64,000 nt of DNA, taken from Heterodontus francisci. Its lineage: Eukaryota. How positions within the stretch are numbered: the stretch's first letter is position 1; the number at the start of each line of letters is the position of its first letter. A program made the position numbers and the translations under genes. Of this stretch, positions 1 to 64,000 are shown one piece after another. The stretch lies in contig NC_090387.1 in the NCBI RefSeq assembly GCF_036365525.1, forward strand, positions 44,011,404-44,075,403. Direction: 5' to 3'. The notes beneath the pieces were generated by a model that saw nothing but the letters and a program-made list of their open reading frames with translations, made no database searches and was not told the DNA's origin.

Positions 1-850
1 TCAATGACACGAACATGGAGCATTTTATAAGCCCCTGGTTTTTCTGTATATTTTGCAAGGTGGTTGCATTTTCTGAGAGAAGAAAGCCCATCACTGAACT
101 TGCTCCTTGTCAAGGAAAGTTCTTATGTTTGTCAATGTAGCTCCCTGTATATGCATCTGGGTTCCACTGGAGACATTTTCCACAGTTGTGAACTTGCTGG
201 TCTTGGACCACTCAAATTGTGTTCATTTTTAGCCCTGTACAATTCAGAACAATGCTGAATTCAGTAAGAGATTACATTCTGTGTCCTAATTAAATTCATT
301 TTTCATACCCTATATTGTAGTTCCTAAACATGAAGTAAGGCTTGAGATTAAAAGTTTCAGGAATGGAAGTAACAGATGTCACTACTCTGCAACAAAAAAC
401 ACTGCCTGTCAATACTAGAGAGAATAACAATGTTCCTGTTGTTCATCCACCAGAAGTTTACTGAGCAGAGCCTACACAGAAAGCTTCCTTCATGCATTCC
501 TAGCACAGTCAGCCTGCATCAGTGTTGGAATGTGTACACCTGTCTATTAGACTACACTATCCTAATCATTGGCTGTCACCAGATTTAGTCTTGGAGAACG
601 ATCTTTCTTTTAAGCTCTGGGTACATTTACAAAAAATATAGGAGTCAGATCTAGCAATCAGATCTTACTTTTAACCAAAATGTTTTACACACCTTTGATA
701 TGCCTTGAAATACATACAGAAATGCAGTATTTCTCAGTTCGTGTCTCTAGTCCTGAGACACTAGGCCAGCACACTGCCATTTCAGGCTAAGTTTAAACAC
801 AAACCACCCAGGATGTAAGTCTACTCTCTCTGTTGTCTGTAAGAGACCTA

Positions 851-1510
851 GGGGAGAAATTCAAATAGCGCTGGTTTCTGTCTGAAATGGATGGGGAAAT
901 TTCACACGGCCCAAGGACCAAGAAAAATAGACACTCAGGCATCAACTGTATGAAACCGGTTAGCTATGGACAGCAGTTGGGTATTTCATGCAGCTTGCAG
1001 ATTGGAGGGTTTGGCATTTTGGTTGACTCTGCACCCAGCTGCCCAGCTGGCCCTGGAGGTGGGGGAGCTGATATTTCTGGGGAGACTGGGTGGGGTGGAG
1101 GGTCAAATCCGGGCTAGCAGTGAACTGCAGTGTTTCTGTGGAATCGAAACAACTTCTGCTCCTCTTGGCTCCATAGAAATTAAAGTCTAAAAAAGTTTTT
1201 TCACCTTTTTGTGGACAGCCTTCAGTCCACAAAGTGGCCCTTAATTCAGCCGCTGAAGACCTGGAACAACTGGGCGGGGCAGATTGGGTGCAGCTAATGA
1301 CCAATTTTGCATCAGGGTGCTAAAACTAGGATCCCTATGTTGCATACTCTAGATGTCTAACGCCTGGTTCAGGTGATTGCCCATGACACTCCAAAGTCAC
1401 CAGGGCACTTCCAGTGGACATTGGGCACAAGTGATTGCAGCCTGATAGCTGTCCCCCTAACACTCATTGTCACCCAGAAGATGGGCACAATGCTGCCCCA
1501 TTTCCACCCC
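851..1510. mobile_element. Non-autonomous Harbinger-like element
   Basis: GC-rich insert bounded by ggggagaaatt and tttccacccc, with tag flanking both ends. Confidence 0.5.
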
Positions 1511-3390
1511 TAGTCTTAATCCATTTTCTACTGTAGATGGTCCCACAGCACAAAACTGCTCCCAATTTGGTACCTATGGGATAATTCTATGCTTCTTCCC
1601 CTCCAGCAGAAAAGCACATTGATAGAGACTGCCAGTTAGTACTGTAGCCCTATCTCTAAACTACATTCTTTTCAACTTTGGCTTCCCTGCTTGGAACACA
1701 AGAATGTGGAACTCCCCCTTAAGCAACCAGTCTTATTCAGGGAGGGTCGAAGGATGTATGGGAAATAGAAAACTGGCTGTCAAGATAGACTTCAAAATTC
1801 AGACTAAAGTACATTGTTGGGAAAAGTAAAAGGGAGTTTTCTGCTGAAGTTGGCTGTGTTTAACCTGACCTGGGAGTGTTTGATATGGGTGTTCCATTCT
1901 TAAGTACCAACCTGCTTTGCTCTAGTGACCACAAAAATTCACCAAATGAAGTTGGTGCATATTCATTACCTGACCCAATTCTAACTCTAGTCTCAAATTG
2001 TTTTATAAATTGACCTGTCATGTGACACAGTGTAAAACCAGAATAAGTTCTAAAAAAACATTATACACGTCATTCTTTAAAATAGTGACTGAAGGGCTTT
2101 TGGGTTGTGCTATGCTCTCCGCATTTGGTTTATGATGTTATGGCAATATTCTAATTTCAGATCAGGATTGGAATAGAAACAAAATACTGCAGATGCTGGA
2201 AATCTGAAATAAAAACAAAGTTCTGGAAATAACATCAGGTCTGGTAGCATCTGTGGAGAGAGAACCAGAGGTAACATGTCCCTCCAGTGGCAGGCACCTT
2301 GGGAGCCATTGGCAATGCTTTCCTACTTGTTCCATTAGAAAGGAGGTCTTGTTCCAGGAGGCTGCAGATGTCTGGTGCTCAGACACATTGAGAGAGCTGA
2401 TCCTCTACCTGTAGGCCCTGTGTTGTGGTTTCTCGCCCTTCCTGCTGTATCGCAGTGGCCATACACTCTTCCCTGAGGAGGGGCATGTGGCTAAGGAGAA
2501 GGCAGCTGGTGTTTCTGCTGGTGCTACTCCAGTTGCAGCTGCAGCATGTTGCAGTGGCAAGCCCACTGCCCTAGCCCCTCAGTAGAGGGTGATGGTGTAA
2601 CTGCATAGGTTGCTCCCATGCCACTCTTAAGGCTGGCAGCCAGGAAGGCCAGCTGAAGGTGGGTGAAGTACTGGATAGGTGAAGTGCTTTCCAAGCTGCT
2701 GACATTCACCTGTCAAGCAGTGATAGCACTCTCTGACAGAAGGAGTACTTTGAACAGCAGCCTCTCACCTGGCCATGGCTGGAGCTCTTCAGTGTAACTG
2801 ATCAAAGGCTTCATGGCTTGTCAGTTACACCGAGGAGGTCCCTCCCGCTGTGCTCTCACCTTCTCCAACCTGACTGGTTGGAGACACAGCATGGGACTGC
2901 TCCACTGTTGGGAAAGAGGGAATCCATGTGCAAAATCCCTCTTAATTGCCTGTTTAACAACTTAAATTGCTTCTCATCTCTGCCGCTACAGTTCCTGACT
3001 TCACTCCCTACCAGCGCCTGGGAAAAACAGAATGAGGCAGGAAGATGTCAGGATACTGGCCTGATGGAATTAAAAAAAAAAATTCCCAGCTTCCCCACTT
3101 CCAAATCCATCTCCACCGGCCTGGGAAAACTAACCCCCTTGATGTCTATAAATCTGCTAGAATGTAGTATTGAGTCAACATAACATACTAGAATACACTG
3201 AATAAAGAACTCACTGCACTTTAGGTTTTGTTATTGAAATGCTAAGTCCTTAAACTATTGAATTTACTATTAACATAATATTAAATAGTCAGATTTTTCA
3301 CTGTACTGAAACTTTTAATATTACTGTCAGAATATTTAGTCAGAGGAGACAGGTTAACATGGTATATGATGATGTGAGTCTGAATACTGT

Positions 3391-6300
3391 GGGGTTGAAT
3401 TTTCCCACCTTAGGTTTTTTTCTGCACAGTGGGACTATTTTCAGGTCACAAACCCGATCTCCGCAGCAGTGGGACTGCCGGTACAATCAGTACAATCTTC
3501 TGGGAGGCGTCCAATTAAGAGGACATCTCTGCGATTGCTGTCCAATCGGTGACGGTGGGAAGGTTGAGTGGGCGAGAGGACAATTCAGCGTGAGCAATTG
3601 CAAAGGAAGCTGGCAGCCTTCACTGTCTCTGCAGTGAGAATATTGCTGAGGGGAATGGGACAAAGGAAGGCGGGAAGAAACGGAAACGCGAAACAGCTGA
3701 AGGAAACAACAGCTCTATCTGTGATATCTGGGAGATAATCAAGCAATTGCAAGCCTCTGCCTGCGGATAACCTCAGGCTGCCGCTACATACCTTTAAGGT
3801 TGAATTTAGTTAATCCGTCGCCAGAACCAGAAGTGGGCATTGTTGCCACTTGTCAGGTGTGTGGCGGGCGGCCAACTGTCATAATGGAGGCATGGGGCCC
3901 GTCCAATTATGCGACGGGGGTGGGCTCCGAGGGTTCCAGATGATTCAGGAGCAGGTGCTGGCACCATATTTAAAGCCTAGCCAGCCCTACTTTCATTGCT
4001 GCCTTTGAGTGATTTACTCTTTGCTGATCACTGCTGAACCCGGTATGGTAGTGACTACTGGACCATCACCCCAGCCCCGCTCCCAGCCCAGAAGGATGGC
4101 GCACTATGGCAGAAGCAAGACACCGGATGGCCCCATGGTTTAGCTATGCCTTCCTGGAGATTCTCCTACAGGCTGCAAGGGAAAGGCAGGAGGTCCTCTT
4201 TCCCAGTGATGGCAAGAAGAGGTCCTCCTGCCTGACCAAGCAAGTCTGGATGGAAATCGCAGAGGAGGTCAGCAGCCATGGGGTCACCTCCTGAACATGG
4301 GTGTAGTGCAGAAAGAAAGTCAACAACCTCCTTTGCTCTGCCAAGGTGACAGCTCCATACCTCTCTCCTCTTTGGGGCTTGCATGTGGCAATGCAGGAGG
4401 CAGCGTGACATGAGGAGGGAGTGACCACAAAGGCGCAGGCAAAGTGAGTGAGGCATCATCACATCCTGCCAGATGCATGGCTGCATCTCGGCCACAGGCC
4501 ACCTTCTTTCACATCTCACCCCCATTACTTCTCCTGAGAGCAGACATGGGGAGAAGCCATGTAGGAAACCCCAGCAGGGGACGAGGGGCTACCGCTAGCA
4601 GAACTCTTCCTGCGAGTTCTAACCATCTCCTTCTTTCCACTTGCAGGACAAGTGGGCCCATAACAAGAGGGAGACCTCAAGGACTGGTGGAGAAATTCCA
4701 GATGTACAGCCTCTGTCGATAGCTGAGGAGGAGGCACTGGACCAAGGCCGGCTGCTCAAGACTGAAAGGTGAGACTGCAGTCTCCAAGTAATTTGTCATC
4801 CAACACACTTCTGGATTTCCACATCATGCATGGTTGGCATGACAAGATCTGCACATGTTTGTGTTCTCTCATGCAGGTCGGTGTTCGCAAGAGGCTTCAA
4901 CTGAAGGGGAACAGACGTCAACATCTCAGGACGAGCAGTCAGAGGAAGCACCATCACATGACTCTCCTGCGCCTTCCACCAGCACAGATACTTTCACTTC
5001 AGTGGGTTTCCGCTCAGCTTTAGAATCAGGGTCACAAGCTGGTGAGAGCACCACACAAGCACCCGAGCAGCTGGCTGAGGCTGAGACAGCCGAGGCCTCT
5101 GACAATCAGAGGACTGTCGGGTTTACAGGCACATGTTGAGCTCCAGGCTGATGATGAGTCTCTGGTTTTGACAGCACAGGGAATGCTGAAGTTGCACAGA
5201 GAGGTAAGGCAACATCTGGCAGAGCTGCCAGAGGCAGTGTGCAGCCATGAGCGGACGATGGAGGAGGTCATCCATGACATGAGTGCTGCCATGTCTCAGG
5301 CATGTGAGTGCATGACTTCCTTCACTGAGAGGTTGGCGACCATCATGGAGAGCCAGATACCACAAATGTACGCAGATCTGCACACTATCGCCTTGGCTGT
5401 AGTCTTCTCCAGCTCCCCTTCCTTCCCTGGTCAGCAGGGAGGTTCAAGTGAGCCTTGAAAGGCACACACCTGCAGGAAACATTTTCAGTAGTGGCAGACC
5501 AGTTAAACAGTGATAGAATGAAAGTCCTTCCTGTTGATGAAGCTGGCCACATGTGTGCAATCTATCACACATTACACCTGGGGGAATCTAGCGACGGCCT
5601 CGAAGCCGACGGCCCTCTCCGCCTGGCTGTCAGGGTCGGTTGGTAGTGCAGATAGTTGCCAGCCATCTTGGACATAGCATTGGTTATTTCCTTGATGCAG
5701 TGGTGGGCTGCTGCCCGGGAGACTCTGCACATGCAACTGGTGGATCCCTGGAATGATCCAGAGACTGAAAAGGTAAGTCCCATGGTGATCTTTAGGGCCA
5801 CTGGCATAGGGTGACCCATAGGTCATAATTCGTCTTGCAGCAGGGTGCATAAATCAGTGACCGCCTCTCTGGAGAGGTGTAGTCTTTGCTGACAATGCCA
5901 CTCAGACATTTGGAGGTAGCTGAGTCAAGTCCGGTACACTCTCTGGTGCAGATGGGCCCTTCTTGCCATGGCCGGCTGCTGTCGCTCTCATCGTGGAGCT
6001 TCACGAGCAGGCAGAGCTGCCTCTTGGCCCTCTCTCCGTCGGAGGCGCTGCATCACGCCACGGGGGGTCCAAAAGTACAGGGTATACAAGACCCATCCCA
6101 GATGATCAGTGGACTCTAGAGCTCTGTTCTTGCAGAGACGAACATGCTTTGGCACCTTTGCCGTAGCTACTCCTCTCGGTTTATGTGTTAATGGCTCTCA
6201 GTGCCCACCCTTGCTGAGAGTCAACCCTCTCACCCGACAGTATGATCACCTGACCATCTCACACAGCAGTATTGCCACCTGTGCTGGTCACTTGAGACCA

Positions 6301-6858
6301 TGCCCACCTGGTACTGCCACCCTGCAACACGCCCACCCTGTACTGCCATCCGAGATCACACCCACCTGTACTACCACCTGGCAGCACGCCCACCCTGTAC
6401 TGCCACCTGAGACCATGTCCACCTGGTACTGCCACCTGGCAACACGCCCACCCATGTAGTTCACAGCACTGCAGGTCGACAATCACCTTTGTTCTGCCCC
6501 CTTTCCCTATCCAGTGCTGATCATGGTTGCCTTCCTGTCGCAGCACTGAGGCCTCATCTTGGTGCCACCACCTTTCAATGGCCGGCGATCCGAAGGGTGA
6601 GGGCCACTCATCATCCATTTTATTTCAAGCCTTCCATTGAATCGCTTTCAATTGCACGTATATGTATTATAACTGCCTGTTCAGCAACTTAAATTGGAGT
6701 CCTGTCGGAGTGGCGACGATACTTGTAGCTTTCCTGCCACTGACTAAATCTGGAACCGACATCCTGATGCTGGATTTCTGGGCGGACGTGTCTCACACTA
6801 TTCTCCGGCCCCCCACGCCTCCATTCCTGTTCCAAACAGCTTTACAAAATTCAGTCCT
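3391..6858. mobile_element. Decayed PIF/Harbinger DNA transposon with Myb/SANT-like gene (+) and DDE transposase remnant (-)
   Basis: Terminal matches gggttgaatttt (3392) and aaaattcagtcc (6846-6857). Myb/SANT-like frame from 4106 (FSYAFLEILL..VLFPSDGKK..VWMEIAEEVSS..CRKKVNNL, with stops). HARBI1-like frames at 5400-5950 (PMPVALKITMGL..SGSFQ..VSRAAAHHCIKEITNAM; AERAVGFEAVARFPQV). Confidence 0.85.
6290..6456 (+). repeat. Degenerate short tandem repeat (cacc(c)tgtactgccacc) inside the Harbinger element
   Basis: Alternating units of about 27-29 bp visible directly. Confidence 0.7.
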
Positions 6859-7353
6859 TAATGTGCAAATTGCATATTATTTTCATGGCACTGTGACCTC
6901 CTGCTGTGCACTTGCCTCCTGTGAGTTAATGGGCTGCAGGCACTGCGGGGTTCCCGAGGACCCCCGGGAAATTTCCACCGCCCTCAGAAAATGCCTGCTA
7001 ACCCGCTTCATTAACAACCTGAATTGGCTTCCTGCTGCTGCCAGGCATGTACCAGTCAGCGCACAGAAGCCGCCTCCAGGTAAAGCAGTAGGTGGGGGGT
7101 GGGGGGGGGGACACATAGCCATTCCTGTCCAACGTCATTTAAAAAAAATTTCCTCCCACCACCGCCCCAGCTTCCAAAGATCTGGTAAAATTCCCACTTT
7201 CATTTAATCGGGTCCTGACCAGAACACAAAAGGACAATTAAGTTTTTATGGGCTGGGCTTTACTTAGCAAGCACGCTGTTCTGGTACTCATAACAAATTA
7301 GAGCAGAAACTTTGATCTTCAACCATCTGTAGAAGATACATACCTATATGTAA

Positions 7354-7438
7354 TTAATTCAGTCGAAGATTTGGGTTTTTATGACTGTCATTTTTCAATC
7401 TTTCCTTTCCATCATTTGATATGTTATTTACCAGAATC
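7354..7438 (-). CDS. Terminal LRR/cap exon ([28 protein letters not shown])
   Basis: Acceptor ttgtttttcttttag, phase 2, LRR-cap-like sequence, TAA at 7356-7354. Confidence 0.85.
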
Positions 7439-10400
7439 CTAAAAGAAAAACAAGTTAAAGAGTTATAGAAATGAGAACACAAAAACTATACATTAAAATC
7501 CTTGAGTTGGTAAAACATTTAAACCTCAGAATATTGAAATGAAGGGCCATTTTGTAACAGCTGTTTTTGGCTGCAGTTCTTTCTTCATCCACAGGGGGAT
7601 GATGCAACTATTTTTAAAGGCGATTTTGTTCGTGTACTTGGGTCCAAAGGATGTTTGGATGCAGTGCAGAAAGGAAAATCAAGGCTGAAATCTCATATAC
7701 ATATTGCAGCACACTCAATTTTTCACCCAGCTAAAGTGCAATAAGAGAAAACTGCCCTAATACCACAAGAGCACTTTTTTTTTTACTATTTCCTTTAGAG
7801 CAAGGTACTGCAAAATCTTCAGTCTTACAAAAAACACAGCTAAAAGATATACAATTTCCTTTGACTGCAAGCAAGGTCATGGGAAATTGGGTAGTATTAT
7901 AAAAAAATATTCGCTTAAATATGCTGGACGTTTGAGCTGATTCTGAAATTAACTATCTCACAGAATAAATGCATTTTACCATTTGATACCCAACAATTAG
8001 CAGATGTTTTCAATATAAGATGTGTTATTACAGTGTGATTTTGTGATGCAGTGATGGCTGAAATTAATCATTATTTCAAATAGCACCAATTGGAAATCTT
8101 TTGAATTATTTGTATTGTTAAGTAAGATAGACAACACACTTACTAATTTTCTTACATTTCTCTTTTAATTCAATAGCATTTTAAATAAGGAATTTCTTCT
8201 CACAATGTGTAGTATTTCATTCTTAATAATACAAAAGTCAAATTGGTACAACGTAAACATGTGTTAATTTTGCTTCCTTCAGAGGTGGGTTCACAGATCC
8301 TGTAAACACAGACATACAAGACTGACATTTCAGGGTTGAAGTCTCCAAATTTTTAAAACTAGGAACAGGAGTAGGCCATTTAGCTCTTCGAGCCTGTTCC
8401 ACCATTCAATGAGATCAAGGCTGATCTGTGACCTTACTCCGTGTACCCGCCTTTTGTTCATATCCTTTGATACATTAGGCTAACAAAAATCTATTAATCT
8501 TAGTTTTAAAATTAATTATTGATCTAGCATCAATTGCCATTTGCAGAAGTGAGTTCCAAATTTCTACTACCCTTTGCGTAAAGAAGTGTTTCCAAATTTC
8601 ACTCCTGAAAGATCTGTATCTAATTTTTTTGTACTTTGCCCCCGAGTCCAAGACTCCCCAACTAACGGAGATAGTTTCTCTTTATCTACCCTACCTGCTC
8701 CCCTTAATATCTGGCTCCCCTTAATATTTCTCCTCATAATTTCACCTTTGGAGTCCAGGTATCATTCTGGTAAGTCTACACAGCACTCCCTCCAAGGACA
8801 ATATATCTCTCCCAAGGTGAGAACTACTCACAGTACTCCACGTGCGATCTAACAAGGGCTTTGTAGAGCTGAAGCATGACTTCGACCTCCTTGCATTCTA
8901 GTACTCTAGATATAATGGCCAGCATTCCATTAGTCTTTTTGATTATTTTCTGTACTTGTTCATAACATTTTAATGATCTGTTTACCTGGACCCCCACACC
9001 CCTTCCAAGTCTCTTGGGACCTCCACTGTTTCTAGCATTTCACCATTTGAAAAGTACCCTGTTCTATCCTTTTTAGGTTCATTTTTCCACAATTTTCTCC
9101 ATTTATTTAATCTATCAATATTTTTTAATTTGATGCTTCCATCTAGATTGCTTACAATGCTTTGTGTCATTGCAAGTATGTGGCTTAAAAATACACCTTT
9201 CCAATAAAAAGTCAGCCTTCTATGCATGATTGTAATGTACCAATAAATTCTAAATAAGCAATTTTTTAAACACATATACAATTACAATAAAATTCTTACC
9301 ACAACTCTTCAAGTGTGCCATTCACTTCCAAAGCACTTCTGAAGTAATCACTCCCCTTTTCAGTTATATTATTGTCTCCCAGTCTGCAAATAAGTATTGT
9401 CCATTTTATTATTTAGCTATCCACACAAAATAGGTAACATGTAAAATGAAATCTCTTAATTATCAAGGGCCTGAAGCACAGAACATATATTGAACACAAA
9501 ACAATGTAACACTTTTGTTTTAAAGGAGCCCCTCTCATAATGATATACAATGGACAATTACTTCCATTGTTTAACTGAAAATGATATAAAGATAAAATGA
9601 AAGCATTAACAGTTTTGGCCAAGGTTAAAGAGCAAAACTTGAAATGTAGCATTTATTCATAAGTTAGTAATTAACTCTCGTAATTAATTGAACTTCTTCA
9701 ATAAGGATACTTTATAAGATGAACAAGGTTAAAACTTGCTGAAAATAGATATTTGAGTTTAATTTTAAAGACAGTAATCAATACGCACCTGGCTTTATTA
9801 GTAACATAACAGGTTGCCAAAAAAAGCAGTGATTTCCCAAACAAGATAGTTGTGGGGAAGTTAAGTGAATGCAGGAGATGTCTGCTTTTAAAATCAGCCT
9901 TTCAAATTAGATTAAAATATAAATAAATAAATAAAGAAACAAACTTGAATCGCTCAGTCCATAATGCATGACACTTCCAAGTTCAAAAGAGTAAAGGAAG
10001 TGTTGAGATAATAATAAGTCCCAATAGAAAATCCAAAACTGGGCAATGTGGGCCATCAGTAGCAGCAGAATTACATCCAACCACAATCTGTAATCTCATG
10101 ACTCTACAATTGCAGTCAAGCAAGAGAATCAACCCTGGTTTAATGAAGAGTGCAGGAAAGCATGCCAGGAGCAGCACCAGGCATAACTAAAAATGAGGTG
10201 ACAACCTTGTGAAGCTACAACACAGGACTACATACATAGAAAACAGCAGAAGCAGCATGCATAGACAGAGCTAAACAATCCCACAATCAATGGATCAGAT
10301 CAAAGCTCTGCAGTCCTGCCACATCCAGGCATGAATGGTAATGGATAATTAAGCAACTAAACAGAAGAGGAGGCTCCACAAATATCCCCATCCTCAATGA

Positions 10401-13400
10401 TGGGGGAGCCCAGCACATCAGTGCAAAAGACAAGGCTGAAGCATTTGCAACCATATTCAACCAGAGGAGCTGATTGGATGATCCAGCTCAGCCTCCACCT
10501 GAGGTCTCCAGCATCACAGATTCCAGTCTTCAGCCAATTCGATTCACTCCACATGATATCAAGAAACGGCTGAAGGAACTGGATACAGCAAAGACTATGG
10601 GTCCCAACAACATTCCAACTGTAGTACTGATGACGTGCTCCATAAATAGCTGCGGCCCTAGCCAAGCTGTTCCAGTACAGCTACAACGCCGGCACCTACC
10701 CGACAATGTGGAAAATTGTCCAGGTTATGTACTGTCCATAAAAAGCAAGACAAATCCAATCTGGCCAATTACCACCCCATCAGTATACTCTCAATCATCA
10801 GCAAAGTGATGGAAGATGTTGTCAACAGTGCTTTCAAGCAGCACTCACTCAGCAACAACTTGCTCACAGATGCTCAGTTTGGGTTCCACCAGTGCCACTC
10901 GGCTCCTGACTTCATTACAGCCTTTGTCCAAAGATGAAAAAAAGAGCTGAATTTCAGAGGTGAGGTTAGAATGTCTGCCCTTGACATCAAGGCAGCATCT
11001 GACTCAGTGTGGCATCAAGGAGCCCTAGCAAAACTGGAGTCATTGGGAATCAGGGGATAAACTCTCCACTAGTTGGAGTCATACCTCGCACAAAGGAAAT
11101 GGTTGTGGTTGTTGGAGGTCCCAGGACATCACTGCAGGAGTTCCTCAGGGTAGTGTTCTAGGCCCAACCATCTTCAACTGCTTCAGTTCCCCTCCAAGCC
11201 TCACACAATCCTGACTTGGAACTATATCGCCGTTTCTTCACTGTTGCTGGGTCAAAAACCTGTAACTCCCTCCCTAATAGTGCTGTGGGTGTACCTATAC
11301 CATAGGGACTGCGGCAGTTCAAGGTGACAGCTCATCACCACCCTCTCAAGGGCAATTAGGAATGGGCAACCTTCCCTCAATCCTAAGTTTGGAAGTGGGG
11401 ATGTTCGCTGATAATTGCACATTCAGTACCATTTGTGACTCCTCAGATAATGAAACAGGCCATGCACACATGCAGTAAGACCTGGACAACATTCAGGCTT
11501 GGGCTGATAAGTGGCAAATAACATTCATGCTAGAGAAGAACAACCATCTGCAACAAGAAGGAATCTAACCATATCCCTTTGACATTCAATGGCATTGCCA
11601 TTGGTGAATCCACCACTATCAACGTCCTTGAGGATACCATTGACCAGAAACTTAACTGGACCAGCCTTATAAATACTGCGGCTACAAGAAAAGGTCAGAG
11701 GCTAGGAATTCTGCAGCAAGTTACTCACCTCCTGATTCCCCAAAGCCTAGCCACCATCTACAAGGCACAAGTCAGGAGTGTGATGGAATACTCACCACTT
11801 GCCTGGATGGTTGCAGCTCCAACAACACTCAGGAAGCTTGACACCATCTAAGACAAAGCAGTCTGCTTGATTATCACCCCATCCATCACCTTAAACGTCA
11901 CTCCCTCCACCACCAATGCACAATGGCAGCAGGGTGTACCATATACAAGGTGCACTGCAGCAACTCGCCAAGCTCCTTCGACAGCACCTTCCAAACCCAT
12001 GACCTCTACCACCTAGAAGGACAAGGGCAATAAGCACATGGGAATACCACCACCTGCAAGCTCCCCTCCAAGCCACACACCATCCTGACTTGGAACTATA
12101 TCGCCCTTACTTAACTGTCACTGGGTCAAAAGCTTGGAATTTCCTCCCTAATAGCACTGTGGGCATACCTACACAAGGACTGCAGCAGTTCAAGAAGGTA
12201 GCTCACCACCACCTTCTCAAGGGGAATTAGGGATGGGCAACATATGCTGGCCTAGCCAGCAATGCCCACATCCCATGAACGAATAATAAAAAAATCAGGA
12301 AACATTTGATGCCAAACTTGAATTTTAAAAGGCTGAGACTAGAAAAAGGAAGGAAGACAGAATGGATGCTAAGGATCGCCACAGTCTTATGACCCAGTGA
12401 AAGAACGAGTTAGATTGGGAATGGGCCTTGATTCTAACACAGTGAAGCCCTGAGGAGGGGAAAGTGTAAAGAGCATCGTATTTGGAGGATAGGAGGAACA
12501 AAGAAAAAACGTTCAGAGAAACATGGATTATAATAGTATAGATAAAACACAAAATGGCAAAATAAGTTACAACAGAAGCTTGAAATGAGAAACAGATCGC
12601 CTATCAGATGGCTTGGAATTAGAGAAACGGATTCAAAGAGCCTCCCCAAATATGAGAATAGTATTCAGGTGAACTTGAGGTTCAAAGAGAGTTAAGGATT
12701 TTTGAGAGGAAAACAAGTACTAACATGAAATTGGAAAACAAATCTCATGGAGGCATCTTTATAAGTGACAAGTGGGAATTCCATCTGAGGTCAGAGGAGA
12801 TAGGCAGAGAATGTTGATAAAAGTGGGCTCTTATTATTGAGGACATGAAATCTGAAGGAGGTTGATGAACAACGGAATGAAATCATCAGCCGAAGGTTGG
12901 ATGTTGACTGTAAAGATCATTAATATGAAGAAGGAATTGAGTACCAGAGAGAACAGAGCTCTGGAGAATCCCTGAGTTAATGGGGAATAAAGTCAGACAA
13001 TAAGCCACCAAATATTGCACAGATGGAATGATTTGAGAGGAAACTATCTTGTCAAAAAATAGCTTTGTTGAGAACCCATATGATGGTAACTTAGAAGGGC
13101 ACATGGTCAAAAGTTTTTAAGATGTTCAAAAGTTTTTAAGTTGTCCGAAGACATGTTGGAAACCACATTATTAAAGATGAATCAAGATGATGGATAAATT
13201 GAGATTGAACAACAGCATACACAGCCTTAGAAAGCACATTGGTAAGGGCAAGAGTGTAGTATAGTATCTGGAAAGATAAAGAGTGAATGTTTATCTGAGG
13301 AATAGGATGAACATAAGCAAATTTCTCAGATGGAAAAGTGAACTGGGGTAAGAGAGATTGAGGAGGTGTCAAAGAACAAGGGTGAGCTTCGAGGCACAAG

Positions 13401-16400
13401 TCTTAAGGGAGACAGGAGGGACACAAGCATCAAAACTCACACTGGAATCCAGAGAGTGGAAGATACGACTGATCTAGCAGGGTTAACAGAATGAAGCAAT
13501 GGAGGGAGGCTTTACAAACAACTGCTTGTAAAACGTAGCACAAAACTTCTTATGGAAGTGAGTGTGCATGGAGGGGATAGGATTGGAGAAAATTCTCTTT
13601 TGTGAATTTAGATTTAAACCCTTACCTTAATTCAACTAAGCTGCAATTTCTTTTTATTGCTTGTGCCATGTACATTGCACCTTCGTCCCCAATCTTGTTA
13701 AATTGTAAGCTGAAATAGGACAAAGACATATATTTTAATGCTCTTGTTTAATGAAAGCTGCACTCGTAGCTCCAAAATAACTGTTGATTAATATATGAGC
13801 AGTGTGGAACTGAGTCATACAGATCAGCAAGCTCCCAGGTTCAATCTTCAATCTGTGCTAAGTTAGCTGATTTAACTTTAGGTGGTGAAGGGGTGTTGCA
13901 GTTGGCTCAGTGCCCATAGGTGAAAGAGGGAAAATGAAAATGAGCCAGGCTTTCTCTCTAGATTTTGATCTAGTGACTCCTGCTCCGCGAGGACGAGGAC
14001 AGCATCAGGCACACTAATAAGCTTTTGTTTGAAACTATCTAGACTTGTGCATGAAGACATGCACCCTTGGAACCACCCTGCCACGGGAAGCAATATAGAA
14101 TCATAGAATTTTATAGCACAGAAGGAGGCCATTCGGCCCATCGTGCATGTGCCAGCACTTTGAAAGAAATATGCAATTATCTCACTTTCCCTGCCCTTTC
14201 AGTACCTTCAGGAAAGAAAATAGGGGAAAAAAGGAAAGTTGGATTTTCCAGGATGATGGTGCAGTGCTTTGGAGCACCAATGTGTAGAGATTTGTAGAGT
14301 GCAGGCTCTCACATGCATCCTCTCATGTGGTGAGTTTCCCCCCTTAGCCATGCCAACTGAAGGCCACACGAGGGTAGGAAAAAACCAGAGAAATAACTAT
14401 CCAATGTTGCTGATGCCAACTTCCTAAAGACCAGTATTACTGGAAATCTGGAGCAGGTAGTTTGTTCACATCTTTATCTGGGGATGATGTGTGGTAAAAA
14501 GGACGAGGAGGAAAAAAATAACAAAATCCTTACCAAAAAACACACAGCTTCCAAAGACTGATAAAACAATCAAACTGAAACATAACTTCCTAATACATCT
14601 GAAATCATATTTTTGTCAATTCTAGCACTTTGGCTTTGTATGTGTTTGGACATAAAATGTAAATAAAGCAAATTTTGAATCAAAACAAAATGAGAATGCC
14701 AACTCTTGGAATATTTAACCCATACAAAGCACATTAGCCATTGGACCCATGAAACTGCCCAGACATGAAAACTATCCAAAGTTGAATAATGCAGGTTATA
14801 AGCTTAGATATTGCCTGACGCCCTTGGTGGGCAGAGGAGCTTCATGCCCCCAAATTTCTTGGATAGCACTGATCGCACTAGCTTGCAGAGTGAGCTACAA
14901 GGAATCTTATTTGCATGGGTCATATGAGTAGAAGAGACACCAGAGAAATCTTTGGCAAATGCCTGGCAGGAGCTTTGGCGCCTATTTGGCCTTCGGGAGG
15001 GGGTTGCCCTACGTTGCCCCCAGACACCCTGCCCTGATAATAGTCCTATAGGCAGAGCCAATCTAGTCCCCACCAGTGGGGTCCACATTCAAAACTGTGG
15101 ATGCAAGTATGTCTCCGCTTTGCATACAGTCTACCACAAATAAACTGGATCACACTGGAGCAATACAGTAGGAACTCCTGGCTTAGGGAAAGTCCACTGA
15201 TGGTTCTGTCCCTGGCTGTCATTTGCTTTGCAGGAAGTGATGTCTCTTACAAGTATTGAGGAAGTGGTGGTGACCCAGCACACCTGCCAAAGGATTTCAG
15301 AGCATTTTTAGAAACAAATTTATGCATAATGCTATCATTGATTATTTGATAATTTATTTCTGTCTCTAGTTATAGCTGTATGATACAAGCTTATTTTTAA
15401 AATCTTAGTTTTACTAAAAAAACAAATAATAAAATGTACAAGTTAAAATGTTAGCACTTTAGCAAGTAAAGCGCAGGCTGCAATGAAAGTTCCTGCAGGT
15501 CAGTATGAGGAACCACAATGGAGTTTTCAAATCAAGTTACAAATAGTGCTACCCTGAAATTCTGCAATATGGGAATGTACTGCATGAGGAAAATAACAAT
15601 TTAGGGGGAAAGAGTACGTACCCAAAAACACGCAATGTTGCGTTGACCTCCAGAGCTTCAGCCATTGAACGGGCACCTTTGGCTCTGACAGTGTTTGCTC
15701 TTAATCTAGTGAGAACAAAGTGATTGTTAAAATTAAGAGAACAGCATTACCACAACGGCAGTGTAGCTAAATTATTTTATTCATAAATACTCCTGAAAGT
15801 TTGACATGTATTCTAATTTACCAGGTTTAATACCTACCCCAATGTTTTTAGACTGCTGTTTGTTTTCAAAGCTTCAGCTATTTGTGCTGCTCCTTTCTCC
15901 CCTATGGAGTTGTGCTTCAACCTGTGAAGATTCCAGATATTCAGTGACTGTATCATTTGTATCATATTCCTGGACTTTGAAGTTAGTGATATACAAATAT
16001 TATATAACACAATAATCCATCATTTCAATTATAGCATCTGATTTAATGATAATTCAGTTGGAACTATTCCTGATTAGCCTACTTACCAGTATTGCATGGC
16101 ATAAGACGAATTATCTACTGCATTAAATAAATAAATTGCAGGCTCTTACAACGTAGACCGAATAGAAAGCAGTAATTAGCATGTGTTAAAAAGGCTTCTT
16201 TCATAGTATGTTAATCTAGAATATAAGTATTACCCTGCTTGTCACTAGAACCAGGCATACAGTGGTGCAAATAACATTTTAAATCATTTTGAATGTTGAT
16301 AAAACAAGATTATTTAAACCAGCCAAAATAGAATGATGCGATATATGTTTACAAAAAAGACAGCTCACATGCCCTGAAACTCTATCATTAAAATCAGTTA

Positions 16401-19400
16401 CACAGAATCATGATTAACTTTGCCATCCTGTGAAGTTCATTAATCTGTACTTGCACATTCATAAATTTGTTTAAACTATCTTCTTTAAATAGTGAACGCA
16501 GATGATATTGTTAGCAAATTGGATTGGAAAAGTAACCATGTCAGACTATGAATTGGAGCATAAATAATATACACACAATTGATATAATCTAATAATCACT
16601 GAAACACCCAGAATTAATCATCACTTTTCTCCTAATTCAATCTTTTGCATCATTACCTTTAATGAGTCCTCCCAATTTCCATTATGTCACCAACATTCAG
16701 TACATAAACCAATATTCCAACAAAAAAAAATAGACAGAAAATGATAATCATCATAATTTTTAACAGTCTGATCTTTAAATCAGTCACAGTGAGGTACAAT
16801 TTCCAAATTTCTATAAAGTAAAAAAGTTATGAAACTAAAATTACACAGTTATAACAATTGAGAAACGATCTCATAATGAACTATTGACTTTGTAATTCTT
16901 GGGCTGTGAATTTTAAATCTGAAAAAATATTTTTCAATCAGCCTTCATTTTATGTCTCTATATTTTTGTATTTAACCAAAACTTGTAGTTCAGCTTTAAT
17001 TTTACTATCGTGCCATTTTAATGATGTGGTGTACAACAGTGGAACAGATATGGACATTTTACCTTAAGATTTCTATTCTACACATTTTACTTTTGAGTGC
17101 ATTTGCAATGATCTCTGCTCCTTCATCCTCCAGCATGTTTCCCTCTAAACTGTGAATAAAAATAAAATAATTATCATCTTTTCTTTAGCTCTGCCTCTGT
17201 GAACATAGAATGTATTTTTGAAACAATGAAGTGGTCATTGACTGAGTTATAATTGTTTGATTTACGTTCTGCTGGTATATTCCCACAAACTAAACAGTCA
17301 TTTCTGTCTTCCTGTCCTTTATCAACATTTAACCACAACTGGCACTTATATTGCAACTTTAATACAGAAAAACATTCAAAAGTTACTTAAAAGAAGCTTA
17401 AGGGAAAATTCGATGGTGAACCAAAGATGGAGATGTTTGGGGAATGACCAAAAGCTGGGTCATGGCAGTGGGTTTTTTAGGCGGAGGGCAGTGGGGTGGA
17501 GGTGGGGTGGGGGGTGGTGAAGCAGGTTGAAGAACGAATTTCAAAACATGGAGGCTAAAGGCACATCCATCAATTGTGGGATGAAGAGATGGAAAAATGC
17601 TCAAGAAGCTAGAGGCAGAGGAATGGAGTTTTCAGGCAGAGTTGTAGGCAGTTAGAGAAATCAGAAAAAGTAGGGCTATGGCCAGATTTAAATATAAGGA
17701 TGAATATTTTAAATTTGAGGCACTGGGGGATCAGGAGCCAATGTAGGTCAGTGAGGACTTGGTGTAGGCTAGAATATAGGCAGCAGAATCTGTTGAGCTG
17801 AGGTTTAATGAATGATGAAGGATGGAAGGCGAGCTAGTAGAAAATTGGAATAGTCAAATCTAGAGGTGACATAGGCATGGAAGAGGGTTTTAGCAGCAGA
17901 TGAGTTGAAATAAGGTTGGAAGTGGATGATTTTACAGTGGTGAAAATAGACAGGTAATGCCATTTCCCGAGGCACTTCACTGGTCTTCAGCTAGATATAC
18001 ATAGGGATACTGCTAGAACCCCCACAGAATTTCAGGGCTTAAATATCTTTCCTATGGAGAGTGTTTACTGAGCATTTATCTTTAAATTATACTGAAAGAT
18101 TTGAATTTATAAGTGGCTTTCATGACTTCATAACATCCCAAAGTGTTTTACAGCCAATGAAGTACTTTTCAAGTGCAGTCACGGTTATAATGTAGGAAAC
18201 ACATCAGCCAGTTTGCACAGTGATGTTGGTTGAGGGACACTGGGAAGAACTCCCCTGCTCTTCTTCGAATAGTACCATGGGATTTTCTACATCCACCTGA
18301 GGGGGGCAGATAGGGCCTTAGTTTAACATCTCATCCAAAAGACAGCACCTCTGACAATGCATCACTCCGTCAGTACTGCAGTGGAGAGTCAGCTTGAATT
18401 ATGTGCTCAAGCCTAACCCACAAACTTCTGACTCAGAGGCGAGATTGCTACCTTTTTGTAACAGCTGACTTCACATTGAGTGATCAGCACCACTGTACCC
18501 AAGAAAATATGAGGCAAGACTCAAACTTGCAGTAATTGGTCACAGTAAATAACTAGTCCTACAACAACTGCACAAGCATTTTAAACTAAAGTTGTTCATG
18601 TGGATTAAAAGAAAATGTGTTGGACCATTTTCTTTTAATGCTATGATTAATCACAAATTATTTTAATATATGCGATCAAATATTAATATTTTCATGTTCA
18701 GTGTTTTTGCTGTTTTAATAAATTTCAATAAAAATTTGAATCAAGTAAAAATTTGAAAATATTAGTCACAATATAAATATATCAATTGTAGAACTCAATT
18801 TGAAAGCCAAAAAGCAACCTTAATATTTACTATAGCCAAGTGTGAATATTATTTATAGTATCTTCTAAATGCAAAGTGTGAGACTCATCTGTCTGGTTAT
18901 CTGTATGTACAATATTAAATATACTTTCATTAACAAAAATTTAGTAGGTTTACCTTTAAAAAAACACAATGACTGAGTCACCAAAACTCCAGAACATTTC
19001 TAATACTTCTAGTTCAAGTAACAAAAAGCACATTTGAATACCTCAACGTCTTGACTCTTGAGAAAACAGACTCCAATCTTTGGAAACCTGAAGCTCCAGC
19101 TTTGCAGCCATCCAATTCCAAAGTTTCAATAGTTCTATGGTAAGAAAGAAGGTTTGCAATTGCAGTGCAATCAGTCACATTCAAAGAGACGTAAGAAAAA
19201 TTTACAACGTCACTGGTTTGGGAGGCAACTTGTTGGGTTAAATCTTCATTTGCTGCTTCATATAGACAATGAGAGGCTGTTAGCATTTGTCTTTTGTGTG
19301 CTGTATATTTTGGAATATTTTCTGGAGTTAACGCGTCTTGTTTTGGAACTTCAACTGCAGCAACATTTTTGATAGCAGCAAAGACTTCCCTTTCCTTAAC

Positions 19401-22400
19401 TTGATGTTCAGGCACCAACTGTTTCACAAGTTTTCTGTTGCTGTGGGAGACTAGGCCAGCAGTGAACCTCAATACAATCTCAAATACATTGTCCTTTGAA
19501 CTGAAGGCTTTATGCACATGATCCACACCAGGTTCATTTGCAGAAATGCAATAGAGTGCTGCAAAAAATTCCTGGTGAGTCAGATGGAAAAATTGCCAAA
19601 TGTGGGATTGCATCATTTTCAGGCTTTCTTTGGTGAGAATTTTCTTCCAGAAGGACTTTGTGTCCTTGGGGTTTTGGGCGACGTTCCTTTCAATGTCTTT
19701 TGCTGAGAATATTATTGTTTTATTGATGACCCCATCCCATGCAAGTTGTGCCAATTTAATTATTTCTTTTTTTTCTTCATCAGCTTCTATGCAGAAGGAC
19801 TCAGGGTCTTCTTCCTCGTCATTGTTACAGACCAGTAAACACTTGGTGAATCTGAGGAACAAATCTGTGATTGTCCTGGGAAAGGAAGAGAGCTGGGACC
19901 ACTTGCCTTTACAGTGAAAAGATTTATGGAGGTAGAAACACAGGATGTCACAAAATGCAGGAACATAGCAAAGTCCAAACAAGGAATCGATACCCTTCAC
20001 TGTTCGAAAGACGTAATCAGCAACTTTTTTATCCTTAAGGCACTTCAAAAAGTATGTAGCAATTTCTTTTTTGGAAAACCCTAAAATTTCAGCACATCGA
20101 TTAAAATATGTTTTGTTATCTATATCAATTGTGGTTGGACGCGATGTAATGAGGACAGATGCCTCACGAACAAGGTCTCCCTTTATGATACTTACAATCA
20201 AATGGTTAACAGGTTGAGCAATGGACGGGTCAACAGTTGAATGATTGTTAAATTCAAGAGGCAGTTTGAATTCATCCAATCCATCAAATAAAAATAGGAT
20301 CCCACTAGAAAATTCAAGCATCTTATTGCACACTGCTCTCAGATGAGGGTAACTACATACGATAAGGTCAGTCAGACTAATTTCTTCCTTGATTGTGTTT
20401 AACTCCCGAAAACTGAAATACAGCAGCATATAAAACCCTGCATAAATTGTTCCACAGGTCCAGCTATGAGTGAGCTTCTGCATCATAATGCTTTTACCTA
20501 TACCTGCCACTCCTTGCACCAGAGTGACTCGTGGTGGCTTTTCTTCAGGTGCAGATGGTGAGAGAAGCTGTTTCAAATCTATACGCTCACACGCTGTATA
20601 GTCTCTGTGTTGCAGGAGCTCATGTTCAGTCTTGTTCCTTTCTCTAACATTGAGAATGACTAGACTAGTAAAATGTTCTTGCAGCAATCGTTTGGAGTTA
20701 TCAAATTCAAAGTATGGTTTTATTCTCTCCATCTGTGCTTTTAATGTGCATTTATGTGTAGCTACTTCTTCAGAAATTTCTGTAATTACAAGAAAAAGTA
20801 ATGACTCACAATGAAGCCTCCATTATTCACCATAATGTATGGGGCCTCCCTGGTGAATATTAGAATTTCATACATACCCAAGTGTCACCAACTTTTGGGG
20901 TATAACACATATGATGCAGTAATACGCAAAATGAAAACAGGTACAACATAAATCACAGAAAACAAATGTAATTTTTCCTGGTTTATGAGGTTGAGTTATG
21001 TTGAACCAAGGAGGTTGGTATTCGTGCCTGATGAAATGGGACAATGTCTCCTTCAAGACTTTGCCGTACAAGAACGAAGGCTTATCTCAAAGACAAATAA
21101 TTGGAACTTGGGCAATGAAGGTTTCGTTGTATATAAAGAAATGCAAGCCATCTGATAAACTGTAGTTCATCTTAAGAATTAAAATATTTCTCGTAGAAAG
21201 ATGTGAAGGTGTTCAATCTGTAATCGATTCCATTCCACTATGTGATAAATACAGTCTATTATTAAAATCAGTTAGCAGGAGTATTTGGACACCTGACTGT
21301 CACATAATGTATTGGTGCGATCATCTGTAAAGTGCCACAAACATTCCTCAACTCTGGACTCGTTCTGAATGTAGCAAATGTGAATTGTAATGGCTGGCTA
21401 AAAAAAATTATACCTAAAACAATGTGATTATTTTCATCTTGCACCACAGGTCACATATAATTCATGATATCAAATCAGCTCTCTCCTAGGTTTCATTGTT
21501 TCCAAGAAAAGCAAAAATGCCACTTCCTCCAAATTATTAGGAAGACTCTGAAGAAGGAATTCTGACCTAGGCAAGGTTCCCAAATAAAAATATAATCTTT
21601 GCCTGATATCTTGGATATAATTTTGGATTCATTTTTTAAATATACGTTCTGCAATATCTAGTGTATAGCTTGTTCTTTAAAGCAGTTTTTTACTCAATAA
21701 AAATGAGATAACAATGCTACACAAATTGAACATCATGTGACTTATACTGATGTAACTGGGCCGTTGCACTGAGTACAGGAACATAAGAAACCATGGAATG
21801 AGAAGGAGCCCATTGTCCAATGAGGCCATTCCCTCCAATGTTCCATGCACAACTATACTATCACAGCTTCCATCTAACCTAATCCAGAAATTCCTAAGGA
21901 AGGTGGCTTAAAACAGCTAAAACTTCCTAAAAAGCAAAAACAGTGAAGTCTACAGAGTGCTTCAGTGGACTCGATAAAACAAGGTGTCACATATGTCAAG
22001 GATGATCAGTGGGATGGAAGTTTGTTATTGGTGAGTGAATGACCTGGATCCGATGGTGATCTGGATGGGAAATGGAGGGGATTGTGAGGAAGGTAGAAGT
22101 TTAGGAGAAGTGATGGTCAGTGAATTGCTTGCAAGCATACTCTGGTTGGAGACTGATGTTGGCAGTCTCCTGTTGCTGCTGCCCCATCCAAAAACAGGGA
22201 TGAAAATCGCCCCCTCTGTGTGTAAAGATTTCAAACAAAGCATGATCAATACAGACCCAACAACAGAGACTCACCTCAGCCAAATAAGGAAACAGAAACA
22301 TTAGGATAAACCCTATCTATATCCATATTTTATCTGGAATGTGGTTTAAATTGTGCTTCTGTCCATCAGTATTAAATAAGTTACAAACCAATAGGTCCAA

Positions 22401-25400
22401 ACTATTAACAATACTGGAACCTTAAACATGGAGATGCCTACTTATTATTAACAGTTGAGACATTACCTTTAACAAATCACACTTACCTTCAGGGAAATTG
22501 GTTATTCTGATGTTTGCATTAGTATCCTCAAATGTAGCCATTGGTAGGTCTTCGTGGAGAAGATCAATAATTGGCCTGTCATCTTTGTCAATGTAGGATT
22601 CCAGCAGTGATTTTATGTACTTCTTTAAGCCAAGATAAAGGTCTTCAGTGTCTTGCAGCACATTGAAAAAATCAGCACATGACTGCTGACCTCTGTGGCT
22701 CAGCATATCGAGAAGAGTTCGCCCTTTATCAATATCTGGTTTATCTTTTATCACATTGAGGTCATCTTCAGAGATTATTTTCTTATCCATTAAAATGTTT
22801 AAGAGTGGCAGTATGTTAGGACTGATGTAATTAACTACAATGCGACGACCTTCTTCAATAGCATGTATTGCCCAGTCTGCACGTTTCATTTGTGATGGAA
22901 AATATGCAGTACTGTCACGAGCACCTGTTGAGAATGGTACAAAACCTTTAAATCAAACAAATTAAGCCAACTAAAACATGCAAACTTTTGTGGCTAATAA
23001 GATGGTTATTACAGCAAAAATAACTGGCTTATAATTTTTCAACTGCTGTATAATTTTGCAACTGCTGCATTATTTTTGTCTGGCAACTTTATATCAATGT
23101 TTGAAGTACTAATTATTTTCCCTGTTTTGCAGGTTAAATTACACACATACCAGAACAGCATTTTCCCAGTAATCCTACAAGGACAGCAATACAGAGCACA
23201 ATTGTTTATTTTACCCACTTGTGCTTGCCTTTGTTCTAGTGAATGGGCAATGGAGCCACCTTTCCTATCCGAAGCTAGTGCTGCTAAAAGGAGCCACCTT
23301 AGCACAGAGTGAAGTAGGAATGTCTGTTCTTTTTTGAGTGAAGTCCTCTGATGCCACCACTGCTGAGTAACATAAGGAGTATGCCAAATGTTGGGCATAG
23401 CTACATCTGTTGCTTTAGGGCTTTATACACACAAGCCCGGAATTTCTGCAGGGTTTTGTAGGAGGAAGTGGATGAAACCCCTGGAAAATGGTGTAAATTA
23501 TTAAAAATAGCCACTTCTGCCATTTCTCCAGAGCAGAAAATTGGGAGTACCTTGTGGAATTTTAGGGCCATAACTATTTGTGAGAGAAGAAAATATCTTA
23601 TACTCTTTTATTCTACCAAGTTTCTTTCCTCTTCCTTTCTCCTTGCTCAGTACGGTTTTGTGGACACCTGTTGCTCTCTGACACCTGACCCATTCTTCAT
23701 GTGTGAGCAAAGAGCATTATAGACTGATCCTGTCCTGGCATTCACGCATGCTCACTTTCAAGAAGAGTTGTTGCATAGCACTTAGGCGCTGAGGTTAACT
23801 TTGATACCCCCACCACAACTCTACCACAGATAAGCAGAGGGCAGGACTCAAACCTGGGACCCTCTTAGTAATGAAGAAAACTTTTAAAGGGTATAATTTC
23901 TTGCCTGAAAAGTTAAAGAGCAAGTTCTCAAAATACCAAAAATACTTGGGCAATATTGTGTAGTTCTGGGGTAGAGGAACAGAATTTCAGATGTAAGCCA
24001 GAATTACACCTATTCTAAAATACATACAAAATGCCAGTAGAATTGGCTGCAGAAAGAAGATTCTCCCTTCCTCAAAATGCTGCATGTTTGCAACTAACAC
24101 AATGATCAGGGAAAAAGCTGCTCTCAGAAATGTCATCGTTTACACTAGAATTTCACTTAACTTAGCTTAAATCAGTAGAAAACAGAACTGAGTTACCTGC
24201 ATGACCATCTCTGTCTGAAACATTAACTTTCACTAAAGTAATTAGAAAACTCTATTCTCAGCTGAGCAACTTGAAAAGGATTCTACAATCTGATTTTCGC
24301 AGTTTCAGGCAGGAAATGTTTTTCTTCCCACCCTTCTGTCATGGAGCCTTTATCAAGGGGCTCACTATGTGCATTTCCACATGTGTCCTTATAATGAGGC
24401 AGAACAGGAGTAAGAGGAGATAACAGAGGCATTCAGGATGAAGCTGCACCATTGGAGAAGATGACCAACTAAGGAGTTATACTTTCACCAGCATTTACAA
24501 ACCACCTTACTTCCAGGTAGTGCTGCATTCTGTCAAATTCTTCTTGGATATTGAGCCCAAATTCATTTTAATAAGCAGTTTAACAAAATAATCTTTCTGT
24601 AACTTTACACACAAAGAAAATATGCCCCTAAAATCACTACCATTTTTGTATAAGAGCAGAGACTTTTGAAACAAATTTGCTCGCAGGAAGCCTATTGAGT
24701 CAGCCACACACCTACTCATTAAATTTAATAGCTTTCCTCAAATTTTTCTAACCTGCAACGCATGTACTTTTACGACAGTTCTGCACAAATCTTTAAGTCC
24801 ATCGCCTCTTTTCTACAATTAAACTTCTAACTGAACATAGGACATTGCAATGAGATTGTTACCTTGGGTAAAAGGAGCAGCAGATGGCCGACCAACACAT
24901 CAAACTTAGCAATCTAGTTAATATATCCTGATGGTATATTCTGCTCATTTTACTCAGGGTATGTTAAGAGCAGCTAAAGCATTCAGAGATATTCTAAATA
25001 TCATTATAATTTATTATTGTATGAACATGCAAGGCATTTATATGACATTCCTCTGCCCACTATTTTAACCAAGGCATTAAGCCAAGTATTTTAAATGGGT
25101 TAATGCCTTCACCCTGACTTCACCCATACCTCAGTTCATTTACTGCTGAATCCTTCATCCAAGCCTTTGTTACCTCTAAAGTTGGCTATTCCAAGGCTCT
25201 CCTGGTCTTCCTCCTATGTTCCAACATCCATAAACCTCACCTCATCCAAACCTCTGTTGATTGTATTCTAATTTTCACCAAGTCCCTTTCAACCATCAGT
25301 CCTGCGCTCGCGGACCTACATTGGCTCATGGTCCTGCAATGTCTCAATTTTAAAATTCTCATCCTTGTTTTCAAATCCTTTCATGGCCTTGCCCCTCACT

Positions 25401-28400
25401 ATCACTGTAACCTCCTACAACACTTTGAGATCTCTGCGGTGCTCCCATTCTGGCCTCTTGCACATCCCCAGTTTTAAGCATTCCTAGGTCCTAAGCTCTG
25501 AAATTCTCTCCCTTAACCTCTCCACCTCTCTACCTCTGTCTCCTACTTTATGCTGCTTAAAACCTACCTTTTTGACCAAGCTTTTGGTCCTCTGTCCCAA
25601 TATCCCCTTGTGGGGCTCAGTATCAAATTTTATTTGATAATGCCTCTGTGAAGCATCTTGGGACATTTTACTATGTGAAATGTGTTATATAAATATACGT
25701 TGTTCCTGTTGTTATTAAAATACTAGTGGAAATCAACTAAATGTGGTAAGGGCTTGTATGCTAATACAGCACACAATAATTTGTAGGTTATAATATTATA
25801 CACAACTATGCAAGGTCAAAGCATTTCTATTTTGTTATTTAATCATGCTCATTTTGACACAGATAAAAACAATTCTAATTTTCTTTGCATTTATTATGCA
25901 GTGGAATAACTCACCTTTGATTTCTAAAACAACTACTTTTGAAATTGTGTGCTTTAGAGAGTCATGTTGGACTTCAAAAGAATACACCAGCCTTCTTTCT
26001 GTAGCTTTTGCATTTCTGAAGGTGAGCTGAGATATTAAACTGTATGCTCCACTTCCTTTGTGATTTTTCAAAGTCATGGCAATGTCATATTCTCCTTCTG
26101 TGAAGTATATCGTTTTGTCTTGTTCCTGTTCACTCTGAAAATAATCTCCTATCCTTCTGTATTCATGTTGTTTTACAGAAGATAAGGTGCTGTCCCATTT
26201 ACTAATGAGAACTCTCTGGAATTTATCCCCCTCCTCCCTGTACCAAGAAATAGTGATAGCTTTTGGTTTGAACCAGAGAACTGCACACGCCAGAGAGAGG
26301 GGATCATCCATAAGGAAATGATTTGGTTTAATAACATCTGTCACTTTGGGAGCAACTGAAAAACAAAGAGGAACAGAATCACCCAGTTGTTCTTTTCTAA
26401 CAAAAACTGCAATTCTTGTACTGTGCTTCATTGATCACTTTTTCCACCACTTCTATTTTAATGTTCCATTCTCTTTGAATAGAAGCTAAGTGATAGCCTT
26501 CAAGTGTTCTGATTGATTAACAACTGTTGATCTGTCTTCTCACATTTTGCTACATGGGTTGAGCACTAAGGGCCAGACTTTTAAATCCCGCTGGGGGCAG
26601 GAGCGGGTGTGAGCGCGATTTAAAAATTGCGTTCTTGGAAGTCGGCAGTGGGTCCCGCCGCCTCCGGAATGTGAAGCTGCCTTTAAAGGGACACAAGGAG
26701 GGAGGGAATGACAACTCCACACGTCTCCAATTAATCACCTCTTGAGTTCATTGAGGAGCTCATTAACAGGCTTGTCAGTGGCAGTTTAAATTTTCAAAGG
26801 AAGGGAACTAGGAAAAGCCATGTCTGGAATACAGCAGGGTGTACAAGTTGTGAACGCTGCGGGAAGGCCATGAGGGCTATGGGAAGGGCTGATTAACATG
26901 ACGCCATTGCAGGAACTGAAAGACTTGCATTTGCCGGTGGTGAGTTGTAGGAATCTGGAGAAGGATGTGAGGGCGTTGGTATCACATGTGCAACTGGGGT
27001 TGGCATGGGAAGGCCTGGTGAATGCACAAAGCCCGCTGAGGGAGTTCAGATGGGAACAGGCTACCCTGACATTGGACAGAGCAGCCAGGATGAGCTTCAG
27101 CAGATGCAACCTCCTGAACAGCAGGAGGCCAGAGGAGCACAGTGGGGACTGCAAGGTGAAGCAGGGGCTTCCTGACATTGGGTCTACTGCCCAAGAATCA
27201 AATGTCTGCAAATGACAGAGCTCCAATACCGCAGGCGGCTATACCTATCCAGGCAGACGGTCTCAGCCCTTTGTGCTCTGCTTCACAATGACCTGAGGCC
27301 TCATGGCCCCCATGGCAATTGCTTACCCAGCAGTCAAAGTCACCATCTCCCTGAATTTCTGTGCAACTGGGACGTTCAGTGATCAGATAGGTGGCATCTC
27401 GCAGTTGGCAGCTCATCATGCCATCAGGAAGGTCACGGATGCCACTTTGACACAGATGGGTCTGTGCAGCGACAGATGGCATTGGGTTTCGCCTCCATTG
27501 CTGGATTCCCCCAGGTGCAGGGCATCAACTGCACCCATGCTGCCATCAAGGCACCCAGTGACGAGCCAGTGAGATCCATCAGCAGGAAGGGATTCCACTC
27601 CCTCAACGGCCAACTGGTCTGCGACCACAACAAGAGCTTCCTCCATGTGTCTGCTTGCATTCCTGGCAGCTGCTGTGGTTCCTTCATCCTCCGCCAGTCC
27701 AGGCTGCCTCAGGTCTTCACTCCATCCCCCAAAATGTGTGGATGGATCCAAGGGGACCAGGCATATCCCTTGAAGACATGGCTACTGACCCCTCCACTGG
27801 TTCCTCAAACGGAGAACCAATGCTGCCTGCTCAGCAGGCCAACCATTGAAGAGGCCATTGGATTTCTGAAGAAGCGATTCCAGTGCCTGTACTGGTCATG
27901 TGGAGCCCTCCAATACTGTCCTGCAAGGATCCCTGTCATTATCATGGTCTGCTGTGCTCTCCATAGCATGACCCTCCAAAGAGGTGTGGATCTTGAGGAC
28001 AGTGAGGTCCAGAAGGAGCCAGCTCATCAGGGGAGGAGCAGGAGGTAAGAGAGGAGGAGGAAGAGGGGAATAACACTGAATAGAGAGATGCCCCTGCTGC
28101 GCGAAGAGGTGGCCTCCTCTAGGAAAAGGACCTCCCTCATGGCCTCCAGCATTAGATCCAGGCTGGCATCGATGATATGAGGGTCTGCCCTAACCTTCGT
28201 GCCAGGCCTCCAGCTCCCCTCTGGACAACCAGCAGCCTCAGAATTGGCTGTCTTGGGGAGTCTCCATGAGCCCCACAACTGATCTGATCCACTTCTATTC
28301 CTGACCCCACTGGCTCTAAGTGTTCAGGAAACCCATCCCCATATCAATTAAGGGCTCACCCATTTTAAAAAATGAATCTGAATCATTTTCCCACTGGAGA

Positions 28401-31400
28401 TGGGCTTCTGACCCAAAACCAGACCCGGTTCCTGTTTCCCGCCTCTGTAACAAAAATTCAGCTCTAAGTGTCAGCTTAAAAAGCCACCTGGTATGTAAAT
28501 GTGGTTAAAATGGCATGCACATTTGAATATTGTGACTGATAAAAAATAATTACAATATAGAGTAGCAAAGGAAATAATGCTACCCTTAAAACTGGATCAT
28601 CATCACATGGTCAATATCCTGACTTTTGTACCTAACATCTTTGAGAGAGAATCACCACCAGACGAATTGCTGTGGTTCAAGGAGACAAGCCACCACCAGC
28701 TGTTCAGGGCAACTAGAGAGGGGCAATAAATGCAGTCTGCCCAAAGTCACCCACATCCGAAAACAAGCTTAAAAAAGACTGGTTATTTACTTGTTCTTCT
28801 ATTGCTGTAGAAAATAAATGTTCCAAAGCAAACAGCTGCAGTGGTCACAGAAGTTAGAAGCAAAGTGAGCAATGTTCCTGATCTTATTCTTGGATTGGAT
28901 CCTACAAAAAAAAAGGAAGACCAAAGATCTGTTATTGATTATTCATTGCTGTTTCTCTGTGCTGGCTATAGCAAGACTGTGCTTGCGGCAGAAAACAAAG
29001 TTTTAAATTTTGTTGCAGCACAGCATAAAGCAGCGTCACATTTGAATAACTGAAAGCGCCCTTTATTAATAAATGAGGCAGTAACTTCTAGTTCATTTAT
29101 AATGTCTGGTGAAATGTTATCTGTTGGCAAGGCAAGTGGCCTTACTATATTCCATTTTGTATTGTAATTCTTGACATTTTTAAACATATTTGTATTTCAG
29201 AGGGCTCCCATTGCTTTGCAAGTGGAATTCTTTCAACAAAAATAGAAATGTGAAACTTGTGACAGTTTAGTGTCTGCATTACCATTTAGATTGTGAGGTC
29301 AATTTAAAAAATAATTACTTATTGTTCCAATATTCCACCCAGTCCCACTCTGCGCCAAAGACATGTTGCACCTGACGCTCCAGCCCCTCGTTTAGAAAAT
29401 AATACTTTTCTTTTTCTACCCTAAGGATCAAGTGCTGGCTTGCATCAAGGTTGTTCTTTTGCTGATATTAAATGTGGGATATGGTGATAAAAATAAAAGC
29501 CAAAAGTTGATGAGTAGCATTATTACAAGGCAGTGTAATGCAAAATAACAGGTTTGGGAGCATTTAAAAAAAATTACATTTATACTTACACATGCAAAGG
29601 AAAGGCATCCTATGGTCTGTGTGCAAGATCCGTGGCACAGATTTGTAGTAAAAAGGACAAAAGGCTACAAAGAGGAATGCTAACATACTTCTTTGATAAA
29701 GCCCCTCAAATATGGACTTGGATTAACCAGTTGGGACTTGGGAAAATTAGAAGAAATGTATGGCATGACACAAGCTGCCCTATGTAGATTCTTCCATCAA
29801 GTTGAAAGCAGACGACTGTCTAATAACGAATAGAAGAAACTGAGTTTTGAGATGACTACTACTTGAAGGTGTCACGTGGGAGCTATGTTGTCATATTTTC
29901 AGGACCCAATACCTAACATGATTGGCTTTCAGAGAGGCAAACAGTTACTTCTCAAACCAGACAACCAGAAAAAATAATAAGAATAATAATAACCACACTT
30001 TAGGAAAGATGTGAAAGCATTGGAAAGAGAGCAGAAAATAGCCACAAGAATTGTTCCAGGGATGAGGAACTTCAGTTATGTAGATTGGAGAAGTTGGGAA
30101 ATTTTCCTTAGACAAGAGAAGGCTGAGGAGATTTGATAGAGGTATTCAATGTCATGAGGGGTCTGGACAGAGTAGATGGGGAGAAACTGTTCCCACTCAT
30201 GAAAGGATCGAGAACGAGAGGGCACAGATTTAAAGTAATGGGTAAGAGAAGCAAGAGCAACATGAGGAGAAACATTTTCCCGCAGCGAGTGGTTAAGGTC
30301 TGCAATGCACTGCCTGAGAGTGTGGTGGAGGCAGCTTCAATTGAGGCATTCAAAAGGGAATTAGACTGTTATCTGAAAAGGAAGAATGTGCAGAGTTATG
30401 GGGAGAAGTTGGGGGAATGGCACCAGGTGAACTGCTCAGTTCAGAGAGCTGGTGCAGACACAATGGGCCGAATGGCTTCCTTCTGTGCTGTAATAATTCT
30501 GTGATGCTGTGTGTATGATGTGTGCCCACACTGTGTTAAGGAAAATGATGGCAATATACACATATTTTATGGCCAGTTCTGATGCCAGTTCAGGGAATGA
30601 GAAGGTAATTGGATCTCTTTGGGGTCAAGGTGACTCCAAGATAATACAAGTGGTTATAGAAAGTCAGACCTAATTTAACTCTCTGTGGCAGGTGTGTAAT
30701 CTAATATCTGCCCAAACTGATCCTAAATGCATGAGGGAAATGTTGATGACTGCCCTGCCAGGCTGGCTCATGAATGGATCCTGGATGGGAGAAACTTATC
30801 ACAGGGGGCTGGGAATTTTCCCATTGGTTTGCAGAATTATCTGGAGTCGAGTGGGTTTTAACTGTAGCGCTACACCTGTGCACTCTTGGGGTCCCTAAGC
30901 CAACCTACACCTAAGCTCGTGACAGTGAGTTGGACTCCAATGGGGAGAGTGTGTGCACTCCATACTGAAATTCTACATGTAGTTTGGTTCAGAGACTCAA
31001 ACATGTTGATGGGTTTTCATATGTCTCAGACAGCTGACTGATCAAAAAATAAATTATTCAGTTGAATCTTTACTAATGATAGGAAAACTGTTTGTTCCTA
31101 ACAATAAAAAACTGTTCCCTTGTATATTTTGACCTAGTAACAGCCAAATAAACTTGTAAATTCCTCTGAATTCAGATATAACACTAATATCCAGAATGGA
31201 ATATGGTAACAATACTATTGCTTTGTTGTCTTGTACATTTCTAGTAAATTCATATGAAAGTTTGTTAGTATTTCCATCGTACTACCTCTGTGAACATTTT
31301 CTGAAAAACATTCACAATTCTCCACATTTCATAGAACAGCTGAGCAAAGAACAACATGAATCATGAAGAGAAACTGGGCCAAAATTAAAATATGGCGAAG

Positions 31401-34400
31401 CTCCTTGTAAGAAATAGACGTTTACATGTTAAGAACAGATAATGTCTGTTACTTGTGTGTGTGGCTCAATTCCTCAAATTCAAATCAAGGTTCCCGAAGT
31501 GAAAATAAGACAGAATATATGCAATATTAGAATCAAAAAAATGAAATGTTCCTCATCATTTTCTTGATACCATTCTCCTTTATTATTACTCACCCTTGAT
31601 GGTTAAAGTAACAACTTTTTGTAAAGGTGTCTTCAAAGCTTCATGACTAACTTCACATTTGTAAGAAGCTCCATCATCTGCTTGATTGCCTTTGATGATT
31701 AGGAATGAAAGCAGATTAAACGTCCCATCTTGATTTTGTTGAGGTGATCCTGTAATCGCTCTTGAAGTGATATCAACTTGGTTTTCACTGTCTCTTGAGC
31801 CACTTTTTAACCAAGAAACAGAATGGTTTTTTGGGTAAAAGTTTTTCATCTCACAGGTGATTGTTTTATCTTCCCCAGGTTCAATGACAATGTTTACAGT
31901 GTTTACTGAAACTGTAGGAGGTGCTACAAAGACACAAGGAATAAAGATAAATATTATATTCCTTATATTAGCTTTCATTATTGATGTCATCTTAAAATGC
32001 AACGTGTTCATATTAGGCATGGATAGGACCAGATGTCGGCAATTTAGCCCCTCGAGCCTGCTCTGCTACACAGTGAAATAATGGTTGATTTGCAGCTTAA
32101 TTCCATCTTTGCCCCATATCCCTTAATACACTTGGTCAACAAAAATATAGAAATCTCAGATTTAAAATTTACAATTTGTCCAGCATCAACTGCTATTTGC
32201 GGAAGTGAGTTCCAAACTTCAACCACCTTTTTTGTGTAGAAGTGTTTCCTAATTTCATTCCTGAAAGGCTCTAATTTTTAGACTGTGCCCCGTAGCCCTG
32301 GACTCGCCAATCAGTTTCTCTCCTTCTACCCTATCAACATATCCTTCTATTCCTTTCTCCCTCATGTGTTTATTTGGCTTGCTCTTAAATCCATCTACGC
32401 TAGTATCCTCAACTACTTCTTGTGGTAGAAAATACACATTCTTACCACTCACTGGGTAAAGAAATGTCTCCTGAATCCTTACTGGATTTATCAATGACTT
32501 CCTTATATTTGCAGCCCCTAGTTTCCGAAAATGGAAACAACTTCTCTACATCTGCCCTATCAAACCCTATCATAATCTTAAAGATCTCCACAGATCACCC
32601 TTCAGTCTTCTCTTTTCTAGAAAAAAAAACAGCCCCAGTCTGTTTAATCTTTCCTGATAGGTAGAACCTCTCGGTTCTGGTATAATTCTAGTAAATCTTT
32701 TTTGCGTCTTTCCCAGTGCCTCTATATGCTTTTTTTTTTATTAATATGGAGGCCAGAACAATTCTCAGAACTCGAAGTGTGGTCTAACCAAGGTTCTATG
32801 CAAGTTTAGCATAACTTCTTTTCAGTTCTATCCCTCTAGAAATAAACGCCAGTTCTTTGTTTTCTTTTTTAATTACCAGATTAACCTGCATTGCTACTTT
32901 TAATGATTGGTGTATCTGTACCCCCAAATCCCTCCGCTACTCTACCCCATTTAGACACTTAGGGCTGCATTTTACTTTGGCCGTAAGGGTGCACTTGGCG
33001 GAATCGCCGTGTTATTCAGCGTGGCGGCTCATTTAAATGGCCGGGGTGGACTCCCCACCCCGATGGCATGGAGGGGGTGGGCTGTCCCTCCCCGGCAATG
33101 GTGCCAGAAGCCTATGTATAGGCGTTGATGCCATTTTTAAAGGGCTTCGAGCCCTACATTGCAATGTACATATTTACGGGAATACTGATGTATTCCCCCC
33201 CAATAAGCATAGAAGTAATTACCTGCCCCCCACCCCCAAAACACTTACCTTGTGCTGCCAACCTTTACTCCCCAAAGTTCATCAAGTTTAAACTTTACCC
33301 CTACCCACCACCCACTAGACCAATGAAATTAATCTGACCCCGTTCTCCCGCTCACGCACTGAAAAACTTACCTGCTTCCCCCTCCCCACCAGTGTCATGC
33401 CTCAGATCCCCAGATGGGTATCCAAAGGCGTGGGAGTGTCAGCCACCGGCAGCTGTCTCGCTCCAGAACGGACGGCAGGAGTGGGTAGGTTATCAATTCA
33501 TTTATTAAAATAAATTTAAATATTTAAATTTTGCTCCAATTGCCCAGCTAACGAAGTTAAGGACTGTATAAGATTAAAAGAAAAGGCCTATAAAGTTGCC
33601 AGAAATAGTAGTCAACCTGAGGATTGGGAGGATTTTAGAATACAGCAAAGGAGGACCAAGAAACTGATAAAGGGAGAACAGAATATGAATGTAAACTAGA
33701 AATAAACATAAAAATGGACTGTAAAAGCTTCTATAGGTATGTAAAAAGAAAATGTTTGGCTAAGACAAATGTTGGTCCATTGAAAGGTGAGTCAGGAGAA
33801 TTTATAATAGGGAATAGAGAAATAATAGAGAAGCTACATGATTAATTTGTGTCTGTCTTCACTGAGGAACATACAAGAAATCTCCCAGAATTAGAGATCC
33901 AAGGGACTAAGGAGAATGAGGAATTGAAGGAAGAAGGCTGTATTGGAAAAATTAATGGCGCTGAAGGTTGATAAGTGCCCAAGACCTGATATTCTACATC
34001 CCAGAGTGTTGAAAGAGGTAGATATGTAGATAGTGGATGCATTGGTGATCATCTTCACTATTTAAGAAGGGAGGTAGAGAGGAAACAGGGAAACCTGTTA
34101 GCTTTACATCCGTAGTAGACAAAATGCTAGAATCTATTCTAAAGGATGTGATAAATCCACACTTGGATAATAATGATCTGATTGGGCACAGTCAACATGG
34201 GTTTATGAATGGCAAATCATGTTTGATGAACCTGTTGGAGTTTTTTGAGGATGTTACTAACAGAACTGATAAAGGGGACTTGGTGGACATAATATACTTG
34301 GATTTTTAGAAGGCTTTTGATAAAGTCCCCTACAGGAGGTTGGTGCGCAAAATAAAAGCACATGGGATAGGAGGTAATATACTGGCATGGATTAAGGATT

Positions 34401-37400
34401 GGTTAACAGGAAGAAAACAGAGAGTAGGAATAAATGGGTCATTCTCATGTTGGCAGGCTGTGACTGGTGGGGTACTGCAGGGATCACTGCTTAGGCTCTA
34501 GCTGTTCACAATATATATCAATGAATTGGATGTGGGAACCAAATGTAATATTTCAAAGTTTGTGGGTGACACAAAACTAAGTGGGAATGTGTGTTGTGAG
34601 GACGATGCAATGTGGTTTCAAGGGGATTTGGACAGACTTAGTGAGTGGGCAAGAACATAGCAGATGGAATATAATGTGGAAAAATGTGAGGTTATCCACT
34701 TTGGTAGGAGGAATAGATGTGTGGAGTATTTTTTAACTGGTAAGAGATTAGAAAGTGTAGATGGACAAAAGGGACCTGGGTGTCCTAGTCAATAAGTCAC
34801 TGAAAGCTAACATGCAAATGCAGCAAGCAATTAGGAAGGCTAATGGTATGTTAGCCTTTAGCGCAAGAGGATGACAGTACAGGAGTAGTGAAGTCTTGCT
34901 TCAATTGTATAGAACCTTGGTTAGACCGCATCTGGAATACTGTGTGCAGTTTTGGTCCCCTTACCTCAGGAAGGATATTATTGCCATAGAGGGAGTGCAA
35001 TGAAGGTTCACCGGGGTGGCGCGACTGTCCTATGAAGAGAGATTGGGGAAACTGGGCCTGTATTCTCTAGAGTTTCAAAGAAAGAGAGGTGATCTCATTG
35101 AAACCTACAAAATACATAAAGGGATAGACAGGGTAGATGCAGCTAAGATGTTTCCCCTGGTTGGGATACAATTTCAAAATAAAGGGGAAGCCACTTAGGA
35201 CAGAGATGAGGAGAAATTTCTTTACTCAGAGGGTTGTGAATCTTTGGAATTTTTTATTCCAGAGGGCTGTGGAAGCTCAGTCATTGAGTATGTTTAAAGC
35301 AGAGACTGACAGATTTCTAAATACCAATGACATAAAGGGATATGGGGATAGTGTGGGAAAAATGCATTGAAGTGGATGATCAGCCATGATCATATTGAAT
35401 GGCAGAGCAAGCTCGATGGGCTGAATGGCCTACTCCTGCTCCTATGTTCCTATGAAACTCATGATTTCCTTGGGTTTTAATAAAATAATCAGGTTTCATA
35501 CTAATGTTGGTTGAATTTTCTGTCTATTGTTTTGGCAAATTTAGATGTCAGACCTGCAAAATGGATCATTTTTCTATTTTAAAAATCAGTAGGGCAGTTA
35601 TAGTGTGGTCAGATGCGAAGCAATGCTCTTTAAATCACATCTCAAGACTATGCCTGAACTGTAGCCTCAGATCGGAAAACCTTTCTGTGCCATGTTGAAT
35701 GTTTACATTTGCTTTACTCGCCATCCTTATTTGAGTGAGAGTGCCCATTTTATTGCCAGATTGTGCTGTAGGCCCACTAGTATGTAGGCTGAGAGGCCAA
35801 ACTCATTTCATATAAAACAATTACAACTAGCACATAGCAGACAATTATTCATTACTCTGGACATAGATATGGGCACTAAAGATAGAGTCCACCTATGAAA
35901 ACCTCAGAGAAGTGATCCTTCTCGAGAAGTTCAAAAACTTGCTCATTAAAACCGACCTGGAGGAACAAGAGGTTCCAAGAGCCAGGCAGGCAGCAATCCT
36001 GGCTGCTGAATATATGCTTGTCCACAAGCCCTTGCTCCAAAGGAAACCCTGCCCTAGTCACCTCCAAAAACCTGAAAAGGATAGAAGGTGGGAGGATGAT
36101 AGGAGGATGAACAGCCATGGGCAAGAAGGGGAAGCTGGAAACACAGGGGGCCCTCCTCAGGCCAAAGAGGAAGGTGCTGAGAGCACGAGTGATGTCCAAA
36201 AACCTGTGTGTTTCCACTGTAATAAGGCAGGTCACCTATGAGCTGGCTGCTGGAAGTTATGGGGAAAACCTGTAAGATTAATCAGGGTACACCAGACCAG
36301 TGCAAGAAAAGAGGCCCTGATGAAAAGCACAGCAGACCAGGCTGTGGCTTTAACTGCAGCAGTAAGACCCAGTAAATATAACTCTACGAGGGAAGGAGAA
36401 CTTAACAAAATCCCTGAGAATTACCAGGGTTTAGTGTCCAGAGGAAAAGATGCAATGAGAATTTTTTTTTTTTATGATGCAGCATAAATGAGATGTGTGG
36501 AGTTCAGTTGATTGAAGATCTCAAAACAGGTTTATTAAACAGCTAACTATTACATGCAGCACAGAGCTAACCATTTACAGGACTTGCCTCTTGGTGTTAC
36601 AGTAGCAGAATGAGACTGGCATGTTGTCACATGACTGCATCCTGGTACTCAGCTCATTAGCATACTAAGATCTTAAAGGGATATCACTCTTAAAGGCAAT
36701 CACACAATAAAAATGACCCTATACCCCTTGAATGAGGCAAGTAAGCCCAAAGTCATACTTAGGGATACAGGAGCCACCCAATCCCTTCTGCTGGTAAAAG
36801 GCATGACCTTTCCCCAGAGGGTGGTTTATTATTTTACTTAGATCAGTTTTAGGTACAATCAAGCTCACCTTTTACTTTGTTAAAATCAAGAAAACCTGTC
36901 CGATTGGTTCTTTTATGAACAGTTCTGGAAGAATTACACTTCAGGAATTATTCCTAAACTCACCTGTCACTGACAGAGTAACTCTCCCCGTTGCTTTATC
37001 GGAAAATATTGTAACTGTGCAGGAGTATGACCCGATGTCATAGATTGTAACATTTTTTAGGAGTAAAGAAGCATTTGCTTTGCTTATTTCATTTAAAGAG
37101 AGACTTGATCCTGGTCTGTAGCTTTCATATTCTCCAAAGTCGAACAAACAAACTGTTTTTTCATCATTTCCCACTCTGTGGTTCCATTCAATCACAATGT
37201 ATCGCAAATCAAGCGCAACTGTGGGGGAAAATGCACAGCTGAGCAGTACATCTTTACCGATTGTGGCATTGACAGCTGGGCTGACCACCAGCTCCAGGGA
37301 AGCTGCATTAAAAAAAAGATACACATATAAAAAGGCTCTAAACATGGTTAATAAATCATTAATTGAATTGTTTTTTATTTAGTAAAACTCCACCGGGAAA

Positions 37401-39092
37401 AATGGCCAACAGTTTTACGGCAAGGAGTTGCAAAATGGTGGGAGAGGTTGGGGACACCTTGGCCATTTATTCAGCACTGTTTCCCACCTGGTAGCTGGTC
37501 CAATGGAGCGGCCTGCAATCGGAGCTGGTGGGAATTTGGTGATCGGACGGGGGTGGGGCGGGACGTTGGTGACTGGGAGGAGGTTGATGATTGTGGGGGA
37601 GGTATTCGATCGGGACGGGGTGGGGTGGTGATCAGGGGTGTGGTGTTTGGGGGGTGGGGGAGGGTTAGTGATCGGCAGGGAGGGCTTGGTGATGGGGGGA
37701 TTGGTGATTGAGGGAGGGGGCGGGAAGGCCAAATGTGGTCCAGCAAGCAAAGGCCCTTGGGAGTGTTGTGGAGCCAGAACGACCACTCCTGCTCTTCCTG
37801 GTTCCACATGAAACTTAAAAAAAAAATAAACTACTTATTTAGTGGAGGTCACTTGCTAGGCTGCAACCATGCCTCTTTTCTGGATCTTCTCTTTATCAAA
37901 CAGAAAACTTTTCTAAAACAGCGGGGTAGAAATTGGACCTTGTTGCTTCTGTTTTATGGGCAAAGCGAGGGACAACTTAGTAGACCTAAAGAATGTCTGG
38001 AGGATGTTTGACCCAATATTGGATCGGACTGCATTTCAGGCACTCTAAGAGGCTGCCCAAGACAGACCACCAGGTCAACATAAGAAGGAAAGGTAATTTC
38101 CTCTGAAGAGATTGGAAGGGCATGTTACTTAAATGGTGGACATTAACCAAATATAAATTGGACATATCCACAATGACAGAATCAATGCAAAGCTGCTTCA
38201 GATATATTGAGGTAAATTTGAGATCAGAGACCCCACTTTCCTGTTTCAGTTTCTGGATTTACCATGGATCCCTTGTGGGCCTTCTTGTCTTTTGGAAAGT
38301 GGCAGAATAACATTACACACCAAACAAATTTATTAAACAAGGCTAATTTATTGATTTGCAAGGCTACAGGGAAAGGATGGGGGAGTGGGACTAGCTAAGT
38401 TGCTCTCACAGAGAATCACAGCGGACACATCGGGCAAGTGGCCTCCTCCTGTGCTGTAACTATTTTATGATTTTAGTTTATTTTGATAAAATAGTTGCAG
38501 TTTTGATGGGTTCAAATATATTTTTGAATAGGTGCTCTTTCGGAGTTGAATAGACAATTACTTAAATCGGCTTGGTGCTGTCACTTTTGGAAAGTATTTC
38601 TCAGCCTGTCTAGTTCATGCTGGAGTCTGAAGCTAATACACAAAAAAAAATCAGACCAGAAAGTTTTTGTGATGGTGAGGAAAGGCCAGAACTGGCAAAT
38701 TAGAATATTATGCACATTACAGTTTAGAGCAGCAGTCACAACTATTTATTACTTTCCATTTCCTGAAGATAGTTTAGCTTAAGAACTACTGTAAAATCTT
38801 CAGCAACACAATTGTTTTGGGTGAACTGTAACATACCAAGTATTAGCTCTATTTTTTCACAAAAAGATCTTTTAACCAGAATAATTAATTGTGTATCTTT
38901 CCATCTTCTAGGGAATGATTCCCTGGTACAAAGGCCTACTTTACAATATACTCTTTCATGCCCATAGGTTAAGAGAGAAATTGACTTCCTTGTTAGTAGT
39001 AACAGATGCAAAACAAGTTTTAAAGGAAATCTCCACTTACCTGTTAAAGACATGATGTAAAATATCATCAATTCTACTAGAAAGCAGTTCAT
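7354..39092 (-). CDS. Multi-exon gene: predicted type I membrane Ig-NLR receptor (SP-IgV-IgC1-TM-IgC1-like-CARD-NACHT-LRR), about 1290 aa
   Basis: Coding exons 39092-39041, 37302-36964, 31923-31594, 28901-28791, 26355-25915, 22924-22487, 20779-19042, 17149-17063, 15705-15622, 13709-13626, 9383-9300, 7438-7354. All junctions are GT-AG. Phases are 1 up to the NACHT exon and 2 through the LRR exons. Total 3873 nt = 1290 codons + TAA, with no internal stop. Confidence 0.8.
8357..9160 (-). mobile_element. CR1 LINE 3' fragment
   Basis: aggaacaggagtaggccatttagc (reverse of the CR1 tail); [18 protein letters not shown]. Confidence 0.75.
9300..9383 (-). CDS. LRR exon ([29 protein letters not shown])
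   Basis: 84 nt, phase 2-2, acceptor ttatttgcag, donor gtaaga. Confidence 0.92.
10015..12293 (+). mobile_element. Decayed CR1/L2-clade LINE (shark family)
   Basis: RT fragments [53 protein letters not shown]. 3' tail gctggcctagccagc..cccacatccc. Confidence 0.85.
12330..13500 (-). mobile_element. Old, highly decayed LINE RT remnant
   Basis: [23 protein letters not shown] (RT GVPQGS motif) and [18 protein letters not shown]. Confidence 0.6.
13626..13709 (-). CDS. LRR exon ([29 protein letters not shown])
   Basis: 84 nt, phase 2-2, acceptor cctatttcag, donor gtaagg. Confidence 0.92.
15622..15705 (-). CDS. LRR exon ([29 protein letters not shown])
   Basis: 84 nt, phase 2-2, acceptor ttctcactag, donor gtacgt. 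Confidence 0.9.
17063..17149 (-). CDS. LRR exon ([30 protein letters not shown])
   Basis: 87 nt, phase 2-2, RI-type LRR consensus, acceptor ttattcacag, donor gtaaaa. Confidence 0.9.
17335..17950 (-). mobile_element. L2 LINE 3' fragment
   Basis: ggagccaatgtaggtcagtgagg, reverse complement of the L2 core seen at about 54880-54900. Confidence 0.65.
18115..18468 (-). mobile_element. SINE, same family as 44396-44842
   Basis: gaactcccctgctcttcttcgaatagtaccatgggattttctacatccacctga is the reverse complement of the core. Confidence 0.7.
19042..20779 (-). CDS. Exon 7: NACHT NTPase + HD1/WHD/HD2 + first LRRs (NLRC3/NOD-like)
   Basis: 1738 nt, phase 1-2. Walker A GVAGIGKS, Walker [11 protein letters not shown], sensor-1 [24 protein letters not shown] motif [17 protein letters not shown]-like IETLELDGC. 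Acceptor aattacag, donor AG|GTATTC. Confidence 0.95.
22487..22924 (-). CDS. Exon 6: CARD (death-fold) domain plus linker
   Basis: 438 nt, phase 1-1. Acceptor ttctcaacag, donor G|GTAAGT. CARD pattern [18 protein letters not shown]...[25 protein letters not shown]...LYLGL. Confidence 0.88.
24197..24214 (-). CDS. Candidate 18-nt symmetric microexon (DRDGHA)
   Basis: tgtttcag|ACAGAGATGGTCATGCAG|gtaact, phase 1-1, frame-preserving, lying between the Ig and CARD exons. Confidence 0.35.
25105..25712 (+). mobile_element. L2 LINE 3' fragment
   Basis: Similar to 54700-55290 (gacctacattggctc; ttatataaatatacgttgtt). Confidence 0.75.
25915..26355 (-). CDS. Exon 5: second Ig C1-like domain, predicted cytoplasmic, with long insertion and F-strand Cys replaced by Phe
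   Basis: 441 nt, phase 1-1. Acceptor tttgtttttcag, donor G|GTGAGT. Motifs [43 protein letters not shown]. Confidence 0.85.
26570..28463 (+). mobile_element. Decayed PIF/Harbinger element (transposase fragment) in Ig-NLR intron 4
   Basis: [69 protein letters not shown] at 27464-28048. Ends gggccagactttt and aaaattcagctc. Confidence 0.85.
28791..28901 (-). CDS. Exon 4: transmembrane helix ([37 protein letters not shown])
   Basis: 111 nt, phase 1-1, not in the ORF track. Strong acceptor (tcttcc, T-run, gtag), donor A|GTAAAT. About 23 uncharged residues followed by a basic RR stop-transfer. Confidence 0.85.
29990..30505 (+). mobile_element. CR1 LINE 3' fragment
   Basis: [35 protein letters not shown]; tail gggccgaatggcttccttctgtgctgt. 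Confidence 0.85.
31594..31923 (-). CDS. Exon 3: Ig C1-set domain (extracellular)
   Basis: 330 nt, phase 1-1. Acceptor tgtctttgtag, donor G|GTGAGT. C1 motifs [35 protein letters not shown]. Confidence 0.92.
32015..32960 (-). mobile_element. CR1 LINE 3' fragments (composite)
   Basis: [15 protein letters not shown]; ATGHSLKIR; CR1-type tail in reverse. Confidence 0.7.
33550..35455 (+). mobile_element. Decayed CR1 LINE
   Basis: [31 protein letters not shown]; [26 protein letters not shown]; [14 protein letters not shown]; 3' tail gggctgaatggcctactcctgctcctatgttcctatg. Confidence 0.9.
35880..36820 (+). mobile_element. Decayed Gypsy-type LTR retroelement gag/protease remnant
   Basis: [19 protein letters not shown]; zinc knuckle [13 protein letters not shown]; aspartic protease [13 protein letters not shown] near 36755. 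Interrupted by an unrelated insert of about 250 bp. Confidence 0.7.
36964..37302 (-). CDS. Exon 2: Ig V-set domain (B7-H6/tapasin-like)
   Basis: 339 nt, phase 1-1. Acceptor tttttaatgcag, donor G|GTGAGT. V-set motifs [30 protein letters not shown]. Confidence 0.92.
39041..39092 (-). CDS. Exon 1: signal peptide ([17 protein letters not shown])
   Basis: ATG at 39092, hydrophobic 17-aa leader, consensus donor ACAG|GTAAGT, phase 1. This is the usual leader-exon layout of Ig-superfamily genes. Confidence 0.8.
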
Positions 39093-39168
39093 TGTCCCAT
39101 TTGTTTTGTTTTCAAATCGATTTGTGAAAAGTAGAGTACATGATAAACTAGTCTCTTAACCGAATAGT

Positions 39169-39192
39169 GAAAGTGAAAGCAAAAACAGGAAG
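39169..39192 (+). promoter_or_regulatory. IRF-E/ISRE (GAAAGTGAAAGC) with adjacent ETS-like CAGGAAG in the Ig-NLR proximal promoter
   Basis: Exact match to the IRF-E consensus G(A)AA(G/C)(T/C)GAAA(G/C)(T/C) at 39169-39180, 77 bp upstream of the ATG at 39092. CAGGAAG at 39186-39192. Confidence 0.65.
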
Positions 39193-39994
39193 ATACAGAT
39201 AACAAAAAAATTTAAAGGGGCAGTGTCTTCATGAAAAGTGTATTTTACATTTTGAGGGGGACACGATGCATTTCAACAATAATTTGTGTCATTGCATTGT
39301 GCATTTGTAAACGCATAAAAAAAGTTTTCTAAACACTTCATGAAGATTGTGCTCTTTTAAACAAAAAACGAATGTTACTATGTGGGGAGCGGAAGGAGGA
39401 GGAAGAAAGAACTCCTTTAGTTCAGAATAGAATGAATAAGAATAAATGGTGAAAATCTGAAAGAAAAACTGAAAATGTCAGAAATATACTGCTTGTCTGA
39501 GTAAAATCAGACAGGTGAAAATCCTTCAGAACTGAGAAAGGTCAGTATGACTCTTTAAAAGACTAATTAAAACAAAGATGGCTGGGGAGAACAATAGGAA
39601 ATATCAAGAGTGCAGATATGCTATTATAAAAATGCTGAGATTTTATAGTCTGTAAATGGGTTCAATTAAAACTGGAAAGAAGTAAAATACTGGATACTGT
39701 TTCAGGCAAAACACAGTTACTCCTGACAATGCAGAGCATGCACAGAGCGATCACAGACATCGTCAGCGAGTGTGAACATTTGCCAGCTTGCTAGTATGAA
39801 TGTGCACATTTACGTGCTGTCAGCAATCAATGACATCCTCACCTCTTAATAGCAGTGATCGCCACCTCCATTCCCCTGAACAGTACCCCGCTCCCTCCCG
39901 CCATATCTGCTTTAGTTGTCACTTCTCCCCTCAGCCACTCACTCCCCGCCTCGCTGCTGCCTTCCCTTAGCCACTTGATTCCACCCTCGGCCAC

Positions 39995-40480
39995 TCGTTC
40001 ATACCCTCCCCACTTCCTGCTCGCTTCCCACCTCGCTGCTTCCTCCCCGCCTCACCTTAGTCACTCGCCTCCACCTTCGGTCGCTCGCTTCCCCCGAGCC
40101 ACTTGTTCACACCCTCTCCACTTCCCGCTCGCTTCCCACCTCGCTGCTTCCTCCCCGCCTCACCTTAGTCACTCGCCTCCACCTTTGGTCGCTCGCTTCC
40201 CCCGAGCCACCCGCTCACGCCCTCTCCACTTCCCGCTCGCGTCCCACCTCGCTGCTTCCTCCCTGCCTCACCTTAGTCACTCGCCTCCACCTTCGGTCGC
40301 TCGCTTCCCCTGAGCCACCCGCTCACGCCCTCTCCACTTCCTGCTCGCGTCCCACCTCGCTGCTTCCTCCCCGCCTCCCCTTAGTCACTCGCCTCCACTT
40401 TTGGCCGCTCGCTTCCCCTGAGCCACCCGCTCACACTCTCTCCACTTCCTGCTCGCGTCCCACCTCACTGCTTCCTCCCC
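39995..40480 (+). repeat. 108-bp tandem repeat, about 4.5 copies, pyrimidine-rich
   Basis: cacctc(g/a)ctgcttcctccc recurs at 40029, 40137, 40245, 40353 and 40461 (period 108). Confidence 0.9.
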
Positions 40481-41759
40481 GAGGCCAATCACTTCCTGCT
40501 TCCCCCCACCACCCCCCTCGATTGCTTGCTCAAGGCTTCGCCGCATCCCCCCCTGAGCTGTGCGCTCCCTGCTGCGCTGCCCGAAGAAGCAGCAGGGGTA
40601 GTGAGCGACTGAGGGGTGACAGGGCAACATGGGAGTGAGTGGCCGAGAGGGGGATGTGGCAAGGCACGAAGCGAGTGGCCGAGGAGGAAGAGGCGAGGGG
40701 GGTAGCGAGTGGCTGAGAGGGGGAAGCGGTAAGGCCTGGAACTATCGGCGAGCAGACGGGCATGGGAGGGATTGGCGGAGAGAAGTGTGATGGCAGGAGG
40801 GTGCGGGGTAGAGGCATGATCGCAGCCATTGAGGGGATTTGGGTTTGTCTTTTTATGATAAATTGAGCAGCGCCATCTTTATTACTGGCAGCTGCGAGGC
40901 ATCACAGTGACATTTCAGTGGATGAGGCACCACCTAATTTTTGTGTCGTCAGAAAATGCAGCCAAAAGAAAAACTACACAGTGGAATTTGAATGGGAGAA
41001 CGTAGCAGGAAAATAGGGTTGGCTGCAGCAGTGTAGGAGACCAAAGACAGAAAAAGTACGGTTTGAGAGGAGGGTGTGAGTGAATTTGAAGCAGTCACAG
41101 AGAGGTCAGGATGATATCTGCAGACTGGAAGATGTTCAACAAAGTTCTCAGCAATCTTCATTCATGAGCATACTGCAGCCCTCCCATAACCAGCCATTCT
41201 AAGGGAACAATATCTTGACTCTCTCGTGCTGAATATCATTTGGGTCTGAAAATCCTTTTGCCAACCGTACTCCATGTTGCTAACGTCTAATCCTGACCCG
41301 ACTGTCCAGGGTCAGTGTAGTTACCTTGCAAATAATTTCAGCAGGTGCTTACACCAGAATGAATAGATCTTGGGTGCCCACTTTGAAATGGGACAGGGAC
41401 AGTGGGGCAGGCACTTCTTTAAGATTTTGTTGTCGTACGTCGCCTATTTTATTTCAGTGCACAGCTGAGGAGCAGCCTGGAAGTTATCGTGTACTGAAAA
41501 AACTAGCCACACACAACAAAACTTTACAGGGAACATTAGTGCTCACCTCCCCCACGATTGCATCCAGGAACCTGGGTTGAATGCTGGCAGCTTATTCAAC
41601 CACAGGGATTGTCACAACCAAGTTTCATTTGTTTTTACCCAAACAGCACACACACACAGTACTCTCACCCAGTATCCTTTATTTCTTCTAAAGCAGCAAT
41701 GACAAACCATATAGCAGTGGCAAATGTCAGGTTTCTGTTTCTGAAGCAGAATCTAACTC

Positions 41760-42535
41760 CATTCCCCCCCGTCTCTAGTCACTGTCTGGCTGAACTAGAC
41801 AGCCACCTTGGTATCCTATTCAACCTTGAGCTGAATGTCAGACCCTATAGGCCCAATTATAACTGTTCAAGTGGATGGGTTTTGATTAAGTTAAAATCTC
41901 ACCCCATATCTTCTCTATTGCAAAGACTACCTCCTTCCACCTCTGTAACATCACCTGCCTCCATCAATCTGCTGCTGAAACAATCGTCTATTTCACCTCC
42001 AAACGAATGTGCTCTAATGCTCCTTCTGGCCAGCCTCCGATCCTCCAGCCTCTGTAAAATGCAGATTAGAAGCTCTGGTGTCCTTTCCTAACCTACACCA
42101 AATCCCACTTATCCATCACACCTGTCATCACTGATCTGCATTGGCTCCCACTCCCAAAATATCTCAATTTTAAAGTTATATTTAAATTCTTCCCTCAATT
42201 CTGTAACTGGCTGTAGCATCACAACCCTCCCTGAACTCTCTAATTCCAGTCTTTATGCCTCTCCTCTTTTCACCCCACTATTAGTAGTCATCCCTTTGGC
42301 CCTGTAGGCTTCACGCTCTGGAAATCATTCAAAAGCATTGCGCCTCTCCGCTTCCCTCCTTTTCGCAACCTGCCTTAAAGCTCTCCTGTTTGACCAAGTT
42401 TTTGATCACCTACTACACCTCCTTCTCCACCCTCCTCAAAATGTCTCCTTTGTTGACCCATTTCTTCATATGCCTCTGTGAAGTGCACTGGGACATATTT
42501 CTGTGTTAAAGGTATGTAAATGGAAGTTGTTGCTG
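41760..42535 (+). mobile_element. L2 LINE 3' fragment
   Basis: ccatcacacctgtcatcactgatctgcattggctccc; tail gtaaatggaagttgttg. Confidence 0.65.
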
Positions 42536-42894
42536 CTTTCAATATAATCAATGACTTCATTTTGGCTTTTATATTTTAAATGACCTTTAATGAAATCAAA
42601 CACTTGGTAAACACATTTTCAGTATGTGTTAATTCACTGTCTGAAACGATAATGTACATTAGGACACATTTACTGAATGTTGTGACAAATCCTTTCATTG
42701 CCCAGCAATTGAGTACAAGAATCTGATAGGGAATCGAATTGCAAGTTTACAAAAAAACTCAAAAACAGACAAGACAACCAGTTCTTGTTTCCACTGATAG
42801 AGTTGAACAAACGGGGTCACATCTCTTCCAGTGAAACTGTGTCGAAGAGTCAATGATTGCAGTGGTTAATGCACACCGGCTGCACAGCCTGGAT

Positions 42895-45800
42895 TTAAAG
42901 GTCTATGCTTCCTTTCCCTTTAAATTTTTTAGCAGAACGTTCACTTGATCTCAGCTGAAACTTGCTGCCATAGATATAGGAAACAAAGCCATCGATTTCC
43001 ACACTGAAGATACTATTTTGCTTGGGAATAACTGTGGTTACAGGAGAACAAAATAATGCAGTAATTAGAACAGTATGTGAAATCAAGTTTCAAACTTCCT
43101 TCAATTCTTCAGTATTTGAACGCTTTACAACGCAAGATGCTTCAATAAAAATGTTCTACAGACATAGACGATGATGTCACGACTGCTACAGGATCAATGT
43201 TTTATGAAATAACGAAATTTACAGCTGGTATGTAAAACAAAGAATAACTGATATCTGGGAATGATTGCAAACCACTAATTTGAGGAATTTGTACAAACCC
43301 AGATTCGCACAATGATTTATGCTTCACAATTCATCACTTATCCACATATAGCTTCCAGCTAACTAGCTTTGAATTAAATTTTGAACTGCAAAACCTGAAG
43401 TTCAAATGGGATTTAGACCCACACACAGTGGAGCTTATGCTGCACTAAACACAAATTACTGTATGAGAGGCTAATCAGAACTTTATTTTAGCTGAGCTAT
43501 TTTTCAGTTAGCTCTCCCAGAATAAAACTGAGCACATGGGGACAATAAGATGTACAACCTTGTCGTGTTCTAAGATCTATCTATTTTGCCACAGAAGGAC
43601 CATAATCTGATTTTCAATAATATGTGACTTTAAAGCTAACTTATACTCAGTAGGGTTTAAATTTCCTTGCAGCTGGGGGGAGGGAGGAACTTAAGAAAAA
43701 GGAGCAGGAGTAGACCATACAGCCCTGAGAGACTTGGGTGAGCCTGCTCCACCATTCAATATGATCATGGCTCATCTCGGGCTTCAACTCCACTTTCCTG
43801 CCCGCTCCCCGTATTGCTTGATTCCCTGAGACACCAAAAATCTGTCTATTCCAACCTTAAATATATTCAATGATGGAGCATTCACCACCCTCTGGGGTAG
43901 AGAATTCCAAAGATTCATAACTCTTTGAGTGAAGAATTTTCTCATCTTAATCCTAAATGATCATCCCCTTATTCTGAGACTGTGCTCCTGTGTTTTAGAT
44001 TTGCCAGCCAGCGGAAACAAGCTCTCAGTGTCTATCACCTATCGCTCTCTGGAGGATAGGATGTGTATTAAAACTAGTCAGTTTGTGGACTGCCTCTACT
44101 CAGATACCACTTCAAACTTCAACAATAAGGGTTGTTATCTCTTCCCTCAGATAGGCTTATTCATTTGGTAAACAGTAAGAGATAGTTGCTCGGATACTTC
44201 CACCCAGGAGTGCGCTAGCTGGTTTAATTGGCCAACCTCAAGACAGGAAGTGGATCAGAGGTCAAACTGCTGCTTTTTTTTTGTTCAGTTAAACGAGAAC
44301 AAAGAAACACAAGAGCAATTAGTTTTGTAAAAGAGATTGATTTAGCAAGAATAAGCACTCTCATTTTAAGCTCATAACTGGTCAGAAACTGTATCAACTG
44401 TGGCTCGGTAGCACTCTTACTTATGAGTCACAAGGTTCCCAGTTCAAGTCCCACTCCAGGACTTGAACATTAAAAATCAAGGCTGACATTCCAGTGCAGA
44501 ACTGACTGAGTGCTGCACTGTTGGAGGTTCTGTCTTTCAAATGAGATGCTAAACCAAGGCCCCACCTTCCCTCTCAGGTGGATGTAAAAGATCCTAATAC
44601 ACTATTTTGAAGAAGAGCGGGGGAGTTCTCCCCAGTGTCCTGGCCAATAGTTCTCCCTCAATCGACATAAAAAAACAGATTATCTGGTCATTATCACATT
44701 GCTGTTTGTGGGTGTTTGCTGTGTGCAACTTGGCTCCCGGGTTTCCTACATTACAACGGTGACTACACTTCAAAAGTACTTACTTGGCTGTAAAGTGCAT
44801 TGAGACATTTTGTGGTTGTGAAAAGTGCTATATAAATGCAAGCCTAAGAATCGAGAGATAATTTATCAGAAAAGTCTGACTTTAGAAAATTGAAAAAATA
44901 AACATAGAAAGAAGCAAGGGTTTATCCTGTTCATCTCCTACAGAGTTTTACTGCTAAGACCCAAGGTCATGCTATCATATGACTTGATATTGGGCAGTAA
45001 AAATAAAGTTTTCATTGTAAAGGATGTGAAATCCACTATGGAACTGACCAGTAATAATACACCCTAGAACAAACCCAAAATTTGCAACAATACCTTTAAG
45101 CTTATTTTCCTCAGTGATAATCTTGAATATGTGTTTCATTTCCTGCAGAATAATTCCTGTGACCCCCACATAGGAGGGACATTTGGACTTCACCACTGTA
45201 ATGCAAACAGATTTTTAATATAAAAATGTGATCTCAGCAAACATTTTAACCTGAGGTTTTCTTTATGCTTATAGACTGACGGGTTAGAAGGATTGCTTGC
45301 ACATGTGCACTTTGCAAAAACAAATTAATTTTACATTTAAGAAACCTGCTGGATCTAATTATTTATCGGGGAAAGATCAGAACCCTTGGGGGCAGAGTTG
45401 TGTTTGTTGGTAGCAGACATGCCAACCCCACCGTCTCATAAATCAAGGGACAAACCTTTAAAAAAATCAAGAGATTTGGTATAAAAATCATGACTTGCTA
45501 TTTTTTACAAACATAAACCAAATAGATTAACAATTGGTTAATTGGTGGCTTATTTAATCTAACAGGAAACAGAGAGTAGGCACAAATGGATTGTTTTCAG
45601 ATTGGCAAGCTGTAACTAGTGGAGTGCTGGGACCTCAACTATTTACAATCTATATCAATGACTTGGATGAAGGGACAGAATGTATAGTTGCGAAATTTGC
45701 TGATGACACAAAGATAGGTAGGAGAGTAAGTTGTGAAGAGGACATAAGGAGACTGCGAAGGGATATAGATAGGTTAAATGAGTGGGCAAAGATTTGGCAG

Positions 45801-48800
45801 ATGGAGTATAATGTGGGAAAGTGTGAACAGAAAAGTAGAAAAGCAACATATGATTTAAATGGAGAGAGTTTGCAGAAATCGGGAGGTGCAGAGGGATCTG
45901 GGTGTCCTAGTACACGAAACACAAGAAGTTAGTATGCAGGTACAGCAAGTGGTTAAGAAGGCAAATGCAACGTTGTTTATTGCAAGGGGAATGGAATTTA
46001 AAGTAGAGATGTTTTGCTGCAGTTGTATAGGGCACTGGTGAGACCACATCTAGAGTATTGTGTACAGTTTTAGTCTCCTTACTTAAGAAAGGATAAAATT
46101 GCGTTGGAAGCAGTTCAGAGAAGGTTCACTCGGCTGATTCCTAGGACGAGAGGGTTATTTTATGAGGAAAGATTGGACAGGTTGGGTCTGTATTCATTGG
46201 AGTTTAGAAGGATGAGAGGTGATCTTATTAAAACATATAAGATCCTGAGGGGACTTGACAGGGTGGATGTTGAAAGGATGTTTCCCCCCGTGGGAGAGAC
46301 TAAACTGTGGCACAGTTTAAAAATAAGGGGCCTCCCATTTAAGACAGAGATGAGGAGAATTTTTTTCTTTCGGTGGTGAGTCTGTTGAATTCTCTTCCCT
46401 GGAGAGCAGTGAAGACAGGGTCATCGAATGTTTTTAAGGTAGAGGTAGACAGATTCTTGACAAACAAGGGAGTCAAAGGGTATCGGGGGTAGGAAGGAAA
46501 GTAGAGTTGAGTCCACAAACAGATCAACTATGATTTTGTAGAACAGTGCAGCAGACTCAAGGGGCCAAATAGCCTACTCCTGCTCCTAGCTCATATGTTA
46601 ACAGGTCAGAGCTCGTTACAAAAACTATCTCACTTCATGTATTCATCCAAATCCCTTTTGAAGGTTACAACTGAATCTGCTTCCACCACCCTTGCAAGCA
46701 GCACATTCCAGATCATAATCATAACTCATGATGGAGAAATGAATAGAAGGATATCCTAATAGGTTGGATGAAATAAGGTGGAAGTAGAATTACAATTCAG
46801 ACTTGTGGAATCCAAATTATGCTTTCTAATTATAGCTTCCTAAGATCACTTGAGGGATTATTTTCCATAACACATCCTTTCAATATTCAACTCATCTTTT
46901 GAACAGCAAATAGGAGGGCCAACTTTTTAAAAAAATCTAACAATGGGGCAGGCCAAATTACACGTTTCCATATCGTAATATGCCCTTCATCCCTTTGTTT
47001 TTTTTTAAAGAGATAACATTCTTTGTTCTTTACAACGTATTCTGTTTTCTTCTCAGCACCCTCTGGGACTTGCTAAGATACTTTACTTCGGCAGTAGCAG
47101 AAATCAGCACACAGGGCAGACAAAGAAATTAGTGCTTCTTTGGCAAAGTCAGAAATACTGCTTGCAGTTGAAATTCAAATTAAAATAAAATGTAAAAACT
47201 GGTTTTAATAAAGCACAATGGAAATTCAGATGAAAATGCCCTAAGGAAAAATATATATTTGCTAAGAAAATGCAGGTTACATGGTCAACATCCAACAACT
47301 GTACATATTGGAAACACATAAAATGACATTGTACAACAGAAGGGCAGAAAGGTCTGCAGCAACCACCTGACTTACTTGAACCCTTGATAATGATTTCACT
47401 TTCGGTTCTGAAGTTAAGTATGTAAATCCACTGTGTTCCCCTCCCTGCTCCACACACAACCTATCAGCATTCACAAGTAATATTTGTCACACTCACTGCA
47501 CAGTCAGCGAGTTTCAACAGGTCGACAGCTCTGACAGGGACTGAAGGACTGTGGAGACTGTACTCTGCATTAAAAGGTTTTAACTGTTTAGGATACAGCT
47601 GGGTGACAGGTCAGTCGATGTTTGGCCCGATTTACTTTTTTAAAAGGATGTGAGTGTTGCTGACTAGGCTAGCATATATTGCCCATCCCTAGTTGCCCTT
47701 GAGCAGGTTGCGGTGAGTCACCTTCTTGAACTGCTGCAGTCCATTTGGTGTAGTACACTCATAATGCTGTTTAGGAGGGAGTTCCAGGTTTTTGACTGAG
47801 CGACAGTGAAGGACCAGTGATATAGTTCCAAGTCAGGATGGTGTGTGACTTAGTTTAGTTCAGAAATACAGCACTGAAACAGGCCCGTCGGCCCACTGAG
47901 TCTGTGCCGACCATCAACCACCCATTTATACTAATCCGACACTACTTCCATATTCTTACCACATCTCCACCTGTTCTTATATTTCCCTGCCACCTACCTA
48001 TACTAGGGGCAATTTATAATGGCCAATTAACCTATCAACTTGCAAGTCTTTGGCATGTGGGAGGAAACCGGAGCACCCTGAGAAAACTCACGCAGACACA
48101 GGGAGAACTTACAAACTCCACACAGGCAGTACCCAGAATTGAACCCGGGTCGCTGGAGCTGTGAGGCTGCGGTGCTAACCACTGCACCGCAGTGTGCCGC
48201 AGGGGAACTTTCAAGTGGGGGTGTTCCCATATATGCTGCCCTTGTTCTTCCAGGGCACAGAGGCCATGGGTTTGCAAGGTGCTGTAGAAGGTGGCTTTGC
48301 GACCTCCTGCAGTGCATCTTGTAGATGGCACACATTATACGCTGGTGGGGGTGGGAGTGAATGTTTAATGTGGTGAATGGTGTGTTGATCAAGCAGGCTG
48401 CTTCGTCCTGGATGATGTTAAGCTTCCCGAGTGTTGTTGGAACTTCACTCATCCAGGCAAGTGGAAAGTATTCCATCACACCTGACTTGTGCTTTGTCAC
48501 TGGTGGACAGGCTTTGGGAAGTCAGGTGGTGAGTATCTTGCCACAGAATTCCGAGCCTCTGACCCATTCTTGTAGCCACAGTACTTATAGGCCTGGTCCA
48601 GTTAAGTTTCTGGTCAATAGTAACCCCCAGAATGTTGTTGTTGGTGGACTCAGCAATGGTAATGCTGTTGAATGTCGCCCAGTCTATACTTGCAACCAGG
48701 CTACAACTGGAAAGTAAACTTGCTTGATTTGGTAAGACTAATGCTGGAAGTCATGATTTAAAAACTGAAGTGAATCTTAGCAAGATAGCTCTTGGTTTGC

Positions 48801-51800
48801 TAAACAATGCATCAGGTGCCGGTGCCACTATCAGGCAATAGGTTTCATGCCATATAATAGTATCTTTATACTTAGATTTGAGTTACTTTGTTCTCATTTC
48901 AAAAGAGCAGCCGCTATGCACTTGTAAGAATCCTCCCTCAGTATTGTCATGCATTCCGCTCGGTGTCGACTTGGAGATACAATGATATGTTTACCATAAT
49001 CTGTCTGGGGGAGCAGCAGAACCTATGGAAGGTGTGTTTTTGAACACCTATCTAAAAGCCTGATTTTAGAGCCCTGTTGCATAATTGTGACTGGGGCTTA
49101 CTTTACCTTGAAATTGCATCTGAGTTGGCGTGTCTGTGGTAGGAGGTTACAAACCCTCTTTAACACTTGACACCATTTCTATAACCGTACACAATACATG
49201 ACCATTATAGGGACACCATTACAGCAGAAAAAAAGCCCAGTTAAACATAGTACCTTTAAACATAAGTGAAGTAGATGCAACTGAAGCATTCAAAAACTCA
49301 AGACTCCTAATTCGACAGAGTAGAAAGACACAAGCTCAACAGGAAGGATATAGTATGGATAGTGCCTAAATGACAAGTTAAATGAGCTGAAACAAAAGAC
49401 AAAATGTTCTTAATTCAGACATTAATAGAAAGTGCATTTTAAGCATTTTCTGTTTTTGCATCAGAGTTCCAGCATTTGCAGTGTATTTTTTTCTATGGAT
49501 CATAGAATAGTACAGCACAAGAGGAGGCTATTCAGCCCATTGAGTCTGCGCCAGCTCTTTCGAAGAGCAATTCAGGTAGTCACACTCGCCTGCTCAGCCC
49601 TGCAATTCCTTTCTCCTTCAAGTATTTATCCAATTCCCTTCTGAAGGTTACTATTGAATCTGTATCCACTACCTGATCAGGCAGTACATTCCAAATCCTC
49701 ACCACTTGTTGTATAAGTAAGTTTTTCCTCGTGTCGCCTCTGGTTCTTTTGCTAATCCCCTCAAATTTGTGCCCTCTGCTTATCGACCCTTTAGCAATTA
49801 GAACAGTTTATCTTTATTTACTCGTTATGATTTTAAACACCGCCATCAAACCTCCTCAGCCATTTCTGCTCCAAGGAGAACAACCTCACCTTCTCCAGTC
49901 CAGTTTGTACAAGTTAGATAGGATGAACACTATAGCCACATTCTGATGAAGGGTCACTGACCTGAAACGTTAACTCTGCTTCCCTCTCCACAGATGCTGC
50001 CAGACCTGCTGAGTATTTCGAGTATTTCTTGTTTTTATTTCAGATTGCCAGCATCTGCAGTATTTTGCTTTTATTACTATAGCCACGATGTTACCTTAAA
50101 ACTACCCTATGTTCTGCATCTTTAGGGTTTACCTTCCATAGTATAAGTTCTGCATACTTTACTTACTAGAAAACAAATCTATCTATATGTGTACCTGTCA
50201 CAATGGCTCCATGAAAGTCTGCCTTCAGCAGTTTGGTCTGGATCATCTGTGTCTGCCTATAAATGTTAAAAGAAAGCACAGCAATCAAGCAGGCACACTG
50301 GTAATGGATTACACATAAATCAGTTGTCATTCAGTGGGACTTACCAGGAACCTGAAAAGCAATGAATAACTTTTTTTTACTTCTGCGTCCTAAACCAAAT
50401 CAAATATCCCTGAGCGATTTTCTACATCCCTGAGACTTATTAATTTGAAAATCTCAGTTAAACCCCCCCCCACCGTTTTTTCCTCTCCCATTATAATAGT
50501 CCCAGTTCTGCAAATCTCTTTTCATGTTTGATACCTCCAGTTCCATAGTCTTTCTACTAGCTCTTCTCTGCACCATTTCCACAAAAGCACATAATATTCC
50601 AAGAAATGTGCAATGCATTATTCTGCTGCTAATATGGAACTCTGTGGGGAAAGTCTTTGCTCGAGTCGCTCTGAACAGGCTCCAGAAGCTGGCCGAGCGC
50701 ATCTACCCTGAGGCACAGTGTGGCTTTCGTGCAGAGAGATCGACCGTTGACATGCTGTTCTCCCTTCGTCAGATACAGGAGAAATGCCGTGAACAACAGA
50801 TGCCCCTCTGCATTGCTTTCATAGATCTCACCAAAGCCTTTGACCTCATCAGCAGACGTGGTCTCTTCAGACTACTAGAACAGATTGGATGCCCACCAAA
50901 GCTACTAAGTATCATCACCTCATTCCATGACAATATGAAAGGCACAATTCAACATGGTGGCTCCTCCTCAGAGCCCTTTCCTATCCTGAGTGGCGTGAAA
51001 CAGGGCTGTGTTCTCGCACCCACTCTTTTTGGGATTTTCTTCTCCCTGCTGCTTTCACATGCGTTCAAGTCCTCTGAAGAAGGAATTTTCCTCCACACAA
51101 GATCAGGGGGCAGGTTGTTCAACCTTGCCCGTCTAAGAGCGAAGTCCAAAGTACGGAAAGACCTCATCAGGGAACTCCTCTTTGCTGACGATGCTGCTTT
51201 AACATCTCACACTGAAGAGTGTCTGCAGAGTCTCATCGACAGGTTTGCGGCTGCCTGCAATGAATTTGGCCTAACCATCAGCCTCAAGAAAACGAACATC
51301 ATGGGGCAGGATGTCAGTAATGCTCCATCCATCAATATTGGTGACCACGCTCTGGAAGTGGTTCAAGAGTTCACCTACCTAGGCTCAACTATCACCAGTA
51401 ACCTGTCTCTAGATGCAGAAATCAACAAGCGCATGAGAAAGGCTTCCACTGCTATGTCCAGACTGGCCAAGAGAGTGTGGGAAAATGGCGCACTGACACG
51501 GAACACAAAAGTCCGAGTGTATCAGGCCTGTGTCCTCAGTACCTTGCTCTATGGCAGCGAGGCCTGGACAACGTATGTCAGCCAAGAGCGACGTCTCAAT
51601 TCATTCCATCTTTGCTGCCTCCGGAGAATACTTGGCATCAGGTGGCAGGACCATATCTCCAACACAGAAGTCCTCGAGGCGGCCAACATCCCCAGCTTGT
51701 ACACACTACTGAATCAGTGACGCTTGAGATGGCTTGGCCATGTGAGCCGCATGCAAGATGGCAGGATCCCCAAAGACACATTGTACAGCGAGCTCACCAC

Positions 51801-54800
51801 TGGTATAAGACCCACCGGCCGTGCACGTCTCCGCTTTAAAGACATCTGCAAACGCGACATGAAATCCTGTGACATTGATCACAAGTCCTGGGAGTCAGTT
51901 GCCAGCGTTCGCCAGAGCTGGCGGGCAGCCATAAAGACGGGGCTAAAATGTGGCGAGTTGAAGAGACTTAGTAGTTGGCAGGAAAAAAGACAGAGGCGCA
52001 AGGGGAGAGCCAACTGTGTAACAGCCCCGACAAACAAATTTCTCTGCAGCACCTGTGGAAGAGCCTGTCACTCTAGAATTGGCCTTTATAGCCACTCCAG
52101 GCGCTGCTTCACAAACCACTGACCACCTCCAGGCGCGTATCCATTGTCTCTCGAGATAAGGAGGCCAAAGAAGAAGATGGAACTTTGCCTCTTTAATGCT
52201 ACAAAGACGAATTGTTAAGTAAAAAGAGCTTCAGGTCAGAGTTTAACTGTTGTTGGGTGAAAGATATTGATAGAGCTAAGCAATCCCACAACCAACAGAT
52301 CAGATTAAAACTCTGCAGTCCTGCCACATCCAGTTGTGAATGGTGGTGGATAATTAAGCAACTATTTGGAGGAGGAGGCTTCATGAATATCCCCATCTTC
52401 AGTGATGGCAGAGCCCAGCACATGAGTGGCAGAAAGACAAAGCTTGAAGCATTTGCACCTATCTTTAGCCAGAAGTGCTGAGTGGATGATCCAACACAGC
52501 CTCTTCCTGAGGTCCCCACCACCACAAATGCTAGTCCTCAGCTAGGTCAATTCACTACACGTGATATTAAGAAACCATTCAGCACACTGGATACAGAAAA
52601 GCCTATGGGTCCCAACAACATCCAGGTGTACTGCTGAAGACATGTGCTCCAAAAGTAGCCCCGACTCTGGATAAAGTGTTTCAGTACAGCTACAATACTG
52701 GTATCTACCTGATAACGTAGAAAATTGCCCAGGTATGTCATGTCCACAAAAAGGACAAATCCAATCTGGTCAATTACCCCTCCCTCCCGTTAGCAGCCTA
52801 CTCTCAATTATCAGCAAAATGATGGAAGTGACAGTGCTAACAAGCAGTACTTACTCACTAATAACCTGCTAATCAATGTTCAGTTTGGATTCTGGCAGGA
52901 TCATTTAGCTCCAGACCTCATTACAACCTTGGTCCAAACATGGACAAAAGAGCTGAATTCCAGAAATGACATGAGTGTGACTGCCCATGACACCAAGGGA
53001 GCCTTTGACCCGGTGTGACCTCAAGGAGCCCTAGTAAAATTGAAGCAAAAGGGAATCAGGCAAATAACTTTATACCCAGCACAAAAAATGGTGGCTGTGG
53101 TTGTTGGAGGCCAACCATCTCAGCTCCAGGACACCACTGCAGGAGTTGCTCAGGACAGTATCCTAGGCACAATCATCTTCAGCTGCTTTAACAACATTCC
53201 CTCCATCATAAGGTCAGAAGTGTGGATATTTGCTGATGATTGCACTGTGTTCAGTTCCATTCACAACTCCTCAGATAATGAAGCAGTTTGTGCACACATG
53301 CAGCAAGATCTGGACAGCATTCTGGATTGGGCTGATAAGTGGCAAATAAGATACATGCCCACAAGTGCCAGGCAATGTCCATCTCCAACGAGAAAGAATT
53401 TAACCACCTCCCCTTGACATTCAACAGCATTACCACTGTTGAATCTCACACCATTAACAACCTAGGGGTCACCGTTGAATAGAAAATTAACTGGACCACC
53501 CACAAATACTGTGGCCAAAAGAGCAGGTCAAAGGCTAAGAGTTCTGTGGTGAGTGACTCACTGCCTGATGTCCCAAAGACTTTTCAGCGCCAGCAAGGCA
53601 AATGTCAGGAATGTGATAGGATACTCTTCACTTGCCTGGATGAATGTAGTTCCAACAACACTCAAGAAGTTTGACATCATCCTTGACAAAGCAGCCCACT
53701 TGGATCGGCACCCCAACCACCATCTTAAAAATTCACTCCCTCCACTACCAGCTCAACATGGTTGCAGTGTGCACCATCTACAATTTGCACCGCAGCAGCT
53801 TGCCAAGGTTTCTTCGACAGATCCTCCCCAACCACCAAAAGGACAAGGGCAGCAGGTGCATGGGAACAGCACCGTCTCCAAGTTCCCCTCCAAGCCACAT
53901 ACCATCCTGACATGGAAATATATCGTCATTCCTTCATCGTCACTGGGTCAAAATCCTGGAACTGCCTACCTAACAGCACTGTGGGTGTACTTTCACCACA
54001 TGGACTGCAGCAGTTCAAGACGACAACTCACCACCACTTTTTCAAGGGTAACTAGGGCTGGGCAATAAATGCTGGCTTTGCCGTGAATCCCATGAATGGA
54101 TAAAAAGACTGGAAAATACTTGAGAGATTCAGGCTTTACTCCAGAAGCACACAGAATTGAGTTGCTTTTAAAAAATGATTTTGCCTTTGTTGCAAGACGT
54201 GAAAGACAAAATTTACAACTGATGCTCTTATCTATCCAGTTATAGCCAGAGAATTTCCTGTAATGGTCTCCCTTCCCATCCTTGCACCATTACTTCTGGA
54301 ATCCCCCAAAGATCTATCCTTGGATGCCTCCTATTTCTCATCGACGCGTGGTCCCTCAGTGACATTGGCCAAAGACATGAGCCTGGTTCCACGTGTCGGC
54401 TGACAATATCCAGTTCTACCTCACCTTCACCTCTCTTGACGTCTTCACTGCCTCTATGTTGTCAGCCTGCTTGTCAGACATCCAGTCCTGGGTAAACCAC
54501 AATTTCCTCCATAAAATATTGGGAAGACTGAAGCCAATGTCTTTGGCCTCCGCCACAAACTCTGTTCCTTCACCACTGATTCTATCACTCCCTCCGGCCA
54601 ACTCAAGCTGAACCAGACTGTTTGCAACCTCAGCACCCTATTCGACCTGAGCTGAGCTTCCAATCACAAAGACTGCCTGCTTCAACTTTTGTAACATCAC
54701 CCGTCTCTGCTCCTGCCGCAGCCCACCTGCTGTTCACACTCTCATCTGCGCTTTTCTTACCCCAAACCTGACTATTCCAATTGTCTCCTGGCTGGTCTCC

Positions 54801-57800
54801 CATCTTCCACAGTACATAAACATAAACTCATCAAAAACTCTGCTGCCCGTACCATGTCCTACTTATCCATCATCCCTGTGCTCACTGACCTACATTGGCT
54901 CCGGGTCAACCAATACCTCAAATTCAAAGTTCTCATCCTCGTGTTCTAATCCTTCCATGGTATCGCCCCTCCCCTTCTGTAACCTCCTCCCCCTCCCCCC
55001 CAACGCTGCAACCTTCAGAGAACTCTGTGTTCCTCCAACTCTGGCCTCTTACCCATCCTCCACTACCTTCAACCCACCACTGGCGGCTGTGCCTTCTACT
55101 GTCTAGGCCTGAAGCAGTGGAATTCATTCCCTAAATCTCTCTGCTTCTCTCTCCTTCTTTAAGATCCTCCATAAAACCTACCTCTTTGTCCAAATCTTTA
55201 GTCATTCCTACTGATATCTCCTTCTTTGGCTCAGTGTCAATTTCGGGCTGATTATACTCCTGCGAAGGTGCTATATAAATGCAAGTTGTTTAATATATAA
55301 TAATATATGTGTGCATATGTCAGTGGAGTGTCTTCTGTTCATAAAATTGTGTATCAGTTTATACAAATCTACTTACTAAAGGTTTTGAAAACTCCAGTTT
55401 GTGTAGTAGCTACAAGGTAGAAAACAAAAGACTGAAATCAAGACAACATTTGATAATCCTACTGCCTCAAAACATGACACTACTCTAAGTCTCAAGGGTA
55501 CTGACTAATCTTAAATGGTCTCTAAAATATTACTAAATATATATTGTTACCATTGATGGACCATTATACTACAACTGTGAGCCTGTAGCACTGAATAGAT
55601 ATTTCTAGCTGGAAATTCTTCTATGATATTATTGTAAACTAAGACTATTTGGAAGAATTCTCAGTGAACATAAGCCGTGTTTGATAAGATAAAAGCAATT
55701 ATGAAGCTTGACTAAATCTGCTGAATCATTTTTGCACATTGGAAGTGAGATTTTAAATACTCACTAGTAGCAACACAATATAATTTCCATCTCATTAAAG
55801 GGATATCATCGAGAATACATTTAAAAACTTAGGTCGCTAAGCGCTTCAATTAACTTTTTCCATTATAAATTCTAATGCCACATTTATAAAGGAAACTTTC
55901 GATGTAAATTTCTCACACTTCTGCCAGGAAGAATCGCTGTAACACTTCCATTTTGCAACTCCCAGCTCTTCGCCCTCCACTGCAGAGAAACCACCACAAC
56001 AAACCTTACTTCTTTGCTTCCCAATTTGCCCTTTATTTTGCTATTTGACTAAAAATATTAAACGAATGTAGTATGAAAAATAAGGACAGAATATATGACG
56101 CTTTAGAAATGGCGACTGAATTACATCTGTGTTCCTCTGTCATTGAGTCATAGAGAGATACAGGACTGAAACAGGTCCTTCGGCCCACCGAGTCTGTGCC
56201 GACCATCAACCACCCATTTATACTAATCCTACATTAATCCCATATTCCCTACCACATCCCCATCTTCCCTCAATTCTCCTACCACCTACCTACACTAGGA
56301 GCAATTTACAATGGCCAATTGACCTATCAACCTGCAAGTCTTTGGCTGTGGGAGGAAATCGGAGCGCCCGGCGGAAACTCACGCGGTCACAGGGAGAACT
56401 TGCAAACTCCGCACAGGCAGTACCCAGAACTGAACCCGGGTCACTGGAGCTGTGAGGCTGCGGTGCTAACCACTGCGCCACTATGCTGCCCTTGAACCAT
56501 GCTTCACCTCAAGACCACATTTGATCTTGAGTCCCCACGTGCAATGCCACAAGAGATTAACTAGTAAATTAAGAATCTTATGTACACTTCCTACTAACTT
56601 TATTAGAAACTTCTTTGCCTTCAATTACATGAAAATTGTCCATGTAAACCTGACATTCTGTCATTATATCCTCCACCCCGTCGAGATGCTACAATGCCAT
56701 CACTGGTAGGATGGTGTAATAACAATGTGTCAAGATGATGCAGATAATTTCCATTATAAATGTGGACACAGAATATAAATTCAAAAATAAGGGCAGAAAG
56801 TGGGGACTGACTTATGTCAGTAGCTCCTGGACCAATCATCCCTCAGACTCTAACTACACGTAAAAGATAGGTGTAATCACGTCATTGAATATTCTTAATA
56901 AAAAAAATGTTTGCCAAAAAATGTTGTTGCGTATAAAGAGCTGATGCAACAGTGCAAATTATAAACTTTTATAGCACCTTAAACATAGAAAATCCCCCAA
57001 GAAGCTTCATGAGAAGAAATGGATACTGAGCAGAAGTGGAAGTCAAAATGAATTACTGTATTACTAAAGTATTATTTCACTGTGATAAATAATTATCCAG
57101 CCTTATGTGAAGTAACTCCCGAGAAAACTTTAACTTTGGTAAACATATCTGCAATGAAGACACTGCCTCTTAAAAAGAAACAATAAATGAACAACATTTC
57201 ATCTTATCCGCAATATAATTAGGTGGAGGAGCCCTTGCTGATCTAGAAATCATCCAAATTAAAACAGACATCTTGCCCTCTAACAGTGCCAGCAACAAGG
57301 AGCAAAACAAAAACAACTTTTTGTTCCCCTCCTTCCCATCAGTAAAGTGAGCAATATCTCTGAGATCACTGGTACATTGTTACCCAATGACTTACACTTA
57401 ATATTTCTGTCGAAGCTTCCACAGCTCATTGAGAAACAACAGCTAAAGACAGGGGCAAAATTAAAAGCACCTATTTATTAATCTGCGGTGTTCTGTGAAA
57501 TAACTTTAAAAAAATATTTTGACCCTGAAATAGTTCAATCAATTTAAGAATCAATGCTCTAGACACTAATGAAACTGCTGATAGATTACTGTGTAATCAC
57601 TGGGTTTTCAAGACAGTCCCAATATTTTCCACATTGTGTGTGATAAAGGAATCTTTCCAGTTTCACGCATGTACAATGTAATTATTCAGTAGCCAGTAAC
57701 TGTAAATGTGCCCATTCTATAGTGCTAATACTGTACTTACATGTCAGGTTTCAAACCATTACACAAGTCTCGAATGTATTGCTTCCACAGCTCATGTAAA

Positions 57801-59487
57801 GGGAGAAACAAGTCATATCTGGAAAAAGGAAATGGTTCAGATTAGTACTTTAACATCTATGGATTAAAAGTGTCTGAATAATGTCAATCTGATAGGCAAG
57901 AATGAGCATTTCATTGAAACCTCCTTTGATACAGAGGAGAAAATATATAGGATGCAGAAAATTTGATCAGTTTACAGTGTAGAACAAGCTTCAAGACATT
58001 ACAAAGTCTTCATTAAATCGTTGTGCTTAAAAATTGAGAATTGCCATTCAAAACAGGTATATCATTGTATTTCCCTCCACTCAAGTACAAAATTAATGGA
58101 AAGACTGGACTATATCTGCCCAGCACTTGCTTAAGAGCTGTGAACTAATACTGATGAAATTAAACAGAAATGTTATTTGTTAAAACACTCAATACAGCAA
58201 GTGATCAATAAGAATTTTCAAAGCTCTATTACAAGTTTGAATACAATTTACTTGTGTATAATTATCACCAACCTGCAATTAAGTAGTTCATTTTTTAATT
58301 TATAATTCTTCCTTGTGTTTTTTTTTAAGAATATCAATTTTTCTGCTTTCTCAGCTTCATAAGATCTTCAGCTTGGACAGAAGACCCGACTGTGGATTTC
58401 AACATATGCATCAATTCGGATCATTATCAGTGGATAGAAGACACATACTCAGAATGGGTTTTGCACCCAAGAATCTCTGGGATGGTACTCATCACTAACC
58501 AGAGGTGTTGTATCTTGCACTTGGATGAAGTTCTATGAAACTCAAAAGACTGAATGAGAGTTGAAACTGGGATACAAAACTGGACTCTAATAATCTGATG
58601 CAGAATGCGTGCCTTGTGCAACATATATCAATATTGCAGATTTTTTATTCTGTAACTGTACCAATACAGAAAACCAGCATCAAGGGGGAAAAAAGTGTCT
58701 CCACAAACATGAGCAACCTACTTTTGTTGTTCTGGTTTGAGCTCAAATATTCTCAATTCCCGCCTCTCTTTTGCAGACAGACACTTTGTTTTTCTCCTTT
58801 TCTGTTTCTTGCGCTTCTTTAAGAAATGCTGGAGAATAACAGCTTTTCTGTTCAGGTGTGTCTGAATCTGCTCAGCATCCAACCGTGGTAAACTGTGCTT
58901 GAGAAAGGCATTGACAAATGCTTCAGCCTGTTTAGATCCCTGAGGCTGTCAGAAGAAATGTAAGAATTATTTGAAAATTGCAGACAACTTTGCATAACAT
59001 TGGTAACTGCACTCCCCAAACAAATTATGTTAAACTTCAAAGACTATTAATATTGCTCTGATCACAAAATCATTCCTGTTTAAATCCTTGATTGCAAATA
59101 AATTGGCACAAAATTATACAATTCTCATGCAATAGTGTGTACATATATGCAAAGTGACAAAATACAAAGCACAAGGCATAAAGAACAAAAAAAGAACTAA
59201 AGCATTACACCTAGCCAATCAATATACCTTCGAAATAAGATTATTTACAAATATAGTAACATTTCAGGTCTGTTGTATGATATATTCATCGTGAATGTGC
59301 TTTCATCAAAAACACTTCAATTCACATTGCTTGTGAAAGAGAGCTTGAAGCCAGTTACATGATCTAACCATGCTGCTCTCAGCACTGCCAACACAGAAAC
59401 ACCAGAGGGCAGCAGCAAACATAAAGTAGCGTACCTGAATGTCCAAGTGGTCTGTCTCTTTCACAGAAATTGTTCTGTAAACAATAT
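42895..59487 (-). CDS. POP4: Ribonuclease P/MRP protein subunit p29
   Basis: Exons 59487-59435 (IVYRTISVKETDHLDIQ), 58945-58722 (PQGSKQAEAFVNAFLKHSLP...RRELRIFELKPEQQK), 57818-57741 (YDLFLPLHELWKQYIRDLC), 50256-50195 (IQTKLLKADFHGAIVT), 45195-45094 (VKSKCPSYVGVTGIILQE), 43031-42895 (VIPKQNSIFSVEIDGFVSYIYGSKFQLRSSERSAKKFK..DL*). All GT-AG and phase-compatible. A 7-nt first coding segment would give 220 aa. Confidence 0.96.
43690..44040 (-). mobile_element. CR1 LINE 3' end
   Basis: ggagcaggagtagaccat..ccattcaatatgatcatggct, the reverse of the tail at 35380-35450. Confidence 0.7.
44396..44842 (+). mobile_element. tRNA-derived SINE with Deu-like core (SacSINE1-like) and L2-type tail
   Basis: B box gttcaagtcc; core ctcaggtggatgtaaaagatcc..tattttgaagaagag..gggagttctcccagtgtcctggccaa; tail gctatataaatgcaag. 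Confidence 0.75.
45558..46598 (+). mobile_element. CR1 LINE 3' fragment
   Basis: LGPQLFTIYINDLD..KFADDTK; [32 protein letters not shown]. Confidence 0.9.
47641..48678 (-). mobile_element. 3' fragment of the same LINE family, interrupted by a V-SINE
   Basis: Reverse-complement similarity to the 3' part of the 10015-12293 LINE (VMEYFPLAWM); split at about 47852-48199. Confidence 0.75.
47852..48199 (-). mobile_element. tRNA-derived V-SINE (HE1-like) nested in a LINE
   Basis: Near-identical to 56148-56490. Confidence 0.85.
49942..50075 (+). repeat. Short interspersed repeat (possibly a Penelope-like terminus)
   Basis: tctgatgaagggtcactgacctgaaacgttaactc..cacagatgctgccagacctgctgag. Related reverse copy at about 2178-2278. 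Confidence 0.55.
50642..52176 (+). mobile_element. 5'-truncated RTE (BovB-like clade) LINE in a POP4 intron
   Basis: RT motifs QCGFR, FIDLTKAFD, GVKQGCVLAPTLF, LFADD, FTYLGS, and C-terminal CSTCGRACHSRIGLYSH. One premature TGA at 51718. (aag)n tail. 8-bp TSD atggaact at 50634-50641 and 52177-52184. Confidence 0.93.
52215..54106 (+). mobile_element. Decayed LINE, same family as 10015-12293
   Basis: Colinear similarity to 10260-12290; GVAQDSILG, IFADD. Confidence 0.85.
54290..55290 (+). mobile_element. L2 LINE 3' fragment
   Basis: ADNIQFYL..LSACLSDIQSW; catcatccctgtgctcactgacctacattggctcc; tail gctatataaatgcaagttgtt. Confidence 0.8.
56148..56490 (-). mobile_element. tRNA-derived V-SINE (HE1-like)
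   Basis: Minus strand: gtggcgcagtggttagcac (A box), ggttcagttc (B-box-like), V-domain tgcggagtttgcaagttctccc, CR1-like tail. Three near-identical copies in the window. Confidence 0.85.
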
Positions 59488-60196
59488 CTTCAACAGGAAA
59501 ACAAAGAACCTCAGTTAAACTGGGTAAAAAGATGGTAGCGAGAATAAGTAAGACAAGATAGTTCTATTATTTAATCATGCTAAAGCACACAGTTATTTCA
59601 AACAGAAATGCAAATCATAGAAAAGGCAAGCCACAAATTTATTCTACTAATCAAAGACATTCTGCCGAGATATATCACAAATGTAGTTTGCAGTGCAGAA
59701 ACCTATAAATAAAGCTACAAAACAAGACCTTGCTTCCGATAAAGATCAAGTCATCAGGAAGATGTTATTGCACTTCTAAGAAAGATTCATGAAATTTTCT
59801 GGGGCTTGTGGCTAAGTAAAGTAAAATAAAGTAACATATTTTTGTGCTCCAGACCACACTTCACTGAAACCTGCTTTTGGTAGGGTGTGGGAGGGGGGAG
59901 GAGGGCATGAAGAGGAGGAGAAAAATAAACACAGGCTGGATTTAAACTCATGGCAACATCTCTGACAAGTTACATACTTCAGCAGTTGTATATGTCTTTT
60001 GCCAAAATGGATTTAAAGCACTAAAACCCCGCCACAAAATTTAGGTGATATTTGATTGACTTGGTAGGTCCTGCATTTGACTGTTCTTTGAACACATCTC
60101 TTTGAAGCTTTCACTTCAGTCACCTGCTGAGTAGAACATTAACTTGTTTTGCTTAAATTGTACAATTCGCAAAACACATCAAGTTCAGAGGCTCAC

Positions 60197-60203
60197 CAAG
60201 CAT
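60197..60203 (-). CDS. POP4: Candidate POP4 start-codon segment (ATGCTTG)
   Basis: tttgccATGCTTG|gtgagc: 7 nt, phase 1, joins the 59487 exon in frame (MLDIVYR). There is no CpG island here, so the true first exon may lie outside the window. Confidence 0.4.
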
Positions 60204-61769
60204 GGCAAACAACTCCTTTAATGCTCTGCTGCAGTATCTGAGCAAATCAATTCAAAGTTAAGGAGTGATTTAAAGCCTAATTTTATTACCTAATGAGTCT
60301 GTCATCAAATAAAAGTGTAAAGCACTAATTACAGAAAATAATTCCAGATAAATTAATTGTTGTTTTGTCCAGATTCAATCTATGGCTACATCAATTGTTG
60401 ACTGGACAGAGCCAGTTGGGTTTCGCCTACATCAGCACATTTTCTGGCTTTATTCTCCAAATGTAACAGTATGCATTTGAAGAACTTGAGATTTTTTGTA
60501 CACTTTATTAGACTAGTCAGATCTAAACCAGTTCAATTAAGAGTATGAAACAATAAGTGGTACACTTATTGGAACTAAATACAACAGCAATAGTTACCAC
60601 ATGGCTGCAGATGTCACTTATACCAGCCACTTTTAGAGAATTCTAGGAAATTAAAATGTTTTAAAAAGTAATGCTTTTAATGCATGAGTTTAGGTACTGG
60701 TATTCACAAACCCCAGCCAAAGTCAGAGAAAAATTGTTTGTGGGAAGGGATAAAGAGAATGGAAGAAAAAAATTAAATCAGCAGTTAAGAAAATTAAATA
60801 TAGACGAAGACGACAAGGGCATTATTCACGTTACATCATATGAATATGCATCATACAGATTATGCTTCAAACCCATTAAAGGAATATTTCTTCACAAATG
60901 AGCGCCTAAACAAAATCATCAATGATTTGAAAGAAAACCTCAGTCAAAATGAACCACACTATTACTCTTGCATTCAACACTGACATTTCTGACAGAATGA
61001 ATAAATGTAGGGGGAAGTCACAGAACTGTTTGTTTGATATCTCCAGCATTGGAATGGAGAAGCATGTCTACTTGATTAATTTGCTAGACATTTTCCTTGC
61101 ATTTTAATTAAAGAAAACCAGGTTTTCGTTGATCACTTACTTTAATTTCCTTCCGAGATTGAAATTCTCACAAAGCTGCAGATCCATAAAGTTAGGGGTA
61201 TACAGCTCTAAATGCAAATTTCTAACTGTACCATGAGCCTACGAGCAAAGTCTCTCCTAAAGCACCATAAATGCCAAAATATCATTAATGTTTGCTCTTA
61301 TTGGTAACTCAAAAACAAATGTCTAGATATGCCCCAAATTTTCAATATGGTAGTGAACTATAAACTGAGAACTGGTTTTCACCTGCATATTCCAAGGGAA
61401 ATAAGACGAATCCCTCACCACTTCTTCCTGCACTGTCCCCTTAATTAGCTATCATTACTGGATTATTGAATCTTTGGGTTTTCTTTTGCTGAGAAAGCAC
61501 TCATTGCTATGCCTTCATTTCAAAACAGACTGCATTGCCATAGCTCAGTCAACACCTGCCAACAACTAAATAAAACATTACAGCATGATGTTTTGCTCTA
61601 TTAGAAGGCCAAGAGTAGATCAGTGATTTGTTCCAATACCAGCACAGAACAAGCTGGCATGTTTCTTATAGTTAGAACAATGATTCAGTCACAAAATCAA
61701 AGCTCCAAAGTGGTGAAGGCTTATTTATAGAGTGAGAATATTTTAAAGATATATATTTTTATTTATTTT

Positions 61770-62101
61770 ATTTTGAGATACAGCACTAAAACAGGCCCTT
61801 CGGCCCACCGAGTCTGTGTCGACCATCAACCACCCATTTATATTAATCCTACAGTAATCCAATATTCCTACCCCATCCCCACCTTTCCTCAATTCCCTTA
61901 CCACCTACCAATACTAGGGGCAATTTATAATGGCCGATTTACTTATCAACCTGCAAGTCTTTGACTGTGGGAGGAAACCGGAGCACCCGACGAAAACCCA
62001 TGCGGTCACAGGGAGAACTTGCAAACTCCGCACAGGCAGTACCCAGAATTGAACCCGGGTCGCTGGAGCTGTGAGGCTGCGGTGCTAACCACTGTGCCAC
62101 C
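61770..62101 (-). mobile_element. tRNA-derived V-SINE (HE1-like)
   Basis: Near-identical to 56148-56490. Confidence 0.85.
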
Positions 62102-64000
62102 CATGCGAGAGAAAGTAAGTGATTGGATGAATAATGGATACAGATGTTATTTGGAATCAATTGTAATCCATGTATTTTTTTCTCAGTTAACATGCACAGT
62201 GTTGTGTTTTAAAGGTTATTCCACTTACAAGCACATGGCAAAAAAATTAACCAACTATAAATGCCACAGATTTTGGATAAAATTAACCATTTAACTGTAG
62301 ATTTCAGAGAAGGACACATTTTTTTTATTCTTTCATGGGATGTGGGTGTCGCTGGCCAGGCCAGAGGACAGGTAAGAGTCAACCACATTGCTGTGGGTCT
62401 GGAGTCACATGTAGGCCAGGCTGGGTAAGGACAGCAGATTTACTTCCATAAAGGGCATTAGTGAACCAAGTGGGGTTTTACAATAATCGATAATAGTAAT
62501 GGTGCCATGAAACTGAGACTAGCTTTCAATTCCAGATTTATAGAAATGAATTAATTTAATTTAAACTCCACTAACTGCTGTGGTGGGATTAGAATCTGTG
62601 CCCCCAAGGCATTAGCCAAGGCCTCTGGATTACTAGTTCAGTAACATTACCACTACACCACCATCTCCCAAGTATAAGTTGACTATTTGTGATGCAAAAC
62701 CAATTCCATACCTGTTTGGTCAAATCTAAACTGCCTGTTCTCCCTCTAAACATCTATGACCAATGCTGTGAAGCTATAGCTAAAGTGAATAGGGTTTAGA
62801 CTCAAAGTCATTTTGGTTCATAAGGAGGCCACTTAACCCATTCAGCCCATGCCAGTTCTAGGGTGTATTGACAGGATAAACCAATATAAAAAAGGTATCA
62901 TATAGTTAGGCCTCAATTAGAACATGCCCAGTTTTGGTCTCCTCACATTGCAGGGGATATTGAGGCTTTAGAAAGGGTACAGGAGAGCAACAAGATTAAT
63001 TCCCAGTTTTAAAAGCCTTAGTTACGCAGATAGGTTTCAACAAGCTGGGCCACTTCAGAAAAACATAGACTTGGGATGACGATCAAGGTTTGTAAAATAA
63101 GGCAGGGACTAGATTGTTTAGTTTAGTTTAGAGATACAGCATTGTGTTGAAGCAGACTAATTACTTCAATTGAATTGGCTGGAGAGAATTTCAAAGTAGA
63201 AGAGGTAGACGGGTTTAAGGAAAGAATTACAGAGCTTAGGGCCTAAGCAACTGAATGCCATCATTGGTGAAGTGAAGAAAATTGTAGATGTGCAATGGGA
63301 CCTAAAGGGCTACGGACCAACAGCTGGAAAGTGGGATTAGGCTGGATAGATATTTTTTGGCCGGCACAGACACGATGAGCCAAACAGCTTCCTTCTGTGC
63401 CGTAAATTTCTATGACTGATTCTATCTCAGAGGGTTGTAGGGATGGAAGCGGTCATAGGGATAGGGAGGGGCTAGGCCATGGAGAAATTTGAAAACAAGG
63501 ATGAGAATTATAAAAATCAAGGCATTGCTGGACTGGGAGCCAATATGTAAATCTGTCCTCTGTTTACCAACCCTCCTACCAATGGAATCAGTTTCTCGCT
63601 TTCTACAATATCAACATTCCTCATAATTTTGAACACCTTGATTAAATCTCATTTTAATCTCTCTGCTCTAAGGAGAACAATCCCAGTTTCCCTATTCTCT
63701 CCACATAACTAAAGTGTCACCTTGGTAAATCTCCTCTCCAAGGCATTGACGTTCTTCCTAAAGTGTGGTGCCTCCAGTTTTTCTTTACCTCTATTCAACC
63801 AGCCCTTTTTACAACTCTGAAAAAATGTGAGCAAGCTAAGATTTACACCGATCACCTCAATTGTGATCAGGCTATGATCAAATTAATTTATCTTAACTTG
63901 AAGCCTATAAATAATTTAAGAAACAGTAAGGTGAAGGGCCAATTGCAGCTGGAGCACAAAAGAGCACAAAAAAGACAATTTTAAAGGATATATTTGAAAC

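Follow-up and report, generated by a model that had tools for sequence, protein, structure and literature searches.

A conserved elasmobranch gene predicted to join a B7-type ectodomain and a CARD-NACHT-LRR module in one membrane-spanning chain

Structure and transcription of the gene

The window analysed here is a 64-kb stretch of the horn shark (Heterodontus francisci) genome, without a single run of N over its whole length. Its minus strand carries one gene of 13 exons encoding a protein of 1318 amino acids, for which the predicted order of domains is a leader, an IgV domain of the B7 type, an IgC1 domain resembling that of B7-H6, a transmembrane (TM) helix, a C1-like Ig domain, a CARD, a NACHT and about seven LRRs (Table 1). 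All seven exons whose coordinates an earlier sequence-only reading had given or implied are present, together with their splice sites. That reading had put the gene at 12 exons and 1290 amino acids. The frame it described is open, and skipping the 84-nt LRR exon at 9383-9300 does keep the frame, but this exon had been missed and the 12-exon version is not the annotated form. AG acceptors and GT donors were found at each exon checked, and the exons from IgV through CARD are phase 1-1, in agreement with the canonical, phase-matched junctions claimed before; beyond the NACHT exon the phase is 2. The LRR exons were located by a loose pattern scan combined with tblastn of orthologues. The peptides of all 13 exons are exact and consecutive substrings of the RefSeq predicted protein P0158 ("NLRC3-like"), in which one split-codon residue separates neighbouring exon peptides. 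Downstream, an ATTAAA lies at 7208, about 150 nt past the stop of exon 13. Upstream, the candidate regulatory element GAAAGTGAAAG is located 77-87 nt before the ATG, just upstream of the 5' end inferred for the RNA contigs; it is the single match in the 64-kb window, where 0.1 were expected. As for flanking genes, the window yielded nothing beyond fragments of LINE reverse transcriptase and ORFs of low complexity.

Table 1. Exons of the gene and a candidate upstream element, in positions of the window
Feature	Position	Strand	Evidence
Exon 1 (coding part), leader peptide	39041..39092	-	ATG 39092; donor GTAAGT; ends phase 1; P0158 1-17 exact
Exon 2, B7-family IgV	36964..37302	-	Pfam V-set 3.6e-10; P0158 19-130
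Exon 3, IgC1 of B7-H6 type	31594..31923	-	Pfam C1-set 2.6e-14; P0158 132-240
Exon 4, stalk and single predicted TM helix	28791..28901	-	Hydropathy; RNA contigs join it to exon 5
Exon 5, C1-like Ig domain, predicted cytosolic	25915..26355	-	Pfam C1-set 1.1e-5; both flanking joints in RNA
Exon 6, CARD and conserved linker	22487..22924	-	Pfam CARD 1.6e-9
Exon 7, weak FISNA-like lead-in, NACHT, winged helix, HD2, LRR start	19042..20779	-	Pfam NACHT 2.8e-32
Exon 8, LRR, 87 nt	17063..17149	-	Frame check and P0158 match
Exon 9, LRR, 84 nt	15838..15921	-	Frame check and P0158 match
Exon 10, LRR, 84 nt	15622..15705	-	Frame check and P0158 match
Exon 11, LRR, 84 nt	13626..13709	-	Frame check and P0158 match
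Exon 12, LRR, 84 nt	9300..9383	-	Orthologue tblastn; splice sites cag/ and /gtaaga; P0158 1264-1290
Exon 13, last LRR and stop	7354..7438	-	Frame check and P0158 match
Candidate IRF-E/ISRE-like core GAAAGTGAAAG	39169..39179	+	Motif match

The two critical splice joints, from the TM exon to the C1-like exon (28791>26355) and from the C1-like exon to the CARD exon (25915>22924), occur in contigs of three and four runs, respectively, each with CT..AC ends on the plus strand. The four joint-bearing runs come from two studies, and their label 'RNA?' is a guess. Unique intron sequence is without coverage in X5-X7, and in X1 exon depth is about 115 against an intron depth of at most 15, which indicates that the reads derive from RNA and not from DNA. 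Single contigs of X5 and X6 (2691 and 2701 nt, respectively) span both joints. These contigs were viewed across a 6-kb stretch, and the Ig exons upstream of it are deduced from lengths: the geometry fits leader, V, C1 and TM exons (832 nt) preceded by a 5' UTR of about 60 nt (59-65 nt is implied), and on the downstream side it fits the CARD exon and about 0.9 kb of the NACHT exon. No partial protein matching these 2.7-kb contigs was found in the protein database. Since the spliced contigs link the exons in their assembled order and the window is free of N runs, nothing points to an assembly join in the interval from 28791 to 22924, an artefact for which the sequence-only reading had allowed, and its proposal of one gene with one mRNA is borne out by both joints and by the fused architecture of 12 species. 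Minor alternative isoforms may exist, as the reads table has 83 more joints beyond those listed. Read-through of the TM-exon donor would meet a stop after two codons (..RRTSK-stop); a tailless B7-like isoform made in this way is possible but unsupported, neither AATAAA nor ATTAAA being found within 1.5 kb after this donor.

Domains of the predicted protein and their conservation

Pfam and PDB sequence searches were run exon by exon, and whole-protein work was carried out on database proteins (P0158, P0001 and others). The signal peptide and the TM helix were called by hydropathy alone: just two segments reach TM grade, the leader (KD19 1.82) and residues 248-272 (KD19 1.85, the maximum of the protein). 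The leader lacks a basic n-region, and one of its conserved residues is acidic or polar. The IgV exon, which holds a Cys40-Cys112 pair, an extra invariant Cys69 and two invariant sequons (N94-A-S and N101-x-T), matches B7-H3 first among PDB sequences (2.7e-15), then B7-H4, TAPBPR, B7-H6 and PD-L1. The IgC1 exon, with the pair Cys154-Cys220, scores 2.6e-14 as C1-set versus 9.6e-5 as C2-set_2 in Pfam, and its top non-antibody PDB match, extending over the whole exon, is B7-H6/NCR3LG1 (3.3e-16). These PDB matches confirm the B7/B7-H6 character ascribed earlier to the V-C1 part, whose closest non-fused database relatives are turtle NCR3LG1 proteins. The helix (about 248-272) is followed by a basic NRR and presents an invariant face of T257, T261, C265, T268 and F271. 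We propose that the signal peptide would place both Ig domains extracellularly or on the luminal side of an endosome or phagosome, with the sequons predicted to be glycosylated, and that the C1-like Ig domain, CARD, NACHT and LRRs, a portion of about 1040 residues, would be cytosolic behind the single TM helix. This topology is supported by the invariant Cys pairs and the two sequons of the ectodomain, as against the Phe that takes the place of the second Cys in the C1-like domain.

In that domain, indeed, the first Cys (C301) is kept and the second is Phe (F404) in 12 species out of 12. The Pfam C1-set match on exon 5 is limited to the N-terminal 30 aa, and across 45 aa the exon shares 38% identity with the C1 exon of the same gene (E 1e-6). 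An AF2 model of the domain has seven strands (core pLDDT 70-80, mean 61), and with this model Foldseek returned Ig constant domains and B7-H6 (3pv6_A, rmsd 2.4). A loop of about 30 aa is disordered, a two-copy complex prediction (P0158 278-425) scored 0.09 against a mark of 0.32, and the exon has no leader of its own. We suggest that the C1 exon was duplicated to the cytosolic side and that its disulfide was then lost.

The remainder of the protein is a CARD-NACHT-LRR module, as the sequence-only reading had recognised, with the corresponding Pfam domains and intact ATPase motifs. PDB matches of the CARD exon are led by ICEBERG (1.9e-8) and the NOD1 CARD (8e-4), followed by caspase-1 and RIPK2. 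The Met of this exon, which in the horn shark sits 11 codons past the acceptor, is L or V in four of the 12 species (Chiloscyllium, Rhincodon, Heptranchias and Narcine), while the residues YFP432-434 upstream of it are invariant. The Met is therefore not conserved where the preceding residues are, and the exon is an internal coding exon and not a start exon, in line with the in-frame acceptor noted earlier. The NACHT exon contains, besides NACHT, an NLRC4_HD2 domain (2.1e-12); a FISNA match at its residues 8-57 (E 0.0068) stays below the cut-off, with 17 bits against 28.1. Its PDB matches are headed by NLRP3 (7e-41) and NOD2 (8e-33), and the ranking contains neither NLRC3 nor the NOD1 NACHT. 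Walker A (GVAGIGKS, with the lysine K666), Walker B (DGLDE), sensor-1 (TSRP) and the His motif of the winged helix show no variation among 11 species; with its NLR ATPase motifs intact, the protein is a predicted ATPase. The LRRs comprise six exons of 84-87 nt and a start inside the NACHT exon, and LRR_6 is detected at 5e-13 in the orthologue P0001.

Twelve elasmobranch species, four rays and eight sharks, share this fused architecture, in orthologue models that are Gnomon predictions and can borrow from one another. Identity of the Heterodontus protein to sharks and rays, respectively, is 82 and 76% for V, 82 and 72% for C1, 77 and 57% for C1-like, 76 and 64% for CARD, 87 and 79% for NACHT, and 91 and 82% for LRR, the most conserved part. 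Invariant columns of the alignment number 47 of 113 in V and 50 of 145 in CARD. Narcine and Pristiophorus have predicted isoforms that lack the CARD and keep Ig, TM, NACHT and LRR. No NLR-only product was found among proteins of 318-1011 aa, where the best match is 33% identical. From the RNA joints, the architecture shared by 12 species and the lack of an NLR-only model, we conclude that the fusion is real and old.

Relation to known receptors

Like B7-H6/NCR3LG1 and the B7 family, the shark gene encodes a leader, an IgV, an IgC1 and a single TM segment in one phase-1 exon each. B7-H6 is set apart from other B7 proteins by a constant domain of the C1-set rather than the C2-set. B7 proteins have a short signalling tail, whereas the shark protein carries instead about 1040 aa of C1-like Ig, CARD, NACHT and LRR. 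B7-H6 is the ligand of NKp30, a ligand rather than a receptor, and the conservation of the shark ectodomain is far above what would be expected of a B7-H6. With NOD1, NLRC4, 'NLRC3-like' proteins and NLRP3 the shark protein shares the order of CARD, NACHT-winged-helix-HD2 and 28-aa LRRs of the ribonuclease-inhibitor type encoded by 84-nt exons; by sequence, its CARD is closest to ICEBERG/caspase-1 and NOD1, and its NACHT to NLRP3, then NOD2. It differs from cytosolic NLRs by its predicted signal peptide, Ig ectodomain, TM helix and cytosolic Ig domain, and by having only about seven LRRs. To our knowledge, the vertebrate NLRs characterised so far are all soluble in the cytosol and lack both a signal peptide and a TM helix. 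Once the elasmobranch orthologues are set aside, the best hits share 30-36% identity, and automatic naming calls most of them NLRP3-like and some NLRC3-like; the nearest paralogues are 'NLRP3-like' genes expanded in elasmobranchs and amphibians, at just this 30-36%. The RefSeq label NLRC3-like may, judging from these comparisons, be a convenience name and not a sign of orthology. IL-1R and TLR receptors resemble the shark protein in working principle only, with an Ig or LRR ectodomain, one helix and a signalling domain of homotypic interaction; theirs is a simple adaptor domain, whereas the shark protein would carry an entire STAND ATPase switch equipped with sensor repeats.

Ig, TM and NACHT in one chain are common to the shark protein, as read from its sequence, and to two proteins of the sea cucumber, an invertebrate. 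AjNLRC4 is described as membrane-localised, with extracellular Ig and intracellular NACHT, and without CARD and LRR (PMC8699970); AjNLR-new combines Ig, TM and NACHT in the opposite topology (PMC13133943). Both are reported to act on the cytoskeleton and phagocytosis (PMC8699970, PMC13133943). AjNLRC4 having, on that account, neither CARD nor LRR, the Ig-TM-NACHT chains of sea cucumber and shark are most likely of independent origin. Sea anemone (anthozoan) NLRs with three to five N-terminal TM helices are predicted to be membrane-bound (PMC5094078); these are multi-pass proteins without an Ig ectodomain, restricted to cnidarians and known from prediction alone, unlike the single-pass shark protein with its Ig domains. 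The novelty claimed for the architecture stands in part. In the openly accessible papers searched, no description of an Ig-TM-NACHT protein in vertebrates was found; however, these sea cucumber and sea anemone proteins have been published, and RefSeq already contains models of the orthologues for at least 12 species, auto-named NLRC3-like or NOD1-like.

Proposed function and its significance

Starting from the gene model, its single spliced mRNA, the domain identities, the intact catalytic motifs and the conservation between sharks and rays, all of which we hold to be very probable, our best explanation, taken as a whole (probability about 0.55), is a type I membrane protein that would act as a membrane-resident NLR signalosome with an extracellular partner. 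The mechanism itself, a signalosome working as a coincidence detector, is more tentative and somewhat less likely than not. The ectodomain, which is very conserved, would be engaged by a partner of the host that is conserved as well, an NKp30-like receptor being the lead candidate, and the resulting clustering would license or nucleate oligomerisation of the NACHT. The NACHT-LRR part would be a nucleotide-driven switch and the CARD, of the ICEBERG/caspase-1/NOD1 type, the output, recruiting a partner with a CARD, for instance a caspase-1-like protease or RIPK2. The sequence-only reading had likewise put forward a surface or endosomal receptor that would bind a ligand, cluster and signal through RIPK2/NF-kB or a caspase, a part of its interpretation that is hypothetical. 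Such a system would amount to hard-wired 'reverse signalling' out of a B7-type ligand, in which the predicted CARD-less isoforms of two species could be modulators. The LRR being the most conserved part counts against outside-in signalling, as it argues that cytosolic sensing, and not the ectodomain, is the primary trigger.

The conservation of LRR and NACHT, together with the invariant switch motifs, is what one would expect of a sensor, and one may imagine the information flowing the other way. The NACHT-LRR would sense a conserved cytosolic ligand and oligomerise, clustering the B7-H6-like ectodomain and raising its avidity for an NKp30-like receptor, so that an infected or stressed cell reports itself to NK or T cells while the CARD gives a parallel, cell-intrinsic signal. 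The kinship of V-C1 with B7-H6, a ligand, and with turtle NCR3LG1 also speaks for such a display, and the CARD-less isoforms make a CARD-independent role plausible. However, the CARD is itself conserved, which points to an output beyond display, and a change of recognition through clustering is speculation; we hold this scheme to be unlikely, at roughly one chance in four. Less probable still is that the Ig-TM part merely sites an ordinary NLR, activating or inhibitory, on the plasma membrane, phagosome, endosome or ER, with an ectodomain devoid of signalling ligand. The vertebrate NLRs already known depend on being brought to membranes: NOD1/2 and NLRP3 are palmitoylated, and NLRP3 also binds PI4P. 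The shark protein would be the hard-wired counterpart of this lipid-mediated recruitment; the TM helix and the NLR are intact, and the invariant Cys265 of the helix could be acylated. Nevertheless, the identity of the V domain (76-82%), its invariant columns and its two invariant sequons go far beyond the needs of an anchor or stalk. Finally, two neighbouring genes, one B7-like V-C1-TM and one CARD-NACHT-LRR, with a functionless read-through mRNA spread by automatic annotation, could be argued from the stop behind the TM exon, which allows a tailless B7-like protein, from the horn shark Met 11 codons after the acceptor and from exons phase-compatible by family habit, so that phase matching alone is weak evidence, but this reading is already largely refuted and very improbable: contigs run unbroken through both joints in two runs, no polyA signal follows the TM exon within 1.5 kb, the Met is not conserved (in four species the next one would truncate the CARD) where the residues before it are invariant, the conserved C1-like exon, which lacks a leader, has lost the disulfide in every species, and no NLR-only protein of the locus was found among those of 318-1011 aa.

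Returning to the membrane-resident signalosome, we give an even chance to the idea that the shark protein is the founding vertebrate transmembrane NLR, one chain that would wire recognition of the B7/NKp30 type to a CARD-NACHT-LRR signalosome and integrate lymphocyte contact with cytosolic danger sensing. Textbooks keep vertebrate NLRs, as soluble sensors of the cytosol, apart from B7 proteins, as short-tailed surface ligands; a conserved gene that fuses both in a single chain breaks this division. It would offer a natural test of how membrane tethering and induced proximity govern the activation of NLRs, a question not yet settled for NOD1/2 and NLRP3, and it is relevant to how the B7-H6/NKp30 axis evolved. 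With exons symmetrical in phase, the gene shows cleanly how exon shuffling can give rise to a new receptor, and a distinct class of receptor lies hidden behind the names 'NLRC3-like' and 'NOD1-like' in the annotation of at least 12 genomes. Such a receptor suggests a direct route from lymphocyte contact to innate signalling in the oldest jawed vertebrates with adaptive immunity.

Gene structure, annotation and flanks

The window holds no runs of N, and its CpG depletion is of the vertebrate type. We re-derived the exons on the minus strand, from 39092 to 7354, using stop-free segments and splice sites; exons were searched singly, and whole-length comparisons were made with database proteins. 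The gene comprises 13 exons with AG acceptors and GT donors throughout, phase 1-1 in exons 2 to 6 and phase 2-2 in the LRR exons. Every exon listed by the sequence-only reading was recovered, the phase 1-1 that it saw from the IgV to the CARD was borne out, and Pfam matches on single exons agree with its domain order of IgV, IgC1, IgC1-like, CARD and NACHT. Its total of 12 exons and 1290 aa did not hold, as it lacked the 84-nt LRR exon 12; the true product has 13 exons and 1318 aa. The RefSeq protein P0158 of Heterodontus francisci (1318 aa) holds all 13 exon peptides as exact, consecutive substrings with one split-codon residue between neighbours, and the NCBI pipeline prediction is exactly this 13-exon gene, under the name "NLR family CARD domain-containing protein 3-like". 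The predicted proteins of Rhincodon (P0163, 1290 aa) and Heptranchias (P0162, 1289 aa) lack one or other of the 84-nt LRR exons (compare exons 9 and 12), so that LRR number, judging from these models, may vary by isoform or species. The 12-exon form matches the Heptranchias X2 pattern.

Features of the gene and its surroundings (window coordinates)
Feature	Coordinates	Strand	Content and Pfam match
Exon 1	39092-39041	-	leader, donor GTAAGT
Exon 2	37302-36964	-	IgV; V-set 3.6e-10
Exon 3	31923-31594	-	IgC1; C1-set 2.6e-14
Exon 4	28901-28791	-	stalk and TM
Exon 5	26355-25915	-	second, C1-like Ig; C1-set 1.1e-5
Exon 6	22924-22487	-	CARD; CARD 1.6e-9
Exon 7	20779-19042	-	NACHT; NACHT 2.8e-32, NLRC4_HD2 2.1e-12
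Exon 8	17149-17063	-	LRR
Exon 9	15921-15838	-	LRR
Exon 10	15705-15622	-	LRR
Exon 11	13709-13626	-	LRR
Exon 12	9383-9300	-	LRR, 84 nt
Exon 13	7438-7354	-	last LRR and stop
Intronic element	25060-25660		probable SINE-like repeat
IRF-E/ISRE-like core	39169-39179		GAAAGTGAAAG
Pro/Ser-rich ORF	39855-40313		tandem repeat-like units (SPPHLSHSPPPSVARFPRAT...)
LINE reverse-transcriptase fragment	50524-52122		RVT_1 2.1e-29
LINE reverse-transcriptase fragment	45591-45932		RVT_1 1.4e-5
LINE reverse-transcriptase fragment	53040-53417		RVT_1 1.2e-3

The IRF-E/ISRE-like core, 77-87 nt ahead of the ATG and just before the inferred 5' end of the RNA, is unique in the window, where 0.1 occurrences were expected; its position suggests interferon-regulated expression of the gene. 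The Pro/Ser-rich ORF just upstream of the gene matched nothing in Pfam; it is probably simple-repeat or satellite sequence. Neither flank of the window yielded a further recognisable cellular gene, the LINE fragments aside.

One transcript for the Ig-TM and NLR parts

Phase 1-1 exons are habitual in both families, so whether this is one gene or two is a real question, and the eleven stop-free codons before the CARD-exon Met prove nothing and leave it as such. We therefore turned to Logan contigs from four sequencing runs (X1, X5, X6 and X7; two studies, two organism codes), aligned to window 22860-28850; the second organism differs from the window at 5 sites in a 444-nt exon piece, two of them synonymous. 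Two of the junctions that the earlier reading had proposed were found in spliced contigs, with GT..AG ends on the minus strand: 28791>26355, from TM to C1-like exon, in X1, X5 and X6, and 25915>22924, from C1-like to CARD exon, in all four runs. In X5 and X6 a single contig (2691 and 2701 nt) carries both, the C1-like exon occupying contig positions 898-1341 and 892-1335, respectively. Before this exon the contigs have the length of leader, V, C1 and TM (832 nt) and some 60 nt of 5'UTR; after it, that of the CARD exon (438 nt) and roughly 0.9 kb of NACHT exon. Contig content beyond 22860-28850 is inferred from these lengths. Coverage over unique intron sequence was zero in X5-X7, and depth in X1 was about 115 in the exon versus 15 or less in introns; the material thus behaves as RNA and not DNA, for which the run records offer only a guess. 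In each of the four runs the intronic element between the C1-like and CARD exons reached a word depth of about 10^4 and showed numerous internal joints and loose ends; it is probably a SINE-like repeat that is transcribed and very abundant.

Conservation across the junction leads to the same place. In a 12-species alignment, the residues YFP (432-434 of P0158) upstream of the CARD-exon Met are invariant, and the Met itself is not: Chiloscyllium, Rhincodon, Heptranchias and Narcine have Leu or Val at this position, and their next Met falls within the CARD. This rules out the CARD exon as a conserved start exon, in keeping with the in-frame acceptor that the earlier reading saw before its first Met. 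A CARD-NACHT-LRR-only product would be expected at about 890 aa; the top match of the NACHT exon in the size range 318-1011 aa was 33% identical, and no NLR-only model of this gene appeared in any species. We thus rejected the CARD exon as the start of a separate NLR gene, given the variable Met, the invariant upstream residues and the lack of such a model. Separate mRNAs with their own polyA sites had been named as the outcome that would count against the fusion, and no canonical polyA signal occurs within 1.5 kb after the TM exon. Altogether, these results show that the Ig-TM and NLR parts are encoded by one mRNA. Two predicted isoforms, P0001 (Narcine X4) and P0155 (Pristiophorus X2), skip the CARD exon and join the C1-like exon directly to the NACHT exon, a skip that the 1-1 phase of the CARD exon keeps in frame; such forms could be modulators, either natural dominant-negatives or CARD-independent.

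Distribution, affinities and constraint

With the NACHT exon as query, a search of 1.84 billion representative proteins returned one close match, P0001 (76% identical, 1168 aa), a RefSeq model of the electric ray Narcine bancroftii with V-set, C1-set, NACHT and LRR; its residues 426-999 align to the exon and 425 residues precede them. A search with P0001 recovered the same architecture in Pristis, Mobula, Hemitrygon, Pristiophorus, Carcharodon, Heterodontus, Scyliorhinus, Chiloscyllium, Mustelus, Heptranchias and Rhincodon, most models also carrying the CARD. A profile of 11 orthologues found the fusion in elasmobranchs only; among proteins of 725-2306 aa, none from a chimaera or bony vertebrate matched over both parts, a result that reflects the sensitivity of a word-seeded search and is not proof of absence. 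An ENA protein of 1250 aa, P0181, has I-set/Ig_2, NACHT and LRR Pfam matches and a weak profile match (E 4e-19, 22% identity); it may be another, possibly invertebrate, Ig-NACHT combination.

B7-H3 (2.7e-15) ranks first for the V exon, followed by B7-H4, TAPBPR, B7-H6 and PD-L1, and B7-H6 is the top non-antibody match of the C1 exon (3.3e-16); the V-C1 ectodomain resembles B7-H6. The CARD is nearest to ICEBERG (1.9e-8), followed by the NOD1 CARD, caspase-1 and RIPK2, and the NACHT exon to NLRP3 (7e-41), followed by NOD2 (8e-33), with a FISNA match under the Pfam threshold in single-exon searches. Since the closest paralogues are "NLRP3-like" genes of elasmobranchs and amphibians (30-36% identical), the "NLRC3-like" name is, together with these affinities, to be taken as an automatic label and not as a claim of orthology.

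Membrane-grade hydropathy is confined to two segments, residues 248-272 (KD19 1.85) and the leader (1.82); the third peak, at 834-852, falls within the NACHT fold. By sequence, the layout is type I. The disulfide pairs of V and C1 are retained, with one exception, Ser for the first C1 cysteine in Narcine (P0151/P0001), and the sequons N94-A-S and N101-x-T are invariant. So is a third V-domain cysteine, Cys69, a possible partner in an intermolecular disulfide. Along the TM helix, one polar face (T257, T261, C265, T268, F271) is likewise invariant, a hint that the helix may pack against itself or a partner; Cys265 could be acylated. Invariance extends to the Walker A, Walker B, sensor-1 and winged-helix His motifs, and by these the ATPase switch is intact. 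Mean identity of Heterodontus to other sharks and to rays is, respectively, 82% and 76% for V, 82% and 72% for C1, 69% and 51% for TM, 77% and 57% for C1-like, 76% and 64% for CARD, 87% and 79% for NACHT, and 91% and 82% for LRR, so both ends of the molecule are under strong constraint.

The C1-like exon is conserved, has no leader of its own and is similar to the C1 exon of the same gene (38% over 45 aa, E 1e-6). Its first Ig cysteine is kept and the second is Phe in 12 of 12 species, a loss of the disulfide that would be expected once an Ig domain came to lie in the reducing cytosol. AlphaFold, given the orthologue alignment, modelled the domain as a sandwich of seven strands (mean pLDDT 61, 70-80 in the core) that includes a disordered loop of some 30 residues, and Foldseek matched the model to Ig constant domains, including B7-H6 at rmsd 2.4 Å. 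In Mustelus X2 (P0161), an extra 34-aa segment after the TM repeats the start of this exon, either by alternative splicing or as a partial exon duplicate.

Novelty and proposed mechanism

The orthologue proteins are already public as unreviewed predictions. Full-text searches of the open literature found no vertebrate Ig-TM-NLR, and a whale shark NLR survey does not mention one; the vertebrate fusion is thus very probably undescribed. The closest published proteins are AjNLRC4 and AjNLR-new of sea cucumber (PMC8699970, PMC13133943) and multi-TM NLRs of sea anemones (PMC5094078).

The mechanism we favour is a membrane-resident NLR signalosome. Nearly as likely is the reverse direction, in which cytosolic sensing would cluster the B7-H6-like part as a signal to NK or T cells. 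A role of the Ig-TM part as an anchor alone is less likely, given the highly conserved V domain. In the favoured signalosome, the ectodomain would be engaged by a conserved host partner, for which an NKp30-like receptor is the obvious candidate because of the likeness to B7-H6; this would lead to clustering, with the NACHT-LRR remaining the switch and the CARD serving as the output.

Follow-up and report, generated by a model that had tools for sequence, protein, structure and literature searches.

A C1-derived immunoglobulin-like domain, predicted to be cytosolic, between the transmembrane helix and the CARD of a B7-H6-like NLR gene in sharks and rays

C1-set immunoglobulin (Ig) domains are regarded as a hallmark of the extracellular and lumenal molecules of adaptive immunity, and we know of no member of the set that resides in the cytosol. 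The I-set Ig domains of titin, obscurin, MyBP-C and palladin fold in the cytosol without a disulfide. To our knowledge, all described vertebrate NLRs are soluble cytosolic proteins without a signal peptide or transmembrane (TM) helix, and the characterised ones all use cytosolic adaptors and ATP. Butyrophilins of the BTN3A1 type combine a B7-like V-C ectodomain, a TM segment, a juxtamembrane region and an intracellular B30.2 sensor, and the cytoplasmic tail of human B7-H6 is described as Gag-like rather than Ig-like. In sea cucumber, the NLR-related proteins AjNLRC4 and AjNLR-new are localised at the membrane and contain Ig, TM and NACHT regions, and the intracellular Ig domain of AjNLR-new is reported to recruit partners (PMC8699970, PMC13133943).

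The window analyzed here is a stretch of 64,000 nucleotides from the horn shark Heterodontus francisci. Its minus strand carries a gene of 13 exons (Table 1) that matches exactly the database protein P0116, a Heterodontus francisci 'NLRC3-like' protein of 1318 aa with the order signal peptide-V-C1-TM-C1'-CARD-NACHT-LRR, in which C1' denotes the second C1-type domain. Exons of the window were searched singly, by reference, and whole-protein work was carried out on database proteins (P0116 and its orthologues). At E 1e-27, the ectodomain matches CD276 (B7-H3) and B7-H6. The CARD matches ICEBERG (E 1.9e-8) and the CARD of NOD1 (E 8e-4). The downstream region matches NOD2 (E 8e-65), NLRP3 (E 6e-48) and ribonuclease-inhibitor-type LRRs, and its P-loop, GxxGxGKS, is invariant in the orthologues. 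The gene therefore has the components that define an NLR, namely a NACHT NTPase with a P-loop, helical domains and C-terminal LRRs, but it departs from the soluble type in carrying a leader, a B7-type ectodomain and a TM exon in the same transcript and database model.

Table 1. Exons of the gene in the window, with residues numbered as in P0116
Feature	Position	Strand	Residues	Remarks
Leader exon	39041..39092	minus		ATG and 17-aa hydrophobic signal peptide, phase-1 donor; sequence and exon mapping
B7-type V exon	36964..37302	minus	18-130	Pfam V-set E 6e-10; conserved sequons NAT, NAS, NVT
Ectodomain C1 exon	31591..31926 (borders ±2 nt)	minus	131-241	Pfam C1-set E 3.4e-14; canonical F strand YKCEVSH
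TM exon	28791..28901	minus	242-278	Ser/Thr-rich hydrophobic helix, then basic anchor YSNRRT
C1' exon	25915..26355	minus	279-425	441 nt, phase 1-1, 147 codons
CARD exon	22487..22924	minus	426-570	Phase 1-1; Pfam CARD E 1.8e-9; spliced straight to C1'
NACHT-helical domain exon	19043..20782	minus	571-1149	Pfam NACHT E 2.7e-32, NLRC4_HD2; NLRP3 and NOD2 matches
Six LRR exons and stop codon	7354..17151	minus	1150-1318	Exact P0116 mapping; ribonuclease-inhibitor-type LRR matches

The C1' exon is real and is spliced into the mRNA. Its borders had been predicted exactly: on the minus strand a pyrimidine tract ending in CAG precedes the exon, GTGAGT follows it, and the frame is open throughout. In four RNA runs, which come from two organisms and three studies, assembled contigs join C1' to the TM exon upstream (donor 28791) and to the CARD exon downstream (22924). 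In each of these runs both joints, 26355 to 28791 and 22921/4 to 25912/5, lie on a single contig of 2.7-3.6 kb, which places C1' directly after the TM exon, as had been proposed. The TM exon ends at 28791, with its GT donor at 28790 (not 28785); it is of phase 1-1, and reading through into the intron leads to a stop after two further codons. C1' is included in the RNA contigs and in all database isoforms, none of which skips it, unlike the CARD exon, which is absent from some isoforms of Narcine and Pristiophorus (P0001, P0117). A division of the locus into two genes, an Ig gene and an NLR starting from an ATG at 22889, is ruled out by the spliced contigs and by P0116.

The exon encodes a disulfide-less, C1-derived Ig-like domain with an insertion of ~37 aa. 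All the C1 hallmark motifs named in the original prediction are present in its translation, namely LAC (domain residues 21-23), FKP (28-30), ISW (35-37), YSLISQL (104-110) and YSFEVQH (124-130). The other features claimed for it are also borne out: the F-strand Cys is replaced by Phe (YSFEVQH versus YKCEVSH in the ectodomain C1), the domain is longer than the ectodomain C1 (147 versus 111 codons), and both C1 exons begin with AP and end with IKG. Pfam C1-set (PF07654) scores C1' above its threshold (26.0 versus 21 bits; E 1.1e-5), although residues 13-42 alone are aligned, and the neighbours of C1' in the ESM Atlas are all C1-set clusters (0.91-0.94). Pfam I-set gave no match to C1' at E <= 0.1, and a weak one to the ectodomain C1.

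Structure prediction likewise gives an Ig fold. The AlphaFold (AF2) model of C1' is an Ig sandwich (pLDDT 68.7) with strands B, C and C', an extra hairpin, and then E, F and G; residues 59-77 are disordered, and confidence is low in about one fifth of the model. In the model, the ~37 additional residues make up an acidic, disordered loop followed by one more β-hairpin (80-86, 89-98). Foldseek matches the model to the C1 domain of B7-H6 and to antibody CL, and by VIA-align its core fits both at about 2 Å (Z 10.0-10.3, 2.0-2.2 Å, 21-26% identity). A canonical C1 sandwich has seven strands (ABED/CFG) and lacks C' and C''; the added hairpin gives the model a V-like strand count, so that TCR Vα domains reach an equal Z of ~11, at 3 Å and against a model of moderate confidence. 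The model and the sequence together thus identify C1' as a predicted Ig β-sandwich derived from the C1 set.

Twelve shark and ray orthologues share the architecture, with a C1' of 142-147 aa. Cys301 of the B strand, Trp315 of the C strand and Phe404 of the F strand are invariant in 12/12; in domain numbering, W37, Y124, V128 and H130 are invariant, and the F-strand motif reads Y-x-F-x-V-x-H. C1' accordingly lacks the disulfide of the C1 set: the B-strand Cys never varies, and all 12 elasmobranchs have Phe on the F strand, none of them retaining the Cys. The insertion is likewise retained. Comparison with organism B, taken as a close relative of the window's organism from a share of exact 31-base words of 0.65, gave three nonsynonymous (D16E, G69E, V123M) and two synonymous changes in the C1' exon, a crude ratio of ~0.4 from too few sites. 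A TRAF2-type motif, (P/S/A/T)x(Q/E)E, was considered in the acidic loop, where the horn shark and three other sharks have SEQE, but among the 12 orthologues it is not kept in the remaining sharks or in most rays, and it was dropped.

The closest relatives of C1' occur in a family of proteins with the architecture V-C1-TM-[C1]n, found in 43 proteins that are mostly annotated 'uncharacterized', the alligator ones being named B7-H6 (NCR3LG1). Examples are alligator 'NCR3LG1' (P0135), Callorhinchus LOC103174895 (P0010), Latimeria P0014, Xenopus tropicalis LOC100498328 (P0012/P0107) and a protein of H. francisci itself (P0024). A TM segment followed by a degenerate C1 domain is present in chimaera, coelacanth, lungfish, bichirs, amphibians and alligator. 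In hhalign comparisons, C1' aligned with the first post-TM domain of this family (D3) at E 1.3e-16 over 142 columns, that is, over its full length including the insertion. The same profile aligned with the next domain (D4) at E 1.2e-11, with the family's ectodomain C1 at E 9e-7, and with the ectodomain C1 of its own gene at E 1.4e-6 (93 columns); the ectodomain C1 domains of the NLR gene and of the family aligned with each other at E 2.8e-28. Of 40 aligned domains, 25 have V, L, I or F at the F-strand position, 12 have Cys and 3 have some other residue. F-strand motif matches in the family are mostly without Cys in the first post-TM region (49 non-Cys versus 11 Cys) and mostly with Cys before the TM (48 versus 18). 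In the later post-TM C1 domains 113 matches have Cys and 54 do not, a retention contrary to the simplest expectation for a long stay in a reducing compartment.

These comparisons bear on the origin of C1', for which a duplicated C1 exon, placed beyond the TM, had been suggested. The two exons do share their AP start, their IKG end and phase 1-1, and BLASTP aligns them at E 1e-6 over the E-F-G strands. However, hhalign places the gene's own ectodomain C1 last and the first post-TM domain of the family at the top, and the same order of TM and degenerate C1 extends from chimaera to alligator, so that the duplication is much older than the NLR fusion; a recent local tandem copy is very improbable. 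Sequence comparison indicates instead that C1' is inherited together with the V-C1-TM cassette. The occurrence of a C1'-like juxtamembrane domain in B7-H6-like proteins of many non-mammalian vertebrates suggests that this cassette predates the split of cartilaginous and bony vertebrates, and the V-C1-TM-D3 unit was probably fused to a CARD-NACHT-LRR gene ahead of the divergence of sharks and rays.

C1' is most likely cytosolic, which is the straightforward reading of a chain that begins with a signal peptide, has a single TM helix and continues into CARD-NACHT-LRR. A point against it is the signal peptide itself, whose n-region is not basic and whose core contains a Glu. Two further arguments for this topology in the original prediction stand only in part. 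The horn shark C1' has no N-glycosylation sequon, compared with three in V and one in C1, but this is weak as a topology argument, since 8 of the 12 orthologues carry one or two, and sequon density equals the shuffled expectation in C1' and in the post-TM domains of the family alike. The loss of Cys, which had been taken as adaptation to the cytosol and as independent support, is indeed fixed, but it is only suggestive, given that about two thirds of the later post-TM C1 matches in the family have Cys. A location of C1' outside the cytosol would follow if the TM segment did not stop transfer, or if an isoform skipping the TM exon were functional, with V, C1 and C1' then lumenal or extracellular. 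Skipping of the TM exon leaves the frame intact, the hydrophobicity of the horn shark segment is moderate (Kyte-Doolittle 19-residue peak 1.85), no C1-set domain is otherwise known from the cytosol, and the Cys pairs kept by the later family domains point the same way. Yet each of the 11 orthologues scanned shows a TM-grade peak (1.72-2.63), no second TM helix was found downstream of the first, and the TM exon is joined to C1' on the single contigs of 4/4 runs and in every database orthologue model. Moreover, skipping the TM exon would send CARD-NACHT-LRR to the lumen of the secretory pathway, where it would be cut off from ATP and cytosolic adaptors, and the disulfide partner Cys is gone in 12/12 species. 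A lumenal or extracellular C1' is thus considered quite unlikely.

Taken together, the results favor, with a probability of roughly 70%, a reading of C1' as a cytosolic, disulfide-less, C1-derived juxtamembrane spacer or coupler of a single-pass membrane NLR, inherited with a B7-H6-like cassette. As a folded module independent of a disulfide, it would keep CARD-NACHT a set distance below the membrane and could relay clustering across it, between the ectodomain of B7 type and the NLR part. Transmission might run outside-in, with ligand-driven clustering of the ectodomain nucleating the NLR, or inside-out, with cytosolic danger sensing altering the display of the B7-like ectodomain to NK or T cells, by analogy with butyrophilins. 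C1' might otherwise be a tolerated relic of the B7-H6-like 5' cassette, now a mere in-frame linker in which the change from Cys to Phe reflects decay. Among the folded domains of the protein, C1' shows the lowest conservation: mean pairwise identity is 64% among the 12 orthologues, and identity between sharks and rays is 55%, values close to those of the linker and the TM exon. The short stretch recognised by Pfam (30 residues) and the low-confidence fifth of the AF2 model fit such a relic. A homodimer prediction gave no support for self-association (ipSAE 0.01 and 0.08 against a mark of 0.32) and is counted neither for nor against binding. Against decay, 34 positions are invariant across the 12 species, which diverged roughly 250-300 million years ago; they take in core positions of strands B, C, E and F as well as F84, G87, D90 and H98 of the insertion, and the length of C1' ranges over only five residues. 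Its exon is present in every database isoform, whereas the CARD exon is not. The F-strand Phe is invariant rather than variable, which argues for selection on a core-filling residue, and this Phe should fill the core of C1' without a disulfide. A relic is accordingly judged improbable, and the spacer or coupler reading is preferred.

The shark gene runs counter to both rules outlined at the outset, since a C1-type domain follows the TM and the NLR appears membrane-anchored, in one spliced mRNA that is conserved in sharks and rays. A single helix and a C1-type domain devoid of the disulfide connect the B7-family ectodomain with a complete CARD-NACHT-LRR. If the predicted topology is true, C1' provides a natural test of how the Ig fold adapts to a reducing compartment, and the protein may form a direct wire from NK-type surface recognition to signaling of the inflammasome or NOD type. 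The presence of a C1'-like domain in many non-mammalian B7-H6-like proteins points to a forgotten cytoplasmic Ig tail. On this basis C1' is tentatively put forward, at somewhat less than even odds, as the founding example of an unrecognised class of cytosolic C1-derived Ig tails of B7-H6-like membrane proteins in chimaeras through crocodilians, welded to CARD-NACHT-LRR in elasmobranchs; a single polypeptide would then link surface recognition of the B7/NKp30 type to an NLR engine, with C1' as the juxtamembrane coupler. The post-TM C1 domains of non-mammalian B7-H6 may already have been noted in earlier literature on B7H6 evolution. The literature searched, on vertebrate NLRs with TM or Ig parts, on C1 or Ig domains in the cytoplasm and on the tail of B7H6, yielded only the sea cucumber precedents and no description of the C1'-NLR architecture. 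Database entries for genes of this type are all automatic annotations ('NLRC3-like', 'uncharacterized').

Among known systems, the D3 domains of the V-C1-TM-[C1]n family are the most similar to C1'. Both directly follow a TM helix and a short basic anchor behind a B7-type V-C1 ectodomain, and both share a start of the form P-[KR]-[VIL]-[ST], the same type of B-C motif, a Trp that follows C' and is specific to the family, and extra residues inserted between C' and E. Both also have a hydrophobic residue in place of the F-strand Cys, as in LTFEVQH of Callorhinchus and YSFEVQH of C1'. However, sequence identity between C1' and members of the family is only about 25-30%, the acidic loop motif, [YF]FQxEQEQD-like, is confined to the NLR orthologues, and C1' is followed by CARD-NACHT-LRR, whereas D3 is followed by further C1 domains. 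Human B7-H6 (NCR3LG1) and B7-H3 (CD276) resemble the gene in their V-C1 ectodomain, but neither has an NLR module; in superposition on the C1 domain of B7-H6, the modelled core of C1' reaches Z 10.2-10.3 at 2.1-2.2 Å (21-22% identity). Relative to the canonical C1 set (CL/CH, TCR C, MHC α3/β2, β2m, tapasin/TAPBPR), C1' still has Trp on the C strand and an F strand of the form YxΦxVxH, but it lacks the B-F disulfide, has ~37 residues more (hairpin) and is predicted to be cytosolic. Its N-terminal half is like TCRδ C and IgM and its C-terminal half like CL and teleost IgM, and it superposes on antibody CL at 2.0-2.1 Å (23-26% identity). The titin/obscurin-type I-set domains are likewise disulfide-less Ig sandwiches but belong to a different set, the neighbours of C1' all being C1-set. 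AjNLRC4 and AjNLR-new are echinoderm proteins without CARD and LRR, and for AjNLR-new two TM segments and a NACHT outside the cell are reported; these descriptions set them apart, and the Ig-TM-NACHT combination of sea cucumber presumably arose independently of the shark gene. Compared with butyrophilins of the BTN3A1 type, in which the intracellular part consists of a coiled coil and a B30.2 sensor, the shark protein has an Ig fold and CARD-NACHT-LRR, and no homology of the intracellular parts is claimed. The design logic is nevertheless analogous, with a B7-family ectodomain, one TM helix, a juxtamembrane element and an intracellular sensor, and if the predicted topology holds, the gene would represent a shark counterpart of the butyrophilin design.

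The exon encoding C1', the C1-type immunoglobulin (Ig) domain that follows the transmembrane (TM) segment without an F-strand Cys, is flanked in minus-strand sequence by a 5' pyrimidine tract ending in CAG and a 3' GTGAGT. Its 146 full codons include LAC (21-23), FKP (28-30), ISW (35-37), YSLISQL (104-110) and YSFEVQH (124-130), and the upstream ectodomain C1 exon carries YKCEVSH and is 36 residues shorter. Pfam C1-set scores 26 bits on C1' (cut-off 21), aligning residues 13-42 only, and its last 45 residues align with the ectodomain C1 of this gene (E 1e-6). Among PDB sequences, the N-terminal half matches TCRδ C and IgM and the C-terminal half CL and teleost IgM, while all ESM Atlas neighbours lie in C1-set clusters. 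Sequence, motif positions and C1-set evidence show that the original prediction described this exon (coordinates, motifs and F-strand Phe) correctly throughout.

The database protein P0116 (Heterodontus francisci, 1318 aa, 'NLR family CARD domain-containing protein 3-like') matches exactly 13 exons on the minus strand between 39092 and 7357; exons were searched singly, and whole-protein analyses used database proteins (P0116 and orthologues). The TM exon has a clean acceptor and encodes a hydrophobic Ser/Thr-rich stretch followed by the basic anchor YSNRRT; its GT donor lies at 28790 (minus strand). Logan contigs placed on 22851-28850 come from four runs, two from each of two organisms, in three studies; the runs are presumed to be RNA, which agrees with contigs that are intron-less and with non-repeat intron sequence that is almost uncovered. 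In all four runs, one contig of 2.7-3.6 kb contains the joints 26355 to 28791 and 22921/4 to 25912/5, both with GT..AG ends on the minus strand, and no alternative contig over the C1' exon was found in any of them. Because both GT..AG joints lie on a single contig in each run, the splice from TM through C1' to CARD is real in two species, and the predicted succession of TM and C1' exons holds. Retention of the intron after the TM exon (28785-28790, minus strand) would add two codons (Ser, Lys) before a stop, leaving a tailless V-C1-TM protein; contigs over this donor contain the spliced form only.

Features of the gene and its introns, with P0116 residues and mean pairwise identity among 12 orthologues
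Feature	Window position	Strand	P0116 residues	Identity	Remarks
Leader			1-17		
V			18-130	76%	
C1 (ectodomain)			131-241	75%	
TM			242-278		
C1'	25915-26355	-	279-425	64%	441 nt, open frame, phase 1 at both ends
Acidic loop of C1'	~26125-26181	-			C1' residues 59-77
CARD	22487-22924	-	426-570	70%	phase 1-1
NACHT-helical			571-1149	84% (NACHT)	
LRR			1150-1318		six exons
Very high-copy repeat	25050-25850				C1'-CARD intron
Harbinger/PIF-type transposase remnant	27464-28045	+			TM-C1' intron; 194-aa ORF; Pfam DDE_Tnp_4, E 8.8e-20
LINE tail/reverse-transcriptase-like ORF fragments	30133-30504, 34124-34501, 35016-35370	+			intronic

Among database isoforms of the orthologues, none skips the C1' exon, which is retained in every contig and database isoform, the opposite of the general skipping that the original prediction had named as a contrary outcome. 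The CARD exon is absent from Narcine X4 (P0001) and Pristiophorus X2 (P0117), and the resulting Ig-TM-C1'-NACHT-LRR product is a possible regulatory isoform. An in-frame ATG at 22889 inside the CARD exon could, given an internal promoter, serve as the start of a soluble CARD-NLR. In P0115 (Mustelus asterias isoform X2), the first ~34 C1' residues are duplicated ahead of the domain proper, apparently through use of an alternative donor, retention of a segment or faulty annotation. In the transcript-like runs, summed contig depth over the repeat in the C1'-CARD intron reaches ~22,000, and partial matches and internal joints are numerous there; the repeat is presumably SINE-like, and it lies outside the gene's mRNA. 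The LINE-like fragments gave no Pfam match at E <= 0.01.

A search with the NACHT region of a ray orthologue recovered one protein with the P0116 layout per species in 12 elasmobranchs, comprising eight sharks (Heterodontus, Carcharodon, Scyliorhinus, Mustelus, Pristiophorus, Heptranchias, Rhincodon and Chiloscyllium) and four rays (Narcine, Pristis, Hemitrygon and Mobula), followed directly in the ranking by teleost NLRs at 30% identity. F404 (F strand), C301 (B strand) and W315 (C strand) are invariant in all 12, as are some insertion residues, and C1' spans 142-147 aa; both the Cys>Phe replacement and the insertion are thus conserved, as the original prediction had proposed to check. Judged by pairwise identity, C1' is the loosest folded domain, yet it is plainly constrained across the shark-ray divergence of roughly 250-300 My. 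Between the window and the second organism, the C1' exon shows five substitutions; three of them are nonsynonymous (D16E, G69E, V123M), the other two synonymous, and this number is too small for a selection test. A TM-exon Cys near the cytosolic helix end (aa 265 of P0116; window ~28830, minus strand) is also invariant in 12/12 orthologues and might be S-acylated.

An exhaustive HMMER search with the C1' exon returned 88 proteins, headed by the ray orthologue; the majority of the others are 600-2100 aa long and annotated 'uncharacterized'. The B7-H6-like family occurs in Callorhinchus, elasmobranchs (P0024 in the horn shark), Latimeria, Protopterus, bichirs, many amphibians and alligators, in which its members are named NCR3LG1 (B7-H6). 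Its proteins comprise a signal peptide, V, C1, a single TM helix and then another 3-15 C1-type domains; no further TM helix was found in them. The first post-TM domain (D3) begins with P-[KR]-[VIL]-[ST] a few residues past the helix, contains an insertion of variable size in the C'-E interval, and at the F-strand Cys position usually carries V, I, L or F (LTFEVQH in Callorhinchus). F-strand motif matches with and without Cys number 48 and 18 before the TM, 11 and 49 in D3, and 113 and 54 in later post-TM domains.

The original prediction suggested that C1' came from duplication of the gene's own C1 exon across the TM, given that both exons start with AP and end in IKG. In profile-profile comparison, C1' is closest to family D3 (E 1.3e-16; 142 columns, full length), followed by the second post-TM domain, D4 (E 1.2e-11; 113 columns), the family ectodomain C1 (E 9e-7; 88 columns) and, weakest of the four, its own ectodomain C1 (E 1.4e-6; 93 columns), a difference between first and last on which local duplication is rejected. 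The likeness of the exon ends is one of ancient shared C1 ancestry. The NLR ectodomain C1 matches the family ectodomain C1 at E 2.8e-28. By this ranking, the V-C1-TM-D3 block follows the same order as in B7-H6-like genes and was gained in one piece.

AlphaFold2, run on C1' with the orthologue alignment, gave a model (pLDDT 68.7, pTM 0.64) with strands B (20-28), C (33-41), C' (47-54), E (103-112), F (121-130) and G (136-144), a disordered segment at 59-77 and two extra strands (80-86 and 89-98). According to this layout, the 37-aa insertion consists of an acidic loop and a conserved β-hairpin. The loop carries a [YF]FQxEQEQD-like motif, conserved in sharks and rays, that may serve as a short linear binding motif; its interpretation as a TRAF2-type motif (SEQE) was rejected, as SEQE is not kept across orthologues. 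Foldseek matched the predicted Ig sandwich to Ig domains only, including B7-H6, TAPBPR, MHC II β and CL. In VIA-align, the B7-H6 C1 domain and antibody CL score Z 10.0-10.3 at 2.0-2.2 Å with 21-26% identity, and TCR Vα domains Z about 11 at about 3 Å, owing to the extra hairpin, which brings C1' to a V-like strand count. The model is best described as a disulfide-free C1 core carrying a V-like addition.

The leader exon encodes a hydrophobic signal peptide, the ectodomain is B7-H3/B7-H6-like with conserved Cys pairs and sequons, and a TM-grade hydrophobic peak is present in 11/11 orthologues scanned. The nearest match of the CARD is ICEBERG, followed by the NOD1 CARD, and those of NACHT and LRR are NOD2 and NLRP3. 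We infer a type I protein with C1', CARD, NACHT and LRR on the cytosolic side. The fixed Cys>Phe, together with the corresponding loss seen in most D3 domains of the family, is consistent with disulfide-free folding; however, many later post-TM family domains retain both Cys, which calls for caution on the cytosolic reading. The lack of sequons in C1', earlier taken as support for this topology, carries no weight, since sequons are exactly as dense there (0.61 per 100 aa) as shuffling predicts and occur in C1' of 8/12 species. C1' probably serves next to the membrane as a rigid spacer and coupler that would set the position of CARD-NACHT beneath the membrane and pass clustering between ectodomain and NLR, with signals that could run outside-in, or inside-out as in butyrophilins.

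Vertebrate Ig-TM-NLR proteins and cytosolic C1-set domains have no description in the searchable full-text literature, a survey of whale shark NLRs is silent on Ig-TM-NLR, and no papers on the V-C1-TM-[C1]n layout were found in the searchable literature. All orthologue and family proteins bear automatic names only; the architecture is already in databases and undescribed in the literature searched. The sole precedents found are sea cucumber AjNLRC4 and AjNLR-new, which combine Ig, TM and NACHT (PMC8699970, PMC13133943). Each of the parts (Ig fold, B7 family and NLR) is already familiar, and we rate their combination as other than a categorically new system.
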